Translations under genes and position numbers: made by a program | In this document: piece by piece, positions 1-64,000 of the stretch | Numbering within the stretch: position 1 is the first letter of the stretch | Layout: the number at the start of each line of letters is the position of its first letter | DNA from: an uncultured Ruminococcus sp. | GTDB taxonomy: Bacteria; Bacillota; Clostridia; UBA1212 | Length of the DNA stretch: 64,000 nt | Assembly: GCA_902792515.1 (NCBI GenBank) | Contig: CADAZX010000001.1 | Coordinates: 72,441-136,440, forward strand | Direction of reading: 5' to 3' | The notes under the pieces: generated by a model | Databases searched by the model: none | What the model saw: only the letters and a program-made list of their open reading frames with translations | Told to the model about the DNA's origin: nothing

Positions 1-1768
1 TGTACCCCGGGAGATACGGACTTTCCGGAATGAGAAGCAGACTGTAGCTTCTGCCCCTTACGGTGAGCTTTCCGTCTTCGGCGGTGCATTCGGGCAGCAG
101 ATCCTCCCAGATTATGTCAAACGACACGCGAGCTCTGTCAAGCGCCGCCGCGAGCTTTTGGAGCGTCTCGCATTTTCCGCCGCACCACTCAGCTTCCGCG
201 TTGTAGAGGACGGCAACACCGGCAGCAGGCTCACCCGCGGACAGAACGTGGCTCATGCCCGCCATGTATTTCATAAGCAGCCCGAAGGCCTCGAACTGGG
301 CGTTATTGCCGGCCGCGTAGAAGTGGGGCGGGCAGTCCGGATCAGGGAATTTGGGCGAGAACGCGTGCGGCACAAAGTGGTTTATGCCGCCGGCCAGCAT
401 CAGGTCGAGCATCTTCTTCATCATCGGAACGCCTTCCGCCCACCCGAACGCGCCGAATATCTCGCACATCGTCCGGCCTTTCATTTCAGGCGTGAGAGCG
501 GCCAGCGACCGCGGCAGGCTCTCGAGAAGGTGGTTGAAGAAGTCCGGGTCGGCCTCCCCTGCCCAGAGCGGCGCCGTGTGGGGCATTTCCGTCATTCCCG
601 GCACGTACTGCTGAAGAACGATATCGATTCCCGCCATCGCCATCGGTCCGACCGATCTGAAATAGTGCCCCGCGCCGGGTCCGAGCCGCTGGTGCGTGTT
701 CCCGTCCTCGATCACGTGGCCGATGTACTCCACGCCGTGCGCACGGCTCCAATCCGCCAGCATTTGGCTGAAATTGGCGGAAAACTGTCTCGTGGCGACG
801 TCCATGTAGGCGTTCCGGAGCGTTCTCGTCGCAGGATCATTTGCGTTGAGAAACAGCTTGGGGAGGTTTTTCCGCACCTCTCCGGCAGGCATTTCCGCTT
901 TTTCCGCCATCAACTCGCAGAGGTCGTCTCTGTACGGCAGCATCATTCCGCGCTTCCCGAGGATGCAGTCGTAGCCGGACCCGCAGTTCGAAAACGCCGG
1001 TTCGTCAGAGAAAAAGCCCGCGAACGTGTTCCCGAAAAACTCCCGGAAGTGTTCGTAGGTCGGTCCGTACACCGCCTCTATCATCGCTTTGCACGATTCC
1101 GGCGACATCATATCGATCCACTCCGGCTTCGCGGCGAGGTAAGGCGAAACGATTACGTAGCAGATTCTCGAGACGCCGTCGGGAATGTCCCACTCGATCC
1201 TTCCCAACCCGGTTTTCGTTTCTCCCGGAAACGTCAGCGCGCCGAGAAGATCCTCTCCGTCGCCTTCGATCGACACCGTCCTGTCTTCCGCGCATCCGAG
1301 TTTGTAGGCGGTCACCGACACGAACGACTCGCCCTCCCGGAGCGGAACGGTCTGAATCACCGCGTTTTTGCGCGGGCCGGCGAAGTCTCTGAATTCGATT
1401 CTGAGCTCGCGCCTCCTGAGTTCCGGATAAGTCCTCAGCCAGCCGTTCGCGAACCCGGACGGGAACTGCCTGTCGTCAAGCAGCCACACGCGCATCCCCT
1501 TCTCTCTCGCGTAGCGGAGGCAGAAGCCCATGTCGTCCCACCACTTTTCGCGCCCGAACTCCTCGTGAACGCGCGACTCGAGGCAGAACTCTCTTATGTT
1601 GGATGCGTAGATCGCGTCGATCTCCTCGCGCAGCTTTTCGTGCGGCTCCCCGTGCATCCACAGGAACGGGAAAATGTACTCGCCGGGAACGTTCCCGCTC
1701 ACCGCGTCGCGAACGCGGTCTTTTACCGTTTTGTACTCTCCTTGGCTATATTCCGTCTGTTTTTCCAT
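1..1768 (-). CDS. Large glycoside-hydrolase-like protein, 5'-complete and 3'-truncated by the window edge. It is a paralogue of the 3057..6281 protein.
   Basis: The minus-strand frame is open from ATG at 1766-1768 (RBS AAAGGAAAG upstream) to beyond position 1, so it is absent from the ORF track. Its N-terminus (FPFLWMHGE...FCLESR...GMRVWLLDDRQFPSG) parallels the N-terminus of the 3057..6281 protein (FWSWNGE...FMHSR...GMEPWLYDEDRWPSG). The plus-strand ORF 158..1828 is its antisense shadow. Confidence 0.6.
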   Translation of the reverse strand, partial: MEKQTEYSQGEYKTVKDRVRDAVSGNVPGEYIFPFLWMHGEPHEKLREEIDAIYASNIREFCLESRVHEEFGREKWWDDMGFCLRYAREKGMRVWLLDDRQFPSGFANGWLRTYPELRRRELRIEFRDFAGPRKNAVIQTVPLREGESFVSVTAYKLGCAEDRTVSIEGDGEDLLGALTFPGETKTGLGRIEWDIPDGVSRICYVIVSPYLAAKPEWIDMMSPESCKAMIEAVYGPTYEHFREFFGNTFAGFFSDEPAFSNCGSGYDCILGKRGMMLPYRDDLCELMAEKAEMPAGEVRKNLPKLFLNANDPATRTLRNAYMDVATRQFSANFSQMLADWSRAHGVEYIGHVIEDGNTHQRLGPGAGHYFRSVGPMAMAGIDIVLQQYVPGMTEMPHTAPLWAGEADPDFFNHLLESLPRSLAALTPEMKGRTMCEIFGAFGWAEGVPMMKKMLDLMLAGGINHFVPHAFSPKFPDPDCPPHFYAAGNNAQFEAFGLLMKYMAGMSHVLSAGEPAAGVAVLYNAEAEWCGGKCETLQKLAAALDRARVSFDIIWEDLLPECTAEDGKLTVRGRSYSLLLIPESPYLPGY

Positions 1769-1835
1769 AAGTCTTTCCTTTCGGGAACAGACGGCCGCCG
1801 TGAGCCGGCGGCCGTCTGTCCTTTATGAATTAATA

Positions 1836-2948
1836 TTACTGTTCGTCAACGAAAACCTTTTTGATCGCGTCCAGATAGCCGTAGCCGTATTTCGTGTCGG
1901 GCTCAAGGTAACTCGACTCGGTCCACTCGTTCCAGCTGTTCACGGTGATGAGTCTCGCCCTGTCCGGGTGGTCGTCAAGGTATTTTTTCGCCTTTCTGAG
2001 CATTTTTTCGATATTTTCCGGCGTGTTGTCGGTAAGCGTGCCGCGCTCGGTAGTTCTGAAGCGCGGGTCGTTGTTCCAGCCCACCGAAACGTGCGGGTAG
2101 TAGACGGCCGTCGAATTCCTGTCGATCTCCGCCCACTCGCGGTCGACGATATCGAACATGTCGTTGTAGCTTCTGTCTTTCCAGAGCGGCACGAAATGCA
2201 CGAACTGGTAGTGGGAAATGCTGTCGAACCCGAGCAGCCGCACCGCGTCGTATGCCGACCCTTCGTGATTCGCGTCGACCCCGCTGAGGTTCACGGACAT
2301 CGAGTTCCAGAACGTCATCTGCAGCTCCAGCCCCGGGAAGCCCGCCTTTTTCGTCTCCTCGCGGAACCACTCGAGCGCCTCGCACGTCTTGTCGATGCCG
2401 CCGAGACCCTTTATCAGATTGCCGACGTCGTAGATCATAAACACCGGCTTTCCGTCGATCAGATAGTACTCAGGCTGCGAAAAATAGTTGTCGATGATCC
2501 TGTGAACTACCGTTTCGAAATTCGCGCGGTCCTGAGAGCCCTGCCAGATTGTCGTGTCGACAGGCAGGTCGCTGTTCCTGCGGTCCCACGTGAGACCGAC
2601 GTCGTGGTTCGCCCACATAATGTAGAATCTCATTTTCGAGCGGTTGGCAGCCTTCAAAAAGCCGTTGTCGAGGCACTGCTCAAGGAACGGCAGCCTGTCG
2701 TACCAGTACCAGTCGTAAATGAAAACGTTGACGCCGTGCGAGACCGCCTCGTCGATCTGCTTTTCCATCACCTTCGGGTCGGCCTCTTCCTCGAATCCCC
2801 AGAGCGGAAGCGGTCTCTCCGGATGCTCCTCGTGGGATTTGCGTACCGTCTGCCACTCGCCGATGCCTTCCTCCCAGAATATTCTCGATCTGATCTCCGT
2901 CCCGGTGTAGGACGGCCAGATATACGCCGCTACGTCGTATTTTTGCAT
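1836..2948 (-). CDS. Glyco_tran_WbsX-like (GH99-like fold) carbohydrate-active protein
   Basis: The N-terminus AAYIWPSYTGTE...IFWEEGIGEWQTV resembles the WbsX-family signature (YxPQFH...WWGKGFTEWTNV). A C-terminal SWNEWTE motif is present. RBS AAGGAGA precedes the ATG. Confidence 0.55.
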   Translation of the reverse strand: MQKYDVAAYIWPSYTGTEIRSRIFWEEGIGEWQTVRKSHEEHPERPLPLWGFEEEADPKVMEKQIDEAVSHGVNVFIYDWYWYDRLPFLEQCLDNGFLKAANRSKMRFYIMWANHDVGLTWDRRNSDLPVDTTIWQGSQDRANFETVVHRIIDNYFSQPEYYLIDGKPVFMIYDVGNLIKGLGGIDKTCEALEWFREETKKAGFPGLELQMTFWNSMSVNLSGVDANHEGSAYDAVRLLGFDSISHYQFVHFVPLWKDRSYNDMFDIVDREWAEIDRNSTAVYYPHVSVGWNNDPRFRTTERGTLTDNTPENIEKMLRKAKKYLDDHPDRARLITVNSWNEWTESSYLEPDTKYGYGYLDAIKKVFVDEQ

Positions 2949-2965
2949 GTTTTTTCTCCTTTTCC

Positions 2966-3078
2966 CGCGAAGTTACACAACCGTTCTTGTTTGCGCGAAG
3001 TTACGCAACCGTTCTTGTTTGCGCGAAGTCAAACGACCGTTCTTGTTTGCGCGAAGTCAAACGACCGTCTCTATAAAG
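2966..3078. repeat. Tandem 28-bp direct repeat (cgcgaagtyamacraccgttcttgtttg), about 4 copies. The last copy is degenerate and overlaps the stop codon of the 3057..6281 gene.
   Basis: Read directly: unit copies at 2966-2993, 2994-3021, 3022-3049 and 3050-3078, with 2-4 substitutions between copies. Confidence 0.85.
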
Positions 3079-6000
3079 AACCGTCCGGGTGCGTTGTCAG
3101 CCAGCGCGTAGTCCTCCGTGAAGCTTCCGCCGCCTGTCACGAACGTGTCCGGTCCAACCGCGCCCGTTATCGCCGGCACCACGTGAAGCGGCCCGAAAAG
3201 GTTCTTGCGCGTGCACACCAGCGTCACGTTAAAGCCCGTCTTCAGCCACTCCGTAACGTCTGCCTCGTAGGGCTCCCATCCGAGGATCTGCTTCCCGGAG
3301 CCGTCCGGGCCTTCGACCGTCACCAAACTTCCCGCGAAATCCGCGCACCTCAGCACTGCTTTCTCCCCTGTGCGCAGGTCGACGCCGGCGAGCATTTCCG
3401 GCGTTATTTTGTACGTGACCGTGCCCGTATACGAGAGGAGGTTCTGCTCCGCGAGGTCCGCGGGCGTCAGCTTGTCCGGAAGCACCGTCATCTTTTTGTG
3501 ACGCGAGTAGAAGCTTCCGCGGTCGCCCGGCCGCCTTCCGGGGCCTTTTTCGATGAGCTCGGATCTGACTCCGAAATCGCCGACGATATACGCCGCCTCG
3601 ATGTTGGTGGTGCGTCTGAAATGGGTCAGCGCGGTGACGACGTTTTCGCCCACTTTGAGGAGGTCGCGGCTGACGGGAATGGTCTTCAGGCAGTTGTCGG
3701 TCCAGAAGCCGCCGTCGGGAACGAGTTTCTCGCCGTTGACGAAATACGTGATCTTTTCGGGCCTCTCGGCGCAGAGCAGCACGTCGCCCTCGGGAAGGGT
3801 CTCGATCTCAAACGTGTAGTTCAGCGCGATCTGGCCGTAGTCGCTGTCGGCGTACTTTTTCGCGTACCAGGGCTGGAGCATGCCGCCGCCCCTGTGTTCG
3901 ATGCCCACGAAATCGCGCACCGCGCGGTCGAGCTTCAGCACCTCCTGCTCCGGAAAATGCTTCACTGTGCCGTCGGTCGTTATCATGTTCGCGTCGGCAA
4001 AGTCGAGCACCATCGCGTTCTTTTCGCCGAGCTCATAGTCGAATTCGCCCGCGAGCTCCTTAGAAAAGATTACTTCGCGCTTCACGCGCCTTGAAACGCC
4101 GCTCTCCTCCGCGGTCTCCGGCAGCTCGCCGCCGAAGTAGAACACAAAGAAGCGCTCGCCCGCCGGCATAAAGTCTGTCGTGACCGACACCGCGCCGCCG
4201 TTGATCTCAAGCCCGCGCACGTTGTATTTTTTGCCGTCCTCGAGGCACCACTCGACGCATCCGGTGACACCCTCGAATCCGTTTAGAGTCAGTTTCACGT
4301 TTTCCGCTCCGCGCTCCCTGTCGGTGTTCACGACCGCCAGAATGACTATTCCGTCCTTTTCGCGGGCGTCGCGCACCTGGAAGTGAAGTTCGTCGCGTTC
4401 GATATTCTCCGCTGTGAGCGAGACCGAAGCGGCGGGTTTGACGCTTCTCACGACTGCCTCGGGCGTGAACTCGTCGCGCACGCATCCGATTCCGTCAAAC
4501 GCGTTGGAATCCCTCGCGTCGACCATGTAAGGCGCGTCGCCGAGCAGCACGATCCGGCCGCCCGCCTCCGAGAACTCTTTAAGAAGCGCAAGCGTCGTGC
4601 CTCTTACTGTCTTGAGACCGCTGACAACGACCGTCTTGTACTCCATCGAGCCGACCTTCAGGACAGGTCCGTCCTCCCTCTTTTCGACGCGGCCGTGCTT
4701 CGCCATGATCTCCTCTTCGCCGTAGTCGAAGTCGACGTGCGCCGCGCGCATGTAGGCGAAAAGCTTTCTGTAGTGGTCTTCCTGCGCGTTGACGTCCGGG
4801 TCTACCGGCTGTATCCAGCGCGCCCAACCGGCGTAAACGTCCGTCCAGACGCTCTCGATTGGGTTCATTACAAGCACGTCGCACGCCGGCACGCCCTCGG
4901 TCATCAGCACGTTGAACCTCGCGAAGTAGTCCTCCACATATTTATAGTATTTATAATAAGTCGCCTGGTGCAGAATGCTGGCCGGGTAGTCGCGCTTCGC
5001 CTCGCCCTCCATCGTATACCAGGAGAGGTGCGGGCATCTGACGTTGACGCCGTAGAGCGCCTGCCAGTCGCCGACCGCCTTGTGGCCCTTGAAGTTGAAC
5101 TGCCAGCCTGAGCAGCCGTAGAGCTCGGAGAGTATCCACTTTTTGTCGAGCTGCCGCGCCGCCGACTGGATCTGCTTGGCCGCCCAGAAAACGTTCGCGA
5201 ACTCGGACAGGTTGTCGATGCCAGGAACGCCCATGTGCTCGTAAAATCTCATCAGCGAGCCGTTCGGAACGGTCTGGTTGGCAAGGCTGTCCTCGTGGAG
5301 GACGTGGCCCGTAAAGTCGATTCCGTTTTCGACGCACCAGCGGTTGATCGGCTCCGCGAACCTCTCGATGAAGAGGTTGTTGCCGAGGTCGACGTAGTCG
5401 TGCTTGACCGCCCGCGAAGTCGGGAAATCAGGCGCCTTGTAGAAAAACTCCGGCAGCTTTTCCGTGATCGAGTAGCCGTACCTTTTTTCGAACTCGTCGA
5501 AAATGTCGTCCGTGTAGAAAACCGAGCACTTCAGGAAGCCGTTTTCGTCGCGCGTGGCGTTGTCGAGCATGTGTCCTCTGTGCGGTTCGTCGGTGAAAAT
5601 GCCGCGGATCGTCTTCCAGATCTTCCTGCCGGCGTGCTTTTTGTACGCCTCGTGGGTGATCCTGATGAACTCCTCCGTCGCCGCCAGCATCATCGTGTCG
5701 ATGTAGGTCGTCCCGTTGTAACCGCTGCTCGGCCTGTCGTATTCGACAAAAAATTTAAGCAGAACGTGCCTCTGCCCCTCCTGCGCCACGTAAAGCGCCC
5801 GCTCGTTGCTTTTGATCATACGGTAGCGGAGCAGGTTGCCGGTATCTTTCTCGAAAATCGCCTCAAACGTATACAAAAGGTTCTCGGGTTCAGTTCTGTC
5901 GTCCGGCGCCGACTCCTTTACCACAAGCGACTTCATTCTGTACTTCGGGTCGCGCGTGACGATTCCGCCCGCGCATCCGCTCGGCCAGCGGTCCTCGTCG

Positions 6001-6281
6001 TAAAGCCACGGTTCCATCCCGTTTTCGTCGCCGTAGACGGCGACCTTGTTGCAGAGGTCGAACCACTCCTCTCCGAGATACTCGGTAATGAGTCCCGCGC
6101 GGCTGTGCATAAAATACCCGCCGAAGCCCATCTCTTTAAGAACGTCGACCTGCCGCTTCAGTTCCTTCTCCTCGAGTTCGCCGTTCCACGACCAGAAAGG
6201 CTTGCCCCTGAACTCATGACCCGGTGCCGAAAATTCCTTTTCAAGCGCCCCGTAACCTCTGTTTAATATACTGTTATCCAT
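3057..6281 (-). CDS. Large multidomain glycoside-hydrolase-like protein (1074 aa)
   Basis: Long ORF with RBS GGAGGAA. The N-terminal region KPFWSWNGELEE...GYFMHSRAGL...GMEPWLYDEDRWPSG is typical of a TIM-barrel GH-like family and is paralogous to the truncated gene at 1..1768. Family assignment is not secure without a search. Confidence 0.6.
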   Translation of the reverse strand: MDNSILNRGYGALEKEFSAPGHEFRGKPFWSWNGELEEKELKRQVDVLKEMGFGGYFMHSRAGLITEYLGEEWFDLCNKVAVYGDENGMEPWLYDEDRWPSGCAGGIVTRDPKYRMKSLVVKESAPDDRTEPENLLYTFEAIFEKDTGNLLRYRMIKSNERALYVAQEGQRHVLLKFFVEYDRPSSGYNGTTYIDTMMLAATEEFIRITHEAYKKHAGRKIWKTIRGIFTDEPHRGHMLDNATRDENGFLKCSVFYTDDIFDEFEKRYGYSITEKLPEFFYKAPDFPTSRAVKHDYVDLGNNLFIERFAEPINRWCVENGIDFTGHVLHEDSLANQTVPNGSLMRFYEHMGVPGIDNLSEFANVFWAAKQIQSAARQLDKKWILSELYGCSGWQFNFKGHKAVGDWQALYGVNVRCPHLSWYTMEGEAKRDYPASILHQATYYKYYKYVEDYFARFNVLMTEGVPACDVLVMNPIESVWTDVYAGWARWIQPVDPDVNAQEDHYRKLFAYMRAAHVDFDYGEEEIMAKHGRVEKREDGPVLKVGSMEYKTVVVSGLKTVRGTTLALLKEFSEAGGRIVLLGDAPYMVDARDSNAFDGIGCVRDEFTPEAVVRSVKPAASVSLTAENIERDELHFQVRDAREKDGIVILAVVNTDRERGAENVKLTLNGFEGVTGCVEWCLEDGKKYNVRGLEINGGAVSVTTDFMPAGERFFVFYFGGELPETAEESGVSRRVKREVIFSKELAGEFDYELGEKNAMVLDFADANMITTDGTVKHFPEQEVLKLDRAVRDFVGIEHRGGGMLQPWYAKKYADSDYGQIALNYTFEIETLPEGDVLLCAERPEKITYFVNGEKLVPDGGFWTDNCLKTIPVSRDLLKVGENVVTALTHFRRTTNIEAAYIVGDFGVRSELIEKGPGRRPGDRGSFYSRHKKMTVLPDKLTPADLAEQNLLSYTGTVTYKITPEMLAGVDLRTGEKAVLRCADFAGSLVTVEGPDGSGKQILGWEPYEADVTEWLKTGFNVTLVCTRKNLFGPLHVVPAITGAVGPDTFVTGGGSFTEDYALADNAPGRFFIETVV

Positions 6282-6337
6282 AGATTCCTCCGGACGCGCC
6301 GCCTTGCCTTAGCGGCGCACACTTTTTTATTGCCTTA

Positions 6338-6365
6338 ATTATATCAAACGGGCGGCTTTTTTCAA
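6338..6365 (-). promoter_or_regulatory. Sigma70-type promoter (TTGAAA-N16-TATAAT) for the 3057..6281 gene
   Basis: Minus-strand read: cggTTGAAAaaagccgcccgtttgaTATAATtaagg, about 55 nt upstream of the ATG. Tandem GCAAAACG repeats lie just upstream (see findings). Confidence 0.55.
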
Positions 6366-6496
6366 CCGTTTTCGCCGTCGAAAAGATGCCCCGTGCCGCG
6401 TTTCGCACCGTTTTGCTTCGTTTTGCTCCGTTTTGCGGCTTTTGGCACTGTTTGCGTCTTTACGCACCGTTTGCGACCGCGGAAAGACGCAAAACG

Positions 6497-6530
6497 GCGG
6501 CGCTGCCATCGCAGCGCCGCCGCCCTTAAC
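6497..6530 (-). terminator. Rho-independent terminator after the 6567..8249 gene
   Basis: GC hairpin GGCGGCGCTGC-gatg-GCAGCGCCGCC followed on the minus strand by GTTTTGCGTCTTT. Confidence 0.55.
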
Positions 6531-6566
6531 TAAATAATTATTGTCCGGTTCGTCAACCGGAGTTCA

Positions 6567-8249
6567 TCAGAAAGCCTTCTTCTTGAGAACTACGAGAACG
6601 ATTGCCGCCGCCGCGACGATGAAGAGAACCATCGTCATATCGGATGTCTCGGTAGGAGTCTCGGGGGTCGTGTCGTCAGCGAGCTTCGCGAAGTCGCCGC
6701 CGTCGTTGAAGTTGACCAGGAATCTCCAAGCCTCATTGGCCTCGCTTCCGCCAAAGTAGTACGCAATGTACTCTTTGTCGTAGTTGCGGTCTTCAGCCTT
6801 CTTGGTGGAAGGAAGAACGATGTACGAACCTGCCGCGGCATCGTTTTCGACAACTACCACATACTGTCCCGCGGGAGCAGCTTCCTTAAGCTGGAATTTG
6901 AAGCCCTGGTTCTCGCCGTCGTAAGGAACGAGAGTTGCGTTGGTGCCTTCTGCAGAGAATCCCTTCTGGAGCTGGTTGTCACCCTCAACACCGCTGAGAG
7001 TAGCTTCCGCAACGGGAGTTCCCGCTACGGAGTCTGCGTACGTGCCCGCGAACTTGTAAAGCTTAACAATGATGTTCGCGTTCACAGTGCCGGTTCCGGC
7101 AACAGGGTTGCTTGCCCAGAACATGTGTGAAGAGATCGAAGTGAACGGCTTGTTCGCGTTGAAGACTGCGCCGTAATCCGGATAGTTGCCGTCAACGTCA
7201 CAACGTAGCCAAATGCCTTCTACGCCGCCCTGAGAAGCGCTTGCTCTCTCAACGGGCTCTGCGGGCTGCTCTACGGGCGGATCAACGGGAGTCTCGCCGC
7301 CGTCTTTGCCGTTCGGGTTGTGGAACGTGATGGACTTGATGGTGAGCTTGCCGCCGGGCTTAGCGCCGGGGAAGCGGACACCGGTGAGGAGCGTATCGGT
7401 CAAAAGGCTGAATTCGTCGCTGATGATGAACGTTCTCTCGGTCTTGCCGTCCATTGCCGGAGGCGCCCACGTTCCGCCTGTTGGGGAGTAGCCGGGGTTC
7501 TTCTCGGTGTCACGGAGATATACGTTGTTGCCGTGCATCTGGCCTTCGAGCTCGTAAACAACCGTGAACGAGGTGTAGTACTTTGTTTCGACTTCGTCGA
7601 GTTCGATCGAGAAGAAGGGGTCGCCCGCTCCGTCCTGAGTCTCGGCAGTGATCGATCCGTCGTCGTTTTCGGTAACGTCAACGCCGACGGTGTTGTTCGC
7701 ATCGGGAATGAGCTCTACTACAAGAGTCTTCGGAAGGTCGTTAGGCTGAGCCTGTTCTTCCTCCTCGGGTCCTACTACGAGAGTAAATTCGCTCTTAACG
7801 TCCGCTTCAGTGTCGTCGGCATACTTCGCGACGATAGCGACAGCATAAGTGCCGTTGTCGAGAGCGTCGACTCCGAGCATCTCCATGTAGCCGTCGTCCT
7901 TGCCGAAGCCGGCGTGAACGAAATCATCGGCTACCCAGCCTGCATTCGCGAAATTCTCGTTTTTCGCGATCTCGGTTCTGTCTCTGTAAACGTCGGAGCA
8001 CTCTTTCTCGGCGCCGTCAAGCGTCCAGTAGATCTTCTCGAGAGTCGTTCCCTGCTTTGCCATCCATCCGAGGATGAAAAGCTTGTCGCCCTTTTCGATA
8101 TTGACCTTGGCTTTGCCTGCCTCGCCGGCGATGTTCGATGAGTCAAGCGTGTTCGCGTTGATGTACAGCGAATCGAGTCCCGCGAACGAGCTGATGCAAA
8201 GTGCCGCGGTCAGTGCGAGAGCGACGATGATTGCAAATAACTTTTTCAT
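6567..8249 (-). CDS. Secreted cell-surface protein with an N-terminal signal peptide and a C-terminal TSDMT-TM-KKKAF anchor (paralogue family)
   Basis: N-terminus MKKLFAIIVALALTAALC (signal peptide). C-terminus ...PTETSDMTMVLFIVAAAAIVLVVLKKKAF. An internal ILGWMAKQGTTLEKIYWTLDG motif is shared with 8295..9335 and 63166..end. RBS GGAGGAG. Confidence 0.7.
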   Translation of the reverse strand: MKKLFAIIVALALTAALCISSFAGLDSLYINANTLDSSNIAGEAGKAKVNIEKGDKLFILGWMAKQGTTLEKIYWTLDGAEKECSDVYRDRTEIAKNENFANAGWVADDFVHAGFGKDDGYMEMLGVDALDNGTYAVAIVAKYADDTEADVKSEFTLVVGPEEEEQAQPNDLPKTLVVELIPDANNTVGVDVTENDDGSITAETQDGAGDPFFSIELDEVETKYYTSFTVVYELEGQMHGNNVYLRDTEKNPGYSPTGGTWAPPAMDGKTERTFIISDEFSLLTDTLLTGVRFPGAKPGGKLTIKSITFHNPNGKDGGETPVDPPVEQPAEPVERASASQGGVEGIWLRCDVDGNYPDYGAVFNANKPFTSISSHMFWASNPVAGTGTVNANIIVKLYKFAGTYADSVAGTPVAEATLSGVEGDNQLQKGFSAEGTNATLVPYDGENQGFKFQLKEAAPAGQYVVVVENDAAAGSYIVLPSTKKAEDRNYDKEYIAYYFGGSEANEAWRFLVNFNDGGDFAKLADDTTPETPTETSDMTMVLFIVAAAAIVLVVLKKKAF

Positions 8250-8294
8250 AATGGTTTCTCCTCCAAAATATCTAAAAATGTCTCTGTCAACAGT

Positions 8295-9335
8295 TTAGAA
8301 TGCTTTTTTTCTGAGAATTACGAGGACGATGGCAGCCGCCGCAACGATGAAGAGAACCATCGTGGCGTCTCCTGTTACGGGGGTCGGGTCGGTTCCGGGT
8401 TCTGTGCCGGGATCTGTGCCGGGATCGTCACCGGGAACGGTGCCGTTCGGGTTGCCGTTGATCGAGAACTCAAGCGGGAGCTCGACAACGGTGCCGTTGG
8501 TGAGCTTCGCGATAAGTCTCGCTTCTTTTCCGCCCTCAAAAACGGTCGGGACCCAGATGCGGAAACGCGTAGCGTACTGTCCGCCCGCTTTGATAACGTC
8601 CTGTCCTGTCTCGAGCTTGAAATCGCCGTACGTCTCGACGCCGTCGAGTTTGTATCCGAGCTTGTCGATCTCGCCCTTGAAGCCTACCCAGCCGTAGAAG
8701 CCGATCTTGCTGAGGTTTTCAGCCGCAGCGTCGATGACGCCGTCCGGATAGTTTTCGTTGAACCAGTTTTGTGCCATCGAGGAAACGACCGGCGTGTCGT
8801 TGAAGTGGATCTCGTCGAACGAGTATCCCTTCATCTCCGCCAGCGGATCGGCTACTTCGCCGCCTGCTACGATGGTGATATCGGCCTCGTAGAACTCGGC
8901 CTCCGCTCCGTTGTTGTCAACGAAAATGAACGTAAAAACGTATTCGCCCGCATCAAGTCCGGTAAGCGGAACCTCAATGTTAACGCCCGGGGTCGCGTTG
9001 AGCGCTCTGTCATATGCCGAGAATTGGCCGAAAACGTCGTCTCTCGAGCCCTGCTCCACGGCGATGTCTTTGGCGTCGCCCGCGTCAATGTAGTACTTGA
9101 AGCTCTTGGGTCCGAACTCGGAAAGGAGCCATCCGCGAATGGATACCGACTCGGTGCCGAGACCGACTTCGAACGAAGTCACCGCGAGCCTCGAGGGGTT
9201 GCCGTCGGGAATGCTGACCTTTCCGCCCTGGTCGATATAGCAGTTGAACTGGCCGACGTCACCGTCAGCGTGTACCGCGATAGCTCCCATGCAGATGATC
9301 GCAACCGCGAGCATTATCGAAAGTATCTTTTTCAT
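8295..9335 (-). CDS. Secreted cell-surface protein with a C-terminal PVTGDAT-TM-RKKAF anchor (paralogue family)
   Basis: Signal peptide MKKILSIMLAVAIICMGAIAVHA. An internal GFYGWVGFKGEIDKLGYKLDG...YGDFK motif is shared with 63166..end. A PGTDPGTEPGTDPTP linker precedes a C-terminal tail nearly identical to that of 6567..8249. Confidence 0.7.
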   Translation of the reverse strand: MKKILSIMLAVAIICMGAIAVHADGDVGQFNCYIDQGGKVSIPDGNPSRLAVTSFEVGLGTESVSIRGWLLSEFGPKSFKYYIDAGDAKDIAVEQGSRDDVFGQFSAYDRALNATPGVNIEVPLTGLDAGEYVFTFIFVDNNGAEAEFYEADITIVAGGEVADPLAEMKGYSFDEIHFNDTPVVSSMAQNWFNENYPDGVIDAAAENLSKIGFYGWVGFKGEIDKLGYKLDGVETYGDFKLETGQDVIKAGGQYATRFRIWVPTVFEGGKEARLIAKLTNGTVVELPLEFSINGNPNGTVPGDDPGTDPGTEPGTDPTPVTGDATMVLFIVAAAAIVLVILRKKAF

Positions 9336-9530
9336 AGTTAACCTCCTAAAATAAGGTGCCGGAAAGGCACTTACCTTTATACAGCTACGGGTATTTTAAC
9401 ATCTTTCCGCATCCGGTGCAACATTTTTTTACCGGTTTTCAGATTATTTCAGATTATTCTCGCGAATATTTTTCACCTATTTTTCAAAATTGCGCGCAAA
9501 AAGCCTTCAATCAGGCGTTAATCAGGCGTT

Positions 9531-9576
9531 TTGACGCTGTTCGTGTTGCATGTTTTGATGATTATGTGATAAAATA
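9531..9576 (+). promoter_or_regulatory. Candidate promoter for the 9613 gene (TTGACG / TTGCAT -35 candidates, extended -10 TGnTAAAAT)
   Basis: ttgacgctgttcgtgttgcatgttttgatgattatgtgataaaat lies 35-80 nt upstream of the ATG. A tandem aatcaggcgtt x2 sits just upstream at 9508-9530. Confidence 0.35.
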
Positions 9577-9612
9577 CCGGCATACGTTAATTGCGAAAAC
9601 GGGAGGCGCTAA

Positions 9613-10920
9613 ATGTCTGACTGTTGTTTTCTCGCCGGCGCGGCGAAAGCTGATATCACCCCGGAAGTCGGTACTCTTCTTTACGGTTACAGGCCGGACT
9701 CTGTAAGCACGTCCGTTCACGACCCGCTTGAGGCGACAGCCGTCATGTTCCGCCAGGGCGACTCGTCGGCCTTGTTCATTTCCCTATCCGTGGGAGATCT
9801 CGGCACCGCCCTTGCGGACGAATTGCGCGATATCGCGGGAAAAGCCGCCGGAACCGCGTCCGGAAACGTTGTCATTGCCGCCACTCACACCCACTCCGCC
9901 CCGAACGTCTCGGGAATGGAAGGCTGGGGCGACATCGACAGACCTTACGTCGACAGCATCCTTATCCCCGCCGTCAAAAAATGTTCCGCCGCGGCGCTCG
10001 CTTCGCTCGCGCCCGCCGAACTTGCCTTTTCGACTGTCCGCTCCGAAGTCGGCATCAACCGGCGGCAACAGTTCCCGGACGGCTTCATCGGCCTTGGCCA
10101 GAACCCCTGGGGCTGCTTCGACCCGACGCTCACACTCATCGCGATCAGGCGCAAAACCGACAAAAAAGGCATCGTCAACATGCTCCACTACGGCTGCCAC
10201 GGCACCGCGGCCGGCGACAACCGCGAGATAACGCGCGACTGGCCGGGGGTGATGACCGACAGGCTTGAGAAAGAAACAGGTGTTTTGACCGGCTTCTGGA
10301 ACGGAGCGATCGGCGACGTTGGCCCGAGGCTCAGCAACGGCCGGACCACCGGAAACATAAGCTACGTCGAAGAACTCGGCGCGATCGCGGGCGACGACGC
10401 CGTAAGAGCTTACAAGGCGCTCGGAGAATACTCCGACGGCCTCCTGAAAGTCATTCCGTGCCTCATTTCCCTTCCCCGCAAGCCGCTCCCGCCGTACGAA
10501 GACGCCCGTGCCGCTCTCGACTCGTACAAAGAGCCCGAAAAGCTGATCAACATAAGCCGCCTCACGTACGCATATTATAAAGCGGTCTGCGACGAGTACG
10601 CTGCCGGCTGCCCGGATTACGAGCGCGAATTCACTTATCCCGCCGCGGTCGTCGCCATAGGCGAAGCGGTGTTCGTCCCGTTCCCGTTCGAGATCTTTTC
10701 GGAGATATCGATGCGCCTTCGCGCGTATTCCCCGTTCCCGCACACGCTCTGCCTCTCGAACGCCAACGGCTACAACGCCTATCTGCCCTCACAGGACCAG
10801 TTCGTGCGCGGAGGCTACGAGGTCGCGTGCTTCAGGTTCAGCGACGCCCACCCGCTGGCGGACAACTCAGACCAGCTGCTTATAGACAGGAATCTGGAAA
10901 TCATTTCGAAAATGTTTTAA
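9613..10920 (+). CDS. Neutral/alkaline ceramidase-like hydrolase
   Basis: N-terminus GAAKADITPEVG..LYGY...VHDPLEATAV resembles the neutral ceramidase N-terminal domain. RBS GGGAGG. Confidence 0.5.
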   Translation: MSDCCFLAGAAKADITPEVGTLLYGYRPDSVSTSVHDPLEATAVMFRQGDSSALFISLSVGDLGTALADELRDIAGKAAGTASGNVVIAATHTHSAPNVSGMEGWGDIDRPYVDSILIPAVKKCSAAALASLAPAELAFSTVRSEVGINRRQQFPDGFIGLGQNPWGCFDPTLTLIAIRRKTDKKGIVNMLHYGCHGTAAGDNREITRDWPGVMTDRLEKETGVLTGFWNGAIGDVGPRLSNGRTTGNISYVEELGAIAGDDAVRAYKALGEYSDGLLKVIPCLISLPRKPLPPYEDARAALDSYKEPEKLINISRLTYAYYKAVCDEYAAGCPDYEREFTYPAAVVAIGEAVFVPFPFEIFSEISMRLRAYSPFPHTLCLSNANGYNAYLPSQDQFVRGGYEVACFRFSDAHPLADNSDQLLIDRNLEIISKMF

Positions 10921-10972
10921 AACCAAAACATCATTTCAGCGTTAACTTTGTTCATACCTTTAGGAGGAAAAC

Positions 10973-12145
10973 ATGTACAGAATAGGTCAGGAAGAAATCG
11001 ACGCCGTCGCGAGAGCGATAATGAGCCGGCAGTTTTTCAAGATCAACGCCGCCGGGCAGGAAGTTTACAACTTTGAGGAGGAGTGGAAAAAGCTCACCGG
11101 CTCCGGATATATGATAACGATGACGTCCGGTTTTGCGGCGCTCTCGTCCGCCCTTATCGGTCTCGGCATCGGCCCGGGCGACGAGGTAATCGTTCCCGCT
11201 TACACATACATCGCCTCCGCGCTCGCGGTAACATCCGTCGGCGCAATTCCTGTGATTGCTGACGTCGACGACACGCTGACGCTCGACATGGACGACGTCG
11301 AACGCAAGCTCTCGTCCCACACAAAAGCCGTCATGCCGGTCTACATTCAGGGCTTCCCCGCCGACCTCGACAGGCTCACCGCCCTCGCGAAAAAACACGG
11401 CTTCGCGATCGTTGAGGACGCCTGCCAGGCCGACGGAGGAATGTACAAGGGCCGCTATCTCGGCACGATCGGCGACGCCGGCGCCTACTCGTTCAACTAC
11501 TTCAAGGTCATCACCTCGGGCGAAGGCGGCGCTCTCGTCACCAACAAGCGCGAGGTCTACGAGCGGGCTCTCATCTACCACGACGCAAGCGCCGTCGCGT
11601 TTTTCGGCGACCAGTTAAGCGGCATCTCGCAGCCCCTTTTCGGCGGCACCGAGTTCAGAATTTCCGACATCACCGGCGCGATCCTCCGCGAGCAGCTCAA
11701 GAAAATGCCCGCCATTCTGGCCGATCTGAGGCGCAACCGCGACGCGCTCTCCGAGCTCGTGTGCGAAAACGGTCCCTTCACGCAGGCACCCTCCCACGAC
11801 ATCGAAGGCGACTGCGGCACCACGCTCGCTCTCCGCTTTGAGACGGCCGAAGAGTGCCGCGCGGTCCAGGCCCGCTGCCTCGAAAAAGGCCTCTGGCTGA
11901 CCGTCCCGATTGACACCGGCAAGCACATCTACACGAACTGGACCCAGATCATGGAAAAGCGCGGCGCCCTGCACCCCGCCATGGACCCGTTCCTCATGAA
12001 AGAAAACCAAGGTCTTCAGATGAACTACACCATGGACATGTGCCCGCGGACGCTCGACCTCCTCTCCAGAACCGTCTACGTCGGCATAAGCCCCGACTGG
12101 ACTCCCGCCGACATCGAGTCCACCGCAGCGATTCTCAAAGGCTGA
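10973..12145 (+). CDS. DegT/DnrJ/EryC1/StrS-family PLP-dependent (sugar) aminotransferase
   Basis: GDEVIVPAYTYIASA, AYSFNYFKVITSGEGGALVTN and the DegT-family lysine region. RBS AGGAGG. Confidence 0.8.
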   Translation: MYRIGQEEIDAVARAIMSRQFFKINAAGQEVYNFEEEWKKLTGSGYMITMTSGFAALSSALIGLGIGPGDEVIVPAYTYIASALAVTSVGAIPVIADVDDTLTLDMDDVERKLSSHTKAVMPVYIQGFPADLDRLTALAKKHGFAIVEDACQADGGMYKGRYLGTIGDAGAYSFNYFKVITSGEGGALVTNKREVYERALIYHDASAVAFFGDQLSGISQPLFGGTEFRISDITGAILREQLKKMPAILADLRRNRDALSELVCENGPFTQAPSHDIEGDCGTTLALRFETAEECRAVQARCLEKGLWLTVPIDTGKHIYTNWTQIMEKRGALHPAMDPFLMKENQGLQMNYTMDMCPRTLDLLSRTVYVGISPDWTPADIESTAAILKG

Positions 12146-12162
12146 AATCCCCTATAATTAGT

Positions 12163-12207
12163 AAAAAAGTGCGGGCGGAGCCACCGGCTCCGCCCGCACT
12201 TTTTTAC
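12163..12207. terminator. Bidirectional rho-independent terminator between the convergent genes 10973..12145 and 12251..13390
   Basis: aaaaaaGTGCGGGCGGAGCC-accg-GCTCCGCCCGCACtttttt: a perfect 15-bp stem flanked by an A-run and a T-run. Confidence 0.8.
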
Positions 12208-12250
12208 TGTACGATTTTCCCTTTTTAAAGAAGCATTTTTAACCGATACT

Positions 12251-13390
12251 TTAAGGAAGCATCTTTCCGAATACTCTGTCGAGCACCGCGCCGATCTGGC
12301 CCGCATCCGGGTCGACCGGATTTGCCGTCGTGCAGATATCCTCAAGCGCCGCCTGAATGATTCTGCTTCTGTGCTCGGTGTAGTTCGGCAGGTTCACGCC
12401 GGCCTGGAGAAGCGACGACGGAATCTGAAGCTCGTTGATTAGCTTGTTGATCTCGCGGACAAGATACTGAACGGAGAGTCTCGTTCCCGCCGCGGGCAGC
12501 CCTATTATTCTCGCGATCTCCGCGTACCTTTTCGCCGTGGGCGACTTGTCAGCGCCGAACGGCACGTTTAGAGCCGAGTTGAACGCGATCACGTGGGGCA
12601 GCGTTATCGCGTTTGCCTCGCCGTGAGGAATGTGGAACGCCGCGCCGACTGCGTGTGAGATCGAGTGGCAGATGCCGAGCCCCGCCTTCGTGAACGCCAG
12701 TCCCGCCAGGTACGAAGCCATCATCATATTTTCGCGGGCTGCATCGTCGTCACCGTTTTTGAACGCCTCGGGCAGCCACTCGAACGCGAGCTTGAGCGCC
12801 TTTTCGGCATACGCATCTGTAATCGGGTTCGCGCCCTTCGCGACGTACGCCTCGAACGCGTGTGTAATGACGTCCATTCCCGTGAAAGCGGTGACCTTGG
12901 GCGGCACCGTCTTCGTGAGCTTGTAGTCGAGGATCGCGAGGTCCGGGATCATCCTGTCGTCTGCGAGCGGAATCTTCCTGCCCGCGTCCTCGTCCCTGAT
13001 TACCGTGTAGTTCGTAACCTCCGAGCCCGTTCCGCTTGTCGTCGGAATCGCCACGAATTCCGGGTGAACGTTCATGCCGTCCAGCACCAGAATGACCGCC
13101 TTGGCCGTGTCGATCGCGCTTCCGCCTCCGAGCGCCACAATTACCTCCGCTCCCTTGTCCGTAACGAACTTCAGGCAGTCGGTCACGAGCGTCAGCGTCG
13201 GATCCGGCATAACCTTGTCGTAAACGCTCACGTTGCACGTCCTTAGAAGGTTCACGATCCTGTCGCAGATCCCGTTTTCCTTCATGACCGCGTCGGTAAT
13301 AACGGTCACGTTTTTCTTGCAGTACCTGCCGAGCGCGTCAGTCGCGCCCGCTCCGAATATTAAGTTTGAGCTGATTTGAAATTCCGTCAT
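12251..13390 (-). CDS. Iron-containing (group III) alcohol dehydrogenase, likely lactaldehyde/propanol oxidoreductase (FucO/PduQ-like)
   Basis: GGGSAIDTAKAV, the metal-binding HxxxH region and the Fe-ADH fold. It sits next to the DeoR regulator at the edge of the microcompartment locus. Confidence 0.8.
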   Translation of the reverse strand: MTEFQISSNLIFGAGATDALGRYCKKNVTVITDAVMKENGICDRIVNLLRTCNVSVYDKVMPDPTLTLVTDCLKFVTDKGAEVIVALGGGSAIDTAKAVILVLDGMNVHPEFVAIPTTSGTGSEVTNYTVIRDEDAGRKIPLADDRMIPDLAILDYKLTKTVPPKVTAFTGMDVITHAFEAYVAKGANPITDAYAEKALKLAFEWLPEAFKNGDDDAARENMMMASYLAGLAFTKAGLGICHSISHAVGAAFHIPHGEANAITLPHVIAFNSALNVPFGADKSPTAKRYAEIARIIGLPAAGTRLSVQYLVREINKLINELQIPSSLLQAGVNLPNYTEHRSRIIQAALEDICTTANPVDPDAGQIGAVLDRVFGKMLP

Positions 13391-13453
13391 AAAAAGCTCC
13401 GAAACTCTCTAAAATGTCGTTTTGTCTCCGCCGCGGCCCCTGCGCTTTTCCGC

Positions 13454-14227
13454 TCAGGCCTCCTGCAGCGGGTAGAGAAGCCCGATCTGCCTCTCCGCAA
13501 AAAACTCCGTCCACTCGATGCCCGGGTTCCTGTCCGTGACAACTATGTCCACGTCCTCGACCTTGCAGATTTCCACCAGCGACACCCGGTTGAACTTCGT
13601 ACTGTCGATCGCGAGAATTTTCGTCCTCGCCGCCCCGATTATCGCCTTTTTGATCTCCGCGTCCTCGTCGTTCGAGTCCGTCAGACCGTTGCGCATGTCG
13701 ATTCCCTTGCACGAAAATATCGCGTAGTCAACGTGGAACGACTTTATCGCCTCGACCGCCCGCGCCCCGACGAACGCGTAGCCGCCCTCCTTGAGCATGC
13801 CCCCTGTCGCGAAAACCCTCCAAAACGGCTTGTCGCACAGCTCGCAAACGATCTCGGACGAATTCGTGATGACCGTCAGGTTCTTCCTGACCTTGAGCGC
13901 CTTGATCACGAAAAGCGCCGTCGAGCTGCCGTCGAGCATCACGTTCGAGCTCTCGGGAATGATATCCCCGGTCACGTTCGCTATCGCCTGCTTGAGTTCC
14001 ACGTTCGACAGCTTTCTGACCGAATACGGCAGGTCGACGTCCGAGCTCTCCGCCAAAACCGCGCCGCCGTAGATTTTCCTCGCGACGCCCTCGTTTTCAA
14101 GCTTGAGAAGGTCTCTCCTGACGGTCTCCTCCGTAACGTCAAAATGCGTCGCAAGGTCGCTGACTATTACCTTTTTCTCTTTCTGAAGCAAGTCCTTAAT
14201 GTACTGCTTCCTCTCGATTGCCAGCAT
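13454..14227 (-). CDS. DeoR/GlpR-family transcriptional regulator
   Basis: N-terminal HTH (RKQYIKDLLQKEKKVIVSDLATHFDVTEETVRRDL) plus a C-terminal DeoR sugar-binding domain. Confidence 0.9.
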   Translation of the reverse strand: MLAIERKQYIKDLLQKEKKVIVSDLATHFDVTEETVRRDLLKLENEGVARKIYGGAVLAESSDVDLPYSVRKLSNVELKQAIANVTGDIIPESSNVMLDGSSTALFVIKALKVRKNLTVITNSSEIVCELCDKPFWRVFATGGMLKEGGYAFVGARAVEAIKSFHVDYAIFSCKGIDMRNGLTDSNDEDAEIKKAIIGAARTKILAIDSTKFNRVSLVEICKVEDVDIVVTDRNPGIEWTEFFAERQIGLLYPLQEA

Positions 14228-14266
14228 CTCTGAAACGCGCCTGCTCTTTCTTCTGTAAAATCCGAT

Positions 14267-14391
14267 GTGTCTCCGCTTGGTCTCCGGTTTAGCTGCCGCA
14301 CTTACCTTAATTCAACGACGCCGCAGCTTTATGTTGGCGGCATGAACGATTCCGCGAAGCGGTCAAGTGAAGGACGCAACTTAAAGTGCGG
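14267..14391. repeat. Intergenic modular repeat, copy A (block X 14267-14295 plus hairpin block Y 14320-14391)
   Basis: Block X is near-identical to 25857-25887. Block Y is near-identical to 25941-26012 and to the reverse complement of 47030-47107. Y has a long imperfect stem enclosing ccgc-gaa-gcgg. Confidence 0.8.
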
Positions 14392-14619
14392 CTGATAATT
14401 TTAGTTGTGTCTACAGCCGGAAATCTGCTGTCCCGAAAATCTGCGCTCTGGAAACTGCAAAGTCCGGAGCTATTTTTGCGTGCGGTCGTCCGAAGCTGTA
14501 CGAAGGTACTGCGAGCGGCGACCTCGCGCAAAGCAGTTTGCCGGGCAATCGCCATAGGCCCCTTATTTTTATATTACAATTCGGCAAACTGCGTAAAGAG
14601 CCCGGAATCTGCAGTTTCC

Positions 14620-15180
14620 TTAGACTATGGTTTCCCAGAGCTTCTTGTCCGGGCGAGGAATGATCGCGCTGTCGAGGCACATGCCTTCCTCCGCGACCGT
14701 CGCTATCGCCTTTTCCACCGCCGCCGTAACCGCCGCCACGTCGCCGGTAAAGAGTACGTACGACTTTCCGGCCATACCGTTCGCGAGCCTCAGCTCAACG
14801 AGCCGGACCTCCGCGGTTTTCGCCGCCACATCAGCCGCGACGATTGCGCCGGCTACCGAAAAAGTCTCAACGATTCCGAGCGCCTCGACCTCTCCGAACT
14901 CCGCGGCACCGAACATTGCCGAGAAGATCGACTCGTGCGGGTTGCCGAGCACGAAGCTGTCCACGAGCATTTCCGGGAAATTCGTTTTCGCCGCTTCGAT
15001 CGCGGCCTTCACGCTTCCGAGCCTTCCCGAGACGAGAATCACGTACTTTCCGGGGCAAACCGGGTGCGCGTCAAGCACCTCGACCTCGGCCGCCTTGATA
15101 AGGATATCGGCCGCTTTGAGACCCGTTGAAATCGTTCTGTATTCGACTAAGCCAATTGCACTGCTCATACCGGTTTTCAC
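14620..15180 (-). CDS. pduT: Tandem-domain BMC-T shell protein, PduT-like
   Basis: Two Pfam00936-type BMC domains. EMLVDSFVLGNPH, GIVETFSVAG and IPRPD motifs, and a Cys in the first domain (HPVCPGKY), match PduT. Confidence 0.8.
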   Translation of the reverse strand: MKTGMSSAIGLVEYRTISTGLKAADILIKAAEVEVLDAHPVCPGKYVILVSGRLGSVKAAIEAAKTNFPEMLVDSFVLGNPHESIFSAMFGAAEFGEVEALGIVETFSVAGAIVAADVAAKTAEVRLVELRLANGMAGKSYVLFTGDVAAVTAAVEKAIATVAEEGMCLDSAIIPRPDKKLWETIV

Positions 15181-15224
15181 CTTTCGTGTATTGCAAACAA
15201 ATCAAACCTCCGCCTTGCCGCTGT

Positions 15225-16562
15225 TTACTGACGGCGCGCGGTAATAACTATCTCTTTATCAGTTACGCTCTCGACTGTTCCGTCGATCGGAGAGTGGAGC
15301 GCGACGCCGAGGCTGGTTGCGGGGGTTGCCGCGATCAGCTGGTTTTTCGTCACCTCATCGCCCGCTTTAACGGAAGGAACGCACGGTACGCCGATGTGCT
15401 GCGAGAGCTTCAGGCGCAGGCGCGTGTATTTCGTTCCTGTCTCGGTGAGGGGCGCGGGAATGTCGTACCTGGAAAGTCCGAGCCTCGCGGTAAGCCTCTC
15501 CTTAGAGAGCATTCTGTGCGGTCTCGTCGCGGAAACGGGCTTCAGCTCCGCCTGTCCGGCCATCGCCACGCCGTGCTTTCTGAGACCTGCCTTGTACTCG
15601 TTGATGAGCGTTTTCGGCGAGAGGCCCTGAGGGCAGGCGTACATCTCGCATACGCCGCAGCCGCAGCAGTAAAGCGTCCCGAGGAACGGTTTCACGTTGT
15701 CCGATCTGAGGCTGACGCCGGCGGTCATAAAGTCGGCCGGTGATATCGGCTCGCCGAGAAGGTGGCGCGGGCAGAGATCCGAACACATGTGGCAGTTGCA
15801 GCAGACGGCTTTCGCCCTTCTGAACTGGAGCTTGATGTTCGGTCTGTGGTGCGTTACCACGTAGGAGTTGTCCGGGAGCAGAATGATGCTGCTCGTCGTC
15901 TTCGTCACAACTCCGTCGGGTCCGGTGAGCGTGCCCATCATCGGTCCGCCGCAGAGGTAGACCGGATTTTCGATCGTCGCGCCGCCGGCTGCCTCAACGA
16001 GCTCCGCGAAAGTAACTCCGAGCGGAACCTTGAGCGTGACGGGGTTCCTGACCTCGCCGCAAACGGTCACGAACTTTTCGGTGACAGGCGTGTCCGCGTG
16101 GATCGCGTTATATATGTTGAGCATCGTCTCGACGTTGTAAACAACGCACCCCACCGCGATCGGAATGCTTCCGGGCGGCACGACTCTGCCTGTTGTCTCG
16201 TAAATCGTCACAACCTCGTCGCCTGCCGGGTAGATCTCGGGCAGAAGGCCGATCTTGATGTGGCGGAACGACGAAAGATTCGCCGTGATCGCCTCCACAG
16301 CGCGTCCGTACGACTGCTTGATTGCGATAATGACATTCGAAACTTCAAGCGCATCTGCGACGTCCTCGAGCGCGGTCATGATCTCGTAAGCGTACTTTTC
16401 CATGACCTGGCGGTGCAGCTTGAGAAGAGGCTCGCACTCGGCGCAGTTAAGAATAACCGTGTCGGCAGACTTGTTGAGTTTGGCGTGCGAAGGGAATCCC
16501 GCTCCGCCGCAGCCGACGATGCCGTTGTTCCGCAATATTTCGATAAGCCTTGACAGTTCCAT
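15225..16562 (-). CDS. pduS: RnfC/NuoF-like Fe-S flavoprotein, PduS-like (cobalamin reductase / electron-transfer protein of microcompartments)
   Basis: GCGGAGFP NADH-binding motif, two 4Fe-4S Cys clusters (CCNCHMCSDLCP; CCGCGVCEMYACP), ~445 aa. Confidence 0.75.
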   Translation of the reverse strand: MELSRLIEILRNNGIVGCGGAGFPSHAKLNKSADTVILNCAECEPLLKLHRQVMEKYAYEIMTALEDVADALEVSNVIIAIKQSYGRAVEAITANLSSFRHIKIGLLPEIYPAGDEVVTIYETTGRVVPPGSIPIAVGCVVYNVETMLNIYNAIHADTPVTEKFVTVCGEVRNPVTLKVPLGVTFAELVEAAGGATIENPVYLCGGPMMGTLTGPDGVVTKTTSSIILLPDNSYVVTHHRPNIKLQFRRAKAVCCNCHMCSDLCPRHLLGEPISPADFMTAGVSLRSDNVKPFLGTLYCCGCGVCEMYACPQGLSPKTLINEYKAGLRKHGVAMAGQAELKPVSATRPHRMLSKERLTARLGLSRYDIPAPLTETGTKYTRLRLKLSQHIGVPCVPSVKAGDEVTKNQLIAATPATSLGVALHSPIDGTVESVTDKEIVITARRQ

Positions 16563-16881
16563 AAATCAATGTCTCTTTCCACCGTGATGCAAAGGCCGTC
16601 CCGCCCTTCCGGTTTTTCACCTTCAAATAGGCGAAAATCGCACGCGCAGCCTCTGCGGTAAAAGTTATTCGTTCGCGCCGCCTCCGCCTTAAGTCTTACC
16701 GTATTTCCGGGAAATATCCCGCGAAGGCAAAACCGCATCGCTCCACTAAGTGGCAGAGCTTTCCGCGGCGCGTTGTTATCCTGTTCAGCCCGTGCGGAAA
16801 GCCTTCCGCAACAGGATCAAAGGTTCCGTTTGCGGCCGCCCCGCTTGTTTTTAAAAGGCGGGGCGGCCTTCAGCGGACCTT

Positions 16882-17145
16882 TTACTCGAGTCCTATGCTG
16901 TCGTCGACGATACCCACAATCGCGGCGTCGATGGGACAGTTGACAAGACCGCAGCCGATTCTGGCCGCGCTTCCTTCGGCGACAAGCACGATTTCGCCTA
17001 TGCCGGCGCCGACGTTGTCGATGGCAACAATTCGCTTTTTGTCGGCCATGCTCTCCATGGGCTCGATGATCATGAACTTATTGCCTATAAGATTTTCGTT
17101 TTTTCTCGTGGCAACGACGCTGCCAACCACTCTTCCTACCAGCAT
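16882..17145 (-). CDS. pduN: BMC vertex (pentamer) protein, EutN/PduN/CcmL family
   Basis: 87 aa. MLVGRVVGSVVAT...KFMIIEP is typical of Pfam03319. Confidence 0.9.
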   Translation of the reverse strand: MLVGRVVGSVVATRKNENLIGNKFMIIEPMESMADKKRIVAIDNVGAGIGEIVLVAEGSAARIGCGLVNCPIDAAIVGIVDDSIGLE

Positions 17146-17197
17146 AAAACCACCCGCTTTATCTGCTTTGCTTGATTAATCTTATTAACCCTTTTCT

Positions 17198-17833
17198 TTA
17201 CTTGACGATCATACCGATGTCGCCGGTCTTGATCTGCGAAGCGTTCGCCTCGTCGGTGTCGATGTGCATCTCGAGCGAGAACGAAGGGTCGACGCGAATC
17301 GCGACGTTGTTGAAAATCGTTCCTCTGTCGTTGTTGAACTTCACAGAAACGACGTCTCCGTCCTTGACTCCCGCCATTTCAGCGTCGTGAGGCGTCATAT
17401 GAATGTGACGCGCCGCGACGATGCAGCCCTCGTCGAGTTGCACCATTCCGCAAGGTCCGACAAGGTTGATCGGAGCGCTTCCGGCAATGTGACCCGAAAG
17501 TCTGACCGGCGCCGGAACGCCGAGCGTGCGGGCATCCGTAAGCGATACTTCAACCTGGGTCTTGCTTCTGCAAGGTCCGAGGATCCTCACGTTCGCTATC
17601 GGGCGAAGTTTGAGGCCGACGATCATAACCTGCTCGTTGCAGGCGTACTGTCCGCCCATGAGGTCCTTCTTCTTGGTCAGATGGTAGCCCTTGCCGAAGA
17701 GTTTCTCAACGTCTTCCTGCGTCAGATGGATGTGTCTCGCGGACACGCCCACGGGCACCTGAAACCCGGTTTCGGACTGCTTTTGGATCACCTCAAGCAC
17801 AGCTCTTGTGATTTCTTCTATCGACTGATTCAT
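17198..17833 (-). CDS. pduL: Phosphate propanoyltransferase PduL
   Basis: Duplicated PduL/EutD-type domains (ARHIHLT...; AARHIHMTPHDA), ~211 aa. Confidence 0.9.
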   Translation of the reverse strand: MNQSIEEITRAVLEVIQKQSETGFQVPVGVSARHIHLTQEDVEKLFGKGYHLTKKKDLMGGQYACNEQVMIVGLKLRPIANVRILGPCRSKTQVEVSLTDARTLGVPAPVRLSGHIAGSAPINLVGPCGMVQLDEGCIVAARHIHMTPHDAEMAGVKDGDVVSVKFNNDRGTIFNNVAIRVDPSFSLEMHIDTDEANASQIKTGDIGMIVK

Positions 17834-18074
17834 TTTCTTCCGCCTTTATTTCTTCCGTTCTTTCCGCCCGGGCGCCTTTCCTTCCTTTAAGAAGGCGGTA
17901 CGCTTTTTTGCAAGCGCTCCGGCGCCCGCGGCATAAAAACTCAACGTTTCCCGGGCAATACTTCAAAGCGCGATACGTCGATTTGATACGTCAATTCGAT
18001 AAGTCAACGCAATGCGTCAACGCGATACCGCAATGATATCCCGCACCGTCCGGGAATTATAAATACGGGGATAA

Positions 18075-18353
18075 TTACTTCAGTACGGGAAGAATTCTCT
18101 CGACGTCGTTGTGAGGTCTGGGGATCACGTGGGTGGCTACGAGTTCGCCGAGCTTGGCAGCGTTTGCGCCGCCGGCTTCAACAGCGGATTTAACGGCGCC
18201 GACGTCGCCTCTTACCATAACGGTAACGAGTCCGGAACCGATCTTCTCGGTGCCGACAAGTTCAACGTTAGCAGCTTTGAGCATTGCATCGGCCGCTTCG
18301 ATCGCAGCTGTAAGTCCTCTTGTTTCAACCATTCCTAAAGCCTGTTGTACCAT
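18075..18353 (-). CDS. BMC-H shell protein (PduA/PduJ-like). The start was probably miscalled in the ORF track, which gives an upstream Lys-rich extension to 18494.
   Basis: [30 protein letters not shown]...IPRPH. A strong RBS AAGGAGG lies immediately upstream of the internal ATG at 18351-18353. Confidence 0.85.
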
Positions 18354-18498
18354 TTTCTTTTCCTCCTTAATTGTTTCAACATTTCCGCTTCCCGCGGATT
18401 CAGTTTTGATTTCTTTTACATTCGGAGCCGCCGGCTTCTTTACGTCAGCCTTCGGCTTTCCGGTGTTTGCCGGTGTTTTCTTAGTTTCTGCCATAATG

Positions 18499-18819
18499 TC
18501 ACACCTTCTTGAGTCTGCTGGCGCTTATAGCAACCATTCTGGCGGTCTCCTCGTGGGGGTTCGCGATCACGGCGTGCGCGCAGGGTTTGACAAGGCTTCG
18601 CGCCAGCGCGGCTTCCACAGCTTCGGTAACGGCCGAGACCGTTCCCTCTATTACGATTGTGACAAGCCAGCCGCCGAGTCTGCGTTCCCACGTGACGAAC
18701 CTGACGTCTGCGGTTTTGCACATTATGTCAAGCGCGTCGATCGCGGCCGTAACGCCTCTGACCTCGATAAATCCCAATGACTCCATTTTCTGCCGTTCCT
18801 CCCTGAGAAACTTTTTCAA
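18499..18819 (-). CDS. BMC-domain shell protein (106 aa)
   Basis: [30 protein letters not shown]...[20 protein letters not shown] is a single BMC domain. Confidence 0.8.
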
Positions 18820-18950
18820 GTTTTCGAGCTTCCGCCCTTTTCAAAATCCGACCGTAACGTAACGCGACGGTTCCGTCCTCTGACGTCTCGTGAGGCGCCG
18901 TTTTAACGTTCTTTACGTCAAGAACACTAAATCAGCGTTTTCCGATTATT

Positions 18951-19229
18951 TTATTTCGCCTGGGGAAGGATCTTCTCCACGTCGTTGTGCGGTCTCGGAA
19001 TAACATGAACCGCTATGAGCTCGCCGAGTTTGCCTGCGTTTGCGGCGCCGACTTCGGTAGCCGCCTTAACAGCCGCGACGTCGCCTCTTACCATAACGGT
19101 AACGAGTCCGGAGCCGATCTTCTCGGTGCCGATGAGGGTGACCTCTGCCGCTTTAACCATTGCGTCGGCCGCTTCGATAGCCGCTGTAAGACCTCTGGTC
19201 TCAACCATGCCCAATGCTTCCTGTACCAT
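18951..19229 (-). CDS. BMC-H shell protein (PduA/PduJ-like), paralogue of 18075..18353
   Basis: [30 protein letters not shown]...IPRPH. RBS GGAGG lies before the ATG at 19227-19229. The track ORF extends upstream, probably spuriously. Confidence 0.85.
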
Positions 19230-19377
19230 AACATTTACCTCCATTAGAATTTCAAGTTGTTTCACTCTGCCGGGTCTTGCGCTCCGTCTGCGTTCCGCGT
19301 CGCTTTTCGCACCGGAAACGTCATTTTCGCGCATGCCCGAAAATAATTACATTGCCGTTCCGCCGCCCGCCTCAAGG

Positions 19378-19692
19378 TCAGCTCTTGTCGAGTCCACTCA
19401 GCTTCAGCATCTTTTCGGTTCCGGGTTCCGGGTTCGCTATTATATAAGACGTAACCACTCCCGAGACCTTTTCGGCCGCCTCTACTGCCGCCTCGACCGC
19501 AGCCTGAACCGCGGCGACGTCCCCCCGGAATTTCACCAAAACGATAAGAGGCACCTTCAGCTTTTCCGGGTGAGCCGGTTTGTTTCTGTCGAAAACCTCC
19601 ATATGTACGTTGGCCGCCTTGCATCCGGCGTCTCCCGCAACGAACGCCGCGACCAGTCCGTATACTTCCACAAATCCAACTGCTTCTGCCAT
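19378..19692 (-). CDS. BMC-domain shell protein (104 aa)
   Basis: AVGFVEVYGLVAAFVAGDAGCKAANV...FRGDVAAVQAAVEAA, then IIANPEP. Confidence 0.75.
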   Translation of the reverse strand: MAEAVGFVEVYGLVAAFVAGDAGCKAANVHMEVFDRNKPAHPEKLKVPLIVLVKFRGDVAAVQAAVEAAVEAAEKVSGVVTSYIIANPEPGTEKMLKLSGLDKS

Positions 19693-19927
19693 TTTCGTAA
19701 AATTCTCCGGGTTTTAATCTTTTCCTCCCCGCGGCAGTCCGCCGTTTTTAGGAAGGACGTTATTTTCTGCAGCGGGCATTCTCGAAAATCCTCAAACCGG
19801 GAATCCGGGAACGCTCTGCCGCTCATTCAAAGTCAGCCGGTCTTTTTAAGGGAATGCGCTCTTACGCTTGACATCAAATATTCGCCGCTTGCGTAAAGAG
19901 CATTAAATCTCTGCATTTCCGTGCCGG

Positions 19928-21148
19928 TCACTTGTTGACGATCGCGATCTTGAGACCTTCCTGTCTCAGGTTCACGCCCATCGCCTCGTTGATCTGGTCA
20001 AGCGGGAACTTGTGGGTGATGAGCTCTTTGATCGGGAGCCCGATGCCCTGCGCCCTCTTGAGGAAGTCGAACGTCGTCGCGTAGTCCCTGAGAGTGTAGA
20101 CCCAGGAGCCGACGATCGTGATCTCCTTCGAGCAGATGTCGAAGTGCGGGTTGATTGTCGCGTCGCCGCCGTTGATGAAGAAGCCCAGCTCGCAAAGACC
20201 GCCGCCGTTGCGGATGAACTTGTAGATGTTGGAATGTCCGCCGGGAGCGCCGGTGCACTGGAATCCGAAGTCCGCAAGATGTCCGCCGAACGCGTCCTTG
20301 ACCGCCTCTGTGAGAGCCTCGATGCCCTTGATCTCTCTGTAGTTGACAGAACCCATGGCGCCCATTCTCTTCGCGAATTCAAGTCTCTTCGGGTTTCCGT
20401 CGACCGCCACGATGTTCTGGACGCCGAGCGTTCTCAGAACCGCGATGCAGATGAGTCCGATCGGTCCGCATCCCTGTACAACAACTCTGGAGTTGAATCT
20501 GAGGATGTTCGTGCTCTTCGCTCTCTCGACAGCGTGAACGAGTACCGCGCAGGGCTCGATGAGGATTCTGGAGTCGAGGTCAAGGTCGCTCACGTTGAAG
20601 AACGTGGAGCCGAGCTTGCCGCGAATCAGAATGTAGTCCGAGAACCATCCGTTGAGGTGCACGTCGTCGTCCGGAAGAAGTCCGTAGACGTCCGCACCGC
20701 CGACGTTCTGCTTGTTGAGGTCGAACATCGTGATTTCGGGGTTGTCTTTAAATATCATGCAGGTGACGATCTTGTCTCCGAGGCCCACCGGCTTGCCGGC
20801 GCTGTCGACCTTGACGTTTTTGCCGATCTTCACGATCTCGCCGGTTCCCTCGTGTCCGAGAGCGACCGGGATAAGACTGAACGGGTCTTTTCTGAATTCG
20901 TGAGCGTCGGTTCCGCAAATGCCGCAGCCTTCGACCTTGACGAGAATGTCGTCGTCGCCGACCTCAGGGATCGGATATTCCCTGATTTCGAATTTTTCAA
21001 GAGCGGTAAGGAACGCTACGTGGGCCGTCTTCGGGATCGAGCCGCTCTGTCCTCCCGCGGTATAACCGGAGGCGGGGCGTACCGGAGAGCTGTTCATGGC
21101 CTCAAGCACTTTCCTGACAATCTCTTGAATGTCACGTTGGTTGTCCAT
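19928..21148 (-). CDS. Zinc-dependent (MDR-family) alcohol dehydrogenase with an N-terminal encapsulation-peptide-like amphipathic helix
   Basis: GHEGTGEIV and GCGPIGL Rossmann motifs, plus a structural-zinc Cys region. N-terminus MDNQRDIQEIVRKVLEAMNS, then a ~25-aa G/S/P-rich linker. Confidence 0.75.
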   Translation of the reverse strand: MDNQRDIQEIVRKVLEAMNSSPVRPASGYTAGGQSGSIPKTAHVAFLTALEKFEIREYPIPEVGDDDILVKVEGCGICGTDAHEFRKDPFSLIPVALGHEGTGEIVKIGKNVKVDSAGKPVGLGDKIVTCMIFKDNPEITMFDLNKQNVGGADVYGLLPDDDVHLNGWFSDYILIRGKLGSTFFNVSDLDLDSRILIEPCAVLVHAVERAKSTNILRFNSRVVVQGCGPIGLICIAVLRTLGVQNIVAVDGNPKRLEFAKRMGAMGSVNYREIKGIEALTEAVKDAFGGHLADFGFQCTGAPGGHSNIYKFIRNGGGLCELGFFINGGDATINPHFDICSKEITIVGSWVYTLRDYATTFDFLKRAQGIGLPIKELITHKFPLDQINEAMGVNLRQEGLKIAIVNK

Positions 21149-21162
21149 TTGTTTTTCCTCCC

Positions 21163-22548
21163 TTATCTGATGCAGAGACTGTCTGACATGATGCAGTGTC
21201 TGCGCTTTGTGAATGTCTGAGCGGAAGTGAGTCCCTCACCTGTGCGGCTCGCGATCGTAAACGTGCAGTAGCCTTCGCCGCCGAATCCGAGCGCCGCGTA
21301 GGAAGGCGCGTTCTTGACCAGGATCGCGGTGTCTATCGCCTTGCCGTACTTGGTGATGTTGTCGATGTTCTTCGAGTGGATGTGGGCCGAATGGCGGTTG
21401 CCGTGCTCGAGCCACACCGCTTTCTCGATCGCGTCGTCAATGTCCTTCGCCCTTACGATACCGAGGATCGGCATCATGAGCTCGGTGGCGATGAGCGGGT
21501 GTTCCTTCTCGCCCTCGAAAATGATGCAGCGCACGTTCGACGGAACGTCGACGCCTATCATCTTCATAAGGGTCTTCGCGTCTCTTCCGACGCACTTGCG
21601 GTTGAGCGCGCCCTTCGGCGTGATAACGGTCTCGACGAGCTTCTGAATCTCTTCGGGAGTTGCCTCGTAGCAGCCGTTTTCAAGCAGATGGTACTTGAGC
21701 TCGTCCGCGATCGACTCGACGGCGACAATTTCCTTCTCCGCGATGCACGGGAGGTTGTTGTCGAACGTGCAGCCGTTCACGATGTCTCTCGCCGCCTTCG
21801 GGATGTCGGCCGTGTCGTCAACGAGTGCCGGCGGGTTGCCCGCGCCTGCGCCGATGCCCCTGCGTCCCGACGAGAGAACCGTGGTTACAACGCCCGGTCC
21901 GCCTGTCGCGGCGATGAGCTGGATGGCCTTGTGGGACATCATGATCTTGGACGTATCCAAAGTGGGTTTGACAACGGAAGTCGCGACGTTGTTCGGGCCG
22001 CCCGCCTCGATCGAAGCTCTGTTCACGAGCTCGATCGCGAACTGGGAGGTTTTGATTGCCGCCGGGTGCGGGTTGAAAACGACTGTGTTGCCGCCCGCGA
22101 TCATTCCGATGCTGTTGCAGAGGATCGTCTCGCTGGGGTTGGTCGTGGGCGTGATGGCGCCGATAACGCCGAACGGGCCCATTTCGACAAGGGTAAGTCC
22201 CCTGTCGCCCGACCAAACGCGCGTGGTGATGTCCTCGGTTCCGGGCGTCTTTTCGGCGAGAAGCTTGTGCTTCAAAATCTTGTCGCCTACGTTGCCCATT
22301 CCCGTCTCCTCAACGCCCATTCTCGCGAGGAGTTCCGCATTTTCAATAGTAAGTCTTCTGATGTTGGAGATAATTTTCTCCCTGAAATCCATAGGCATTT
22401 TCTGCATGACCTTTTGGGCCTCGATTGCAGCCGCTATGGCATCGTTCATGTCCTCAAAAATACCGAGTCTTTTTTCTGCCGGCGTATCGTGGAGCTGCAT
22501 GCTTGCCACAACCTGCGCTACGATTGCCTGAATATCGTTCTCGTTCAT
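21163..22548 (-). CDS. pduP: CoA-acylating aldehyde dehydrogenase (PduP/EutE family) with an N-terminal encapsulation peptide
   Basis: ALDH fold with catalytic Cys context (NNLPCIAEKE). N-terminus MNENDIQAIVAQVVASMQ resembles known encapsulation peptides. It overlaps the next gene by 4 nt, which suggests operon coupling. Confidence 0.85.
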   Translation of the reverse strand: MNENDIQAIVAQVVASMQLHDTPAEKRLGIFEDMNDAIAAAIEAQKVMQKMPMDFREKIISNIRRLTIENAELLARMGVEETGMGNVGDKILKHKLLAEKTPGTEDITTRVWSGDRGLTLVEMGPFGVIGAITPTTNPSETILCNSIGMIAGGNTVVFNPHPAAIKTSQFAIELVNRASIEAGGPNNVATSVVKPTLDTSKIMMSHKAIQLIAATGGPGVVTTVLSSGRRGIGAGAGNPPALVDDTADIPKAARDIVNGCTFDNNLPCIAEKEIVAVESIADELKYHLLENGCYEATPEEIQKLVETVITPKGALNRKCVGRDAKTLMKMIGVDVPSNVRCIIFEGEKEHPLIATELMMPILGIVRAKDIDDAIEKAVWLEHGNRHSAHIHSKNIDNITKYGKAIDTAILVKNAPSYAALGFGGEGYCTFTIASRTGEGLTSAQTFTKRRHCIMSDSLCIR

Positions 22549-23084
22549 TTTTTCGCGATCGCCTCCTTAAATAATTTTAGTCCGTATTCTGCCAAAAAAG
22601 TGTCCTGTTCCTCCGTGCCGCCGCTGACGCCTATGCCGCCGATCACCGTTCCGCCGCACTCAAACGGTTCCCCGCCTCCGAAAATCACTATTCTCTGATT
22701 GTTCGTAAACTGGATCCCGTAGAGCGGCTTCCCGGGCTGGGCGAGCTTTTTGAGCGTCGAGGTGGACATCTTGAGCGCCGCCACCGTGAAAGCCTTGTCA
22801 AAAGCGATGCCGTAGCTCGCTATGTAAGAGCCGTCCATACAGTGGACCGCCACCGGATTCGCGCCCCTGTTCGAGATCGCCACGACCGCGTTGACTCCGA
22901 TTTCGGCCGCCTTCTTCTCCACGCCTTCGATGATCTCGAGCGCGAGCGCGAGCGTCATATCGGAGTAGGAGTTTCCCGGCGTTTCCGGAGCAGGTTTTAC
23001 CGTCTGCGGCCGGCCGCCCTCAAGGGATGCGACTACGTCACGCACTATCTGTTCGATTGCCGCGTCCGAAAGTTTCCGGTCCAT
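22545..23084 (-). CDS. GlcG / DUF336 (PduO C-terminal domain-like, haem-binding) protein with an encapsulation-peptide-like N-terminus
   Basis: AAIEQIVRDVVASLEGG N-terminal helix. The C-terminal region ...VIGGIGVSGGTEEQD is typical of DUF336. Confidence 0.65.
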   Translation of the reverse strand: MDRKLSDAAIEQIVRDVVASLEGGRPQTVKPAPETPGNSYSDMTLALALEIIEGVEKKAAEIGVNAVVAISNRGANPVAVHCMDGSYIASYGIAFDKAFTVAALKMSTSTLKKLAQPGKPLYGIQFTNNQRIVIFGGGEPFECGGTVIGGIGVSGGTEEQDTFLAEYGLKLFKEAIAKK

Positions 23085-23209
23085 AACACTTTCCGTTTCT
23101 TTTTGTTTCTTTTTTCCGGGTCTCCCGTACGCCGGCTTTTCGAAAAAGCCGCTTCGGGAATATCCCGGTCTGTTTTTAATAAATTCTCATTTAGATTTTA
23201 AGGCGTCGC

Positions 23210-24022
23210 TTATTTGCCGAGCTGCGCCATAACCTTCTTTGTGATTTCGGCGATCAGAGCGTCGTCGGAGCTGCTCGAAGAGGAGGTGTGATGACCCGAG
23301 CATGAACCGCCGCAGTTGTGGCAGCTGGGCTTGCCTTCAAGCGTGTTCGGGCAGAGGTTCGCGGGATGGCGTCCGGGCATACCGAACTTTCTCCTGATCT
23401 CGTAGAGGTCCTCAACCTGCTGGGGAGTGAACTCCTTCGGGCCGCCGAGCATTTTCGACTGGTAGAGGAGCCGGGCGTAGAACTCGGTGGATTCCATCTT
23501 GTAGTACGCGTTGAGGAGCGTGTTCGAATACGTGAGAGCGCCGTGGTTCTCAAGCAGAACGGCGTCGAAATACTGAACGTACTCGGAAACCGCGTCCGGA
23601 ATCTCCTCGGTGGAAGGACGTCCGTACTTCGCGATCGGAACGCAGCCGAGAGCGATGACCGCCTCAGGCATAATGGGCTGAGTCAGCGGAATTCCCGCGA
23701 TCGCGAACGAGGTCGCGTACAGCGGGTGTGCGTGTACGACCGCGTTGACGTCCGGTCTCTCTTTATAGACGCGCATGTGCATTTTGATTTCGGAGGACGG
23801 TTTGAATCCGGCGTTCGCCTGGATGACCTTTCCTTCTCTGTCAACTTTGCAGATGAAGTCGGGCGTCATAAAGCCCTTACTCACACCTGTAGGTGTGCAA
23901 AGGAACTCGTTGTCGTTCAGCTTTACGGAGATGTTGCCGTCGTTGGCGGCGACCATTCCCCTGTCGTAAATACGACGGCCGATGTCGCAGATTTCCTTTT
24001 TGATCTCATACTCTGATTTCAT
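23210..24022 (-). CDS. Class II aldolase (L-fuculose-/rhamnulose-1-phosphate aldolase family) with a Cys/His-rich C-terminal linker and a terminal encapsulation-peptide-like helix
   Basis: The aldolase_II core carries metal-ligand His residues (HAHPLYAT). The C-terminal ~70 aa is an extra: ...CPNTLEGKPSCHNCGGSCSGHHTSSSSSSDDALIAEITKKVMAQLGK. Confidence 0.75.
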   Translation of the reverse strand: MKSEYEIKKEICDIGRRIYDRGMVAANDGNISVKLNDNEFLCTPTGVSKGFMTPDFICKVDREGKVIQANAGFKPSSEIKMHMRVYKERPDVNAVVHAHPLYATSFAIAGIPLTQPIMPEAVIALGCVPIAKYGRPSTEEIPDAVSEYVQYFDAVLLENHGALTYSNTLLNAYYKMESTEFYARLLYQSKMLGGPKEFTPQQVEDLYEIRRKFGMPGRHPANLCPNTLEGKPSCHNCGGSCSGHHTSSSSSSDDALIAEITKKVMAQLGK

Positions 24023-24119
24023 TGAAAAAGCCTCCTGTAAAAAAGTATGTTTATCTGTGGTATTTTTTGCCGGCCCCGCGGCCGTTTGTTTTCGTATTTC
24101 CCGGAAATAATATTGAATA

Positions 24120-24554
24120 TTATTCGCGGCTCAGGTACTCCCTGATTTTTTCCACTCCCTGGCCGGCCACCGAGTCGACGAGGAAGATCTTTTGCGGTTC
24201 GACCCCCATTATGTCCATCCAGTTCATCACCATCGGCACGTTCGCGTCAGGATCGTTTATCTTGGTGATGATCCCTATCACGTCCCTGTTGCAGAACGCG
24301 GTGCTGCCCGGGTCGAAAAGGCAGTACGTCTCGTTCGCGGCTATCAGGAATCCGACCACGTCGGCTTCGTAGGTGTAGAGCCCTATGGCCCTCGCGAACT
24401 CTCTGCTCTGTATGTACTCGCCCGGGGTGTCGATGACGTCGTCGTCGTAGTTGACGTACTGCGTCTTGTGGTAGTGTATCTCCTCGCCCCTGAGCGCCTG
24501 CGTTAAAGTCGTCTTGCCGGCCTCGCTGCGGCCGATCAGAATGATTTTTCTCAT
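24120..24554 (-). CDS. EutP/PduV-family small GTPase
   Basis: P-loop GRSEAGKTTL, ~144 aa, in the microcompartment operon. Confidence 0.85.
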   Translation of the reverse strand: MRKIILIGRSEAGKTTLTQALRGEEIHYHKTQYVNYDDDVIDTPGEYIQSREFARAIGLYTYEADVVGFLIAANETYCLFDPGSTAFCNRDVIGIITKINDPDANVPMVMNWMDIMGVEPQKIFLVDSVAGQGVEKIREYLSRE

Positions 24555-24576
24555 GACGGCCGTCCGCCTTTCCGCG

Positions 24577-24960
24577 TCACGTCTTGGTGATTGCGACCAC
24601 GGTGAACTTGAGCGTTTCCCTCAAGTAGTCCACGACCGCGTGCACCGCCGCCTCGACCTCTGAAACCGTGCCTGTCATTATGAGCGTTCCGCTGAACCTG
24701 TCCACGAATCCGATCTCCGCGCCGGAGGCCTTCATCGCTATGTCGCCCGCGATTATCGACGTCTCCGCCGGCGTCATCGTCATGATTCCGATCGAACTGT
24801 TTGAGTAGTCGACCGACGGGTTGAGTCCCATCTTCCTGTACAGGATCGGCTCAGGGTTCGCGATAATGTGCGCCAGCGTCACCTGCTTGCCGGGAACGAG
24901 CTCCTGCACGATCCTCATTTTCGTGTCGTCGGACTGTTTGATTAATCCCTGAAGATCCAT
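24577..24960 (-). CDS. pduU: Circularly permuted BMC shell protein, PduU/EutS-type
   Basis: GFVDRFSGTLIMTGTVSEVEAAV and an N-terminal beta-barrel-forming segment, ~127 aa. Confidence 0.8.
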   Translation of the reverse strand: MDLQGLIKQSDDTKMRIVQELVPGKQVTLAHIIANPEPILYRKMGLNPSVDYSNSSIGIMTMTPAETSIIAGDIAMKASGAEIGFVDRFSGTLIMTGTVSEVEAAVHAVVDYLRETLKFTVVAITKT

Positions 24961-24961
24961 T

Positions 24962-25753
24962 TTATCCTCCGATCTGGCATCTCAGGCCGCTCTTTTTCGC
25001 GACCTCCAGAAGCGATTCCATGTACGACTGCGACATCGGCTCGATTCCGTCCAGAAGGTATTCCCTGCCGAGTCCCGTGTACTTGTCCTGCCCGAGCCTG
25101 TGGTACGGAAGCAGGTGGAGCTGCTCAACGCCGGGAAGCGAGGCCGCGAACGTCGCGATCTGCCTTATCTCCTCGGGCGTGTTGTTGAACGTCGGGATGA
25201 CCGGCACCCTTATAATAAGCTCGACGTCGCTCTCCGCGACCTTGCGCGCGTTTTCGAGAATGCGCGTGTTCGGCTTCCCGGTGAACTCCTCGTGCTTTCT
25301 CGGGTCCATGTGCTTGATGTCCATCAAATAAGTGTCGAGGTAAGGGAGAAGCTTTTGGATGTTTTCGAACGGCAGCGTCGCGGCCGACTCGATCGCGGTG
25401 TTGATTCCGTTCTCCTTGGCAGCCCTCAGAAGCGCCGCCGCGAAGTCCGGCTGGCAGAGGCACTCGCCTCCGGAAAGCGTCAGACCTCCGTTCGAGTTCC
25501 GGTAGTAGTCGCCGTCCTTCATGACCTCTTCCATGACTTCAGCCACGGTGACGTCCCTGCCGATTATTTTTTTCTTGCCGGCTACGGTCATCTCCTGGAT
25601 CTTGTACTCCTGGGACTCCGGGTTGCAGCACCATCTGCATCTCAAGACGCAGCCCTTCAAAAAGACTATCGTCCTGATGCCGGTGCCGTCGTGGATCGAA
25701 TATCTCTGGATGTCGAAAATCCTTCCGGTCTGCTGCATGTAGTTGTCGTTCAT
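24962..25753 (-). CDS. Glycyl-radical-enzyme activating enzyme (radical SAM, PflA family)
   Basis: CxxxCxxC radical-SAM motif (CVLRCRWCCNP), glycine-rich SAM motif (LTLSGGECL), ~263 aa. It lies 289 nt downstream of the glycyl radical enzyme. Confidence 0.9.
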   Translation of the reverse strand: MNDNYMQQTGRIFDIQRYSIHDGTGIRTIVFLKGCVLRCRWCCNPESQEYKIQEMTVAGKKKIIGRDVTVAEVMEEVMKDGDYYRNSNGGLTLSGGECLCQPDFAAALLRAAKENGINTAIESAATLPFENIQKLLPYLDTYLMDIKHMDPRKHEEFTGKPNTRILENARKVAESDVELIIRVPVIPTFNNTPEEIRQIATFAASLPGVEQLHLLPYHRLGQDKYTGLGREYLLDGIEPMSQSYMESLLEVAKKSGLRCQIGG

Positions 25754-25829
25754 TGTCGGTTGATTTTTCCTTGAGTTTCAGTGTTTTCCGCTGCTTTGGA
25801 AGCAGTTGTTCGTTGAAATCGCCAGGTTT

Positions 25830-26027
25830 CGAGCTATTTTCGCGTGCGCGGACCCGCGTGTGTCTCCGCTTGGTCTCCGGTTTAGCTGGCGCTAAAAGTC
25901 GCCCTCGCGCGAGACGCACGCGATTCTACCTTATAAACGTCGACGCAGCTTGATATTGCGACATGAACGATTCCGCGTTAGCGGTCAAGTGAGGGACGCA
26001 ACATAAAGTGCGGACTGCGTAAAGAGC
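25830..26027. repeat. Intergenic modular repeat, copy B (blocks Z, X, Y, W), lying between the glycyl radical enzyme and its activase
   Basis: Z 25830-25851, X 25857-25887, Y 25941-26012, W (ctgcgtaaagagc) 26015-26027. The blocks match copies at 14267-14600. Confidence 0.8.
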
Positions 26028-26042
26028 CGAAAGCCGGCGATT

Positions 26043-28571
26043 TTAGAAATTGTTAGCCTGAGTCGTCCTCGAAATAATGTCGTCCTGGAGGGATCTGGAA
26101 AGCGTCGTGAACAGCGCGCTGTATCCCGCGACCCTTACCACGAGCGCTTTGTACTTCTCGGGGTGCTGCTGAGCGTCGAGCAGCGTCTCGCGGCTGACCA
26201 CGTTGAACTGCACGTGCATGCCCTTTCTGTTGAAGTACGTTCTCAGGTAGGTGATGAAGTCGTTGATGCCCTTCGGGCCCGAGAGCGCCGACGGGTGGAA
26301 CTTCTGGTTGTAGAGAGTTCCGTTGGAGGCGATCAGGTGGTCGATCTTCGCGACCGAGTTTGCCGCCGCCGTGGGTCCGAGCTTGTCCCTGCCCTGTGCG
26401 GGGCCGATGCCGTCCGCGATAGGAGCCTGCGAAAGTCTGCCGTCGGGAGTCGCGCACGACTGGGCGCCGAGCGGAACGTTCGCGGAGACCGGATAGAGGC
26501 CCGCCTGGAAGATGCCGCCGCGAGGATTCCTGAACGTCTCAAGCGGCTTTGTGTATGTGTACGCGACGTCTCTCGCGAAAAGGTCGATCTCGTCGATGTC
26601 GTTGCCGTACTTGGGAAGCGCCTCGATGTCGTCGAGCATCTTTTCGTAGAAATCGACACGCTCTTTGGGGAGCTGCTTGGATGCCGCCGCGCTCGCGTAT
26701 ACCGCCTTGATGACTTCGGGGGTGATCTCCCTGCCGTCCTTGGCGAGCTTAGCGCAGACCGTCTTCACGATGTGCTCCATATCGAGCGGCGTGAGCCCTT
26801 TTCCGAAGTTGTCCGCCATAGCCTGCTTGAAATCGGCCATCGTGTACTTTTTCTCCTCGAAAACGAGCTTTTTGATCGCGAACAGGCCGTCCGCGACGTT
26901 GGCGATACCGAAGCCTTGAGGGCCGGTGAAGTTGTAGATCGCTCCGCCCTCTTCCACGCACTTGCCGGATTCGAAGCACCCGTCTGTGAGGCAGGACTCG
27001 AACGGAAGCGGGCTTCTCTGAGCGTGGGCGTAATCTATCGCGTTGATTGCGTTTACCATCAGCGCGATGGAGGTTGTCATCTGCTTCTTGTAGGCGTTGT
27101 AGAGCTCGTCGAACGTAGTCATCTTGAGCACGTCGCCCGTCTCGACAGTTACAAGCTCGCCGTCCTCCCAGCCGTTCGTGAACGTGAGCTCGAGAGGTCT
27201 GAGCATGTTGAAGAACGCCGCGTCGTGCCAGCCGTCGGTCTTGCCCGGAACCTGGGGCTCCACGCAGCCGATAATGTTGTACTCGCGCGCCTCTTCAAGC
27301 GGAATTCCGCGGTTCATGAGGGCGGGAATGATGACCTCGTCGTTGTAGTAAGCCGGGAGGCCGATACCGGTTCTGGTGAGCTCGACCGCCTTCACAAGGA
27401 TCTCGTGGGGCGTTCCGTTCCAGATCCTGATGGAAAGAGAAGGCATCGGCAGTCCGGTGTGCATGGAAGCTTCGATGCACATCGCGGAAAGGTCGTTCGT
27501 GACGTCCTTGCCGTCCCTGTCCTGGCCGCTTACGATCAGGTTCTGGAAGAGGCTGTAGCCGGCGAATCCCTCCGCGGAAGCGGCGTCGCGGCACTTGTTG
27601 AGGTCGTTCAGCTTGATCCAGATGCAGTCGAGAAGCTCCTGCGCGGACTCTCTCGTGATCGTACCTGCGTCGAGGTCCTTTTTATAATAAGGATACATAT
27701 ACTGGTCGAATCTTCCGGGCGAGATCGAGTGGCCGCTCGACTCAAGCTGGAGGAGCTGCTGCACGAACCAGAAAGCCTGGCACGCCTCGTGGAACGACTT
27801 GGCCGGATTCTCGGGAACGTTGCGGCACACCTGCGCGATCTTAAGCAGGTCGGTGCGCCTCTCGCCGCTCGCGGACTGAGCCATTTTCTCAGCCAGATCA
27901 GCGTATCTGTTGGCATATCTGATGACCGCCTTGCAGCTTCTGATGACCGCCTCATAGAAGATCCTGCGCTTGCACGCGTCTGCCTTGCCTACGCACATCT
28001 CCGCCATTTCCTTTTCGGCTCTCGCGATGACGCCCTTGAGGCCCTCGCCGAGAACGGTCCAGTATGTGACCGTGATGTGGCCGATGCCGTTGTAGAAATA
28101 GTTGCCCGGCGTGAAAATGTTGTGGTTAATCGCCCTGAGAGCTCTCGGGTCCATAAACGCCGTCGCGAGCTCGCTTGTAGTCTTGTTCTTCCAGTACTTG
28201 TCCGCCTCCGCGATCCTGCGCTTGGCGTCTTCGCTGATATTGAACGGGTCCGCCTTTCTGTCGGCGACGGTGTCGAACTCCGCCTCGAGCCACTCGTACG
28301 AGAACTCCGGATAAGTCTGGCAGCCTCTCATTTTAATCGTGGTGCTGCCGACGATGAGTTCGTCGTCGCGGATGACGATCGGAATGTTGTCCAGAATGTG
28401 CTCGAACGCCCTCGATTTCCTCTCCACCTCGGGAAGGTTCTCGGTAGCTTTGTACGACTCTGTAATAAGTTCAGCCCTCGCCGGCTCAATCTCCGGTTTA
28501 GCATTATAAAAGGCGTCAAGGAGTCTGTCGATTCTGGCGGTCTTTTTGATTGGGCTCGTATCGAAATTCAT
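26043..28571 (-). CDS. Glycyl radical enzyme, probable B12-independent 1,2-propanediol dehydratase (PFL2/glycerol-dehydratase class)
   Basis: 842 aa. Glycine-radical motif RVAGYSALF near the C-terminus. Eliminase-type active-site loop GCVEP. N-terminal region (ELITESYKATE...AFEHIL...IRDDELIVGSTT) and the internal WFVQQLLQLESSGHSISPGRFDQYMYPYY block match remembered diol-dehydratase sequences. Confidence 0.7.
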   Translation of the reverse strand: MNFDTSPIKKTARIDRLLDAFYNAKPEIEPARAELITESYKATENLPEVERKSRAFEHILDNIPIVIRDDELIVGSTTIKMRGCQTYPEFSYEWLEAEFDTVADRKADPFNISEDAKRRIAEADKYWKNKTTSELATAFMDPRALRAINHNIFTPGNYFYNGIGHITVTYWTVLGEGLKGVIARAEKEMAEMCVGKADACKRRIFYEAVIRSCKAVIRYANRYADLAEKMAQSASGERRTDLLKIAQVCRNVPENPAKSFHEACQAFWFVQQLLQLESSGHSISPGRFDQYMYPYYKKDLDAGTITRESAQELLDCIWIKLNDLNKCRDAASAEGFAGYSLFQNLIVSGQDRDGKDVTNDLSAMCIEASMHTGLPMPSLSIRIWNGTPHEILVKAVELTRTGIGLPAYYNDEVIIPALMNRGIPLEEAREYNIIGCVEPQVPGKTDGWHDAAFFNMLRPLELTFTNGWEDGELVTVETGDVLKMTTFDELYNAYKKQMTTSIALMVNAINAIDYAHAQRSPLPFESCLTDGCFESGKCVEEGGAIYNFTGPQGFGIANVADGLFAIKKLVFEEKKYTMADFKQAMADNFGKGLTPLDMEHIVKTVCAKLAKDGREITPEVIKAVYASAAASKQLPKERVDFYEKMLDDIEALPKYGNDIDEIDLFARDVAYTYTKPLETFRNPRGGIFQAGLYPVSANVPLGAQSCATPDGRLSQAPIADGIGPAQGRDKLGPTAAANSVAKIDHLIASNGTLYNQKFHPSALSGPKGINDFITYLRTYFNRKGMHVQFNVVSRETLLDAQQHPEKYKALVVRVAGYSALFTTLSRSLQDDIISRTTQANNF

Positions 28572-28796
28572 GTCATTCCTCCGTACTTTTCCTTCAAGGG
28601 CGCGTTTTCCGCCCCCTGTCTCAGCTATATATCGTTTTAAAAACGCTTTTCATCTTTAGAAAGCTCTAATTTAACGGCAAACTGCGATAACAAGTATATT
28701 GTAACCCGTTTGCCGCTTGCGCAAAGAGCATTTAATCGGCGTTTCCTTCGGAAAATACCGCAAGGCATAGTAAGGCCTATTACGGAAACTACATAT

Positions 28797-28825
28797 AGTA
28801 TACCACCCGTTTCCCGCACCGTCAA
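28797..28825 (-). promoter_or_regulatory. Sigma70 promoter of the microcompartment operon (TTGACG-N17-TATACT) with an upstream A-tract UP-like region
   Basis: Minus-strand read: gcggTTGACGgtgcgggaaacgggtggTATACTatatg, about 215 nt upstream of the glycyl-radical-enzyme ATG. An A-rich (aacaacaaaaaa)n region lies at 28835-28900. Confidence 0.6.
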
Positions 28826-28998
28826 CCGCTTTTTGAACTTTTTTGTTGTTTTTGAGAAATAATTATAGAATTTTTTGTTGTTTTTTGTTGTTTTCACACA
28901 TTGTTATGACTGATTCCACAACAGCATCCCACATCGCAGTCAAATAATGACGTATTTCAACCGAAACAAGAATCAATTTGCGGGCACTACAGATTGTA

Positions 28999-29032
28999 AA
29001 AACAAAAACCGCCCCGGGGGGCGGCTGAGTTT
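28999..29032 (-). terminator. Rho-independent terminator after the 29106..29894 gene
   Basis: Minus-strand read: CCGCCCCCCGGGGCGG hairpin followed by tttttgttttt. Confidence 0.7.
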
Positions 29033-29105
29033 AATGTATCAATTAAGGGGCCGGAATTACGGCTGAAATTACGGCAGCGCCTCTCCCGCCGGGAAAACCC
29101 GTCTT

Positions 29106-29894
29106 CTATTTCCGCAGTTTTTCCCAGAACAACTCCCAGTCGACGGGAGACGCGTTCGGATCGTTTTTGCGACGTTCGTTCCACCGCTTTCTCGCCCGTT
29201 TGAACTCCAGGGGAATACCGACAGCGACCGTGGCAATCACCCCCAAAACAACGGCCAAAACCGCATAATCAATGATCAACTGCGGCGTATTCGCGTCGTA
29301 CAGTACCGTTTCGACGCCCTCCGGGTTTCTTGAAACAAGCTTGGAATATGACGACGAAAAGATATTAAACAGGCCCTTCTCGTTTTTCGCGGTATATTCG
29401 GTGTCGCCGGCAGTCCGCTTGTCTGCCCAAACGTTTTCGTCCCAGTATTCTCTGTTTGCGGGCGTTTCCTGAATTCTGAGTATGTCGACGATATTCCCGT
29501 CCGGGTCCACGGTTATTGCGAGGTCGCTGCGAACGGAATATATGTCGATGCAGCCGCCGTTGAACGCGACGCCGAAAGACCCCTCTTCGCGGTACGTGAA
29601 CCCGTACTTGAAATTGCCGCCGGCGTCGTACACGCATATGTTGGCGCGGGTGAGCATTTTGGTCCCGATGACTACGTTGCCTTCACCGTCGACGTCAAAA
29701 CTGCGAATGCCCATGATTTGGCGCGGTTCTTCCGCCAAAGCACGCAAGGAAATGTTGCCGGCTATGTTCTTCTTGGACTTCTCCGGCAGTTCTACTGTGG
29801 AAAAGCCGGCAGGGCCCGCAAGCACCGCGGTGCCGAAGCAGGCTGAGACCAGCAAGAATACAAAAAGCGGGAGCAGCAAATATCTTTTCTTCAA
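29106..29894 (-). CDS. Hypothetical secreted/membrane protein (signal peptide plus C-terminal TM helix)
   Basis: MKKRYLLLPLFVFLLVSAC at the N-terminus. A hydrophobic helix AVLAVVLGVIATVAVGIP lies near the C-terminus, followed by a basic tail. Confidence 0.5.
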   Translation of the reverse strand: MKKRYLLLPLFVFLLVSACFGTAVLAGPAGFSTVELPEKSKKNIAGNISLRALAEEPRQIMGIRSFDVDGEGNVVIGTKMLTRANICVYDAGGNFKYGFTYREEGSFGVAFNGGCIDIYSVRSDLAITVDPDGNIVDILRIQETPANREYWDENVWADKRTAGDTEYTAKNEKGLFNIFSSSYSKLVSRNPEGVETVLYDANTPQLIIDYAVLAVVLGVIATVAVGIPLEFKRARKRWNERRKNDPNASPVDWELFWEKLRK

Positions 29895-29949
29895 TGTTCC
29901 CGCCTCCTTATCTAATAATATGTATTGAAACCGTCAAATCAACTTTCCG

Positions 29950-30729
29950 CTATTTCAAGCCAAGCGCGATGTTCCTGATTGTACGGATCACGTCGGACGT
30001 CACGAATTCCGCGATGTCCTCCCTGTCGGCGGCGCTCCCCTCGATCGCGAACGAAAAGTCGACGGCTTTAAGCATGCCGAAATCGTTCACGCCGTCGCCG
30101 AACGCCATCGCCTCAGTGCGCGTGACGCCGAATTTTTCCATCACCACGCCAAGCGCGAACCCCTTGTCGGTGCCGGCCGAGACGAACTCGCACCACTTCC
30201 CGTTCCTGAAAACGCAGTTGAGGTACGGTGCCCAGTCCGCGGCGAGATACTCATAATCGGACGGATTCTCCGAAAAAACCGAGATCTTGTACACCGGTTC
30301 GCGGATCTCCGCGACTGACGCGACCTTTTTGAGATGGCCCCTCATTGTGTCGTCGGCCGCGAGCTGTTTTTCCGCGCGGAGACCGTTTCCGACCGTGAAG
30401 CAGTCGGTCGCGCCGTAGTAGATGACGTCGCACCCGGCTTTCAGCTTTTCGGGAAATCCGTCCGCGAAGGCCCTGACAATGTTCACGTCGACAGGCCTGT
30501 CGGAGATCACCGCGCCGTTAAAAAGGACAAGCGCGCCGTCGTACGCGGCAATCACCGTGCTCTTCCCGGCACCCGGGAAAAGTCTTAAAACGTCGGTAAC
30601 GGGCCGCCCCGTCGCGATCATCGGCAGAATTCCGGTATTGTCAAGCACCCCCGGGAAGCCTTTTCCCGAAGCGGGGTCGTTTTTGTGAAGTAAAGTGTTG
30701 TCGATGTCGCAGCAGACAAGTTTTATCAT
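29950..30729 (-). CDS. HAD-superfamily hydrolase, Cof-type (subfamily IIB)
   Basis: CCDIDNTLL motif I and a C-terminal GDGVND motif. Confidence 0.85.
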   Translation of the reverse strand: MIKLVCCDIDNTLLHKNDPASGKGFPGVLDNTGILPMIATGRPVTDVLRLFPGAGKSTVIAAYDGALVLFNGAVISDRPVDVNIVRAFADGFPEKLKAGCDVIYYGATDCFTVGNGLRAEKQLAADDTMRGHLKKVASVAEIREPVYKISVFSENPSDYEYLAADWAPYLNCVFRNGKWCEFVSAGTDKGFALGVVMEKFGVTRTEAMAFGDGVNDFGMLKAVDFSFAIEGSAADREDIAEFVTSDVIRTIRNIALGLK

Positions 30730-30875
30730 GTCGCCCTCCGTTTTTAATGCTTCCGCCTTTTATTGTACGTCTCCGCGTTTAGAATTGCAAGCGCCGCATG
30801 CTCCCGGGTTCTGCTCCCGGCACGCTGCTTTTCTTGACACATTCTTATTACGGTCACCGGGAATTGCTTTAAAGA

Positions 30876-31949
30876 TCAGTCTTTAAAACACAACCACATC
30901 GCGGGTCGGACACCGGTATCGAGTTGTTGCAGTAAGCCGCCGTATGCCGGCATAACGCCCGCCGGGTCAACGACTGCCATGCCCGAGGTCTTCTGCGGGG
31001 GGGCGAAAGGATTCGTCTGTTCCATGGCGTGCGCCGGATTGCGGGTCCACCAGTAGCTCGCGAGTTCACCGTCCGTGGTCTTATCATATTCCGCTACGTA
31101 CAGTCCCTTTGACTTAGCGTAAGGAGTCCCCGCGCACCTCCTTGCCTCGTATGAATTGAAATATGTTTCGACTTCGAGCATGCTCAGGAGAAATAACCGG
31201 TCGTATGTACTGTTTCCCGGGTCGAGATTGGGATCATCGGGATTTTCGGTATTCTTGTCCGCCGGAACATGCGAAAGTTGTATCGACGACCGCTCTTCCG
31301 GAGTGAACGCACCGTTGAGGAACGTACTGCTTAGCCACTCGCGCAGGTCGCACGTCTCCCATTTCTGCTTATCCTTGTCCGAGCCGGTGTTGACAGGCTG
31401 ACAATCGAGTATGTATTTGCTTACAAGAAGCGCCTTGTTGTCAGCTTTCTTCAAAACCAGCCATTCGATTTTTTCTTTCCCGTTGCCGGCGTTGTTGTCC
31501 TGCTCGTACGATCCGAATTTGATAATGTCGCCGGCCTTTAAATTTTTGTACACTGATAGTGACAGAGGATTAGGCGTCGGCGTAGGAGTAGGCGTGGGAG
31601 TCGGTGTCGGCGTGGGCGTCGGTGTCGGCGTAGGAGTAGGGGTAGGCGTGGGCGTCGGCGTCGGTGTCGGTGTAGGCGTGGGCGTCGGCGTACACTCTGT
31701 GGGGGCAATATCAAGCCAAGATCCTGTAGACGCAGGCGTCGGTTTCGAAGTAATCTCCGGCGTTATCTCCGGCGTGACTCCCTCCGTAACCTCCGGCAGC
31801 TTTGTGGCACCTGGCGTATTCAAAGCCGCAACCTCTTCGGTGTTCTGCGGCGGCGTGAAAGGCAGACAGCCCGCGAGCATTATAACGGCCAGAAGAAGAA
31901 CAGCCGGCAGTATTGCACGTTTCCGCCTCATATTCGTGGTGTTAAACAT
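30876..31949 (-). CDS. Lipoprotein with a (TP)n linker and a C-terminal DUF6273-like domain
   Basis: Start reassigned to MFNTTNMRRKRAILPAVLLLAVIMLAGC (RBS AAAGGAGG, lipobox LAGC). A (TP)30-type linker and a C-terminal GDIIKFGSYEQDN...IEWLVL...YWWTRNP...VRPAMWL domain follow. The upstream part of track ORF 30876..32123 is non-coding repeat DNA. Confidence 0.65.
   Translation of the reverse strand: MFNTTNMRRKRAILPAVLLLAVIMLAGCLPFTPPQNTEEVAALNTPGATKLPEVTEGVTPEITPEITSKPTPASTGSWLDIAPTECTPTPTPTPTPTPTPTPTPTPTPTPTPTPTPTPTPTPTPTPNPLSLSVYKNLKAGDIIKFGSYEQDNNAGNGKEKIEWLVLKKADNKALLVSKYILDCQPVNTGSDKDKQKWETCDLREWLSSTFLNGAFTPEERSSIQLSHVPADKNTENPDDPNLDPGNSTYDRLFLLSMLEVETYFNSYEARRCAGTPYAKSKGLYVAEYDKTTDGELASYWWTRNPAHAMEQTNPFAPPQKTSGMAVVDPAGVMPAYGGLLQQLDTGVRPAMWLCFKD
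31561..31700. repeat. Coding hexanucleotide microsatellite (GGCGTN)n encoding the (TP)n linker
   Basis: About 23 tandem units ggcgtc/ggcgta/ggagta/ggtgtc, read directly. Confidence 0.85.
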
Positions 31950-31975
31950 GTGATCGCCTCCTTTAAAATCATCAG

Positions 31976-32035
31976 TTTGGGAAGTATCAGTCTGAGAAGT
32001 ATCAGTTTGAGAAGTATCAGTCCGAAAAGTATTCG
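31976..32035. repeat. 15-bp tandem direct repeat (gaagtatcagtytga), about 3.5 copies, upstream of the lipoprotein gene
   Basis: ttgggaagtatcagtctgagaagtatcagtttgagaagtatcagtccgaaaagtattcg. Confidence 0.8.
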
Positions 32036-32041
32036 CGAACC

Positions 32042-32524
32042 TCAGCCGCGAACCATTCTTATCACGGTCACGGGGGTCCCGATCACGAGCTCCTGCTCGA
32101 ATCCGTCCCTCACGAAGCCGCACTTTTCATAAAATCTGATTGCGCGCGCGTTGTTTTTCAGCACCCTTACGAACGCGCGCTTCCCTTCAAGCTTTTCAAG
32201 TCCGGCGTCCATCAGCGCCATGCCGATGCCGGTCCCATAGTACTCCGGAAGAACATACAATGCATAAATTTCCCCCGCGCCGGGAAGGTCTTCGACTCTG
32301 CCCTCCCCGTAGGCGCAAAAGCCTGCGACCTTTTCGCCGACCTTGGCGACAAGAGTGTTTTCTGGGTATTTGAACGCCGCCGCGGTGCACTTTTCGAGCG
32401 TCAGCGCTTCAAGGTACGATGCGTCGACGAGCCCCCTGTACGCCTCCTGCCACGATTTCCAGTGCACGTACGCCTTCCCGGCGATCTCGCCGTCCGTCTC
32501 CATTTTTTTGATCTCGAATTCCAC
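32042..32524 (-). CDS. GNAT-family N-acetyltransferase
   Basis: Acetyl-CoA binding motif (YVLPEYYGTGIGMAL), ~160 aa. Confidence 0.85.
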   Translation of the reverse strand: MEFEIKKMETDGEIAGKAYVHWKSWQEAYRGLVDASYLEALTLEKCTAAAFKYPENTLVAKVGEKVAGFCAYGEGRVEDLPGAGEIYALYVLPEYYGTGIGMALMDAGLEKLEGKRAFVRVLKNNARAIRFYEKCGFVRDGFEQELVIGTPVTVIRMVRG

Positions 32525-32575
32525 GGCTGCTCTCCTTAAATTTCACCTGAAAATAGGTTGACACAAAGTTTATGA

Positions 32576-34903
32576 TCACGCGTCGATATCCACCGATACG
32601 TAAACTCCGCGCTCGTTTCTCATGAGCGGAACGGCGTCTTTTTCGTTGAAAACGTTCATCAGCCCGATCAGCGCGTCAACGTCCGCGCTCACCGCCGCAA
32701 ACCGCCAGAAATACCTGTCGTCGATCTTCGGGACAGCCGTGCGGGTGACCCTCATGACTTCGGCGTCAAACCCCGTCTCCGCGTCCTTCAGGGCGGCTTC
32801 GATTTTACCCCTGAACGCCGCCGCGGTGTCGTAAACGTGCCTGTCGTTTTTGCCTGACACCGTCACGAACGCGATCGCCGAAAAAGGCGGGAACCCGACC
32901 GACTCCCTGAAAGCGATCTCCCGTTTGTAGAACGAGTCGTAGTCCTGCGCGCACGCGTCCGCGACAAGGCTTGAATTGGGCTCAAGAGTCTGCAGCACGC
33001 ACCTTCCCGGCTTTTCGGCGGTCCTTCCCGCCCTGCCGAAAACCTGCGTAAGCAGCTGGAACGCGCGCTCCGAGGCGTTGTATTCGCTCATATTCGCGAG
33101 AGAGTCCGCGTTGATAACGCCCACAAGCGTCACGTTCGGGAAGTCGAGTCCCTTGGCGACCATCTGCGTGCCGACGAGCACCGGTACCTTTTCATTTTCG
33201 AAGCGCTCGATTATCTTTCTGTGGCCGTCGACCGAACGCGTGGTGTCGTTGTCCATTCTAAGGACCGGCACGCCCGGGAAGAGCGCCGAGATTTCCTCCG
33301 CGACAGCCTCGGTTCCGTAGGTTTTGCCTGTGATGCTTCTCGAACCGCAGTTCGGGCACACGGAAGGCACCGGCGCGGTCGTGCCGCAGTAGTGGCAGAT
33401 GAGCCTTCCCGCGGACTTGTGGTACGTGACGGGAATGTGACAGTATCTGCACCCGATGGTCTTGCCGCACGCAAGGCACACAAGCCTCGCAGAGTGGCCT
33501 CTCCGCGGTATAAAAATGATAGTCTGCTCGCCCGCCTCAATATTCTTCGCGATCTCCGCGGCGAGTGCGGGCGATACGGGCGAGCGAAGTCCGTTTGCGA
33601 TCTCGGCCTTCATGTCGACCGTGATCACCTCCGGAAGCGCGCCGCTCTGCGCCCTTTTCGACAAATAAGCGTACCCGATCCGGCCCTGCAGCGCTTTATA
33701 ATATGTTGTCACGCGCGGCGTCGCGGAGCCGTAAACGACCGTTCCGCCGGCGATCTTCATGCGCATTGCCGCGACCTCTGTAGCGTTGTAGTACGGCCTC
33801 TGTTCGAACGACTTGTAGGACGGCTCCTGCTCCTCGTCGACTATTATCAGCCCCAAATCCTTGACCGGCGCGAAAACGGCCGACCTGACGCCGAGAACGA
33901 TCTTCGCCTCGCCCGCGAGCATTCTCTCATACTCGCACGCGCGCTGCTTGTCTCCAAGCCTGGAGTGAATTATCGCCACGCCGTCGCCGAACCTTCCCCT
34001 CACGCGCCTTATCATCTGCTCTGTGAGCGCGATTTCGGGAACGAGCAGTATCGCTCCCTTACCTCTCTCTGTCGCGTGTTCGATAACGTCGAAATAGACC
34101 TCCGTTTTGCCGCTTCCGGTGACGCCCCTTAAAAGGAACTCCCCGAACTCTCCGGAGTCCACAATATCTTTTATTTTCCGCGCCGCGCCGCTCTGCTCCT
34201 GTGAAAGGTCCACACGCTTTGCGTACCTGTCGGCGCCGTCCCCTGCCGGAACTGACTTTTTTTCCGCATATTTCCGGGAAATCTCGTCAAGGTCGTCGCC
34301 CGCAAGGCGGCTCACCTTTTCGATCTCGCGCACGATTATTCCCGCGCCGGTCAGCCTTTTCATATCCGCCGGCCCTGTATCGCAAAGGTTCACGGCCTCC
34401 GCCTCTTCCACGCCCTCCGGGTTTTCCGCGAGCAGCTTCACGAGGTCGTACGCCTGTTTTTTCTTTTTCGGAGTGCCGTCGACGAAAGCGACCGCGTCCT
34501 CGTAGGGCACCGCGAGCCGGAGTTTTTTCACCCTTTCGGTCACCTGGACGCGTTTTTGCGCGACGGTTTTATATACCTCCGCCGCCGTGCAGACGTAGCG
34601 TTTCGCCATGACGTCGCAAAGGGCCAGAAGCTCCCTGCCGAGCGGAATGTAGCGGAGGTTTATGCCGGCGATCTCCTTCACGTTCACGGTTCTGCCGCTT
34701 TCCAGGGCCTTCACACGCTCCCCGTTTCCGCCGCCGTCCTTAAGCGACGTCACGATGCCGAGCTCCGTCTTGTCGCCCGCCCCGAAAGGCACATCGACAA
34801 AAACACCCACGTCGAGTCCTTGTTTCAGTTTGTCGGGAACAACGTAGGTGTAATTAATGTCGTATGAGCTGTTGGATCTGATTATGCGAACGTCTGCAAG
34901 CAC
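32576..34903 (-). CDS. priA: Primosomal protein N' (PriA replication-restart helicase)
   Basis: Walker A GVTGSGKTEVY, DEAH-like DEEQE, and a Cys-rich zinc-binding insert (CLACG...CHYCG...CPNCG). 775 aa. Confidence 0.95.
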   Translation of the reverse strand: MLADVRIIRSNSSYDINYTYVVPDKLKQGLDVGVFVDVPFGAGDKTELGIVTSLKDGGGNGERVKALESGRTVNVKEIAGINLRYIPLGRELLALCDVMAKRYVCTAAEVYKTVAQKRVQVTERVKKLRLAVPYEDAVAFVDGTPKKKKQAYDLVKLLAENPEGVEEAEAVNLCDTGPADMKRLTGAGIIVREIEKVSRLAGDDLDEISRKYAEKKSVPAGDGADRYAKRVDLSQEQSGAARKIKDIVDSGEFGEFLLRGVTGSGKTEVYFDVIEHATERGKGAILLVPEIALTEQMIRRVRGRFGDGVAIIHSRLGDKQRACEYERMLAGEAKIVLGVRSAVFAPVKDLGLIIVDEEQEPSYKSFEQRPYYNATEVAAMRMKIAGGTVVYGSATPRVTTYYKALQGRIGYAYLSKRAQSGALPEVITVDMKAEIANGLRSPVSPALAAEIAKNIEAGEQTIIFIPRRGHSARLVCLACGKTIGCRYCHIPVTYHKSAGRLICHYCGTTAPVPSVCPNCGSRSITGKTYGTEAVAEEISALFPGVPVLRMDNDTTRSVDGHRKIIERFENEKVPVLVGTQMVAKGLDFPNVTLVGVINADSLANMSEYNASERAFQLLTQVFGRAGRTAEKPGRCVLQTLEPNSSLVADACAQDYDSFYKREIAFRESVGFPPFSAIAFVTVSGKNDRHVYDTAAAFRGKIEAALKDAETGFDAEVMRVTRTAVPKIDDRYFWRFAAVSADVDALIGLMNVFNEKDAVPLMRNERGVYVSVDIDA

Positions 34904-34971
34904 TTTTCAACGCTCCCGCCAATAATAGATGTGTCCGGTATTCCGGTGTCCGCCGGCACCCGCGGCATAAA

Positions 34972-35373
34972 TCAGACGAATTCCGCGATATACTCGGGAA
35001 TGTTATTCTCGTCGCCGTTGATGCTGATGAAGAAGTCGAGGCAGTTGTCCTTGTTGATGACCTTGAGCCCGTCGAAAAAGGCTTTAAGGTCTGTGTCGCC
35101 GACAATGTAGTTGAGTCCGTCGATAAAGATCGTCTCGATGTCGTAGTTCTGCGACGCGACTCCGCAGATAAAGCCCAAAAAAGAATCGGCGCCCTGCACG
35201 GGGTAGTCCTTGACGTTCACGAATCTGATCTCGCGTGCCAGTTTCATCATCTGTTCGTTGCTGTCGTCTATATAAACAACGTTGCCCTTCGCGTTGACAA
35301 CGATTCCGTTCGCGTTTTCAAGCATGTGCTTCGTCTTGCCGGTACCTTTTTTGCCGTAAAAAACTTTTATCAT
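34972..35373 (-). CDS. Small P-loop NTPase-like hypothetical protein
   Basis: Start reassigned to MIKVFYGKKGTGKTKHML (RBS AACGGAGGA). The Walker A-like motif is GKKGTGKT. Confidence 0.45.
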   Translation of the reverse strand: MIKVFYGKKGTGKTKHMLENANGIVVNAKGNVVYIDDSNEQMMKLAREIRFVNVKDYPVQGADSFLGFICGVASQNYDIETIFIDGLNYIVGDTDLKAFFDGLKVINKDNCLDFFISINGDENNIPEYIAEFV

Positions 35374-35565
35374 GTCGAAGTCCTCCGTTTCTGACAGGCC
35401 GTCCGCCCGCACTTTTATCTTACCACGAATATCGTCCGCTGTCAAGTTGAACGGGGCGGGTTTAAGCGGGTTTAAGCGGGTTTTTAAGCGGCCCCGGGAA
35501 GGCGTTTTACCGCGTAAAATCCGGGCAAAATCGAGGCGCAAAATCGAGGCGGGCCGCGCGGACTC

Positions 35566-35594
35566 TCGACAAACCGGCGGAAATGCGGTATAAT
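35566..35594 (+). promoter_or_regulatory. Sigma70 promoter TCGACA-N17-TATAAT for the 35632 gene
   Basis: ctcTCGACAaaccggcggaaatgcggTATAATccg, 38 nt upstream of the ATG. Confidence 0.6.
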
Positions 35595-35631
35595 CCGTTC
35601 ATGACATTAAACCGGAATCCGGGAGAACCGT

Positions 35632-36882
35632 ATGGATTTGCGAAAAGAGGACCGCGAGACGCTGCGGACGCTTGCCGAAAAGTATATGGGCTACGCGCTG
35701 TCGTACAAAAACGCGGAAAGCCGTACGCTGTGGCGCTCGCTGAACAACGGAATCATGCGAAAACCGATGGTCGCAATCGACCAGATGCCGTGGAACGAAC
35801 TCGACGTCGACGGCTCTCTTGTGTGCGCCGTCGACGATCCGTATTTCAGGAGGATCGAATGGACACTCCGCTCCGAGATCTACAAGTGGGAGCACCTGCG
35901 GGTCGACATGGTCCTCAATCCGTATATTCTTCTGCCGCGTCCGGTCGGAAACACCGGCTACGGGCTGAGGCCGCTTCACGAGGCTCTCGCGGTGACCGAC
36001 GCCGCCAACGACGTCGTTTCCCAGAGGTTTGTCAACCAGATTCGCGGGCCGGAGGACGTCGAAAAGATCATGACGCCGGTCATTACGGTCGACCGCGACG
36101 CCGAAGCGCGGATTCGCGCTGAGGCGGAGCGCGTTTTCGAAGGGATCGCCCCTGTCAGAATGCAGGGAATGATTATGCACCTCGGGTTCTGGGACTGGAT
36201 TGCGCAGTGGATGGGCGCCGAAAACTGCTACATCGAACTCATGGACCGGCCTGAGATGATGCACGCCGTGATGGAAAAGCTCACGGAAGCGACTCTCTCG
36301 GTCATCGATCAGGTCAACAGCCTCGGGCTTTACGATATTAACTCCAACATGTGCCACTGCTCGTACACTTTTTCCGACTCTCTGCCCTCCAAAGACTGCG
36401 ATCCGGACAATCCGGCCACGGGCGACGGTTGGGCTTTCGGAATGGCGCAGATATTCACGTCCGTGTCCCCGAAAACCACCGAGGAGTTCGAGGTCCGGTA
36501 CATGAGCCGGATTTTCGGCCGTTTCGGAGCAATCTACTACGGCTGCTGCGACAGACTCGACGACCGGCTCGACATTATCACGAAAATGCCGAACATCCGC
36601 AAGATCTCGTGCAGCCCGTGGAGCGACCGCGAGAAATTCGCCGCCAACCTGCCGCAGAAATATATTATGTCGAACAAGCCGGGCCCCGCGCTCCTCGCCC
36701 ACCCGACATTTGACGAAGAGGCTGTAAGGGCGGATCTGCGCCGCACTATCGCCGCCGCAAAAAGTAACGGGCTCAGGCTGGAGATGCTTCTCAAGGACAT
36801 CAGCACCGTAAAATACGAGCCCGAAAGGCTGTGGCGGTGGGCAGAGATTGCGGAGGAGGAGACGCTTCGCGCCGCGCTCTGA
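35632..36882 (+). CDS. Hypothetical protein, no confident family assignment (possibly a URO-D-like TIM-barrel protein)
   Basis: 416-aa ORF with RBS GGGAGAA and coding-like composition. Confidence 0.45.
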   Translation: MDLRKEDRETLRTLAEKYMGYALSYKNAESRTLWRSLNNGIMRKPMVAIDQMPWNELDVDGSLVCAVDDPYFRRIEWTLRSEIYKWEHLRVDMVLNPYILLPRPVGNTGYGLRPLHEALAVTDAANDVVSQRFVNQIRGPEDVEKIMTPVITVDRDAEARIRAEAERVFEGIAPVRMQGMIMHLGFWDWIAQWMGAENCYIELMDRPEMMHAVMEKLTEATLSVIDQVNSLGLYDINSNMCHCSYTFSDSLPSKDCDPDNPATGDGWAFGMAQIFTSVSPKTTEEFEVRYMSRIFGRFGAIYYGCCDRLDDRLDIITKMPNIRKISCSPWSDREKFAANLPQKYIMSNKPGPALLAHPTFDEEAVRADLRRTIAAAKSNGLRLEMLLKDISTVKYEPERLWRWAEIAEEETLRAAL

Positions 36883-36984
36883 CCGGGTTCCGTTTCAAGG
36901 ATCCGCGTCTTCGACGGCTGCATAGGCGTTGAACAGTCGCTTTTCGCGAGCGAGTTTGTTAAGGAATAATTTCCATGCTGTAAT

Positions 36985-37032
36985 AACGCGGAAACGCGGA
37001 GCCGGCTGCCGGCTCCGCGTTTCCGCGTTTTC
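36985..37032. terminator. Bidirectional terminator between the convergent genes 35632..36882 and 37063..38637
   Basis: GCGGAAACGCGGAGCCGGC-tgcc-GGCTCCGCGTTTCCGCG hairpin followed by ttttcc. Confidence 0.75.
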
Positions 37033-37062
37033 CAATATAATTTCCGCTTTTCGAAACGTTTT

Positions 37063-38637
37063 CTATTCGGCGACCCTGAGGCTCCCCAGTCCGAAAAACG
37101 CCGCGGTCACGATGTTCGAAAACGTCTCCGTATTCCCGTCAACGTCGCCGTGTACAAGCTCCTCCGGATACGAAGAGAGCTTTTCGACGACAGCGTCCGT
37201 GCCGTCCGGCAGCTCATCAAGATACTTTTCCCGCGCGCTCATCTCCTCGTCGTATTTCGACGCCTCTCCCGTCGTGAGCGTGAACGCCGCCTTCACCGAC
37301 AACGGCTCAAGCGAAAACCTCGCGCCGCCGGCTTCGTTTTCGCTCACTCTGCACATTCCGACGCACCCGACAACGAACACCGCCGCCATTAGCGCCGCGA
37401 AAACACGCGCAGCCCTCGGTCTCGACGCGATCTCCTCGCACGCCTCGCCGAAGCGCGACCCGGCCTGTCCTCCGAAAAATTCCTTGAAACGGCCGTCCAC
37501 GATTCCGCGCCGCACCCAGCCAAGGAAGTAGCACAGATTAAATGCTACCAGCAGGTACGCGTTGAAGTAGATTATGTTGCTCATACGGGGCGGCATTCTG
37601 ATTCCTCGCGCGTAAAAGAGCGCTGTGCCCTGCGAGCAGTACATTCCGAAAGTGAGTATAAGCACCAAAAACGGGTGTTTGAACCTGTACGACGTCCTTC
37701 CGGTGAGCGAAAAGAGAAGCGGCGTCAGACCCGCCCACAGAGCGATGACCGGCACGTCGAGACTGTCCGCGAGCGAATAGCCGCCGTACGCGAACGAGTA
37801 TAAAAGCGCCTTGAAAACGCCCGCGCTCTCGCCCGAGGCATCCTGCCTTACCGCCGTTCCCGGCGCGAAAACGCTGAGAAGCAGCGCGCCGATCCCCACC
37901 AGCGCGACAACGAGCACCGGCCACGCGGCGCGGTTCTTTTTGATAAACAGGAACACACAAAGCACGACTGTCAGCACCGACGTGTAGAGCGCAGTCGAGT
38001 AGTTCCCCAGCCCGACGATAAACGCGAGCACGGCCGCTCCAACCGTCGCCGCGATCTTCGCTCCGGTCTTTTCGGCCTTGACTACGGTTATCACCAGCCC
38101 GTAAAGGAAAAGGCTGAGCGAGAAGAAAAAAGTGTAGTAAATGCCGCCGTTGTACCAGTAAAAGGCGTCCGACGGCTTGTACGTGAACTGTACCGCGCAG
38201 AACGTTATCAGCGCCGCGACCGTCCACGCGACAGCCCTTTCCGCGTTAAGCAGCCTTCGCAGCGCGTTCGTAAAAAAGTACATCATCGCGAGCACGAACG
38301 ACGTCAGCAGCAGCACGGGCGCGACCGGATACCATTTGGCGCCGAAAACAGCCGGCTGCAGACACATCAAAAACAGCGCCGCCGAGTTCCCCTGCCACGT
38401 GTTGTACGATTCGCGCGTCACGCTCCACGCCTCTTTGAGCACCGCGACGAAGCTGTGCGTTTCCCGCCAGACCTCGCCCGTTTTCACGCCGTAGAGATAG
38501 TCGTCGGCGCACGGGTGCGCTTTCATCCCCAGCGCGTAAAGCGGTATCAGCGACAGCACAAGGAGCCCTATCGCGACCGCGAGCGCTGCTTTGTAATTAA
38601 CTTGATTCCGCGCGACTGTTTTCATAGCCTTCCGCAT
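37063..38637 (-). CDS. Polytopic integral membrane protein, possibly a GT-C-type glycosyltransferase
   Basis: More than 10 predicted TM segments. An N-terminal periplasmic-loop motif AHPCADDYLYG is reminiscent of GT-C/DUF6056-like membrane glycosyltransferases. Confidence 0.4.
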   Translation of the reverse strand: MRKAMKTVARNQVNYKAALAVAIGLLVLSLIPLYALGMKAHPCADDYLYGVKTGEVWRETHSFVAVLKEAWSVTRESYNTWQGNSAALFLMCLQPAVFGAKWYPVAPVLLLTSFVLAMMYFFTNALRRLLNAERAVAWTVAALITFCAVQFTYKPSDAFYWYNGGIYYTFFFSLSLFLYGLVITVVKAEKTGAKIAATVGAAVLAFIVGLGNYSTALYTSVLTVVLCVFLFIKKNRAAWPVLVVALVGIGALLLSVFAPGTAVRQDASGESAGVFKALLYSFAYGGYSLADSLDVPVIALWAGLTPLLFSLTGRTSYRFKHPFLVLILTFGMYCSQGTALFYARGIRMPPRMSNIIYFNAYLLVAFNLCYFLGWVRRGIVDGRFKEFFGGQAGSRFGEACEEIASRPRAARVFAALMAAVFVVGCVGMCRVSENEAGGARFSLEPLSVKAAFTLTTGEASKYDEEMSAREKYLDELPDGTDAVVEKLSSYPEELVHGDVDGNTETFSNIVTAAFFGLGSLRVAE

Positions 38638-38991
38638 CCTCCGCGGCGCGGGTTTCTCCGCCCTGCCGCTCTCCTTTCAGGCGCACCGGCGCCCGTTTTT
38701 TCCGCAAATCAAACGATTGTTCCGCCTTTTCATTGTAAGTGAAACACGCGCGAAAATCAAGAGGTTTCCGGGGCCCGGCGGGTCGCATTGTCGCATGGCG
38801 TCATTTAACCGCTCACGAAGGCGTTAACAGGCTTGTACGGCGGCATGTTTTGAGAGAAAAACGCGAAAAAAGCCTCAATTTGGGACAAATTGCGCAAAAC
38901 CTATTGAAATCACTTTAAGTATATTTTATAATAAAACGTATAGGAAAAGGGGCAATGAACCGACCGCCTGAAGCGCCGGATCATTCCGCTT

Positions 38992-39043
38992 AAAAAAAGC
39001 TTAAACCCGCCGTAAAGCAGGCGGCTTTAAGCTTTTTTTGATA
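38992..39043 (-). terminator. Rho-independent terminator after the 39057..41624 gene
   Basis: AAGCTTAAACCCGCC-gtaaagca-GGCGGCTTTAAGCTT flanked by an A-run and a T-run. Confidence 0.75.
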
Positions 39044-39056
39044 TCGAAGAACCGTT

Positions 39057-41624
39057 TTATCCGGCGGTCTTATCCTGATTTTCCTTCTTTTTCTTTGCGA
39101 CGGCTATGCCTGCCGCAACGCCGGCCGCAACCGCGACAGCAGCCGCAGCCGCGCCGCCCGCAATAGCCGCCACAGCGCCTGCCGGGAGAGAGTTTCCCGA
39201 ATGATTCGAAACAGCCCTTTTGTCTGAGAGTTCGCTCCACTCCGAAGGCCACCCCGGGACGGTCTCTTTGCCGTCGCCGTAAACGACCGCGACGCGCTGC
39301 TCTTCTCCGTTCTTAGATGCGCATTCGACCCAGACCCACGCGCTGTCGCCGGAAACAGTCTTTTCGCACGGAACGTCCTGCCCGTTGATCTGCGCCGCAG
39401 CGAACTTGGTTTCAGCCGGGAACGGCCCGAGCCGGAGCTTCACGGAGCCGAGTCCTTCCGTATCCTTCAGCCTGAACTGAGCCGTCTGAACGCCGTCCGA
39501 CGGGTACGTCACCTTCAGGTCAACGAGTCCTTTAGTATTCGTGAGCGGCATCGCGTAGACCTCCTCGGTCCAGCCCTTCGGGAGACGCGGCATAATTTTC
39601 AGCACGTCTCCGTAAACAGGCGAAACGCCCATAGCGATCGAGTAGCATTTCAGAGCCTCGGCCTGCTGAACAAGATTTCCGAGGTCGCCCTGGCGGCGCA
39701 TGATCCCCTCCTCCGCGAGCACCGAAACGCCCTCCGGCACCATGTACGGTTCGGGAAGCCCCGGCGCGTAGCAGATGCGGGAAAGGTTCTCCATAAGCAC
39801 CGTCGCGTCGGCCATGTTGTCGCAGAGCAGCGCGTTCTGGACGAGCATCGAATGGTGGTAGCCTATGCCGCCCGCGCCGTACCAGAAGTATTCGCCTGCC
39901 TTGCCCGTGTCGTTCCCGTACGTCTTGAACGAGAGCTCCGCGAGTTCCCCGTCCATATCGGAAACGTCGTACCCATACACGTCCGACATCATCGTCAGGA
40001 CCGGATCGTGGAAAAAGCCGAACGATTTTACCTTCCAGCCGTCTTTTCCGGAGAGGTTTTCGATCATCGCCTTGCGGAGGCCGTCCGCCAGCGAGTTCCA
40101 TTTTTCCGCCTCTTCGGTGTGTCCGGCTGCGAGCGCCATCTCCGCGTAGCCCTTAAGACCAAGGTAGCACGGAACGTTGCAGTAGAGCGTGTAGTCCTTC
40201 ATTCCCGCCTCCGATTCGGCGTAGAGAAGGCCCTTTTTCACGAGCGAAATGTCCGGATGCTCGAAGCACCAGCCGATCCATTTCGCGCCTTCGTTTATGT
40301 ATTCCCAGTTTTCCTCGACCCACGACGCGGAGCTGCCGTTCGCGCGCCACACGCTAAAGACTGCCATCATAAGAAGGCCGTGACCGTCGGTCTCCTGGTT
40401 GCCGAGGTTTTTGTAGTCGTCGCCGAAGTCCTTTTGGGTGTACGCCGTCGGCCAGTGCGCGACCGGGACAAGCACCTCCTGGTACGTCATCGGCTTGTTG
40501 ATCATGACCGTAAAGTGGCCGGGAACGTCAAAGCCGTTGAATTTTATGCGGTTTTCCGGGAAATACATCAGGCAGCGGTTCGCGTAGCCTGCGGCCGCGG
40601 CTGCTTCTTTAACGTAGCCGTACGGGATAAGTGACATAATCGCCCTGCCGCCGTCTCGGGAATAGTACGCGTCGTAGTAGGAGTTGGCATTTTCGACCCA
40701 CACGCCGAAGCCGTCGTAGCGCCAGGAAGGCGCGTCCTTGTATGACGTGTGGAAAAAGCCGTCCTCGTCGACGCGGCTCGCGAGATTCACGACGTTGGTG
40801 TAGACGGCGCCCGTCGCGATGCGCGCAAACTGATTTCCGGAAAATGTCACCGCGGGACCGCCGAACTCCGCGGGTATTTCAAACACGGGAGCCTCTTCGT
40901 ACTCTTCCTCGTACGTGTAGAGCGCGCGGCGGATCTTTTCGAGGTTCCGCTTTACCTCCTCCGGGTACGGGTCGTCCGGGTCGACTGCCTTCCCTTCAAA
41001 AAACGCGTCGCCGGTGCTGAACGCCGTTTCGCCTTTGGAGAGCGTTTTCACGCCGCCGTCGGTCAGGAACGCGGACTTGAAGACGGGCGAGCCGTCTTTG
41101 TCCTTATTGTCGGCGATAGATATCTTTTTTACCGGCTTTGCGCGAAGCTTCACCTTCAGAACGCACGCCTCGCTGCCCTCGTACGCGCCAAAAAGCGCAA
41201 GCGAGTTCTTGAGCGCGGCGATCAGCTCCGGGTCGGAGTTGCCGTCCTTTAGCGGGGCGACGTTTTCGAGCCAGTGTGCGCGGAACCACATCGTGTATCC
41301 GAAAACGAGCGGAATCCTGTCGGAAGTTCCGTCGGCGTACTCGACGTTCAGCGTGCCCATCTCGTCGCCTATCATCCTGATGTCTTTGCTGTCTGCCGTT
41401 CCCCACGCGGGGCAGCCGCTGTCGATCGAATGGTAGCCGCCGATCACGTACAGTTCCTGCCACACTCTGCCGTCGGGCGAGGTGTACGGAAGCCGTATGC
41501 TCACCGGGTCGCCTCCCGCCGCCAAAGCGCCACGGCCGTTACGTTCCGCGCCTGTCACTCCCAGTGCGCCGCAAATGACGCCCAAAAGTGCCGCAATCAC
41601 CGGAATTCTGTGATTTTTTCTCAT
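39057..41624 (-). CDS. Large secreted, C-terminally membrane-anchored protein, possibly an (alpha/alpha)6 glycoside-hydrolase-like fold
   Basis: Start reassigned to MRKNHRIPVIAALLGVICGALG (signal peptide). An Ala-rich TM helix and a KKKK tail lie at the C-terminus. A central GHGLLMMAVFSVWRANG region is suggestive of a toroidal GH fold. The call is weak. Confidence 0.4.
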   Translation of the reverse strand: MRKNHRIPVIAALLGVICGALGVTGAERNGRGALAAGGDPVSIRLPYTSPDGRVWQELYVIGGYHSIDSGCPAWGTADSKDIRMIGDEMGTLNVEYADGTSDRIPLVFGYTMWFRAHWLENVAPLKDGNSDPELIAALKNSLALFGAYEGSEACVLKVKLRAKPVKKISIADNKDKDGSPVFKSAFLTDGGVKTLSKGETAFSTGDAFFEGKAVDPDDPYPEEVKRNLEKIRRALYTYEEEYEEAPVFEIPAEFGGPAVTFSGNQFARIATGAVYTNVVNLASRVDEDGFFHTSYKDAPSWRYDGFGVWVENANSYYDAYYSRDGGRAIMSLIPYGYVKEAAAAAGYANRCLMYFPENRIKFNGFDVPGHFTVMINKPMTYQEVLVPVAHWPTAYTQKDFGDDYKNLGNQETDGHGLLMMAVFSVWRANGSSASWVEENWEYINEGAKWIGWCFEHPDISLVKKGLLYAESEAGMKDYTLYCNVPCYLGLKGYAEMALAAGHTEEAEKWNSLADGLRKAMIENLSGKDGWKVKSFGFFHDPVLTMMSDVYGYDVSDMDGELAELSFKTYGNDTGKAGEYFWYGAGGIGYHHSMLVQNALLCDNMADATVLMENLSRICYAPGLPEPYMVPEGVSVLAEEGIMRRQGDLGNLVQQAEALKCYSIAMGVSPVYGDVLKIMPRLPKGWTEEVYAMPLTNTKGLVDLKVTYPSDGVQTAQFRLKDTEGLGSVKLRLGPFPAETKFAAAQINGQDVPCEKTVSGDSAWVWVECASKNGEEQRVAVVYGDGKETVPGWPSEWSELSDKRAVSNHSGNSLPAGAVAAIAGGAAAAAVAVAAGVAAGIAVAKKKKENQDKTAG

Positions 41625-41982
41625 TTTCGATCGTTCCCTTCCGGTTTTTGTCATTTTAAACCGTTTTAGTCATACAAAAATCTATTCCCGGCGGCAGGCT
41701 GGCCGCCTCAAACCTCTCAACTCTCAAAGCGCGCTGTTCGCGGCAAGGCTTTAAATGATCTCCTTTGGAGTCGCGTTTTCGCTCATATTATATTTCCCCG
41801 TGTCTTTCTCTGTTCCGACGCCCGGACGCCCACAATCATTTTCAAGTGTGATTATATAAGCCGAGGCGCGCGATGTCAACCGGAAACGGCCGCGCGGAAC
41901 ATGATCGAAACCGCGCGGCCGTCCTTTTTTATATGCATTTACAACCCGGGCAAGGCAGCCGCCGCCCGCAACTTTTATGAAA

Positions 41983-43704
41983 TCATTCCTCCCTGAACTG
42001 GAGCGAGTAAAGGGCACTGTACGTGCCGCCGAGAGCCATCAGTTCCTCGTGCGTGCCGCGTTCGGTAACTCTGCCCTCGCTGACGACAGCGATCTCGTCG
42101 GCGTTGCGTATGGTGGAGAGACGGTGCGCCACAACGAGCGTCGTTCTGCCCTTGCACAGTTCGTCGAGCGACTGCTGGATCAGGACCTCGGTGGTGTTGT
42201 CGAGCGCGCTCGTGGCCTCGTCCAGAATGAGGATCGCGGGGTCCTTCAGGAAGACGCGCGCGATGCTGATGCGCTGCTTCTGGCCGCCCGATAGCTTCAC
42301 GCCGCGCTCACCGATCTCGGTGTCGTAGCCGTCTTCGAGTGTCATCACGTAGTCGTGGATGTTGGCGCGTTTCGCAGCCTCGATCATTTCCGCCTCGGTG
42401 GCGTCGGGTTTGCCGTAGAGGATGTTGTCGCGGACCGTTCCCGCGAACAGGAACACGTCCTGCTGAACGATGCCGATGCTCCTTCTGACCGATTCGAGCG
42501 TGAGCGTGCGGATGTCCTTGCCGTCGATCATGATCGTGCCGTCCTCCGGCCCCAGCTTGTAGAAATTCGGAAGCAGGTGGCAGAGCGTCGTCTTGCCGCC
42601 GCCGGAGGGACCGACGAGGGCGAGCTTTTGGCCTTTTTCGATGTGGAGCGTGACGTCGTGGAGCACCTCTTTCGACGTGTCGTACGCGTACGTGACGTTT
42701 TTGAAGTCGATAACGCCCTCCACGTCCTTAAGCTCCTCCGCGCCGGGTGCGTCGGTCTCAGGCTTTTCGTCCATGATCTCGATGAAGCGCTTGAAGCCGG
42801 ACGCGCCGTTCTGATACTGCTCCATAAAGTTGATAAGCGTGTTCACGGGGCTTATGAAAAGGTTCACGGACACGATAAACGTCGAGTAGTCGCCGAACGA
42901 GATCCGCCCCGCGTAAAGGAACAGACCGCCCGCGATCAGGATGATCACGTTGAAAACGTCGGTAACGAACGACGTCGAAGAGAAAAACTTCGCCATCGCC
43001 TTGTACGCGCGGCTGGAGGCGCTTACAAACTCCTCGTCTCCCTTTTTGAACTTTTCGACCTCGCGCGCCGAGTTCGTGTACGCCTTTGTGACGCGGATGC
43101 CGGTGATGCTGCTCTCGACCGCCGCGTTGATCGTCGCGTTGCTCTTGCGCCGGTCTTCGAACGCCTGCCGCATCCGCTTCCTGAAGTGAAGCGTCACCCC
43201 CACGAGGATCGGAACGCACGCGAAAACGATCAGTGTCAGCAGCGGCTCGATGCTCATCAGGTACGAGAACGACAGAATTATCATCACCGAGCTGATCAGA
43301 AGGTTTTCGGGACCGTGGTGGGCCAGCTCGCACACCTCGAAAAGGTCGCTCGTGATGCGCGTCATCAGCCGCCCCGTCTCGTTGTTGTCGTAAAAATCGA
43401 ACGGCAGCTTCTGCAGGTGGTTGAAAAGGTCGGTGCGCATTTTCGACTGCATTTTGACGCCGATCACGTGGCCGTAGTACTGAACGAAGTACCTGAGCAG
43501 CATCCTGATCACGTAGAGAACGAGCACGGTTGCGCCGGCGATCACGATGGCGGTGTACATTTTTTCAGGAATGTATTTGTTGAGCATTTTGTTCGTGACG
43601 ACCGGGTAGACCATTCCGATGAGCGAGATCAGGAACGACGCGAGCAGGTCGAGCGCGAGCATCTTTTTGTGCGGTTTGTAGTACGAAATGAATCTTTTGA
43701 GCAT
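41983..43704 (-). CDS. ABC transporter ATP-binding/permease fusion (MsbA-like exporter)
   Basis: Six N-terminal TM helices, Walker A GPSGGGKTT, ABC signature LSGGQKQRISIARV, Walker B ILILDEATSALD. Confidence 0.95.
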   Translation of the reverse strand: MLKRFISYYKPHKKMLALDLLASFLISLIGMVYPVVTNKMLNKYIPEKMYTAIVIAGATVLVLYVIRMLLRYFVQYYGHVIGVKMQSKMRTDLFNHLQKLPFDFYDNNETGRLMTRITSDLFEVCELAHHGPENLLISSVMIILSFSYLMSIEPLLTLIVFACVPILVGVTLHFRKRMRQAFEDRRKSNATINAAVESSITGIRVTKAYTNSAREVEKFKKGDEEFVSASSRAYKAMAKFFSSTSFVTDVFNVIILIAGGLFLYAGRISFGDYSTFIVSVNLFISPVNTLINFMEQYQNGASGFKRFIEIMDEKPETDAPGAEELKDVEGVIDFKNVTYAYDTSKEVLHDVTLHIEKGQKLALVGPSGGGKTTLCHLLPNFYKLGPEDGTIMIDGKDIRTLTLESVRRSIGIVQQDVFLFAGTVRDNILYGKPDATEAEMIEAAKRANIHDYVMTLEDGYDTEIGERGVKLSGGQKQRISIARVFLKDPAILILDEATSALDNTTEVLIQQSLDELCKGRTTLVVAHRLSTIRNADEIAVVSEGRVTERGTHEELMALGGTYSALYSLQFREE

Positions 43705-43990
43705 CTCCGGTCTCTTTCCTTTGATGAGCCGCGGCGCGAAAAGCGTGGCAGCCCCCTACGCTTGGCGTCCGTTTTTTAGTCGCTTTAATGGTAGCATACT
43801 TGACGTGTTTCGTCCACCGGTAAAACGCCTGGAAAACGCCGTAATAACGCTGTCCCGGCGCGGAAAGCGTTTTTTTCTTGAATAAAAAGTGCGCGCATTG
43901 TATAATAAATCACACGGCGTAAAACGGTTTGCGGCCGGTTTTCAGATTTCAGACAACGTGTTTTCACACTCGAAAGAGAGGTGCCGCGAT

Positions 43991-44932
43991 TTGAACAAAA
44001 AATATATCACGACAATTATTGTGCTGCTGCTTCTGCTGCCGCTTTGCGCGTGCGGGCTGTTCACGAATTCCGGGAACAAAACCGGCGCGGGGGACGCTCA
44101 CGTGAAGCTGTTGAAAGAGGCGGAAGAGCTCGCGGACGCCGCCGAAAATCAGTACGCGGTGGGGCTGACGTTTCAGAGCGAGTACGTTTTCGGGCTCGCC
44201 CAGGCCGAGGTTTCGTCGCTGCGCCTCGCGGTCGACACCGTGCTCTGGCTGAAAGGCGAAGGCGCGGGCCTTGCAGAGGTCATCGGGGATTCTCCCTACA
44301 AAACCTGGGACGAGATCACCGGCGCGTGCCCCGGAAGCCCGGTGCCCTTCTACTTCGAGGGACTTCTTTACCGGTTTCAGGGCGAAAAGGCCGCGTCCGA
44401 GGAGTGCTTCAGGCGCGCGAAGTTCAACCCGCTTTATGAGGAGCGCGATTTTTACTACCTCCGCCATATGGACACGAAAGAGCTTTACGAGCTGAAAGCG
44501 GCCGCGAGCGGTCTCGAGACGAGAATTTACGAACAGTACACGCCGCGGACGGCGCTGATGGCCGCAAGGACCGGCGCCGAGTTTTCGCCCGCATACCACC
44601 TCGCGATGGCGTCGGAAAACGCCGGAAACCCTGAGGCGGCCGCTCAGTGCGCTCTGAACGCCCTCCTCTCGAGTCCGATGACGCCCTCCCTTTACGCCAC
44701 CGCCGCAGCGTATGAATTGAAAGCCGGCAACGCGGAGCTCGCCCTCGAAATAGTCAACGAAGGCCTGTTCCTGGCTCCGGAGGACGCATCGGTCAACTAT
44801 ATCGCGGCGTCGCTTTCGTATTCGGCCGGCGACGCCGCCTCCGCGAAGGCTTATTTGGAAACCGCGAAAAAGACCGCCTCGGGCAGCCTTCTCGATGAAG
44901 TCAACGCGCTTTACGCGCAGATAGGAGGGTAA
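43991..44932 (+). CDS. TPR-like repeat lipoprotein (hypothetical)
   Basis: A TTG start is proposed (RBS GAGAGGTG). Signal/lipobox LLLLLPLCAC. Helical repeat region resembles TPR. Confidence 0.45.
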   Translation: MNKKYITTIIVLLLLLPLCACGLFTNSGNKTGAGDAHVKLLKEAEELADAAENQYAVGLTFQSEYVFGLAQAEVSSLRLAVDTVLWLKGEGAGLAEVIGDSPYKTWDEITGACPGSPVPFYFEGLLYRFQGEKAASEECFRRAKFNPLYEERDFYYLRHMDTKELYELKAAASGLETRIYEQYTPRTALMAARTGAEFSPAYHLAMASENAGNPEAAAQCALNALLSSPMTPSLYATAAAYELKAGNAELALEIVNEGLFLAPEDASVNYIAASLSYSAGDAASAKAYLETAKKTASGSLLDEVNALYAQIGG

Positions 44933-44936
44933 AAAG

Positions 44937-46340
44937 ATGAAAAAGTTCGTTAAACCCGCCGTATTCGTATTGATTCTGTGCGTCGTCGCGTCGCTTTTCT
45001 GCACGCGTTCCGCCACGCCCCTGTCCGCGAACGCGATCAGCCTTCAGGAACAGTCCTGGCTCTCGCACCTGCGTCCGACAAGCATTCCCGGGCCCCGCGG
45101 CAGAGACTCCTACCCCGCCGAACTTCTCGTTTCCGTCTCGAATCAGAAAGAAATCAAGCTGAAGGGCACCTGCTCCCTCGAGGGCAAGCTCACCGACGAG
45201 GACATTCTCGACGCAATCAAAAAAGCCGCCTCCGAAGCGGGCTACAAGAGCCCCGAGAACGCGGTCGACGACAAGCTGAAAATTGATTCCCTTAAAAGCA
45301 AGCTCTCCTTCACACCGGAGGAGCAGGAGCGCATCATCAAAAACTGGCTGGCACTCGTCGGCATGGACAAGGTCGCGGACCTTCTGCAGGGGCAGCTTCC
45401 CTCCTACGGCGGTTCGGACGCGGTCACGACTGTTGTCGGCATGATCTCGTCGGGCGAGCTTCCCGGCGCGTCCACGCTCTCTCCCGTCCCGACCGACGTC
45501 GGCGGCTTCGCCCAGGGAATGGTCATCAACGGCGTCTTTCTGACGTTCGACCAGTTCAAGCGCGATCAGGAAAAGTACAAAAACATCGTCGAGCTCAGTG
45601 AAGCGAACGCACGTTTCCGCGAGTTCAGCGCACGCCTCAATTCGATCATCAGGGACGAGACGCGCAAGAAGACCGCCTGGACAATCCGCATTCAGGACCA
45701 GGTTGTCGAAACGCAGCTCTACCGCGGCGCCCCCGACATCAACGCGCCGTACATCTACACGTCGGATATCGTTCTCAAGAAAAACGACGGCAACTTCGAT
45801 TCCCCCGCCGGCACCTATCAGGGCAGCTTCGAGCTCAAGGTCGACGTCTCGCTTGAGGACCACGACAGGAATTTCGCGAAACTGCTGGCGGAGTATTACA
45901 ACAATAAGCTCAAGGAGACCATGGGGAACGTGCCGGCTTCGATGTACTGGACCGTAGTCTCGCAGACCGTCAACAGGCCGTCCGTGAACGAGACGACTCT
46001 CAGCGGCGGGAACGTTTACGTGACCCTCGACAGGTCCGGATCGCTGGGCGGCGTTTTCGAGCTGAAACTGAACACGATGGCGCTTGACGTGACCCGCAAC
46101 AGAGTCCTTCACGATTACGTGAGCGTGCTGCAGCAAAAAGGCGAAGCCGCGACGGAAACGCTTACGTGGACCGACATTACCGATTCCGAGACAGGCACCG
46201 CGTACCACCAGGACCACTCTATTGTCGTGACGATCAACGGAGAGACTTTCGAGTCGACAAACACGGACGACGACCCCTACCCGAACATCGACGTGCGCGG
46301 CTACATCGGACTGACGCTCGTCGTCGACATGGCTGAGTAA
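44937..46340 (+). CDS. Secreted hypothetical protein
   Basis: N-terminal signal peptide MKKFVKPAVFVLILCVVASLFC. 467 aa. Second gene of a three-gene plus-strand operon. Confidence 0.5.
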   Translation: MKKFVKPAVFVLILCVVASLFCTRSATPLSANAISLQEQSWLSHLRPTSIPGPRGRDSYPAELLVSVSNQKEIKLKGTCSLEGKLTDEDILDAIKKAASEAGYKSPENAVDDKLKIDSLKSKLSFTPEEQERIIKNWLALVGMDKVADLLQGQLPSYGGSDAVTTVVGMISSGELPGASTLSPVPTDVGGFAQGMVINGVFLTFDQFKRDQEKYKNIVELSEANARFREFSARLNSIIRDETRKKTAWTIRIQDQVVETQLYRGAPDINAPYIYTSDIVLKKNDGNFDSPAGTYQGSFELKVDVSLEDHDRNFAKLLAEYYNNKLKETMGNVPASMYWTVVSQTVNRPSVNETTLSGGNVYVTLDRSGSLGGVFELKLNTMALDVTRNRVLHDYVSVLQQKGEAATETLTWTDITDSETGTAYHQDHSIVVTINGETFESTNTDDDPYPNIDVRGYIGLTLVVDMAE

Positions 46341-46355
46341 GAGAGGAGAAGCATC

Positions 46356-46892
46356 ATGAAAAAAACTCTCTTGATTATTAATGCTCTCGCGCTCGTTCTT
46401 CTTTTGGCGGTCACACTCACCGGCTGTTCTTTCCTGTCGCACCTGTCCGGCCTCGACAACGACGCGCCCCTCACGAGGAAGGACGGCACCGGCAACGCCT
46501 ACGTTACCGGCGGCAAGTCGCTCAACCCGCCCACGGCAGCGCCCGACGACGGTTCATCTGAGGATCCGTACCAGATACCCCAGATCGGAGGAGCGGAGTG
46601 GCCCGACAACGAATACACGAAGCAGGTTCCGAAGCCGGACTTCAAGCTGCTGGCGGTGTCTCTCGACGAAGAGGACGAATCGTTCACGGCGGCGTTCATG
46701 AACGCAACGGCTGAGGAGGTCAAGGCATACGCCGAGAAGGTCAAGGAGGCCGGCTTCACCGTCGACCCCGAGCTTCAGGACGAAACCGTCATGGGCATGA
46801 CGATCTACAGCTACACCGCCTCGAACGGGAACGGCTACACCGTCACCGTCAGCTTCACCGCCTCGACAGGCGCTTTGAAGATTTCGAAATAA
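46356..46892 (+). CDS. Lipoprotein (hypothetical)
   Basis: Signal peptide with lipobox LTGC. 178 aa. The next feature is a terminator. Confidence 0.55.
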   Translation: MKKTLLIINALALVLLLAVTLTGCSFLSHLSGLDNDAPLTRKDGTGNAYVTGGKSLNPPTAAPDDGSSEDPYQIPQIGGAEWPDNEYTKQVPKPDFKLLAVSLDEEDESFTAAFMNATAEEVKAYAEKVKEAGFTVDPELQDETVMGMTIYSYTASNGNGYTVTVSFTASTGALKISK

Positions 46893-46913
46893 GACTTGTA
46901 ACAATATGAGTTA

Positions 46914-46962
46914 GGGCGGCTCCCGCAACTGTTTCGGTTGCGCGGGGCCGCCCTTCTTTTCG
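46914..46962 (+). terminator. Rho-independent terminator of the 43991-46892 operon
   Basis: GGGCGGCTCCCGC...GCGGGGCCGCCC hairpin followed by ttcttttcgttt. Confidence 0.75.
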
Positions 46963-47029
46963 TTTATTCCGTTTTTTCAACTCAGGTAAACGCTGAGTTA
47001 ATAGCTATTTTTTCGAGCGCGACCCCGAA

Positions 47030-47107
47030 GCCGCATTTTATGTTGCGGCCCTCACTTGACCGCTTCGCGGAATCGTTCATGCCGCCAACATAAAACTGTA
47101 CGCGGCT
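47030..47107. repeat. Intergenic modular repeat, copy C (block Y in inverted orientation)
   Basis: The reverse complement of 47030-47107 aligns with 14320-14391 and 25941-26012. The W block (ccgcttgcgtaaagagcatttaatc) lies at 47238-47262. Confidence 0.8.
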
Positions 47108-47261
47108 CTACTGCGAAAGGGGAGCTCTCGAAAAGCAAGCGGCCAGCAATCGTCACAAGACACATTATTCTCTCTGGAGATAGTCGAAGTTAACGAACTA
47201 CGGTCAAATACGCCCATACGCTGGCTGTCAGATCTTCGCCGCTTGCGTAAAGAGCATTTAA

Positions 47262-47846
47262 TCAGCGTTTACACACGAAAAGCCCGTGCCTGTTGCAGTA
47301 CACGAAAAAGTACCTTGTCCCGTTTATGCCAAACCTCGCCTCGGCGGGTCCCTCGGGGTATAGTTTCTTCATCTCGCAGCAGTCGTCGCGAACCGCCGCG
47401 ATGAACGAAACGTAGTGGTTTTTCGTCATTTCATGGCCGGCCGTGACGAAATACTCGTCCTCGATCCGCTGAACCGCGACCGCATGGCCTTCGTCCGGGT
47501 CCGACGCCTCAAGCGGCGGAAGAGTGATCCCGCAGCAGCTGACCACCGCCTCGCCGACGCTTGTAATGACGTTCCCGCACACCGGGCACACGTAGAATTT
47601 CATTTTCAGCAGGTTGAAAGCCCTGTTTTTGTTGACAACGCCGCACCCCTTGAAGAGTTCGATGACCGACACTCCGAGCGCCGCCGCGAGCGGTTCCAGA
47701 AGCGTAATGTCCGGGTAGCCGCGTCCTGTCTCCCACTTGGAAACGGTTTTGTCGCTGACGAAAATCCTCTCCGCGAGCTGCGCCTGCGTCATCCCGCGCT
47801 CTTCCCTGAGGCGCTTGATCATAGTTCCGGTAACGTACTGATCCAT
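47262..47846 (-). CDS. XRE-family HTH domain fused to a desulfoferrodoxin-like (superoxide reductase) module
   Basis: Start reassigned to MDQYVTG (RBS AAGGAGGG). The N-terminus has a Cro/C1 HTH (MTQAQLAERIFVSDKTVSKWETG). The C-terminus carries a desulforedoxin-like CPVCGNVI...SCCG motif and a neelaredoxin-like HxxH...H...YCNRHGLF iron site. Confidence 0.6.
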   Translation of the reverse strand: MDQYVTGTMIKRLREERGMTQAQLAERIFVSDKTVSKWETGRGYPDITLLEPLAAALGVSVIELFKGCGVVNKNRAFNLLKMKFYVCPVCGNVITSVGEAVVSCCGITLPPLEASDPDEGHAVAVQRIEDEYFVTAGHEMTKNHYVSFIAAVRDDCCEMKKLYPEGPAEARFGINGTRYFFVYCNRHGLFVCKR

Positions 47847-47957
47847 AGCCGTCCCTCCTTTCGGAAACATGATACAACGCGCGCGAAAACGGCGCAACCT
47901 GCGCTTCGTAGAGTTCGCGAACCGGAAGTTAAAAAGCCGGAAGTTTTCAACGTGTTT

Positions 47958-48365
47958 TCAAATATCCGGAAAACCGTCTGCGTCCTCCGGGTCTTCATCC
48001 GCCCCGTCCTCAGCCGCCTCATCCTCATCCTCCAAAGCCTCATCCTCCGGAGCCTCGTCCGCCGCCGAAAACAGCCCCTCGACGATCGTTTCCGCGTCCC
48101 CGAGCCGGCTGAAAAACACGTAAAACCGCACTCTTTCGCTCATCATGCCGGTCTTGAACGCCAGCCCCGCGCCGAGAACGTTCCGCTCGACAAACTCGAT
48201 TCCGTTCTGTTTGAGAACGTCCGCCAGAAGACCGCTCCAGATAACGTTCTGCTCCGTCAAATAGCAAAGGTCGTCGTCTTTTGCCTCGCGGCATTTTTTG
48301 CGCCCGCACGAGGGGCACCGCTCTCCTTCAAAAGCCAAAAAACAGTTATCGCAATAAAGAGGCAT
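47958..48365 (-). CDS. Small zinc-ribbon / DUF2007-like protein with an acidic C-terminal tail
   Basis: Start reassigned to MPLYCDNCFLAFEGERCPSCG (RBS AAAGGTGG). Two CxxC pairs. The C-terminal ~45 aa are Asp/Glu-rich. Confidence 0.45.
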   Translation of the reverse strand: MPLYCDNCFLAFEGERCPSCGRKKCREAKDDDLCYLTEQNVIWSGLLADVLKQNGIEFVERNVLGAGLAFKTGMMSERVRFYVFFSRLGDAETIVEGLFSAADEAPEDEALEDEDEAAEDGADEDPEDADGFPDI

Positions 48366-48437
48366 ATCAAAACCACCTTTCCCGGTCAAAAACACCGGAA
48401 CGCCCTTTCACGTTCAAAAAAACGTTCAATCCGTGGA

Positions 48438-48965
48438 TCACTCCACGAAATAGATCCTTCCTTCTCTTCTCTTAACCGGCTTCGGCGCCTCTCCGTCAAT
48501 AAAGCCGACAGCGCAGTGGCCGATTCCCTCCCACTCGCCTTCGATCCCGAGGTCCTTCAAAAACCGCTTATACTCCGGCATTTCGAACTCCTCCTTCGCC
48601 CTGTGGATCCAAATGCTGCCGAGACCGAGCGAGTGCGCCGCGAGCATCAGGTTGCCCATGACGAGGCTGCCGTCGTACTTGTACGTCGGGTGGTTTTTGT
48701 CGGCGAGCACGACTATGATGACCGGCGCTCCGTAGAACGGGTCGAAGCCCTCCGGCCAGCCGCCTATCTTCCTGTTTGCGTCGGAAAGCCTGTCGCGCGC
48801 CTCCTTGTTTGTGATCGCCACCGTGATAACGGGCTGTCTGCCCATTCCGCTCGCGGCGTAAAGACCCGCGTCCAGAATCTCTTCAATATCCTCTTTGGCC
48901 GGCATATCCGGCTTGAATTTTCGAACGCTCCTGCGCTCCCTGATCGCTTTCAATACTTCGTTCAT
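48438..48965 (-). CDS. Nitroreductase-family protein
   Basis: RRSVRKF FMN-binding N-terminal motif, ~175 aa. Confidence 0.85.
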   Translation of the reverse strand: MNEVLKAIRERRSVRKFKPDMPAKEDIEEILDAGLYAASGMGRQPVITVAITNKEARDRLSDANRKIGGWPEGFDPFYGAPVIIVVLADKNHPTYKYDGSLVMGNLMLAAHSLGLGSIWIHRAKEEFEMPEYKRFLKDLGIEGEWEGIGHCAVGFIDGEAPKPVKRREGRIYFVE

Positions 48966-49023
48966 TTCGTCATCCCCTTATAAAAATCCAATTCGGTCAA
49001 AATCAAGTCAAAACCCGCCGTTT

Positions 49024-49590
49024 TTACGCGCCTGTTCCGGTCAGCTCGATGTCCGCGGCGTAGGGCTTCATTCCCTCGATGCAGATCTCCGCGAGCGTCG
49101 CGACGTCCATCCCGAGCATCCCGCACCCGCGCTGAATCAGCTCCCTGTCGCACTTCGCGGCAAACTTTTTGTCCTTGAACTTCTTCATAAAGCTCTTCAC
49201 CTCGAGGTCGGAAATACCGTTCGGCCGCATTCTCGCGCACGCCTGAATGATTCCCGTCAGCTCGTCGACGGCGAAAAGGCTCTTTTCCATATCGGTAACG
49301 GGCTCCACGTCGCTGCAGATCCCGTACCCGTGGCTCATAATAGCCCGGACGTCGTCCGCGTCGACGCCCTCCGCCAGAAGCTCCTTTTCGGTGTGTTTGA
49401 GGTGCTCGTCCGGATATTTTTCGTAGTCGTAGTCGTGAAGGTAGCCGACCGCCATCCAGTGTTCGCGGTCCTCTCCAAAATGGTCCGCCATCGCGCCCAT
49501 CGCGTACATAACGTTTTTCGCGTGGATCACGAGGTGATGTTCCGTCACCTCGCGGTCGTTAAGCTCCTTCGCGCGTTCAAGTGTAAGCAT
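49024..49590 (-). CDS. HD-domain phosphohydrolase
   Basis: Start reassigned to MLTLERAKEL (RBS GAGAGGGGAAG). HD motif H...HD in (VIHAKNVMY...YLHDYDYEKY). Confidence 0.75.
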   Translation of the reverse strand: MLTLERAKELNDREVTEHHLVIHAKNVMYAMGAMADHFGEDREHWMAVGYLHDYDYEKYPDEHLKHTEKELLAEGVDADDVRAIMSHGYGICSDVEPVTDMEKSLFAVDELTGIIQACARMRPNGISDLEVKSFMKKFKDKKFAAKCDRELIQRGCGMLGMDVATLAEICIEGMKPYAADIELTGTGA

Positions 49591-49626
49591 CACACACTTC
49601 CCCTCTCTAATTACAAAAATCAAAAG

Positions 49627-50112
49627 TTATCTCTTGCGGCCGCCCGCAGGCCCGCCGCTTAAAACAGAAGTCAGAAGCCCCTCGCACCCCTCAGAAATGT
49701 CGTCCCACGCCTCGTCAAAATTCCCGGTGTACCACGGGTCGGCGACCTCCTGCCCTTTCCGGCCTGTAAAATCGAGCAGCAGAACAATCTTGCCCTCCGG
49801 GTCGCCGCCCGCGATTGCGGTCGCGTTCCTGACGTTGGCGCGGTCCATGCAGACGATGAGGTCGTAATAATCGTAGTCCTGTCTTGTCATCCTCCGTGCG
49901 TGATGACCCGCACAGCCAATTCCGTTTTCGGCAAGCTTGCGCCTCGCGGGGGGATAGACCGGATTCCCGATTTCCTCATAACTTGTCGCCGCCGACGCAA
50001 TCTCGAACCGCGCCTCACACCGGCGGCGTTTTACAAGATCCTTCATCAAAAACTCCGCCATCGGGCTTCTGCAGATGTTGCCGTGGCAGACGAACAGTAT
50101 TTTTAATGACAT
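49627..50112 (-). CDS. Low-molecular-weight protein-tyrosine phosphatase
   Basis: The CHGNICRSP P-loop (CX5R) is at the N-terminus and a DPWY loop lies further on. Its first 10 codons are duplicated at 51798-51827. Confidence 0.9.
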   Translation of the reverse strand: MSLKILFVCHGNICRSPMAEFLMKDLVKRRRCEARFEIASAATSYEEIGNPVYPPARRKLAENGIGCAGHHARRMTRQDYDYYDLIVCMDRANVRNATAIAGGDPEGKIVLLLDFTGRKGQEVADPWYTGNFDEAWDDISEGCEGLLTSVLSGGPAGGRKR

Positions 50113-50135
50113 TTTTCTCTCTCTTTATTCTTTTA

Positions 50136-51467
50136 TCATTTACTGCGCAAATAGTCTTTTAAGAGAAACACAAGATAATGAGGGAATGATCGTATATTAC
50201 CTTCCACACCGATATTACCATCAATCAATTTGATGCCAAAGTGAATATCCGGATATGAATCACTCTTAATCAATGTACGGAGCGATTTACTATTTCCGTT
50301 TCTGGCCTTAACCTCTACCGGAATAAGGGTTTCAGTATTACGAACAAAGAAATCTTCTTCTAAAGTAGAGTTTTCTTTTGAATAATAATACAGGTCAAAC
50401 CCTGCCTTAACCAGCATATCTCCTACTATATTTTCATATAGTCCCCCTCGATAGGTTCCTATGTTTTTGCGGCTTCTCAGATCCTCCTGAGTTTCATCGT
50501 CAAGCATTGCAATCAGCAAACCGGTATCTGCCATATAAATCTTGTATTTTGTTTCATCATAGTTCCCCTTAAGGGGAAGTTCAGGGTAATTCAAGCAATA
50601 ACACACATTGATGATCCCGGCATTTGACAGCCACTCTATTGCCCCTCTGTAGTCCTTAAACCTGGCGCCTGAAGCAACTTTACTGATCTGGAATTTTTTG
50701 TTTTCTTTTGCTAACTGAACCGGTATATGTCTGAATACATTAAGAATTCGGCTTTGGTCCAATCCTTCCGCATATTTTGTAATATCCTCCTCATAGTCGG
50801 ACAATAGTTGCCTTTGAAGCTCCAATGTATTTGAAAACATACCGTTTCTGACATATTCCAAAACTACTGCCGGCATTCCTCCAACTATTACATAATCCAA
50901 AAAAGCTTCCGCCATAACCTGTACCAATGAAGCCTGTAGCGGAGTTCCGTCCTGCATTGCTTTAAAAAGATCTGCCTTCAATCCGTCATCATAACCTTTG
51001 GCCCATAAAAACTCTTCAAAATCCAACGATCTCAAAGTGTAATCGGTTTTATATCCAACACTATTGCTCTCAATCTTCTTGTAATAAACTCCAAGCAACG
51101 AGCCGCTGCAAATCACATCATAACGCCTGTCAATGCAGTATGCCTTTAGTGTGGTTGCAATGTCCGGATGATCTTGTATTTCATCAAAAAAAATCAGAGT
51201 TTTTCCCTCAATAAATTTCTTAGAAGGATCTATCCGGCTGATTGCTTTATTGACTGTCTCCACAGTGTATCCATCTTCGGTGATTACGCAATATTTCTTC
51301 TCCAATGCAAAATTGATATATATGATGTTGTCATAAAAACCTTTAGCGAAACGCATTATACTTTCGGTCTTCCCAACCTGTCTGGCACCTTTAATGATCA
51401 ATGGCTTTCGGTTCGGGTTTTCATGCCACTCACTTAAGATTTTATCCACCTTACGCTTTAAGTACAT
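50136..51467 (-). CDS. AAA+ ATPase with a DUF4143-type C-terminal domain (AAA_14/DUF4143 family)
   Basis: Start reassigned to MYLKRKVDKI (RBS GAGGAGG). Walker A GARQVGKTE and Walker B IFFDEIQ. Low GC. Confidence 0.75.
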   Translation of the reverse strand: MYLKRKVDKILSEWHENPNRKPLIIKGARQVGKTESIMRFAKGFYDNIIYINFALEKKYCVITEDGYTVETVNKAISRIDPSKKFIEGKTLIFFDEIQDHPDIATTLKAYCIDRRYDVICSGSLLGVYYKKIESNSVGYKTDYTLRSLDFEEFLWAKGYDDGLKADLFKAMQDGTPLQASLVQVMAEAFLDYVIVGGMPAVVLEYVRNGMFSNTLELQRQLLSDYEEDITKYAEGLDQSRILNVFRHIPVQLAKENKKFQISKVASGARFKDYRGAIEWLSNAGIINVCYCLNYPELPLKGNYDETKYKIYMADTGLLIAMLDDETQEDLRSRKNIGTYRGGLYENIVGDMLVKAGFDLYYYSKENSTLEEDFFVRNTETLIPVEVKARNGNSKSLRTLIKSDSYPDIHFGIKLIDGNIGVEGNIRSFPHYLVFLLKDYLRSK

Positions 51468-51896
51468 AATAGGACCTCCTCTCAATCTAAATAGTATTAT
51501 AGAGCAACAGCGATAATTTTTCAACTATTTTATGAGCGAGTTAGTCGCGGGTTTTGCATTTTTATGAGCGTGTTTTTATGTTCCCACACCTTTTTATGTC
51601 AAAAAAGGCCTCGCCGCATCACAGCATCACAGCAAAGTCCTAAAAACCGCTTGTATAAAATTTAATGTATATAAAAAATGTTGTATTGGAGTCCGTATTG
51701 ATTGGTTACTTAAGGGTGCAATTAAGGTGCAAACTCACGATCAAAACAGCTCTCAAAGCTTGATATTTAAGGCTTTTCACCGCTCGGTTGGTAGAGTGCC
51801 GTGGCAGACGAACAGTATCTTAATCATATCGTTTTCATGTTTTATCGGGGTTTGGATGCCTTTCTATACCCGGATTCCTGCATTATTAATTATCGT

Positions 51897-53195
51897 TTAT
51901 CTTAATACTGCCCATTTCCCGGTTTTATTTCCACCACGACGTTCAATCACCTTTTTCCTCTTTAATGCTGCAAGTATTTTTCTTATATATCCGTCAGAGT
52001 ATCCACTTGCAGCAACCATTTCCTTTATCGTGATACCGGAATTATGACTTATATAATCGATAACTCGCCGCTCCGCATCATTAATACTGATTTTATTATC
52101 AGGCTCAGTTACACTATTGTCATTTTTCTCATAATTAAACGGAATAGTTACATTAACAAAGTTCTCCGTAATATCAAAAGCCTGCTTTCCATAATTACTA
52201 ATTATAAGAGGAACGCCATGACCTGTTTGTTCCACGTATCCCAATTGACCGAATATCTTTTGAAGTTTGGAATTAACCGGCTTACTTATTCCTTTGAAAA
52301 ACTCTTCCTTATTTAAATCTACAGGTAATCCTCCCGTAGAAATGATTTCTATTCTATCTGAAAAAACGTAAACCGCCGGTGGATTCCCTTTTATCCATTT
52401 CGTATGAATACATGCATTTTGCCAAGCTTCTTTAAAACTGGCCATGTCAAAAAGTCTTTCTTCTATTCGTCTGTGATTGCCCATCGTGACCATAGTTTCA
52501 TTAACGGATTCCATGTAATCCAACACTCTATCCATAGCGGTAACGAGACATGTTCCTCCGTATTCGTTTCTCTTTATTAGAACTGTCTTATCTTTTCCTG
52601 CAAAAGTAACCACTTTGATTGAGATGTCATTTTCGTCAGCAAGCAAAAAAGCCATTAGATTATACTTCCCATCGCTGTTTTTCAGCCCGGTATTATCTTC
52701 GAAAGTTGTTTGGTCGACTGTCAGCCCCGCCGTTACAAAAGCAATTTTGAGTTTATTAAAAGTAAGCGTCTGAACAGGCGCCGGAACCAAAGTCAAAACA
52801 TCTGATGATGCTTGTCTGTCTATTAACTCCTTTAATGCTGTCGGACTCAATTCTCTATCTTCATCCGCAGATCGCATATAATAGCGTCCATATGCCGAGT
52901 ATGGTTTTTCAGAGCCACGTACTTCAATCTTAATTACGTTTTTATCATCTATCAATCCATGTTCTATAATTGGTATAATCTGCGGTTTAATGAAATTTGC
53001 TATTGCCTGGGATATTTCTCTAAGCGTTCTATCACCCATTTGTTGACCAACTACGTCCCCATTGTCCTTAACCCCAAAATACAGAATTCCATATCCATTC
53101 TTGTTGAGCATAGAAGCCAATGAAGTGATTCCTTCCCGGAGTTCTCCCGTTGTCCTCTTAAACTCTATTTTTTCAGTCTCCACTCCTATATTCAC
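51897..53195 (-). CDS. AlbA_2 / Schlafen-like divergent AAA domain protein with a C-terminal wHTH (putative ATP-dependent DNA-binding regulator)
   Basis: Probable GTG start (RBS AGGAGG) giving MNIGVETEKIEFKRTTGEL. The N-terminal AlbA_2-type motif (ESE.IEFK) and the C-terminal GYIRKILAALKRKKVIERRG HTH-like segment are present. Low GC. Confidence 0.65.
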   Translation of the reverse strand: MNIGVETEKIEFKRTTGELREGITSLASMLNKNGYGILYFGVKDNGDVVGQQMGDRTLREISQAIANFIKPQIIPIIEHGLIDDKNVIKIEVRGSEKPYSAYGRYYMRSADEDRELSPTALKELIDRQASSDVLTLVPAPVQTLTFNKLKIAFVTAGLTVDQTTFEDNTGLKNSDGKYNLMAFLLADENDISIKVVTFAGKDKTVLIKRNEYGGTCLVTAMDRVLDYMESVNETMVTMGNHRRIEERLFDMASFKEAWQNACIHTKWIKGNPPAVYVFSDRIEIISTGGLPVDLNKEEFFKGISKPVNSKLQKIFGQLGYVEQTGHGVPLIISNYGKQAFDITENFVNVTIPFNYEKNDNSVTEPDNKISINDAERRVIDYISHNSGITIKEMVAASGYSDGYIRKILAALKRKKVIERRGGNKTGKWAVLR

Positions 53196-53512
53196 TGCTC
53201 CACGCCTCCTAAACATCAATTGTTGGATTTGAACAGTTTTTCGCTTGCTTGGTCAGCTAACTGCTCTCCGCTATTTTGAATTATACTCCATTTGCTTTCT
53301 TTTTGCTACTCTTTTTTGCCACTTTATTTGCTACTTTATTTGCCACTTTAATTACTACCAACCCGGGTTTCTTTTCAACATCTGCTGCCGTTGCCATAAA
53401 AGAAACTAACCAAATAAGTACCGTTTCTTAAATACCCGGCTTTATATCGCCGCAGGTATAAAGAAACAGCAGCCGGAACGAACAGAACCCTCATCATAGA
53501 ATCAAATTCCTA

Positions 53513-53953
53513 TCAATCAAGCTTCGCGAGCTCCTCCGGATCGTCCTTCGGCTGGCAGAGGTGGATTATTTTCGCGTCCGGGTACTCTTTTCTCAAACGT
53601 TTGTCGGCGTTTTTCGCGAAGCCGCTGGCGCTGTAAAGAACGAACGTCAGCTTTTTCCCGGAAAAATCCGTGTCCCTGAGGACCGTGTTAACGGGGCTCG
53701 CGAGACGCGCGTTCCAGACAGGTGCGCCGACCCAGACCTCGTCGTAGCCGCTTACGTCGCTGTCGTAGCCCTTGAGCTTCGGTTTCTGTCCGATTCCCGC
53801 CGAGAAACCGCCCTTCAGCAACTGCGGAAGCAGCTTTTTGCTGAGCGTGAACTCCGATTCGACTTTGCGGAGCTCGAAACCTTTTTCGGCGAGTTTTGCG
53901 GCGACCGCGTCACCGTTTCCGCTGAAACTGTAGTAAACGAACAACTTTGCCAT
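53513..53953 (-). CDS. Flavodoxin-family protein
   Basis: MAKLFVYYSFSGNGDAVAAKLAEKG N-terminal FMN-binding loop, ~146 aa. Confidence 0.75.
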   Translation of the reverse strand: MAKLFVYYSFSGNGDAVAAKLAEKGFELRKVESEFTLSKKLLPQLLKGGFSAGIGQKPKLKGYDSDVSGYDEVWVGAPVWNARLASPVNTVLRDTDFSGKKLTFVLYSASGFAKNADKRLRKEYPDAKIIHLCQPKDDPEELAKLD

Positions 53954-54149
53954 GGTATATTGCCCCTTTCCTCAGGCTGAAATCATTTTTGAACCCTTTC
54001 CGTTCATATCTAATTGTATAAGTTTTCCGGTGTTTGTCAATATCCCACGCGACGTTCACGCGACGTTCACGGCCTAAAAAGCTGTTCCAAAAAGCGCTCG
54101 AATGTGATATCATTGGCTCATCCATCAAAAACCGGGAGGAGACCTTCAG

Positions 54150-55493
54150 ATGAGTATGCAGACCGGGGCGGAGACCTTGAAAGTTAAAGTTGATTTTTCC
54201 GAAAAGAAAGGGCCCGTGAAGCCCCTGCACGGTGTGGGACAGCCGCCGTTTTACGGCCTCGACTTCTCGATGTTCCGCTACCTGACCGATGCGGGGATTC
54301 CGTTTTCGCGTCTTCACGACGTTGGCGGGTGGTTCGGCGGGTCGATGTTCGTCGACATTCCGAACCTGTTCCCGGATTTCGGTAAGGACCCGGCCGACCC
54401 GGCATCGTACGATTTCACGTTCACGGACATGCTCATTTCCGCGCTCACGGAAGCGTCCGTCGAGCCCGTTTTCAGGCTTGGCGTCTCGATCGAAAACTTC
54501 GTCGAGATCAAGGCGTACCGCGTGTTCCCGCCGGCAGACAATCTAAAATGGGCGAAGATCTGCGAGGGCGTCATCCGCCACTACACCGAAGGCTGGGCAG
54601 ACGGCTTTTACCACAAAATCCGCTACTGGGAGATCTGGAACGAGCCCGACAACGAGGAGGACCCCCTCAAAAATCCGATGTGGCGCGGCACGATGGAGCA
54701 GTATTTCGAGCTTTACGGCACCGCTTCCCGCTACCTCAAAAACCGCTTTCCGCACCTGAAAATAGGCGGATACGCGTCCTGCGGCTTCTACGCGATAGCC
54801 GGTATCGAGACCGACCCGAACGCGAAGGCAACCGCGCGTGAAGAGTATTTTGTCGAGTACTTCGAAAAGTTCCTGGAGTACGTCAAGACAAACGGCTGCC
54901 CGCTCGACTTTTTCTCGTGGCACAGCTACGCCTCGATCGAAAACACCGCGATCTTCGCGCGGTACGCGCGCAAAATGCTTGACGGATACGGCTTCACGGA
55001 GACCGAGACGATGTGCAACGAGTGGAACTGCGAGGTCTTCCACCGCGGGACCGCCCACCACGCCGCCGTGACCGCCGCGATGATGCTCTCGTTCCAGCAC
55101 CTGCCGGTCGATTCGGCAATGTTCTACGACGCGCAGCTCAGCCCGAGCGTTTACGGCTCGCTTTTCAACCCGTTGACTCGCGAACCCCTTCCCTCTTACG
55201 AGGCGTTCCTCGCGTTCAACGAGCTGTACAAGCGCGGAACTGAGACCGGACTCACTTTTGAAGGCGCCGCCGCGGGAATTTACGGAGCGGCATCATTCGA
55301 CGAAGAAAAAGGCGGCGCGATAGTAATCGCGAACGTCTCGCCGTCGGAGAAGCGCCTTGAGTACTGTTCCGGCGGGAGAAACATTGTTTCGTACCGCCTC
55401 CTGACAGAAGAAGGCCTCCGTGCGGAAGCCCCATGCTCAGGCCTTCCCGCCACGCTCCCCGGTAACTCGATTTTGACGGTCATAACGGAATGA
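54150..55493 (+). CDS. Clan GH-A glycoside hydrolase, GH39-like (beta-xylosidase family)
   Basis: The YWEIWNEPDN motif carries the acid/base Glu. It has a (beta/alpha)8 organisation and no signal peptide. Confidence 0.55.
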   Translation: MSMQTGAETLKVKVDFSEKKGPVKPLHGVGQPPFYGLDFSMFRYLTDAGIPFSRLHDVGGWFGGSMFVDIPNLFPDFGKDPADPASYDFTFTDMLISALTEASVEPVFRLGVSIENFVEIKAYRVFPPADNLKWAKICEGVIRHYTEGWADGFYHKIRYWEIWNEPDNEEDPLKNPMWRGTMEQYFELYGTASRYLKNRFPHLKIGGYASCGFYAIAGIETDPNAKATAREEYFVEYFEKFLEYVKTNGCPLDFFSWHSYASIENTAIFARYARKMLDGYGFTETETMCNEWNCEVFHRGTAHHAAVTAAMMLSFQHLPVDSAMFYDAQLSPSVYGSLFNPLTREPLPSYEAFLAFNELYKRGTETGLTFEGAAAGIYGAASFDEEKGGAIVIANVSPSEKRLEYCSGGRNIVSYRLLTEEGLRAEAPCSGLPATLPGNSILTVITE

Positions 55494-55509
55494 TCTGTTT
55501 ATACGCGAA

Positions 55510-55557
55510 GCGCGCCTGCCCCGGCCGGGGCAGGCGCGCCGTTTTTACCTAAACAAA
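55510..55557. terminator. Bidirectional terminator between the convergent genes 54150..55493 and 55566..56630
   Basis: GCGCGCCTGCCCCGGCCGGGGCAGGCGCGC palindrome followed by cgtttttacc. Confidence 0.75.
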
Positions 55558-55565
55558 GGCAAAAT

Positions 55566-56630
55566 TTATTCAAGAACAATTTCTTTTCCCGCAGCAGATG
55601 AGTCGTACATCGCCTGCATCATTTTCGCGGTGATTATCACGGTATCGATATGCGACGGCTGCTTTTCGCCCGTTCTGACGGCGCGCACAAACGAGTCGAT
55701 CTCCTCCTGGAACATGTCGTTCGGTTTGAACTCCGGTTTGTAGCTCACGAGCTTTCCGCCGCCGGTGGTGTAAAACGTGAAATCCGAGCCGTAGTTCAAG
55801 CGGATGCCGCCCTTCGTGCCGAGGAAGTCGATAAAGGACTCGCCGACGCCGATGTTCTGTGCCCAGGCGCCGTTAAACGTTACGGTCGGGCCGGACGTAC
55901 GCACGAAGCCCGTCACAAAATCGTCCACGTCGTACGTTCCGTTCAAGTCTTTTGTGTTCTCCGCCCACATGCCCTCGTATACGTAGTTTTTCATATCGAC
56001 TCCGAGCTTGCAGAACGCCTTCGCGGAAACGGTCTCCGGCCGCGGGTCGCCCGTGCAGAACATCATGATGTCAAGATAGTGAACGCCCCAGTCGATCAGG
56101 ACGCCGCCGCCCGATATCGCGTTCGTCGTAAACGCGCCGCCAAGGCCGGGAATCGAGCGCTGCTGGCGAAAGCTCACGTAGACGTGGTAGACCTCGCCAA
56201 GGTCGCCGTTCGAGATCATTTCCCGGATCTTGCGGACCGCGGAGCTGAAACGGTTCACGACGCCGATGTTCAGAGTCTTTCCGTATTTGTGCTGCGCCTC
56301 CTGCATTTTGAGCGCGTCCGCGTACGTCCTCGCGGCGGGCTTTTCGCACAAAACGTGCTTCCCCGCGGCGAGCGCGTCGCAGGTGATCGTCATGTGCATT
56401 CTGTTCGGGGTGCATACGGACACAGCGTCGATTTCGGGGTCGTTTATCACGTCGTGATAGTCGGTGCAGGCGGTGCCGCAGCCGTACTTTTCGACCGCCC
56501 CGAACGCTTTTTCGGGAATGATGTCGCAAAAATACTTGATCCGAACGTCCGGATTTTTGAGATACGCGGGAATGTGCGCGCTGTTGGCGATCGTGCCGCA
56601 TCCGATGATTCCGATTACCGTTTTTTCCAT
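55566..56630 (-). CDS. Gfo/Idh/MocA-family NAD(P)-dependent oxidoreductase
   Basis: Start reassigned to MEKTVIGIIGCGTIANSAH (RBS AAAGAGGGA). Rossmann GxGxxA and the EKP motif (LCEKPAA). Confidence 0.85.
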   Translation of the reverse strand: MEKTVIGIIGCGTIANSAHIPAYLKNPDVRIKYFCDIIPEKAFGAVEKYGCGTACTDYHDVINDPEIDAVSVCTPNRMHMTITCDALAAGKHVLCEKPAARTYADALKMQEAQHKYGKTLNIGVVNRFSSAVRKIREMISNGDLGEVYHVYVSFRQQRSIPGLGGAFTTNAISGGGVLIDWGVHYLDIMMFCTGDPRPETVSAKAFCKLGVDMKNYVYEGMWAENTKDLNGTYDVDDFVTGFVRTSGPTVTFNGAWAQNIGVGESFIDFLGTKGGIRLNYGSDFTFYTTGGGKLVSYKPEFKPNDMFQEEIDSFVRAVRTGEKQPSHIDTVIITAKMMQAMYDSSAAGKEIVLE

Positions 56631-56704
56631 TTTCCGTCCCTCTTTCAAACTTTTAGCAAAAATTACCGTATTTTCAAGCCTTTTGCCTAAAACCGCGTGC
56701 GTTT

Positions 56705-57556
56705 CTACCTGTCGTACCTGCTGTGGTCGTCTTCATCACAGGTGCCTTTGCCGTCCGGTCCCGTGAGGAAAGGCCGGTACATCATGATCGCGGAATTCGC
56801 GACCACAAACTCCTCGCGCACAAACTCTCCGTCTCGGGTGTAAACCTCCCTGTAGAGCTCGTTGTGCCTCGAGTAGCCGCCCCAGAACTCCTGCCGCATC
56901 TCGTGGTTGTTTTCGACGATCTCGTACTTGAACAGCGGCGGTTCGACCGACCTCCACTCGCCGGTGAGATACTCCTCGCCGACGTTCACCAGAAGCTGGA
57001 ACGGTATGTCAGTGTCGTTCCGGATCATCAGGTCGAGGTGCGGGTAGTAGCAGGTGGCGCCGCTTGCGAAAGGCTGCGTGCGGTTGGAGTCCGGGAAGAC
57101 GTCGTAGCCGTGGCGGTAGCGTTCGGTAACGGTGAGCGGAGTGTGGAGCGTCATCCAGTAGATCAGGTTCGTCATCTGGCAGAGCCCGCCGCCGATGCCC
57201 TTCCCGACCGTTCCGTTGCTGAGGACGAGCCCCTCTTTGTAGCCTTTTTTGGCGGACGTTTTGCCCACGAGGTACCAGAAGCTGAACGTCTGGCCGGGCT
57301 TCACGACGACGCCGTTTATCTTCGCGGCCGCGAGCTTAAGGTTGGTGATCTTGTTGTACTGGAGGTACATGTCGACGTCCTTGAGCTTTCTGAGGAGCGG
57401 CGTTTTGTGCGTGAACTGAAGCTCGGGAAGCGGCTCCGTACTGCGTTCGGTAGCGAACCTTTTCCGCATCCTCAGCCAGAGGAGCTTCCGCTTTGTCTTG
57501 TAATAAAGCATGCCGCACGCGGCGCGAATTTTTGATCTTTTTATAGGCTTTTTCAT
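56705..57556 (-). CDS. VanW-family protein
   Basis: GQTFSFWYLVG...GYKEG core typical of Pfam VanW, ~283 aa. Confidence 0.7.
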   Translation of the reverse strand: MKKPIKRSKIRAACGMLYYKTKRKLLWLRMRKRFATERSTEPLPELQFTHKTPLLRKLKDVDMYLQYNKITNLKLAAAKINGVVVKPGQTFSFWYLVGKTSAKKGYKEGLVLSNGTVGKGIGGGLCQMTNLIYWMTLHTPLTVTERYRHGYDVFPDSNRTQPFASGATCYYPHLDLMIRNDTDIPFQLLVNVGEEYLTGEWRSVEPPLFKYEIVENNHEMRQEFWGGYSRHNELYREVYTRDGEFVREEFVVANSAIMMYRPFLTGPDGKGTCDEDDHSRYDR

Positions 57557-57597
57557 TGTTTGACACCTCCCGTTTACGTACGGACGTTTCCTTTCTT

Positions 57598-58692
57598 TTA
57601 TTTTACGAGAAGAGTTTTAACGTTCTTTCCCGCGATGGCATCGTCGAAGGCGCGGTTCACGTCGGAAACCTTGTAGCACGTCGCGAGCGACTTCACCGCC
57701 GGCTGAAGTTCCGGGCGGTTCTTCAGGAACTCCAGGTAGATTCTTACGTCCTTGATAGAATACTGGGACGAGCCGATGAACCTGAGCGCCTTGAACGTGA
57801 TCGTCTGCGGGTCGATTTTGACGGAGCCGCTGTCGCTGTACTGGCCGGGAATTATGTAGACGCCGCGGTTCCGCAGGATGTCCATGCCGAGGGGGACGGC
57901 CGAAGGCGCGCCTGAGCACTCGATGCAGACGTCCGCGCCGAGGCCGCCGTTTTCCGCGAGGATCTTGGCCTTGATCGCGTTTTCGCCGTCCTTTTCGAGG
58001 CTCAAAACCTCGTCGGCGCCGAGCTTTTTCAAAAGTCCGGTGCGTTCCGGCTTGCTGCGGGCGCCTATCGCAAAGAGCTTTTTCACGCCGAGCGCTTTAA
58101 GATACATGACCGCGAAGCAGCCGACCGGGCCGAGTCCCTGCACGACCGCGACCGTCTCACCGCCGATCGTGTAACCCGCCTGTTCCGCGAGCCGCACGCC
58201 GTGAATGACAGTCGGCCCGGGGCACGCGAAAACAGCCGTCGCAACCGGGTCGACGCCTTCGGGAATCTTCAGAAGGTTCGTAAGAGGCGTGTAGTTTACC
58301 TCCGCGTAGCCGCCGTAGAGGTAGGGAGGGACTGTGATGTCGCCTTCGTTCGTGACGCCCATGTTGACGCAGTTGGCGTCGTCGCCCGTTCTGCAAAGGA
58401 GGCATTTCCCGCACGGAACCGCGATGTCCGCGATAACGTTGTCGCCCTCTTTAAGACCGAACCGCGCGGCCTCTTCCGGGTCGCAGCCCGTGAGTTTTCC
58501 GACGAACTCGTGTCCGATTATCGACGGCGCGCCCATCGCGAGCCTGCCCTTGAAAATGTGAACGTCCGTGCCGCACACGCCGCTTGCTATGAGCTCGCTC
58601 TTTCCGTAGCCCTTCGGCACGTCCGTGATTTCAAATTCCCTGACGCTGAACGGAACGTTCGCGCCCTCAAATACAGCCGCTTTTGCTTTCAT
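57598..58692 (-). CDS. Zinc-dependent MDR alcohol/polyol dehydrogenase (sorbitol/threonine dehydrogenase-like)
   Basis: GVCGTDVH, GHEFVG and the structural-zinc Cys cluster CGKCLLC. The start is taken at MKAKAAV. Confidence 0.8.
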   Translation of the reverse strand: MKAKAAVFEGANVPFSVREFEITDVPKGYGKSELIASGVCGTDVHIFKGRLAMGAPSIIGHEFVGKLTGCDPEEAARFGLKEGDNVIADIAVPCGKCLLCRTGDDANCVNMGVTNEGDITVPPYLYGGYAEVNYTPLTNLLKIPEGVDPVATAVFACPGPTVIHGVRLAEQAGYTIGGETVAVVQGLGPVGCFAVMYLKALGVKKLFAIGARSKPERTGLLKKLGADEVLSLEKDGENAIKAKILAENGGLGADVCIECSGAPSAVPLGMDILRNRGVYIIPGQYSDSGSVKIDPQTITFKALRFIGSSQYSIKDVRIYLEFLKNRPELQPAVKSLATCYKVSDVNRAFDDAIAGKNVKTLLVK

Positions 58693-58796
58693 TTTGCACA
58701 CATGCCTTTCCCGCTGTTTTTAGCTAAATTTAGTAAAATTTGTCATTTTCTCCCGCCGGAGTCTCCCGACGGAGCCTGCCGGCTGTTCCGGCCTTT

Positions 58797-59951
58797 TTAG
58801 TCCTCCCATTCCGGGACGTCTATTCTCACCCATTCCGGCAGCGGTTCTCCGAGAACCGGAAAGTTCCGCTTGTCGAATTTGATTCTCTGTATATACGCGT
58901 AGCGCCCCTCGACACCCGCGTCCGGGGTGCTCATTCCGTGGTACGCGATCCACGTCTCCTCGCCGTCCGGCGACGTGAAGAACGAGCAGTGGCCGACGCC
59001 GTAAACGCAGTTTGCCTTTTCGAAAACGGGCTTTTTGCTCTTTTTCCAGTTGGCCGGGTTCAAAAAATTCTGCCGCGAGGTGTCCTTTCCGGTGTAGTGG
59101 AGCAGGCCGAGCGAGTAGAATTCGCTCCAGCAGCCGCTCGCGGAGTAGATCAAAAATATCTCGCCGTTGTGAGTGATGAACACCGGGCCCTCGTTCACCC
59201 TGCCGTCGTTGGTGCCGTCGGAACCGCGCTTTTCCCAGTCGTACTCCGGGTACGTCGCCGTGACACGCTCCTCTCCGACAGTCCACGGGTTGTCCATCGC
59301 CGCGAGCATCACGACCTGCCCCTTGTCGGTGAAATCGCAGTACGCGGTGTAGAGCTCGCCGCTCGCCTCGTCGTAGTAGACGGTCTGGTCGATGCATATC
59401 TTTCCGTCAAGCGTAATTCCCTTGAACGTGTAGTTGCCGAACGGGTCGCCGCCGTCCGATTCGAGGCAGAACATACGCATGTCGCCGAAGTCAAAGCTTC
59501 CGATCGTCGAGCACGAGTAGGCGTACCACCTGCCGGTCACCGGGTAGTAGTGGAGCTCGGGCGCCCAAATATTGCCGCCCATGGTCCTGCCGCCCCCTAT
59601 GGCGTCGCCTGTTTTAACCAGGTCCTTGCTCTCGCCTTTCGTGAATAGATCCTCCACGGTCTTGTTTTTGTACAGTCTGACCTGAAACGCCTCCGTGGCG
59701 AGACCGTAAAAATATCCTTCGTGGTAGAAAATGAAAGGGTCGGGCATCGATTTTGTTGAAATCGGGTTGTAAAACGTTCTCAAGCCTTCCGTCCCCTTTC
59801 CGTGGCGGGCCCAGTTTTCGTCAAAGGCTTCCTTTTTCGCGCATCCCGCCGGCCCCGCGCAAAAAACGGTCGCGCACAGCAGAAGTACCGCGATAGCCGC
59901 AAATGCCGCAGGCCGCGCCGCTTTTTTTCTCATACTCATAACCGTGTCCAT
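58797..59951 (-). CDS. GH43-family glycoside hydrolase (beta-xylosidase/arabinofuranosidase-like), lipoprotein or secreted
   Basis: DPFIFYHEGYFY N-terminal GH43 motif (catalytic Asp). Five-bladed propeller repeats. Signal peptide with Cys (LLLCATVFCAG). Confidence 0.8.
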   Translation of the reverse strand: MDTVMSMRKKAARPAAFAAIAVLLLCATVFCAGPAGCAKKEAFDENWARHGKGTEGLRTFYNPISTKSMPDPFIFYHEGYFYGLATEAFQVRLYKNKTVEDLFTKGESKDLVKTGDAIGGGRTMGGNIWAPELHYYPVTGRWYAYSCSTIGSFDFGDMRMFCLESDGGDPFGNYTFKGITLDGKICIDQTVYYDEASGELYTAYCDFTDKGQVVMLAAMDNPWTVGEERVTATYPEYDWEKRGSDGTNDGRVNEGPVFITHNGEIFLIYSASGCWSEFYSLGLLHYTGKDTSRQNFLNPANWKKSKKPVFEKANCVYGVGHCSFFTSPDGEETWIAYHGMSTPDAGVEGRYAYIQRIKFDKRNFPVLGEPLPEWVRIDVPEWED

Positions 59952-60050
59952 TTCCGTGTCTGTCTTAATGTCCGTCCCGGTTGTCCGTCTAAACCGTCTG
60001 TCATAATTGTCTGTATAAACCGTCTGCCCCGGTTTTTGCCGGCCGGCGGT

Positions 60051-60821
60051 CTATTCAATGCCTGTCTCGATATATTTTCCGAGCATTTCCCCGGCTCTCG
60101 CGACCTCCTCCGCCGCCGGCGGAGACGTTTTCGCGAAAACGTACTCGCGCCCCATGGCCTTGTACTTCGCGCTGCCCAGGCGGTGGAACGGTATCAGGTC
60201 CGCGTGTTTTACGCCGGCTTCGAGCAGCGTCGAGAGGATCAGCCGGAGCTCCCCGTCCGACGTGTTGACGCCGGGAATGAACGGAATCCGCGCCGTCACG
60301 TTCGCGCCGCATGCAACGAGCTTTTTGAGGTTCGAAACGATCAGGTCGAAGTCGCCGCCCGTGACCGAGGCGTACTTTTCGCGCGAACCCGCTTTAATAT
60401 CGTAGTAAAAAGCGTTCACGCTGCCGAGCACCACCTCGAAATTCCGCCACGGAACGCACCCGGCCGTATCGACAAGCGTGCTTATCCCGCGCTCTTTCAG
60501 GATCGCCGCGAGCTCCGCGACGCCCTCGTACTGGAGCATCGGCTCGCCGCCGCTCACGGTGACGCCGCCTCCTCCCGCATTGTAAAAATCCGCGTCCTCC
60601 GACACGTCGTCTGCGACCTCCAACGGCGTCATAAGTTTTCCGTAGGTGACCGTTTTGCCGGCCGCCGCGAAAACGAGCGTCTCGGGCTTCGCGGAGATGT
60701 TTTCCGGGTTGTGGCACCACGGGCAGCGCAGGTTGCAGCCTTTCAGGAAAACGGTCGTCCTGATGCCGGGGCCGTCGCCCGTCGAGAACCGCTGTATGTT
60801 GCTGACGTTCAGAACTGCCAT
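60051..60821 (-). CDS. Second glycyl-radical-enzyme activating enzyme (radical SAM)
   Basis: CNLRCPWCHNPE radical-SAM motif and VTVSGGEP SAM motif. Its start lies 3 nt from the stop of the upstream short glycyl radical enzyme. Confidence 0.9.
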   Translation of the reverse strand: MAVLNVSNIQRFSTGDGPGIRTTVFLKGCNLRCPWCHNPENISAKPETLVFAAAGKTVTYGKLMTPLEVADDVSEDADFYNAGGGGVTVSGGEPMLQYEGVAELAAILKERGISTLVDTAGCVPWRNFEVVLGSVNAFYYDIKAGSREKYASVTGGDFDLIVSNLKKLVACGANVTARIPFIPGVNTSDGELRLILSTLLEAGVKHADLIPFHRLGSAKYKAMGREYVFAKTSPPAAEEVARAGEMLGKYIETGIE

Positions 60822-60824
60822 GGT

Positions 60825-62960
60825 TTAAACTTCTTCATGCTGGGTGCGGCTCAGAATGTCCTCCTGCACCTCGTCCGCTAGCGTCACGTACAGCGCCGAA
60901 AAGCCGGAAACGCGCACCACGAGCGACTGATAGTTCTCGGGGTGGATCCTGGCGTCCTGAAGCACCTCGCGCGACGTGGAGTTGATCTGGATCTCCTGGC
61001 CGCCGCGGGAAAAATACACCCTTATCAGCTGCGCGAGCTTTTCGCGCTTGCCGTCCTTGAAAGCGGAGGGTGAAAACTTCTGGTTGACGACGGAGCCGCA
61101 GGCGCAGCGCGTGTAGTCGGGTTTGGAGACGCTCAGAAGCGTCGACGTGACGCCTTTTACGTCGCAGCCGTACGTCGGCGAGGCGGCGTCGGAAAGAGGC
61201 CTTCCGGCGAGCCTTCCGTCGGGTGTGGCGCCGAGTCCGTGGCCTGCGTAAATGTTCGACACGTTGGCCGCCTGTGCCGTGTAGACAGGTCCGCCGTCAA
61301 GAGTCGTGTACCTGTCGAACATGTCGGAAAGCGTGCTCGTGTACCACACCGCGTACTTGTCGACGAACGCGTCGTTGTTCCCGTACTTCGGCGCGGCCAG
61401 CACCGTCTCTCTGATGTCCCCGTAGCCTTCATAATTGGCCTTAATTGCCGCCGCGAGCGTCGAGAGGGGTATTTTCCTGTCCTCGAACACAACGCGCTCT
61501 ATGGCTGCGAGAGAGTCGCTGACGGTGCCTATGCCCATAAGCGCCGCGCCGTGCGCCGACGGATACTTCGCGCCTCCCATGTTAATGTCGCGTCCCCTCT
61601 CGATGCAGCATTGGCAGAAGCACGACAAAAAAGGTGCCGTCATGTTTTCCGGCTCGGCCACGAACTGGCCTCGCCTCATCCACTCAATATAATTTTCAAC
61701 GCCCTCTTTGAGCCGCTCCTCGTAGATCCTCATGAACGCGTCCATCGACTCTATCGAATCGAGTTCCTCCGCGGTTTTACCCACGAGAATCGCCTCAAGA
61801 TAGTTGATCGGGTCGAACCTGCCGTCCGACCACGGGGGCTGCATGCCGGTGATGAAATTCTCGATGCAGCCAACCATGCAGTAGTTTCTGACGTCCTTAA
61901 GCTCGTAGCCCTTTCTGAGAAGCGCCGCCATATTGACCGTGTCGTTCATCAGAGCCGGGTATCCGAGACCCGTGCCGATGACCTTCAGGCACTCGTCCAG
62001 GAATTCGTCCGGACAGTCCGGAGTGATCCTCGCGGAAAGGTTCGGTCCGGGAAGGTTCACGTCTCTCACCGCGCGCAGAACGCAGTACGACAGCCCGTTC
62101 ACCGAGCACACGCCCTCTTCGTCGACGCCGCCGATGCAGATGTTGACAACGTCGTCGCAGCCCCTGTACCTGAACTCGCAGATCTTCGCGAACGTGTTGG
62201 CGACAAGCTCCTCGCAGCGTTCGTCCGTAAGCGTTCCGTTCGCGATATCCTTCAAATAGAGCGGATAAAGGTAGCGGTCGATCCTTCCGAGAGCCATCGC
62301 GTACCTGCCCTCGAGCACGAAGCAGTTGTGGATCATCCACACAAGCTGAAGCCCCTGCGCGAACGTCCCCGGCGCACCCTCAAGAAGCGCCCGCATGTTG
62401 CCCGCGATAAAATCGAGCTTCTCCGCGTCGTACCCCTCCGCGCCTTTCAGCGATTCGGCCTTTTCCGCGTAGTTTTCGATGCGCTTCAAAAGTCCCTCGA
62501 GCGTCCGCTTCATCGCCTTCAAAAAGCCTGTCGCCTCCGCGTCGCCCGCGTGCTTCTCCGCCGAAGCGTCGATGTCGCGAATCATTCCCGGGATGCCCTT
62601 TTCGACAGCCGTGAAATAGTCTGCCGCGTAGTGGTCGGTGTTGCACGAAAACGTGCGTTCCGGGTATTTTGCGAAAACCGCCGCCGCGCGCCCGCGCTCG
62701 TCGTCAGGCACCTCGAGAATTACGTCTCTGAGGCTGCCCGCGATCAGGTCGTTTTTATAAATATGCGGCTCCGGCATGGCGAAAAGCGCGTAAAGCCCGT
62801 CCGCGCGAACGTTCGCGTTAATTGTATTTGCACTCTCCGAAAGGCCGCGCGCCCTGAATATCTCAGGGCAGAAAACCCCCTTCGGGAAGCTCAGAATCTC
62901 ACTTTTCAGTTCGGAAATATTACTCACAGTGTGCTCCGTTTCCGCGCGGCTTGCGCGCAT
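60825..62960 (-). CDS. Second, unusually short (~700 aa) glycyl radical enzyme of the eliminase/dehydratase class, substrate unknown
   Basis: C-terminal glycine-radical motif RVSGFSALYVTL. Thiyl-loop GCIENF (Cys-x-Glu, as in dehydratases/lyases). The N-terminus is ~100-140 aa shorter than typical members. A GTG start with RBS GGAG is possible, which would give MSNISELKSE. Confidence 0.75.
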   Translation of the reverse strand: MRASRAETEHTVSNISELKSEILSFPKGVFCPEIFRARGLSESANTINANVRADGLYALFAMPEPHIYKNDLIAGSLRDVILEVPDDERGRAAAVFAKYPERTFSCNTDHYAADYFTAVEKGIPGMIRDIDASAEKHAGDAEATGFLKAMKRTLEGLLKRIENYAEKAESLKGAEGYDAEKLDFIAGNMRALLEGAPGTFAQGLQLVWMIHNCFVLEGRYAMALGRIDRYLYPLYLKDIANGTLTDERCEELVANTFAKICEFRYRGCDDVVNICIGGVDEEGVCSVNGLSYCVLRAVRDVNLPGPNLSARITPDCPDEFLDECLKVIGTGLGYPALMNDTVNMAALLRKGYELKDVRNYCMVGCIENFITGMQPPWSDGRFDPINYLEAILVGKTAEELDSIESMDAFMRIYEERLKEGVENYIEWMRRGQFVAEPENMTAPFLSCFCQCCIERGRDINMGGAKYPSAHGAALMGIGTVSDSLAAIERVVFEDRKIPLSTLAAAIKANYEGYGDIRETVLAAPKYGNNDAFVDKYAVWYTSTLSDMFDRYTTLDGGPVYTAQAANVSNIYAGHGLGATPDGRLAGRPLSDAASPTYGCDVKGVTSTLLSVSKPDYTRCACGSVVNQKFSPSAFKDGKREKLAQLIRVYFSRGGQEIQINSTSREVLQDARIHPENYQSLVVRVSGFSALYVTLADEVQEDILSRTQHEEV

Positions 62961-63093
62961 GCATAATTCTAACGGTATTATACCACGTCCGCGCAGGGTT
63001 TTAAAGCCCGCGAAAAGAATTTAAGCATGATTCCGGCACCGCCCACGGCAGTCTTTTTCCGCCCGTTTTCGCTCCTTTTAACACCCGGAAGCC

Positions 63094-63130
63094 AAAAAAA
63101 TCCGGACCCGAAGGTCCGGACCTTTTTAAT
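63094..63130 (-). terminator. Rho-independent terminator after the 63166..end surface-protein gene
   Basis: aaaaaaaTCCGGACC-cgaa-GGTCCGGAccttttt. Confidence 0.75.
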
Positions 63131-63165
63131 TATTTAAGATTCGGCACGCCTGAGCGCGCTTTGTC

Positions 63166-64000
63166 TCAATAGGATTTCCTGCGGATGAAAACGAACGCAG
63201 CGCTCATAGCGAGAACAACGATAACCGCGAACATCGCAACGGTTGCGTCGCCCGTCGTAGGCTGAGGAACTTCGCCGCCGGGCTCTTCACCGGGAACACC
63301 GATGAACGTGAAGCTGGTGTTGGCACCGCCGTAGTTGGCGTCCATAAGAACGGGCTCCTCACGGTTGAGCAGTTTGACAACCACGACAACGTTCTTCTCA
63401 CCCTTGATGGTCGTAGCGTCGATCTCGATCGCGAATCTGGAGGCAAGAGGTCCGCCGGCGCCGAGCACGCCCGCTTCGGTGGTCGTCTTGAAGTCGCCGT
63501 AAACAGGAGCGGCGTCGCCGATCTTGTAACCGAACGATTCAATCTCGTCAGCAAAGCCTACCCAGCCGCGGATAACCAACTTGGTAACGCTGCCGTCGGA
63601 GCCGTCAACGGTTCTGTCATGTTTGTCGAGCTTGCCGGAAGCACCGCCGTCGCCCTCGCCGAAGTTGATGACGTCGTTAACATAGAACGTGTCGAAAGAG
63701 CTGCCAACAACAGTTGCCGGATCCGGAGTGTCGGTGATCTCGGGCAGAGCGCCGTAGATGGCGTCCTTCTCGAAGGATCTGACGCCGAAGTTGAAGGTCT
63801 GAGTGCCGTCGTCAACGTTGGTCGCGTAAATAGCCTTTTCAGTGTTTCCTTTGACCGGGATTACGAAGTAGCCTCCGTTCTCCTGGCTGAGCAGACGGAT
63901 CGCGAACACGTACTGACCCTTCGGAAGAGCCTCGAATTCCATAGCGTCTCCGCCGGCGTGGTCACCGTCGGGAGAGTATTCCTGTCTTACCAGAGGAGTC
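63166..64000 (-). CDS. Cell-surface protein, third paralogue with a PTTGDAT-TM-RRKSY tail. Its 5' end lies outside the window.
   Basis: The reading frame stays open upstream of the Met at 63942, through to the window edge. The IRGWVGFADEIESFGYKIGD...YGDFK motif and the C-terminal ...PQPTTGDATVAMFAVIVVLAMSAAFVFIRRKSY match the paralogues at 6567 and 8295. Confidence 0.65.
   Translation of the reverse strand, partial: TPLVRQEYSPDGDHAGGDAMEFEALPKGQYVFAIRLLSQENGGYFVIPVKGNTEKAIYATNVDDGTQTFNFGVRSFEKDAIYGALPEITDTPDPATVVGSSFDTFYVNDVINFGEGDGGASGKLDKHDRTVDGSDGSVTKLVIRGWVGFADEIESFGYKIGDAAPVYGDFKTTTEAGVLGAGGPLASRFAIEIDATTIKGEKNVVVVVKLLNREEPVLMDANYGGANTSFTFIGVPGEEPGGEVPQPTTGDATVAMFAVIVVLAMSAAFVFIRRKSY

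Follow-up and report, generated by a model that had tools for sequence, protein, structure and literature searches.

Substrates of the sortases of Clostridioides difficile have been defined by a signal peptide, the position of the motif, a hydrophobic stretch and basic residues (PMC4155245). The substrates of SrtB in this species read PPKTGD and SPKTGD, and for native peptides that included the downstream residues (PVPPKTGDS and SDSPKTGDN) cleavage was at least twofold better. In vitro, C. difficile SrtB did not cleave the NVQTG motif (PMC4155245). LPNTA is the preferred signal of the B. anthracis class D sortase, whose action is not redundant with that of the LPXTG-specific SrtA (PMC4498605). 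In Ruminococcus, scaffoldins are anchored by sortase (PMC11557425).

The 64-kb window, meaning the whole stretch of 64,000 nucleotides that was analysed, contained three genes of secreted surface proteins with related C-terminal tails (P1, P2 and P3), all on the minus strand and all confirmed as open reading frames. The first-pass annotation had described three secreted proteins with near-identical C-termini at these positions, and this was borne out; among 408 relatives, about 80 of the best 150 had the same tail. Its order of the first two tails was swapped relative to the coordinates, as TETSDMT belongs to P1 and PVTGDAT to P2. Common to the three tails was T-[G/S]-D followed by two residues, a hydrophobic helix and [KR]3-x-[F/Y]. 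A six-frame scan of the window for further genes ending in a hydrophobic stretch and a basic cluster recovered no other real gene. The signal peptides were judged by inspection (MKK start, hydrophobic core, AxA-like site) and read MKKLFAIIVALALTAALCISSFA before G in P1, MKKILSIMLAVAIICMGAIAVHA before D in P2 and MKKLLALVLSVAMILSLVMVSNVSA before A in P3.

P1 (6567..8249, minus strand) is a modular protein of 560 aa. Its signal peptide (aa 1-23) is followed by a GW Ig-like domain of divergent sequence at aa 25-163, two more domains without annotation and a tail of the class labelled type B below. P1 had no match in Pfam or NCBIfam, and the homology between its middle domain and P3 was weak (24% identity, E 1e-4). 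The tail reads ...TPTETSDMT-MVLFIVAAAAIVLVVL-KKKAF. In translation, its motif T535-S536-D537 (6639..6647), inside TPTETSD, has no Pro at T-2 and has Ser in place of Gly. The helix MTMVLFIVAAAAIVLVVL (6585..6638) and the basic end KKKAF (6570..6584) together occupy 6570..6638, and the stop codon is TGA (6567..6569). The TETSDMT tail was also present in a protein of another species (P0040) and in the L073/L074 orthologues.

P2 (8295..9335, minus strand; 346 aa) starts with a signal peptide (aa 1-23) and has GW Ig-like domains at aa 60-149 and aa 160-300. A Pro/Gly/Thr/Asp linker connects these to a tail of type B, read as ...TPVTGDAT-MVLFIVAAAAIVLVIL-RKKAF. The translated motif T-P-V-T-G-D (aa 318-323; 8367..8384) is PxTG followed by the invariant Asp, and residues T321 and D323 were invariant in an alignment of 20 sequences (A4). 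The helix ATMVLFIVAAAAIVLVIL (8313..8366) and RKKAF (8298..8312) span 8298..8366, followed by the stop codon TAA (8295..8297). The P3 gene (63166..>64000, minus strand) is cut by the end of the window, which holds its C-terminal 277 aa; the full-length protein of 504 aa was recovered from a metagenome contig (L003:8281-9795). The fragment in the window (63166..64000) includes part of a middle domain, has its GW Ig-like domain at 63301..63729 and ends in a type-A tail, ...PQPTTGDAT-VAMFAVIVVLAMSAAFVFI-RRKSY. Its motif in translation, Q-P-T-T-G-D (63247..63264), is xPxTG and then Asp, and a strain variant (P0003) has QPPTGD. The helix ATVAMFAVIVVLAMSAAFVFI (63184..63246) and RRKSY (63169..63183) together extend over 63169..63246, and the stop codon is TGA (63166..63168).

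All three proteins have an N-terminal Sec signal peptide, as judged by inspection, and the layout of a sortase signal, in which the motif lies 17-45 residues before the C-terminus and precedes a hydrophobic segment and two or more basic residues in a row. The distance from Thr to the C-terminus is 29 residues in P3 and 26 in P1 and P2, the helices have 18-21 residues, and the ends are KKK, RKK and RRK. P-x-T-G is present in P2 and P3 (TPVTG, QPTTG), with Leu replaced by Thr or Gln; P1 lacks L-P-x-T-G and reads T-E-T-S-D.

P2 and P3 were homologous over a C-terminal region of about 200 residues (32% identity, E 9e-19), and BLAST found the tail alone in common between P1 and P2 (21/24 residues). 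The shared internal motifs reported earlier were confirmed by an iterated profile, which matched one “GW” domain in all three proteins, at the positions given above in P1 (E 1.7e-5) and P2 and at residues 32-154 and 318-460 in P3. An AlphaFold2 model of P2 aa 158-305, based on a 6-row alignment of the C-terminal domain, was a beta sandwich with a pLDDT of 84 (35 for P2 predicted from the single sequence), and it had fold-level matches only, to Ig-like/E-set domains. Sequence searches with the GW domain against Pfam and PDB returned no match. The domain was widespread, with 408 representatives and up to 12 copies per protein, and its occurrence in dockerin-bearing proteins ties the family to cellulosome-like surface assemblies. 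Relatives carried discoidin, LamG and CBM4_9 as additional domains, and the genes were located among glycoside-hydrolase genes. Both observations agree with the earlier description of modular, diversifying surface proteins, and because of them glycan binding by the tail-bearing proteins is plausible, judging from domain content and gene context.

The extent of the family was revealed by an exhaustive profile search, which detected the 408 relatives; word-indexed protein searches had returned 2, 2 and 7 matches, with low-complexity words saturating the candidates. Among the best 150 of the 408 representatives, 83 had a C-terminal helix with basic residues behind it, and in about 79 of the 83 x-P-x-T-[GAS]-D stood immediately before the helix. 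In this set of about 79 tails the consensus was x-P-Q-T-G-D, the commonest forms were VPQTG, PPQTG (8 tails) and QPQTG, and Leu occupied position 1 in a single tail. Pro at T-2 was absent from about 30% of tails, including P1 (TETSD). The search for further paralogues that the first-pass annotation had proposed was carried out on genomes with the type-A tail alignment as query. The tail was found at 66 loci in about 12 MAGs from the rumen, belonging to Mageeibacillus sp. UBA1212 and its relatives, and several of the genomes had at least 10 tail genes; at least three loci with type-B tails were confirmed in the metagenome scan. Every genomic match was in a rumen Clostridia/Oscillospiraceae MAG, and the suggested lineage restriction therefore held. 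Recurrence on this scale, both among the best 150 family representatives and at 66 genomic loci, is far beyond chance. The tail is thus conserved family-wide as a tripartite C-terminus of sorting type, as had been proposed, and is not a chance hydrophobic end.

Two classes of tail, both present within one genome, were distinguished, with fixed lengths of 26 or 23 residues after Asp. Type A (P3) has PQTGD, 26 residues after Asp and a 21-residue helix. Of 51 such tails, 48 had Gly after Thr, 37 had Pro at T-2, 34 had Gln at T-1 and 12 had Asn at position 1. Type B (P1 and P2) has T-[G/A/S]-D with optional Pro, 23 residues after Asp and an 18-residue helix, and the residue after Thr was Gly in 7, Ala in 7 and Ser in 3 of 17 tails (Pro at T-2 in 10/17). 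The terminal residue was Phe in 17/17 type-B and 42/51 type-A tails. Thr and Asp were invariant in the tail alignment and the upstream linkers were hypervariable; this retention of the juxtamembrane T-x-D next to such linkers was counted in favour of a sorting signal. In many loci, neighbouring genes encoded plain anchors, consisting of a variable helix and KKKKK, with no T-x-D motif.

Across 69 tails from about 12 genomes, the type-A helix was 85% identical in amino acids between paralogues and species, while 53% of the codons at identical residues differed, which indicates purifying selection on the helix sequence and not recent copying. Recent gene conversion was rejected on the same grounds as a family-wide cause of helix conservation, although one short conversion tract was evident between the adjacent tails of P1 and P2. 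In P2 orthologues with 94% DNA identity, one strain has PVTGDAT where the other has AETSDMT, so TGD and TSD are interchangeable on the same protein. The helices of LPXTG signals are expected to be far less conserved than this one. Such conservation, with the fixed length and the conserved terminal Phe, hints at recognition beyond the pentapeptide. The conserved helix, the constant tail length and the exchange of TGD for TSD between orthologues stand out as unusual.

P3 scored above the 15.9-bit cut-off of LPXTG_anchor (TIGR01167), both as the whole fragment (16.8 bits) and as the tail alone (21.0 bits), with the match starting at the motif Pro (fragment residues 247-275). The type-A consensus reached 23.4 bits. 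The P2 tail, at 13.7 bits, fell under this cut-off in what was its best and only match. The P1 tail matched none of the sorting-domain HMMs, LPXTG_anchor included, and the type-B consensus matched none of the curated sorting-domain models. Against Rumino_NPXTG (NF033846, cut-off 23.5), the type-A consensus scored just below at 22.2 bits, P3 did not reach the cut-off (17.9 bits for the tail alone, 12.4 for the whole fragment), and P1 and P2 had no match. The NVQTGD variant found in relatives passed the sortase-B target model TIGR03063 (20.8 bits, cut-off 18.15), for which P1, P2 and P3 gave no match. NCBI names one homologue (P0004, …VPKTGDAT…) “LPXTG cell wall anchor domain-containing protein” and annotates type-B proteins as hypothetical. 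Firmicu-CTERM (TIGR04145), a model named in the first-pass annotation, was not listed for any of the tails even at E up to 10; HMMER filters can drop very weak matches. PEP-CTERM and GlyGly-CTERM matched no tail, and PEF-CTERM, the best among the exosortase, archaeosortase and rhombosortase models, scored 16.5 bits against a cut-off of 23. A literature search on PQTGD-type motifs and Firmicu-CTERM found nothing relevant.

These scores divide the first-pass statement that the motif is not LPXTG. It is not supported for P3, which passes LPXTG_anchor, or for the family consensus, but “non-canonical” is a fair description of P1 and P2. The same annotation had allowed that it would be contradicted by tails matching an established sorting domain whose processing enzyme is known; P3 has such a match, and P1 and P2 reach no curated threshold. 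Its suggestion of a distinct sorting system is not upheld, since the consensus xPQTGD reads as an LPXTG-class pentapeptide without Leu, P0004 is named LPXTG and the C. difficile SrtB substrates have the same form. The tails of P1, P2 and P3 are probably lineage-specific variants of the sortase-type (LPXTG-class) wall sorting signal, carried by Sec-exported, modular surface proteins that combine Ig-like GW modules with variable domains. On sequence grounds they are most likely a new flavour of the known sortase system rather than a new sorting system. The observed basis consists of the tails, their family-wide conservation, the match to an LPXTG-class model (type A only) and the restriction to one rumen lineage, and from it we infer an enzyme, cleavage and wall linkage. 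Once exported, the protein would be kept in the membrane by its hydrophobic helix and [KR]3-x-F end. A membrane sortase would then cut x-P-x-T-[G/A/S]-D behind its invariant Thr and attach that Thr to the peptidoglycan stem peptide, where the acceptor in Clostridia is probably meso-diaminopimelate. By analogy with SrtA and the class D sortase of B. anthracis, type-A and type-B tails may each have a sortase of their own, with differing specificity. Points against the sortase-type reading are the near absence of Leu, the lack of Pro at T-2 in about 30% of tails, the missing model matches and hypothetical annotation of type B, the failure of C. difficile SrtB to cleave NVQTG, and the unexpectedly strong conservation of the helix.

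A TLxTC-type motif search of the 64-kb window and 0.85 Mb of related loci revealed no gene for a sortase (PF04203), and none was seen in the Pfam-annotated and extra flanks. Clustering of 510 neighbouring genes produced no recurrent candidate for a linked processing enzyme. As housekeeping sortases are usually unlinked, the missing linked sortase is weak counter-evidence. It would nevertheless agree with a dedicated, lineage-specific membrane enzyme that is not a sortase and recognises T-[GAS]-D, the near-invariant helix and KKRAF, as exosortases, archaeosortases and rhombosortases recognise their own domains. The helix identity in the face of codon differences, the fixed lengths, the terminal Phe, the dispensable Pro and absent Leu, the unmatched type-B consensus and the lack of a sortase gene in about 0.9 Mb of window and related loci all fit such an enzyme. 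We nonetheless regard it as quite improbable, because type-A tails pass LPXTG_anchor, NVQTGD variants pass the sortase-B target model, and motif, spacing and basic end have exactly the sortase layout. Moreover, no recurrent candidate enzyme lies beside the tail genes, PEP-CTERM and GlyGly-CTERM do not match and PEF-CTERM stays below its cut-off. It is doubtful, too, that both classes are complete recognition domains (PQTGD, 21-residue helix and KKRAF; T-[G/A/S]-D, 18-residue helix and KKKAF) for dedicated enzymes, be these two specialised sortases or a non-sortase. If they were, recognition of the helix within the membrane would matter as much as the pentapeptide, and the tails would form a new sorting-domain family of a rumen Oscillospiraceae lineage, present on dozens of glycan-binding or cellulosome-related surface proteins.

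The absence of a sortase gene from the window and related loci could also be expected if the tails were uncleaved membrane anchors, in which T-x-D is a mere helix cap and the helix binds a membrane partner or other copies. The P1 motif TETSD, without Pro and Gly, and the motif-less helix and KKKKK ends of neighbouring proteins, which show that membrane anchoring is common in the lineage, are in accordance with this. However, Thr and Asp are invariant at a fixed place just outside the helix in about 80 proteins with unalignable linkers, the tails resemble LPXTG-class models, and the plain anchors nearby look different, with variable helices lacking T-x-D; uncleaved anchoring is hence very doubtful. 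A split fate, with type-A tails (P3) as true sortase substrates and type-B tails (P1 and P2) decayed to membrane anchors only, is unlikely. Type B does vary after Thr and at T-2, lacks an HMM match and has a helix three residues shorter, but it keeps Thr, Asp, length and Phe (17/17) across many species, unlike a decaying signal, and class D sortases have genuine substrates of the LPNTA type, in which Ala follows Thr.

Under the sortase-type reading, the family offers a natural experiment in sortase specificity, in which Leu is dispensable, Pro optional and Gly, Ala and Ser interchangeable, while the fixed elements are Thr, the Asp next to it, the sequence of the helix and the Phe at the end. 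In the usual view, sortases read mainly the pentapeptide; if the helix is conserved because the enzyme recognises it, this view would be extended. None of the current sorting-domain models detects type-B tails (P1, P2 and relatives), and the proteins go under the name “hypothetical protein”. A model built for type B would automatically flag wall-anchored surface proteins in abundant uncultured rumen degraders of fibre and glycans.

Compared with the LPXTG/sortase system (TIGR01167, PF00746), the tails share the Sec signal peptide, pentapeptide, helix and basic end, and P-x-T-G followed by an acidic residue. They differ in being essentially without Leu, in the optional Pro, in the frequent Ala or Ser for Gly in type B, and in the near-invariant, fixed-length helix and C-terminal KKRAF; the P1 and P2 tails are under the model cut-off. 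Exosortase/PEP-CTERM, rhombosortase/GlyGly-CTERM and archaeosortase PGF/PEF-CTERM domains similarly combine a short signature, a helix and a basic cluster and are multi-copy and conserved throughout, but their signature motifs are absent here and the host is a Gram-positive-type Clostridium. With C. difficile SrtB substrates the tails have in common a clostridial PxTG without Leu and then Asp (PPKTGD and SPKTGD against PQTGD and PVTGD here), and the present family, too, includes PPQTG and NVQTG variants. Unlike those substrates, the tails have mostly V, Q, P, N or T and not S/P at position 1; they are multi-copy, with 10 or more in several of the genomes, their helix is conserved, and the host is an uncultured rumen Oscillospiraceae. 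The window tails fall outside (S/P)PXTG, with T at position 1 in P2, Q in P3 and no PxTG in P1, though P2 and P3 have P-x-T-G-D. Rumino_NPXTG (NF033846) is likewise an LPXTG variant of Ruminococcus-type Clostridia with a first residue other than Leu, but only a minority of the present tails have Asn at position 1 (12/51 type A). Class D LPNTA(S) signals resemble type-B T-A-D tails in having Ala after the scissile Thr, and by analogy a second, non-redundant sortase beside an LPXTG-specific one could be a model for types A and B together; unlike these signals, the tails have no Leu-Pro-Asn, have Asp after Ala and show no evident link to sporulation. On the best reading of the sequences, the closest signals are the (S/P)PXTG-D of C. 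difficile SrtB, Rumino_NPXTG and class D LPNTA.

Three open reading frames with a tripartite C-terminal tail, in which a T-[G/S]-D-type motif is followed by a hydrophobic helix and a basic end, were confirmed as real genes on the minus strand. P1 (6567..8249, 560 aa) ends in ...TPTETSDMT/MVLFIVAAAAIVLVVL/KKKAF, P2 (8295..9335, 346 aa) in ...TPVTGDAT/MVLFIVAAAAIVLVIL/RKKAF and P3 (63166..>64000) in ...PQPTTGDAT/VAMFAVIVVLAMSAAFVFI/RRKSY. The first-pass annotation had described them accurately apart from the order of the tails, those of P1 and P2 having been interchanged. The P3 ORF crosses the window end; the full-length protein, recovered from a metagenome contig bearing the neighbouring gene (L003:8281-9795), has 504 aa. 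By inspection, all three proteins start with a typical signal peptide. Besides P1, P2 and P3, a six-frame scan of the window found no real gene with such a C-terminal end.

P2 and P3 were homologous across their last ~200 residues (32% identity, E 9e-19) and the middle domains of P1 and P3 resembled each other weakly (E 1e-4), while the sole part common to P1 and P2 by BLAST was the tail (21/24 residues). A profile iterated on family members located an unannotated Ig-like domain, labelled "GW", at residues 25-163 of P1, 60-149 and 160-300 of P2, and 32-154 and 318-460 of P3. The internal modules said to be shared by the three proteins were thus borne out by the iterated profile and the pairwise matches. 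Since tail, middle-domain and GW matches link them, P1, P2 and P3 are mosaics of common modules.

Searching a profile exhaustively against 1.84 billion representatives brought up 408 relatives, with discoidin, LamG-like and CBM4_9 domains at their N-termini. Among the best 150 of the 408, 83 had a helix and basic tail at the C-terminus, and in ~79 of these 83 the motif x-P-x-T-[G/A/S]-D lay immediately N-terminal to the helix. The commonest pentapeptides in these 150 were VPQTG, PPQTG and QPQTG; NVQTG, NTQTG and NAQTG were also seen, and Leu occupied the first position in a single case among the ~79 motif-bearing tails. In some other family members dockerin repeats replace the tail. Up to 12 GW copies were found in the giant proteins P0007, P0020, P0048 and P0077 (1300 to 2800 aa), which end in dockerin-like repeats and so tie the family to cellulosome-type assemblies. 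The largest member, P0066 (5042 aa), has a C-terminus without dockerin.

The tails formed two classes, separable by length and helix sequence: type A (51 of the best 150 representatives; P3 in the window) and type B (17; P1 and P2). A typical type A tail reads PQTGDxxVAMFAVIAVLAMGAAVVFxKKRxF, with 26 residues C-terminal to the Asp, and a typical type B tail reads PxT[GAS]D[AM][ST]MIIFVVAAAAIALVVLKKKAF, with 23. The residue following Thr was Gly in 48/51 type A tails; in type B (n=17) it was Gly in 7, Ala in 7 and Ser in 3. Pro stood two residues before the Thr in 37/51 type A and 10/17 type B tails, and Phe was the last residue in 42/51 and 17/17, respectively.

Scanning one genome per species with the type A tail alignment as query yielded 66 loci in ~12 genomes, every one a rumen MAG, and several genomes had ~10 or more loci each. 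Mageeibacillus sp. UBA1212, assigned by NCBI to Oscillospiraceae, was among them and, with a match of 98%, is evidently the species from which the window derives; also among them were UBA1255, several "Clostridia bacterium" RGIG and Tb.RUG bins and uncultured Ruminococcus RUG bins. Genes of the window were also present in rumen metagenome contigs. Amino-acid identity in the type A helix (69 tails) was 85% even though the codons for identical residues differed in 53%. Recent copying therefore does not explain the similarity, and the helix sequence itself is under purifying selection. Helices of LPXTG signals are normally poorly conserved. At the type A loci (L007-L072) the stop codon was TGA in 64/64 tail genes counted, mostly as TTC-TGA-T, and in 58% (208/358) of the remaining genes encoding 200 aa or more. 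The P3 stop (63166..63168) is TGA too. No conserved DNA was found 3′ of the tail-gene stop codons at these loci.

Genes adjoining TGD-tail genes, often paired with them, frequently ended in a different tail that lacks the motif, with ...FPV[VI]P or ...SN[KT][PG] followed by a variable helix and KKKKK (for example L012:10277-11653, L018:2346-3722, L042:437-2113, L010:218-1615 and L025:1932-2954). They resemble plain membrane anchors. Two tandem paralogues that lie outside the window, 7 to 10 kb past its start (L076:15896-16897, 333 aa; L076:17042-18106, 354 aa) had signal peptides and another C-terminal anchor, ...VVWPYFVAGG, helix, KKRRARASGEAPAE; neither had a Pfam match. Directly downstream of P1, a 1074-aa protein (3057..6281, minus strand) matched no Pfam family above threshold. 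The only match, a faint one, was to GH106 alpha-L-rhamnosidase (E 0.015); the protein is possibly a divergent glycoside hydrolase. The window also holds two glycyl-radical enzyme loci, surrounded by GH106, GH43, GH39 and WbsX/GH99-like genes. One (about 10900..28600) comprises a PFL-like gene (26043..28571), activase, BMC shell proteins, PduV/EutP, aldolase, aldehyde dehydrogenase, PTAC and EutN; the other (57600..62960) comprises a PFL-like gene (60825..62960) and activase. This region looks like one for deoxy-sugar (fucose/rhamnose-type) glycan utilisation with a microcompartment.

A related strain has a syntenic locus (L073/L074), where the orthologue of P2 (94% DNA identity) reads AETSDMT at the place of PVTGDAT in P2. 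The exchanged stretch, GAGACATCCGATATGACG... (ETSDMT), matches the DNA of the P1 tail exactly, which points to a short gene-conversion tract between the adjacent tail genes (window 6567..6690 and 8295..8420; L073:7150-7277 and L073:8860-8986). From this swap, TGD and TSD, with or without the Pro, are interchangeable on one protein in nature. A third tail gene at that locus (394 aa, PAETGDAT) is absent from the window.

In this rumen Oscillospiraceae lineage, the tails probably serve as cell-wall sorting signals of the sortase type. The P3 tail scored above the cut-off (15.9 bits) of the NCBI model LPXTG_anchor, with 16.8 bits for the whole fragment and 21.0 for the tail alone, and is a variant already within that model. 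The type A consensus reached 23.4 bits against LPXTG_anchor and 22.2 against Rumino_NPXTG (cut-off 23.5), the NVQTGD variant passed the sortase-B target model, and NCBI names one type A homologue "LPXTG cell wall anchor domain-containing protein". The sole match of P2 was to LPXTG_anchor, under the cut-off at 13.7 bits; the P1 tail and the type B consensus matched none of the sorting-domain models, and type B proteins are named "hypothetical protein". The distinct sorting system proposed initially is supported only in part, and the P3 tail, matching a defined sorting domain, speaks against it. A dedicated non-sortase system processing the tails is improbable. The tails had no match to exosortase, archaeosortase, rhombosortase or Firmicu-CTERM domains, which were ruled out as their identity. 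On the sortase reading, the P1/P2 tails are a more divergent sub-variant, as yet unmodelled, possibly read by a second sortase; that processing was lost in type B tails seems unlikely.

Neither the window nor 0.85 Mb of related loci yielded a TLxTC-type sortase, no sortase was seen in additional flanks, and no recurrent gene family adjoined the tail genes. General sortases are usually unlinked and the sequence covered is a small share of each genome, so this absence is weak negative evidence. We give little credence to the tails being unprocessed membrane anchors; the motif Thr and Asp are invariant in the aligned family tails. The fixed tail length and the conserved terminal Phe or Tyr are, like the helix conservation and the TGD/TSD swap, unusual features.

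SrtB of C. difficile recognises (S/P)PXTG, cutting between T and G, and cleaves native PVPPKTGDS and SDSPKTGDN, with their Gly-Asp continuation, better; NVQTG is uncleaved by it in vitro (PMC4155245). The class D sortase of B. anthracis prefers LPNTA and works beside an LPXTG-specific SrtA (PMC4498605), and scaffoldins of Ruminococcus are anchored via sortase (PMC11557425). These are precedents for the PxTG-D motif, for the Ala variant and for sortase anchoring in this bacterial family, respectively.

Follow-up and report, generated by a model that had tools for sequence, protein, structure and literature searches.

Glycyl-radical-enzyme microcompartments of the GRM5 type have been known since 2006-2015; through them, gut and rumen Clostridia turn fucose and rhamnose into propionate and propanol within a protein shell. 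By definition, a GRM5 locus holds the genes of a glycyl radical enzyme (GRE; PF02901 and PF01228) and its cognate radical-SAM activase (PF04055) beside BMC shell genes, and the traits specific to the type are PduS and PduT, the absence of GrpU, an activase without the ferredoxin insert, and a lactaldehyde reductase with PF00107 and PF08240, i.e., a Zn-dependent alcohol dehydrogenase (Zn-ADH) to which lactaldehyde reduction has been assigned (PMC6325248). A DeoR regulator and, as an ancillary gene, DUF336 are also listed for GRM5 (PMC4207490), C-terminal encapsulation peptides have been described on BMC aldolases (PMC4594438), and in GRM3, GRM4 and GRM5 enzymes an internal insertion of the GRE is predicted to serve as an intramolecular encapsulation peptide (PMC5311937, PMC6325248). 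Fucose/rhamnose induction, polyhedral bodies and propionate/propanol are on record for C. phytofermentans and R. inulinivorans only; the C. phytofermentans operon is induced 15-87 fold by fucose/rhamnose, and polyhedral bodies form (PMC3557285, PMC6325248).

Here, we show that 18 intact co-directional minus-strand genes fill positions 12251-28571 of a 64-kb stretch of DNA (64,000 nucleotides, hereafter the window) from an uncultured gut or rumen Clostridia bacterium (Table 1). Judged by its genes and their conserved residues, the region very probably represents a functional GRM5-type locus. The initial annotation had counted about 19 genes; their shared direction and strand stand, the number does not, and every gene that it listed is an intact minus-strand open reading frame with a full-length Pfam match. 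Its GRM5 reading is likewise supported, as each trait of the published type that can be tested on sequence was found. The GRE and its activase adjoin the BMC shell genes (Pfam), the metabolosome core (acylating aldehyde dehydrogenase and PduL) and a full shell set (BMC-H, BMC-T, BMC-P) are present, PduS and PduT occur without GrpU, and a DeoR-family regulator adjoins the locus. Further support comes from the fact that two enzymes find their best solved-structure matches in enzymes that have been characterised from the reference GRM5 loci, namely the R. inulinivorans diol dehydratase (5i2a) for the GRE and C. phytofermentans Cphy1178 (4c3s) for PduP. None of the three observations named beforehand as counting against the reading was made: the GRE is not CutC-like, the shell genes are intact and not pseudogenised, and the aldolase keeps its catalytic residues.

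Table 1 Features of the microcompartment locus and its surroundings, in minus-strand order (window positions).
Feature	Position	Strand	Basis or remark
Sigma-70-type promoter, TTGACG-N17-(TG)TATACT	28797..28825	-	10 of 12 matches, TG extension; putative function
Long 5' leader	28572..28790	-	about 219 nt for a transcription start immediately past the -10 element
Glycyl radical enzyme, 842 aa, 1,2-propanediol dehydratase type	26043..28571	-	Pfam PFL-like and Gly_radical
Genome-specific dispersed intergenic repeat, copy	25859..26013	-	between GRE and activase genes
GRE-activating radical SAM enzyme, 263 aa	24962..25753	-	CX3CX2C at Cys35, Cys39, Cys42
Permuted BMC shell protein, PduU/EutS type	24577..24960	-	EutS model, 115 bits
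PduV/EutP-family small GTPase	24120..24554	-	PF10662, 153 bits
Class II aldolase, 270 aa, fuculose/rhamnulose-1-phosphate aldolase type	23210..24022	-	Aldolase_II Pfam
HbpS-like/DUF336 protein, 179 aa	22545..23084	-	Pfam domain at residues 43-169
CoA-acylating propionaldehyde dehydrogenase, PduP type, 461 aa	21163..22548	-	Aldedh Pfam
Zn-dependent medium-chain alcohol dehydrogenase, 406 aa	19928..21148	-	Pfam PF00107 and PF08240
BMC-H shell protein 1, 104 aa	19378..19692	-	Pfam
BMC-H shell protein 2, PduA-like	18951..19229	-	Pfam; likely start at internal ATG after GGAGG
BMC-H shell protein 3	18499..18786	-	likely start at ATG after GGGAGG
BMC-H shell protein 4	18075..18494	-	PduA-like core from 18353
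PduL phosphotransacylase (PTAC)	17198..17833	-	Pfam
BMC-P pentamer (vertex) protein, PduN/EutN type	16882..17145	-	Pfam
PduS-type flavoprotein/Fe-S oxidoreductase	15225..16562	-	two Cys clusters, Cys254-264 and Cys299-310
PduT tandem-BMC (BMC-T) shell protein	14620..15168	-	Cys38 in HPVCPGK
Genome-specific dispersed intergenic repeat, second copy	14266..14391	-	between PduT and DeoR genes
DeoR-family regulator, HTH_DeoR and DeoRC	13454..14227	-	Pfam, NCBIfam
Iron-type alcohol dehydrogenase, 379 aa, no terminal extension	12251..13390	-	Pfam
Bidirectional terminator, perfect 23-bp hairpin between A and T runs	12160..12208	.	cluster end

Scores, identity and residues assign the GRE to the 1,2-propanediol dehydratase group. 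It is 66% identical end to end (839 residues) to the Roseburia inulinivorans 1,2-propanediol dehydratase (PDB 5i2a), against which it keeps the whole catalytic set (Cys436-Val-Glu438, His165 and the radical Gly816), and it scored 1280 bits against 5i2a, 912 bits against glycerol dehydratase and 477-595 bits against CutC, whose NCBIfam model gave 566 bits (cut-off 1050); the proposed diol-dehydratase type, as opposed to CutC, is thus borne out. An internal two-helix insertion of about 60 residues lies at about residues 590-650, with a hydrophobic moment within the 99-100th percentile band; GREs without it align in two stretches that skip this segment, and 5i2a aligns straight through. As the alignment to 5i2a runs from residue 2, there is no N-terminal extension, and the enzyme differs in this respect, as in not being CutC-type, from the choline TMA-lyases of GRM1/GRM2. 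The activase lacks the ferredoxin-like insert of about 70 residues carried by other GRM activases: its alignment to the PFL activase model is unbroken, and those to insert-bearing activase models come in two parts with the insert left out; it also lacks a PF00037 match and contains just 7 Cys, none of them in a CX2CX2CX3C motif. A second, short glycyl radical enzyme is encoded at 60.8-63.0 kb.

Encapsulation-peptide-like segments were noticed on several proteins of the locus. PduP (NF011927, 650 bits, NCBIfam) has 4c3s as its best solved match with 777 bits, that enzyme being one that prefers propionaldehyde and makes propionyl-CoA (PMC4762007); PduP bears the N-terminal encapsulation peptide DIQAIVAQVVASM, and its start and the DUF336 stop share 4 nt. 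The DUF336 protein has an N-terminal extension of about 42 residues with the amphipathic segment AIEQIVRDVVASL (hydrophobic moment in the 99th percentile), PduL bears the N-terminal segment SIEEITRAVLEVIQ, and the Zn-ADH has an N-terminal extension of about 50 residues with the helix RDIQEIVRKVLEAM, the last two within the 99-100th percentile band. We did not rest these calls on the hydrophobic moment, since the values for PduP (87th percentile) and for the aldolase tail (80th) are only moderate.

The aldolase (PF00596) keeps the catalytic Glu78 and the Zn ligands His97, His99 and His160 in the alignment, so its catalytic metal ligands are not missing. It falls below every NCBIfam equivalog cut-off, the best model being that of 3-oxo-tetronate-4-phosphate decarboxylase (143, cut-off 250). 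A conserved C-terminal helix of the encapsulation type (about residues 252-267) is predicted by AlphaFold with a pLDDT of 73-84 (54 homologues, mean pLDDT of the model 67.6), and a PDB sequence search with the tail alone returned chance-level matches only. Ahead of the helix, in what has hitherto been described as a linker without conservation, lies a conserved Cys4/His motif (residues 219-241: His219-Pro-Ala-x2-Cys224-x9-Cys234-His235-x-Cys237-x3-Cys241), of which all 73 related loci keep at least three Cys and 68 of them at least four. This motif could bind metal, as a Zn knuckle or Fe-S cluster, and it could be needed for aldolase packing or tie the aldolase to the PduS/PduT redox system; the AlphaFold model says nothing on metal binding because its pLDDT is <50 across residues 215-252.

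At least 584 species-representative genomes encode relatives of the Zn-ADH (77-92% identity), but no close homologue has been characterised (best PDB match 122 bits). The Zn-ADH is proposed as the lactaldehyde reductase and/or propanol dehydrogenase, roles carried over from PMC6325248 and PMC3557285. Some loci (e.g., L056, L071 and L072) have the order Ald-PduP-ZnADH-shell-PduS-PduT and no GRE in the retrieved flanks; their Zn-ADHs are 77-78% identical to that of the window. The iron-type alcohol dehydrogenase (Fe-ADH) had been described as FucO-like, which was not supported, because the ADH domain of AdhE scored higher than FucO (280 and 189 bits); against the NCBIfam lactaldehyde reductase model TIGR02638 it scored 270 (cut-off 523). 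Its catalytic domain begins at residue 9 with no N-terminal extension ahead, and hence no obvious encapsulation peptide. An accessory gene, it comes after DeoR in a minority of related loci only, 14 of 52.

Among the shell proteins, the PduU-like one contains no Cys and is therefore not GrpU. In PduT, Cys38 occupies the position of the Fe-S cluster ligand. For BMC-H 2, a longer reading frame reaching 19334 is not conserved in relatives. BMC-H 4 begins with a 47-residue Lys/Ala/Pro-rich extension, and a perfect AAGGAGG precedes an internal ATG; the gene may thus give two isoforms, like PduB and PduB', one of which, if so, would bear an outward-facing Lys/Ala/Pro-rich tail. That both the aldolase linker motif is functional and, separately, BMC-H 4 is made in two forms is a tentative reading, which we consider doubtful when taken jointly.

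The proposed promoter motif is present on the minus strand (28825-28797) and is preceded by A-rich CAACAAAAAA repeats. Its -35 element, extended -10 element and about 30 nt past the -10 are kept in the four closest related loci (L001-L004), as are the first ~30 nt of the leader in relatives, the remainder not. An Rfam scan of the whole window returned no family at gathering score, and the 219-nt 5' UTR hence contains no known riboswitch or leader. A terminator-like hairpin at 29026-29007 marks the end of the upstream gene; the terminator at the other end of the cluster is common to it and a convergent DegT-type aminotransferase gene. The DeoR regulator would control the conserved promoter in response to a sugar or sugar phosphate, and DeoR and Fe-ADH may form a separate transcription unit, by analogy with C. 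phytofermentans, whose DeoR gene (Cphy_1187) is transcribed separately (PMC3557285). The two repeat copies lengthen the GRE-activase gap to 289 nt (8-140 nt in relatives) and the PduT-DeoR gap to 392 nt. The idea that the repeat is a conserved regulatory element was rejected, given that it is absent from 80 of 80 related loci, that a third, partial copy lies outside the locus (47031-47064) and that it folds in no unusual way (z = -1.8); it is a dispersed repeat specific to this genome. Two upstream genes were also rejected as members of the locus, namely an open reading frame at 29106-29894 (no family match, no counterpart in relatives) and a HAD hydrolase at 29950-30729 (upstream in 4 of 80 loci only, 3 of these at 23-26% identity).

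Taken together, these genes suggest the following scheme, in which sugar activation, lactaldehyde reduction and DeoR control are modelled on the homologous C. phytofermentans and R. inulinivorans systems. L-Fucose or L-rhamnose would be isomerised and phosphorylated in the cytosol by products of genes outside the window, and the aldolase, targeted by its C-terminal helix, would split fuculose- or rhamnulose-1-phosphate into DHAP and L-lactaldehyde. The encapsulated Zn-ADH would reduce lactaldehyde to 1,2-propanediol with NADH, and the diol dehydratase, switched on by the radical-SAM activase, would convert this to propionaldehyde. PduP would then form propionyl-CoA, regenerating NADH inside the shell, and PduL propionyl-phosphate, recycling CoA; no propionate or acetate kinase is encoded in the locus. 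Part of the aldehyde would be reduced to propanol by the Zn-ADH or, in the cytosol, the Fe-ADH. The shell would be built from four BMC-H proteins, the permuted PduU-like hexamer, BMC-T PduT and the pentamer PduN, with PduS and PduT probably supplying electrons for the activase or for GRE activation, as hypothesised in the literature, and PduV probably serving in positioning.

The open reading frames of the 64-kb window that were scanned against Pfam include no isomerase, kinase or transporter gene for fucose or rhamnose, so the sugar itself is one that we infer. This absence of isomerase and kinase genes, together with the active-site architecture common to GRM3 and GRM5 dehydratases (PMC5311937), would suit a GRM3-like compartment consuming external 1,2-propanediol only, the aldolase being cytosolic or on another pathway and merely in the operon. 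We regard this as very unlikely, because the aldolase ends in a conserved amphipathic helix after a linker, as encapsulated aldolases do (PMC4594438), in 73 of 80 related loci its gene lies amid shell and enzyme genes, and the insert-free activase is a stated GRM5-specific trait (PMC6325248); use of external propanediol is, moreover, compatible with GRM5 and not an alternative to it.

Unlikely as well is that the aldolase feeds the compartment from some other 6-deoxy- or 5-deoxy-ketose-1-phosphate, even though it reaches no equivalog cut-off and unusual glycan-active proteins are encoded in the flanks (a weak GH106-like match, a WbsX/GH99-like protein, GH39 and GH43; Pfam). Lactaldehyde, the precursor that the diol dehydratase needs, comes only from a 6-deoxy-ketose-1-phosphate, related loci of like gene order occur in Lachnospiraceae and related Clostridia, and the reference loci of R. 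inulinivorans and C. phytofermentans respond to fucose/rhamnose (PMC3557285). As GRE eliminases are hard to separate by sequence (PMC13450708), the GRE might act on glycerol or dihydroxypropanesulfonate and the compartment handle a different aldehyde; the next-best NCBIfam models are indeed the general PFL2/glycerol dehydratase subfamily and HpfG (675 bits, cut-off 1000), alongside the glycerol dehydratase score given above. The full-length identity to a biochemically proven diol dehydratase, an insertion that glycerol dehydratase lacks, the absence of sulfonate-handling genes and a PduP of the propionaldehyde-preferring type make this very improbable.

Under the preferred GRM5 reading, this uncultured high-GC Clostridia lineage can probably ferment host- or plant-derived fucose/rhamnose to propionate and propanol without vitamin B12, which bears on short-chain fatty acid production in the gut and rumen. 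The locus itself is ordinary: its gene cluster has been described before and is intact here, and it adds little given the known GRM5 type and the spread of its Zn-ADH. The comparative set raises three GRM5-wide questions: which alcohol dehydrogenase reduces lactaldehyde, what the aldolase Cys/His motif does, and whether a single shell protein exists as two isoforms.

A like gene order recurs in many Clostridia species: of 39 complete related loci, which come from different species, 13 have exactly the series GRE-AE-PduU-PduV-Ald-DUF336-PduP-ZnADH-BMCx4-PduL-PduN-PduS-PduT-DeoR, and a further 14 are one block move away from it. C. phytofermentans Cphy_1174-1187 matches in the order of GRE, activase, PduU, aldolase, PduP, Zn-ADH, BMC genes, PduL, PduN, PduS, PduT and DeoR (PMC3557285), and its sugar isomerase and kinase genes likewise lie elsewhere in the genome; its table has no PduV or DUF336 and three BMC-H genes, compared with four here, and its expression, products and polyhedral bodies have been demonstrated. 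The fucose-induced GRM5 locus of R. inulinivorans A2-194 (5i2a/5i2g) encodes a GRE with like residues and internal insertion, and unlisted accession numbers between its PduU, aldolase and PduP homologues (PMC3557285) would fit extra genes at the PduV and DUF336 positions. R. inulinivorans belongs to Lachnospiraceae, unlike the present host, and the window differs in its long repeat-caused intergenic gaps and in the Fe-ADH after DeoR. The GRM3 locus of Rhodopseudomonas palustris BisB18 shares a glycyl radical diol dehydratase with the internal insertion and the PduP and PduL core; it has neither the aldolase nor the putative Zn-ADH lactaldehyde reductase found here, while the activase insert of GRM3 and the GrpU of many GRM3 loci have no counterpart in the window (PMC6325248). 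Finally, PVM-like aldolase microcompartments have in common with GRM5 a class II aldolase with a C-terminal peptide, DeoR and synteny (PMC4207490), and differ from the present locus in lacking the GRE and its activase, both of which are present here.

Gene content, catalytic residues and close kinship to characterised enzymes support the assignment of the minus-strand cluster to the GRM5 type of glycyl-radical-enzyme microcompartment locus. Every GRM5 feature of Ferlez et al. (PMC6325248) and Axen et al. (PMC4207490) that can be tested in sequence was found, in agreement with the initial annotation and with none of the contrary signs it had named. Six-frame ORF listing combined with Pfam scans yielded 18 intact genes in one direction; the domains and intact reading frames proposed earlier were thus recovered, although the count of about 19 was not. 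Spacing is tight in places (a 4-nt overlap of DUF336 and PduP, a 1-nt gap between activase and PduU), and three gaps are long: 289 nt between the glycyl radical enzyme (GRE) and its activase, 319 nt between PduN and PduS, and 392 nt between PduT and DeoR. For comparison, a Zn-type alcohol dehydrogenase (Zn-ADH) scan with one genome per species returned at least 584 relatives, of which the best 80 (77-92% identical) were taken for locus comparison. Most of these 80 of at least 584 were from gut and rumen and belonged to uncultured Clostridia, Acutalibacteraceae, Oscillospiraceae and Lachnospiraceae, and the closest among the matches listed were MAGs named 'uncultured Clostridia bacterium', 'Mageeibacillus sp. 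UBA1243' and rumen 'Ruminococcus sp.' RUG bins.

Features of the locus and its surroundings, in window coordinates (gene identities from Pfam)
Feature	Position	Strand	Content
Gene cluster	28571-12251	minus	genes 1-18
Gene 1		minus	PFL-like/Gly_radical enzyme, 842 aa
Genes 2-4		minus	radical-SAM activase, permuted BMC protein, PduV/EutP GTPase
Genes 5-8		minus	class II aldolase, HbpS-like (DUF336), aldehyde dehydrogenase, Zn-type alcohol dehydrogenase
Genes 9-12		minus	four single-domain BMC proteins
Genes 13-16		minus	PduL, EutN/PduN, PduS, tandem-BMC PduT
Genes 17-18		minus	DeoR regulator, Fe-type alcohol dehydrogenase
Aldolase Cys/His motif	23297-23368	minus	residues 219-241
Fourth BMC-H gene	18075-18494	minus	PduA-like, ahead of PduL
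Its N-terminal extension	18354-18494	minus	47 residues, Lys/Ala/Pro-rich
Candidate promoter	28825-28797	minus	TTGACG, 17 nt, TATACT, with TG extension
Upstream gene's terminator-like hairpin	29026-29007		precedes the promoter
Hairpin at cluster end	12160-12208		perfect, 23 bp, A and T runs either side
Repeat copy, GRE-activase gap	25859-26013
Repeat copy, PduT-DeoR gap	14266-14391
Repeat copy outside operon	47031-47064		partial
Hairpin after PduN	16819-16883		GC-rich, imperfect
Glycan-active flanks	1-12145; 54150-59951
Low-GC island	50136-53219		GC 0.39-0.42 vs ~0.57 elsewhere
Second GRE and activase	60051-62960	minus	GRE of 711 aa

The GRE matched the diol dehydratase of Roseburia inulinivorans (PDB 5i2a) at 1280 bits over residues 2-841, with 66% global identity, compared with 912 bits for B12-independent glycerol dehydratase and 477-595 bits for choline TMA-lyases, which sets it apart from CutC. 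Its His165, Cys436-Val-Glu438 and Gly816 correspond to His166, Cys438, Glu440 and Gly817 of the characterised diol dehydratase, in which the roles of Cys438 and Glu440 have been described (PMC13450708). Alignments to GREs without the microcompartment insertion split in two and skipped residues ~590-650, whereas that to 5i2a was unbroken; this two-helix insertion has been read as an intramolecular encapsulation peptide (PMC5311937, PMC6325248). The activase carries CX3CX2C at Cys35, Cys39 and Cys42 and lacks the ferredoxin-like insert. Elsewhere in the window lies a second, short GRE with its own insert-less activase and no adjoining shell genes. It has a Cys366-Ile-Glu368 loop, an RVSGF glycine motif and a short N-terminus, falls under every NCBIfam cut-off and reaches only ~300 bits against its best PDB matches (CutC, glycerol dehydratase); downstream of it are a GH43, a Zn-ADH, VanW and a GFO/IDH/MocA oxidoreductase.

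The aldolase aligned with solved fuculose-phosphate aldolases in the PDB, which display the same catalytic Glu and zinc-binding His motifs; Glu78, His97, His99 and His160 are kept, so that the metal ligands whose loss would have spoken against the annotated function are present. These residues correspond to Glu73, His92, His94 and His155 of E. coli FucA. Similar amphipathic segments that fit the pattern (D/E)xxIxxIVxxVxxxL are found at the N-termini of PduP, Zn-ADH, DUF336 and PduL, where they precede the catalytic domains as delimited by Pfam, and at the aldolase C-terminus, where AlphaFold predicts a helix at 252-267 (pLDDT 73-84). Encapsulation peptides at the C-terminus of BMC aldolases and at the N-terminus of PduP and PduL have already been described (PMC4594438).

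The stretch that links the aldolase domain with this helix is conserved, although the BMC aldolase linker was described as lacking conservation in the same study, which yet listed 5.5% Cys (PMC4594438). It carries the motif HPAxxC-x9-CHxC-x3-C, in which His219, Pro220, Ala221, Cys224, Gly230, Cys234, His235 and Cys237 were invariant and Asn226, Ser233, Gly239 and Cys241 nearly invariant across a 54-sequence alignment. Among related loci (best 80 of at least 584), all 73 aldolase tails held at least three Cys and 68 of the 73 at least four. The motif looks like a metal-binding site; AlphaFold modelled the region around it (215-252) with pLDDT below 50. Our literature search for a Cys/His motif in the aldolase linker found no mention of one.

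All shell ORFs are intact, with no sign of pseudogenisation. The PduU-like protein contains no cysteine and is therefore not GrpU; Cys38 of PduT lies within HPVCPGK, and two Cys clusters occur in PduS. As for the extension of the fourth single-domain hexamer protein (BMC-H), 35 of 62 related loci had an open ATG-initiated one of at least 30 codons (~33-111 residues), 25 of the 62 showed a MAE(E)KK-type frame start, and the extension was mostly missing where PduP-PduL lies behind DeoR (all among the best 80 of at least 584). Nearly all loci have a perfect AAGGAGG, read 'KEEKK' in frame, ahead of the internal ATG, and long and short isoforms are therefore possible; in the window these would begin MAETKK and MVQQALG.

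Which enzyme reduces lactaldehyde has been answered differently. The initial annotation called the Fe-type alcohol dehydrogenase (Fe-ADH) FucO-like, but it scored 280 bits against the AdhE alcohol dehydrogenase domain vs 189 bits against FucO, and fell under the lactaldehyde reductase cut-off. Its domain begins at residue 9 and thus leaves no encapsulation-type N-terminal extension, and among 52 related loci (best 80 of at least 584) only 14 have it behind DeoR. Petit et al. regarded the Zn-ADH as a propanol dehydrogenase and PduS as a propanediol oxidoreductase (PMC3557285), whereas another study gave lactaldehyde reduction to the Zn-ADH (PMC6325248). Four related loci bear on this choice: L056 and L072 run Ald-PduP-ZnADH-shell-PduL-PduN-PduS-PduT, L071 starts with DUF336-PduP and L037 at Zn-ADH, and none has a GRE in its fetched flanks. 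Their Zn-ADH is 77-78% identical to that of the window; their PduP and aldolase, where present, are 51-56% identical. Such loci would fit with lactaldehyde being the substrate of the Zn-ADH in either type of locus.

In the likely pathway, with the Zn-ADH as lactaldehyde reductase, fuculose- or rhamnulose-1-phosphate would be made in the cytosol and split by the encapsulated aldolase into DHAP and lactaldehyde, which the encapsulated Zn-ADH would reduce to 1,2-propanediol. Radical dehydration would then give propionaldehyde, which PduP would convert to propionyl-CoA, regaining the NADH spent on lactaldehyde, and PduL would form propionyl-phosphate; part of the propionaldehyde would end as propanol. 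PduP matched 4c3s/5dbv/5dru at 777 bits, entries of Cphy1178 in the fucose/rhamnose microcompartment of Clostridium phytofermentans, an enzyme that prefers propionaldehyde and forms propionyl-CoA (PMC4762007). PduS and PduT have been hypothesised to donate electrons to the activase (PMC6325248). No fucose/rhamnose isomerase, kinase or transporter genes occurred among the scanned ORFs of the 64-kb window, so the sugar input is something we infer, as we do the substrates, encapsulation, regulation and expression of the locus. The flanks hold glycan-active proteins instead of fucose/rhamnose catabolic genes (WbsX/GH99-like, ceramidase-like, DegT aminotransferase, GH39, GH43), with a weak GH106 alpha-L-rhamnosidase-like match whose ORF continues beyond the window start; three large flanking ORFs (1074, 560 and 346 aa) had no Pfam match. 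The low-GC island, encoding an AAA_14/DUF4143 ATPase and a Schlafen AlbA_2/HATPase_c_4/HTH protein, was probably acquired horizontally.

The TTGACG-N17-TATACT promoter motif noted previously is present on the minus strand. Its -35, extended -10 and ~30 nt past the -10, together with A-rich CAACAAAAAA repeats upstream, are kept in the four closest related loci among the matches listed; the remaining leader showed no conservation in these four. No terminator-like site was found on the coding strand in any intergenic gap of the locus. The GRE-activase and PduT-DeoR gaps are unusually long because each holds one ~125-155-nt copy of a dispersed repeat with blocks 94-97% identical. The repeat was found in none of the 80 related loci (best 80 of at least 584) and is therefore genome-specific. 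The PduN-PduS gap, also long in L004, one of the related loci, contains directly after PduN a hairpin with 31-nt arms, 74% complementary and without a T-run behind, which may serve in the processing or stability of the mRNA.

The locus type is known and widespread, and the host, an uncultured one, is new to it; only the Cys/His motif of the aldolase and the extension on the shell protein might be new, and both concern GRM5 loci generally rather than this window. When all window proteins were mapped onto the related loci, 39 of the best 80 (of at least 584) spanned GRE to DeoR: 13 kept the window's exact gene order, 14 had PduP-PduL shifted behind DeoR, and the other 12 showed different rearrangements or lacked at least one accessory gene. 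In C. phytofermentans, the DeoR gene is on a separate transcript and the isomerase and kinase genes lie elsewhere on the chromosome (PMC3557285). Cphy_1174-1187, which fucose and rhamnose induce 15-87 fold, has the same order as the window, although its gene table lists neither PduV nor DUF336 (PMC3557285).

Follow-up and report, generated by a model that had tools for sequence, protein, structure and literature searches.

REP and BIME sequences of enterobacteria (Gilson, Stern, Bachellier) and the REPIN-RAYT systems of Pseudomonas (Bertels and Rainey, PMC3116915) are extragenic palindromes that are able to fold into hairpins as ssDNA or mRNA and are arranged in mosaic clusters (PMC3116915). 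MITEs, e.g. the Correia elements of Neisseria and QMITE2 of Coxiella, carry terminal repeats and are small, non-coding, multi-copy, and intergenic; their transcripts form very stable stem-loops (PMC10969869). A third type of element, with variable internal modules between fixed ends, is represented by the BOX elements of Streptococcus pneumoniae (boxA-boxB(n)-boxC) and by ERIC/IRU. In Clostridium operons, intergenic stem-loops determine subunit stoichiometry via selective RNA processing and stabilisation (PMC4423207).

The window, i.e. the whole 64-kb stretch of DNA analysed here, contains recurring blocks that were denoted X, Y, Z, and W in an initial annotation. They probably constitute parts of one lineage-specific, non-coding, non-autonomous palindromic mosaic repeat family of the REP/BIME/REPIN and MITE class, residing in uncultured rumen Clostridia. 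REP/BIME- or MITE-like elements were among the options raised by that annotation, and this option is borne out by elements that are dispersed, extragenic, palindromic, mosaic, strain-variable, and present in many copies in a related MAG. With REP, BIME, and REPIN sequences they share the extragenic location, imperfect palindromy, species specificity, mosaic hairpin clusters of alternating orientation with other short motifs interspersed, possible hairpin formation in ssDNA or mRNA, variability between strains, the lack of target-site duplications, and complementarity that is kept through changes on both hairpin arms. In contrast, REP sequences comprise 20-60 nt and show a conserved 5' tetranucleotide of the GTAG type, whereas Y is more elaborate (75 nt with two conserved internal loops) and no such tetranucleotide is seen on its copies, the bases 5' of the Y stem varying between agct, cgaa, agca, gcag, and agag. 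Further differences from REP/REPIN are the composite build bounded by 28-nt terminal inverted repeats, the rumen host of the class Clostridia, and the absence of sequence similarity; besides, no gene for a RAYT (Y1 HUH transposase) was found in the ~0.4 Mb examined. Features in common with MITEs (PMC10969869) are terminal repeats of ~23-29 bp, a length of a few hundred bp, the non-coding nature, an intergenic or gene-terminal location (here, the stop codon of one gene is part of a copy), and a very stable predicted transcript structure. MITEs are AT-rich, whereas the DNA of the elements described here is GC-rich (50-64%), lacks flanking direct repeats and a known parent IS, and has internal stems that covary. 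BOX and ERIC/IRU elements are likewise intergenic, often co-transcribed, folded into stable RNA, and without a transposase of their own; however, sequences and hosts are unrelated, and BOX modules do not take the form of nested hairpins with conserved internal loops.

The recurrence of near-identical blocks is real. When three intergenic regions were compared with the window by blastn, Y was found at 14324-14393 versus 47098-47029 (93% over 70 nt, E 3e-22), at 14314-14391 versus 25936-26013 (87%, E 5e-18), and at 25946-26013 versus 47098-47031 (E 2e-14). The Y covariance model, run on the 64 kb with filters off, returned exactly three copies with 82-102 bits, namely 14312-14399 (-), 25934-26022 (-), and 47023-47111 (+), which agrees with the three places first proposed, the third inverted; the next-best match in the window, at 25 bits, corresponds to a Y copy read in antisense. 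Both originally noticed copies of X were recovered as well (14266-14299 versus 25859-25892, 97% over 34 nt, E 5e-9), the second starting at 25859 rather than at 25857. W/Z sequences are present at six sites. Long W copies at 19853-19909, 28709-28760, and 47207-47286 are mutually similar (E 1e-4 to 3e-11), and a weaker one lies at 18913-18940. The 28-nt end motif is matched twice with at most three mismatches (0.00 expected), and the short W (GGCTCTTTACGCAG) five times with at most two mismatches (0.37 expected), a number reached by 0 of 100 shuffles; all block counts are far above chance. Z is weak when only the window is compared (76% over 34 nt, E 0.02) and becomes clear after alignment of copies from other loci, its site A copy being located at 14467-14485, not at 14475-14500 as initially placed.

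The blocks had been understood as four modules in shuffled order. While the mosaic build was confirmed, they are not independent modules: Z and W (in its short and long forms) are variants or the two ends of one terminal inverted repeat of ~28 nt (GGAAACGCTGATTTAATGCTCTTTACGC), X and a newly recognised block, V, make up the two arms of one hairpin, and Y is a hairpin of ~75 nt. Alignment of full elements from eight loci revealed that the left and right ends are inverted copies of each other, and at eight loci such inverted end pairs lie 287-499 nt apart. Complete elements measure 287-499 nt and fold into closed multi-hairpin structures; between the terminal repeats the long hairpins Y, V-X, and two or three more are found, and the whole element can fold on itself. 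In the element at locus L029, for example (-165.7 kcal/mol, z -8.6), the closing stem consists of the two ends, and V is paired with X. The ends are imperfect over their ~28 nt and start with G(G/T)AA(G/A)CG, the outermost bases of both ends co-varying within single elements rather than matching one consensus. The apparent shuffling of blocks results mostly from opposite orientations, nested insertions, and internal deletions (e.g. site C, which lacks V/X in comparison with L105). Mosaic clusters of varied orientation are exemplified by site A with its two units in opposite orientation, by L038 with three Y copies separated by different linkers, and by L099 and L005 with two Y types each. No credible ORF and no protein similarity were detected in the elements (170-499 nt); the sole ORFs called inside an array, one of 72 aa (L038 4653-4871, GC3 0.59) and one of 71 aa (L038 4740-4955), were judged spurious.

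Two copies had been assigned to the microcompartment locus; copies are indeed present there, but five pieces lie in or beside it, namely site A, 18915-18943, 19853-19920, site B, and 28655-28751. Unit 1 of site A (14450-14619, + strand), delimited by sequence reading, fold, and homologous units, is a short element without Y that adjoins the stop codon (14620-14622) of a BMC shell gene. Its outer inverted repeat (GGAAACTGCAAAGTCCGG at 14450-14467 and CCGGAATCTGCAGTTTCC at 14602-14619) encloses Z (14467-14485), two long hairpins, and the short W (14589-14602). The segment 14462-14606 folds with -66.7 kcal/mol (z -5.2), and the hairpin stems vary between copies with complementarity kept; homologous units are found in L038, L081, and L005. 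Sequence reading showed two additional solo outer-repeat motifs (CCGGAAATCTGCTGTCC, CCCGAAAATCTGCGCTCT; 14417-14449, + strand) between the two units of site A, and this motif also borders units in L005 and L078. The Y hairpin of site A (14312-14399, - strand; hairpin proper ~14318-14393), supported by the covariance model (101.6 bits, E 9e-23) and by its fold, is sense relative to the neighbouring BMC and DeoR genes. The X block of site A (14266-14299, - strand), found by blastn, forms the 3' arm of the V-X hairpin according to the pairing in the folds; the 43-nt V arm is deleted here and kept in strains L001 and L005. Two solo pieces are located further along the window, both on the - strand: a degenerate terminal repeat (GGAAAACGCTGATTTAGTGTTCTTGACGT, 18915-18943), situated 8 nt past a shell-gene stop and conserved in strains L001, L002, L003, and L005, and a long-W end with its subterminal hairpin (AAUGCUCUUUACGC...GCGUAAGAGCGCAUU, 19853-19920) between a Zn-ADH gene and a shell gene, which is identical across all five strains compared.

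A copy between the glycyl radical enzyme (GRE) and its activase, as initially proposed, was verified by blastn, fold, and strain alleles. This site B (25816-26034, - strand) is a complete short element and consists, in the direction of transcription, of an outer repeat (26034-26018), the short W (26028-26015), Y (26022-25934), V (~25926-25893), X (25892-25859), an inverted Z (25851-25831), and an outer repeat (25831-25816); its fold (-92 kcal/mol, z -3.5) is closed by the end repeats. The copy ascribed to the 5' UTR of the GRE operon is likewise present, as a mini-element (28655-28751, - strand) with a terminal repeat (28746-28719) that deviates from the consensus by one mismatch, an interior hairpin (CGGCAAAC/GUUUGCCG), and a closing GCUCU/AGAGC. 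All strains have kept this mini-element, which begins ~50 nt beyond a promoter predicted at 28825-28797. Site C (46986-47272, + strand), delimited by end-repeat search and alignment to other loci, is a full composite element of 287 nt with a left Z-side terminal repeat (46986-47014), Y (47023-47111), an internal hairpin region, and a right long-W repeat (47245-47272); V and X are deleted in comparison with strains L105 and L099. The right repeat encodes the final three codons and the stop of an XRE-type HTH gene. The idea that the blocks are restricted to intergenic DNA thus applies to every piece of the window, except that the last 11 nt of this repeat (47262-47272) lie within that gene, at its 3' end, and include its stop codon.

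Beyond the window, the blocks recur at unrelated loci, with many copies in MAG UBA1212 and rumen contigs. The locus itself is present in the MAGs GCA_017518545.1, GCA_017965335.1, and DBXM01/UBA1212. Altogether, copies were found at ~18 distinct sites (window, MAG, and rumen contigs) in either orientation, sometimes in tandem or nested; apart from the 11-nt overlap at site C these sites are intergenic, often directly after terminators or within other copies. An exact-core Y pattern was searched in 185,579 species genomes (one genome per species), among which true copies are confined to a single MAG (NCBI name Mageeibacillus sp. UBA1212) with seven exact-core copies on five contigs; all other true copies originate from rumen metagenomes. 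The remaining genome matches, e.g. those in Ornithinibacillus, Paucisalibacillus, and Chromohalobacter, have no flanking stem and were dismissed as chance or unrelated conserved DNA. True copies account for 14 of the 40 metagenome matches, every one of them from rumen assemblies, while viral contigs gave 0 matches and plasmid and phage collections contained no match to a 511-nt composite element. Diverged copies and tandem arrays were added by the covariance model (three copies in L038; two each in L067, L081, L099, and L005). Other classes of repeats were considered and dropped: an integron attC array, since the copies are dispersed in both orientations without an R'/R'' core; invertible promoters, since copies at different sites share a conserved internal sequence and inverted alleles were not observed; and group II intron fragments, retrons, and CRISPR, whose architecture does not fit.

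Strains with identical (100%) flanking proteins carry different element alleles. The BMC-DeoR spacer comprises ~195, 392, 435, or 631 nt, the GRE-activase spacer 72, 120, 239, or 289 nt, and the DNA downstream of DUF6591 87, 369, or 581 nt; at the site C locus, L099 has a longer element (499 nt) that contains two copies of Y, and L098, L101, L102, and L106 are devoid of an element. Closely related strains differ by gain, loss, and replacement of whole modules. Y-containing pieces are missing from strains with identical proteins; this, together with copies at unrelated loci and three antisense copies, speaks against a cis-regulatory RNA of the BMC operon, for which a fixed position and orientation relative to the regulated gene would be expected. 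Such a role is conceivable for two solo end pieces only (19853-19920 and 28655-28751), which all strains compared have kept. At none of the three window sites was a clean empty-site allele detected, the short alleles holding remnants or replaced DNA, so that the polymorphism could be explained by deletion or recombination instead of recent transposition. These data bear on a reading of the blocks as operators or binding sites for a microcompartment regulator (the adjacent DeoR or a nucleoid protein). Such a role would match the position of five of the six window element sites in or beside the BMC locus and the conservation of the solo end pieces in the GRE 5' UTR and before the shell gene, but the same elements occupy at least a dozen unrelated loci in UBA1212 and rumen contigs, their Y-containing parts are dispensable between strains, and the units are hundreds of nucleotides long. 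The binding sites of a global regulator, suggested in the initial annotation, are equally unsupported in view of multi-hairpin units of ~290-500 nt and a presence that varies among strains with identical flanking proteins. Remnants of one duplicated gene or pseudogene, also contemplated there, are contradicted by the lack of ORFs and protein similarity and by blocks that do not align as coding sequence. Both the regulator and the duplicated-gene readings are largely refuted by the non-BMC copies and are judged very improbable. The repeat family is probably a genomic passenger and not a dedicated part of the microcompartment.

The initial annotation had also suggested looking for flanking target-site duplications. 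These are absent from seven well-preserved elements at any length from 2 to 9 nt and any offset from -8 to +8 per end (17 x 17), the best result, three of seven for 2-3 nt, corresponding to chance level, which argues against a classical DDE-type MITE. According to that model, the elements would be deletion derivatives of an IS encoding a DDE transposase, moved by cut-and-paste via their ~28-bp duplex ends, with internal hairpins being incidental. Clear terminal inverted repeats, a length of 287-499 nt, the non-coding, multi-copy, and intergenic nature, and a very stable fold are all in favor, as is an apparent resemblance of the ends G(G/T)AA(G/A)CG to the GTAAGCG ends of the IS66 family. Apart from the missing duplications, however, the outermost end bases co-vary within elements instead of fitting one consensus, the internal stems are selected for pairing, and an autonomous IS with the same ends was found neither in the related loci examined nor in plasmid and phage collections nor among 40 ORFs (30 from the window, 10 from related loci; a small part of any genome), which were also devoid of a transposase by Pfam. 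A classical MITE origin is therefore considered unlikely.

The internal stems were studied on Y, for which covariance analysis, as envisaged at the outset, gave a strong signal. Pairing is kept in 97.8% of stem cells, and double changes are seen at 8 of 24 pairs; the covariation score of 0.302 compares with 0.150 +/- 0.013 for shuffled alignments (reached by 0 of 500), and slid controls attain at most 0.107. The compensatory pattern spans three stem lineages and includes a 2-bp helix inside a loop, while the internal loops (CCCUCACUUGAC, GAAUCGUUCAUGCC) are nearly invariant. The hairpin shape of Y is under selection; in Y and likewise in the element ends, stems covary and unpaired nucleotides are conserved. 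This is the classic pattern of functional RNA, and Y, alone or with adjacent hairpins, might accordingly be read as a structured RNA (protein-binding motif, processing signal, or small ribozyme) that is incidentally multi-copy, with the two loops as active or bound surface. The orientation of the copies relative to genes is not strict: between co-directional genes 6-7 of ~10 copies are sense, and for two window copies co-transcription with the BMC operon is certain, but three copies between co-directional genes (L022, L029, L034) are antisense. Both strands of the elements fold equally well, and G-U pairs number 28 in sense versus 15 in antisense; no consistent strand asymmetry in folding energy or G-U counts is evident, so that an RNA-only function is not indicated. 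Scans inside the elements yielded no convincing promoter or terminator, the sole good promoter (28825-28797) being the one upstream of the 5' UTR piece. Searches against Rfam 15 returned nothing at gathering score across the whole window; at E up to 10, site A gave nothing and the three-copy array of L038 only chance-level matches far below gathering score. A tRNA/tmRNA scan of the sequence was negative. In addition, among 185,579 species genomes a single one contains the exact loops, and the presence of the elements varies among strains with identical flanking genes. Of the small structured RNA family proposed initially, the strong stem covariation thus stands, whereas the occurrence in both orientations, the like folding of both strands, and the missing promoter, terminator, and Rfam match speak against it, and a structured RNA appears improbable as the primary identity of Y.

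For the palindromic mosaic repeat family favored here, a mechanism can be envisaged in which a trans-acting protein copies or recombines the elements, or did so until recently; this protein would recognise the folded hairpin and not plain duplex ends. The closest model would be the dependence of REP/REPIN on a single-copy HUH tyrosine transposase, and homologous recombination between copies may give rise to the mosaics. The operon-internal copy would be co-transcribed, and its very stable hairpins could passively block 3' exonucleases or serve as processing sites, favoring the mRNA of GRE (upstream) over that of the activase (downstream). By analogy, an effect of the elements on the operon, e.g. 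mRNA stabilisation, is conceivable. The likely consequence shared with the processing stem-loops of Clostridium (PMC4423207, PMC10311766) is a stable hairpin downstream of the gene whose product is required at a higher level (here GRE, followed by the activase); those stem-loops, however, are single, locus-specific, and conserved, in contrast to a dispersed family that is missing from some strains. The element is missing from strains whose enzymes are identical, so that its influence on the operon, if any, would be a side-effect rather than the action of a designed regulator. There is a slim chance that Y represents a new functional nucleic-acid motif, either the recognition hairpin of a novel structure-guided mobilisation system in Clostridia or a multi-copy RNA (protein-binding or processing signal, small self-cleaving ribozyme), whose operon-internal copies would tune the GRE:activase ratio. 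Should the Y loops be a protein or ribozyme site, they would offer a new handle on hairpin-guided recognition of DNA or RNA.

With no match in Rfam, plasmid and phage collections, and the literature searched, this REP/BIME-like system of uncultured Clostridia appears undescribed, i.e. the family seems to be a new member of a familiar repeat class. The large spacers in the GRE microcompartment operon are filled by mobile or recombining repeats and should not be annotated as riboswitches, small RNA genes, or operators. The series of GRE-activase spacer alleles provides a natural experiment on the relation between hairpins and the enzyme:activase expression ratio. The elements also mark hotspots of strain variation in rumen metagenomes and probably break assemblies, as several contigs end inside them.

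Near-identical sequence blocks do recur in the intergenic DNA of the window, as the initial annotation had claimed. When all intergenic regions were compared with the whole window, and the three main regions (sites A, B, and C) were also read directly, Y copies matched pairwise with E-values of 2e-14 to 3e-22, X with 97% identity over 34 nt, and the long form of W with E-values of 1e-4 to 3e-11. For the short W motif (≤2 mismatches), five occurrences in the window stand against 0.37 expected, and an unfiltered search with a Y covariance model recovers three copies, and no others, from the 64 kb. The block coordinates first reported are accurate to within a few bases, except for Z at site A, which lies at 14467-14485. 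The view of X, Y, Z, and W as independent modules did not hold. Alignment of whole intergenic regions from eight loci showed that they share one left-end sequence (...GGAAGCGCTGATTTAATAGCTATTTTTGCGTGCGCG...) and one right-end sequence (...CGCCGCTTGCGTAAAGAGCATTAAATCAGCGTTTCC), each an inverted copy of the other; thus, Z makes up the inner portion of the left terminal inverted repeat (TIR) and long W is the right TIR, while X pairs with a further block, V (GTCTCGCGCGAGGGCGACTTTTAGC). Fuzzy matching detected such inverted end pairs, 287-499 nt apart, at window 46986-47272 and in seven loci from outside the window (L029, L034, L053, L054, L067, L075, and L099). Short W (GGCTCTTTACGCAG) represents the TIR motif of a second subfamily, whose outer part (GGAAACTGCAGATTCCGG at site A, AAATCGCCGGCTTTCG at site B) is mirrored at the opposite end of the unit at both sites.

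These elements fold as a whole. The complete element L029 (358 nt) reaches -165.7 kcal/mol (z -8.6), with both ends forming the closing stem, Z paired with a downstream segment, and Y and V-X as branches. Site B folds in the same way (-92 kcal/mol), and the Y-less unit of site A forms two long hairpins (-66.7 kcal/mol, z -5.2). Y itself is predicted to be a hairpin of about 75 nt, which comprises, from the base inward, an outer stem (about 18 bp), two internal loops separated by a 2-bp helix, and a terminal hairpin of 4-6 bp. Covariance analysis, which had been proposed initially, was performed on 17 distinct Y copies from the window, other strains, and a related MAG, and its outcome is that the stems covary: 8 of the 24 predicted pairs are changed on both sides, and 97.8% of cells are paired. 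The inner hairpin varies between CCGC/GCGG, UGGGC/GCCCA, and UGUGC/GCACA, the outer stem between AUGUU/AACAU and GCAUC/GAUGC, and the loop strands CCCUCACUUGAC and GAAUCGUUCAUGCC are near-invariant. The covariation score of 0.302 compares with 0.150 ± 0.013 for shuffled alignments (0 of 500 as high) and with at most 0.107 when the pairing partner is slid. Since the changes trace to only a few copy lineages, they represent few independent events; despite this, the hairpin shape is clearly kept under selection. Stems outside Y also vary among copies with complementarity kept (e.g. GCAGUUUGCCG/CGGCAAACUGC vs CAAUUUGCCCG/CGGGCAAAUUG), and within individual elements the outermost bases of the two ends change in concert (GTAAAC on either side in the window, GGAAGC...TTTAGT in L029, TGAAACAC in L075). 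Folding is about equal on both strands, with antisense Y on average 3.8 kcal/mol more stable and G-U pairs numbering 28 in sense versus 15 in antisense.

The gene setting of the window copies was determined by Pfam scans. Site A, between genes for a microcompartment (BMC) shell protein (14620-15180, minus strand) and a DeoR regulator (13454-14227, minus), consists of two units in opposite orientation, a Y-less unit (14450-14619, plus) and a V-Y-X remnant (14399-14266, minus) that lacks the V arm present in strains L001 and L005. A complete short element (25816-26034, minus) of the order end, Y, V-X, end occupies site B, where the glycyl radical enzyme (GRE) gene (26043-28571, minus) neighbors its activase gene (24962-25753, minus). 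Site C (46986-47272, plus), a full composite from which V and X have been lost, is located between a DUF6591 gene (46356-46892, plus) and a convergent XRE-type HTH gene (47262-47897, minus). At 47262-47272, its right TIR supplies the last three codons and the stop of the HTH gene (...FVCKR*), so the C-terminus of this protein was reshaped by the insertion. Solo end pieces are found in the BMC operon at 18915-18943, at 19853-19920, and, about 50 nt downstream of a predicted promoter (TTGACG-17-TATACT), in the 5' UTR at 28655-28751. Of the six element sites in the window, five belong to the BMC locus or adjoin it, which may reflect no more than the room given by its long spacers. A weak match to the TIR motif at 9494-9521 (TTAACGCCTGATTGAAGGCTTTTTGCGC; six substitutions plus indels), located in the spacer 9336-9612 and itself conserved in other strains, could represent a solo end that has degenerated strongly, or chance.

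Strain contigs were chosen that encode proteins identical to the DeoR, activase, and DUF6591 proteins of the window. The BMC-DeoR spacer measures about 195 nt (without Y), 392 nt (as in the window), 435 nt (additional V arm), or 631 nt (second, diverged Y); the GRE-activase spacer 72 nt (nothing), 120 nt (short W alone), 239 nt (W, Y, another linker, Z), or 289 nt (W, Y, V-X, Z). Downstream of DUF6591, alleles of 87 nt (different DNA, no element), 369 nt (as in the window), and 581 nt (two Y copies of differing types) occur. As these alleles differ among strains sharing identical proteins, the Y-bearing parts are dispensable and turn over fast, whereas the end pieces standing alone in the 5' UTR and ahead of a shell gene are identical across all strains. 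A clean empty site is not represented among the short alleles, and no transposition event is therefore demonstrable; much of the variation could have arisen via deletion and recombination between copies. In L098, L101, L102, and L106, different genes replace the DNA downstream of DUF6591, in L098 (3625-5761) including a large serine recombinase (Resolvase, Recombinase, Zn_ribbon_recom, DUF4368), which suggests an integrative element at the spot of the site C repeat. The metagenome contigs L054 and L075 share the left flank and left end and differ in right ends and right flanks, suggesting recombination or rearrangement at the element.

Where the hairpins are co-transcribed (sites A and B, 5' UTR), they would be expected to slow 3' exonucleases or attract processing, by analogy with intergenic stem-loops described for Clostridium operons (PMC4423207). 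Such an effect would suit a demand for GRE in excess of activase. The element is not an essential regulator, because strains with identical enzymes lack it.

Beyond the window, a search with the two Y loop strands in one genome per species (185,579 species) gave 37 matches, only seven of which have the flanking stem, on five contigs of a single MAG, Mageeibacillus sp. UBA1212 (Oscillospiraceae at NCBI); the others lack the stem and are chance matches. A metagenome scan yielded 14 true copies among 40 matches, all from rumen assemblies, and the covariance model extended the set to copies of greater divergence and to tandem arrays (L038 with three copies; L067, L081, L099, and L005 with two each), giving about 18 distinct genomic sites. 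No copy was found in viral contigs, plasmids, or phages, and Rfam holds no match. Every copy is intergenic according to a simple ORF and GC3 gene caller, which answers the initial question of confinement to intergenic DNA. Orientation is not fixed, as 6-7 copies between co-directional genes are sense and three (L022, L029, L034) antisense.

As initially considered, the family shows the traits by which extragenic palindromic mosaic repeats are defined (REP/BIME/REPIN, PMC3116915; MITE, PMC10969869). As in MITEs, its elements are small, non-coding, multi-copy, and bounded by TIRs, but the flanking target-site duplications for which a check had been proposed are absent (2-9 nt, any offset). With REP/BIME the family shares extragenic palindromes, maintained hairpins, and mosaic clusters, but neither REP unit size nor the conserved 5' tetranucleotide. 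Since both likenesses are partial, it is filed as a new member of the general class, belonging to no named family. The elements contain no promoter or intrinsic terminator, and no transposase is encoded among 30 window ORFs and 10 ORFs of related loci. Given the missing duplications and the complementarity kept in stems and ends, a hairpin-recognising single-strand mechanism appears more likely than duplex cut-and-paste.

The window harbors further repeats and unusual genes. At gene ends, long palindromes that are perfect or nearly so (12160-12208, where two genes converge; 36985-37029 and 38962-39069, each after a single 3' end) resemble ordinary bidirectional terminators, and one of them receives a weak, chance-level 17.8 bits from the Y model. 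A 28-nt unit (TCTTGTTTGCGCGAAGTTACGCAACCGT) is repeated in four tandem copies (80-84% identical) at 2957-3068; they fill the 108-nt spacer between ORFs 3057-6281 (minus) and 1836-2948 (minus), directly upstream of the start of the latter, and look like an iteron or operator array. In the BMC operon, a run of TTGACG(C/T)AT-like repeats (gcgttgacgcattgcgttgacttatcgaattgacgtatcaaatcgacgtatcgcg; 17980-18060) between shell and PTAC genes is unrelated to the element family; it may serve as an operator for DeoR or another regulator. An AAA_14/DUF4143 ATPase gene and a Schlafen AlbA_2/HATPase_c_4 gene (50136-53219) fall below the GC3 filter (≥0.62) passed by the surrounding genes and may form a foreign or defence-type islet. 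Short in-frame tandem repeats in a DUF6273 ORF (30876-32123, minus), at 31548-31703 (6/18-nt periods) and 31971-32030 (15-nt period), probably encode a low-complexity linker. A 293-nt direct repeat of 78% identity (18087-18379 and 18963-19255) corresponds to paralogous BMC shell genes of the same operon.
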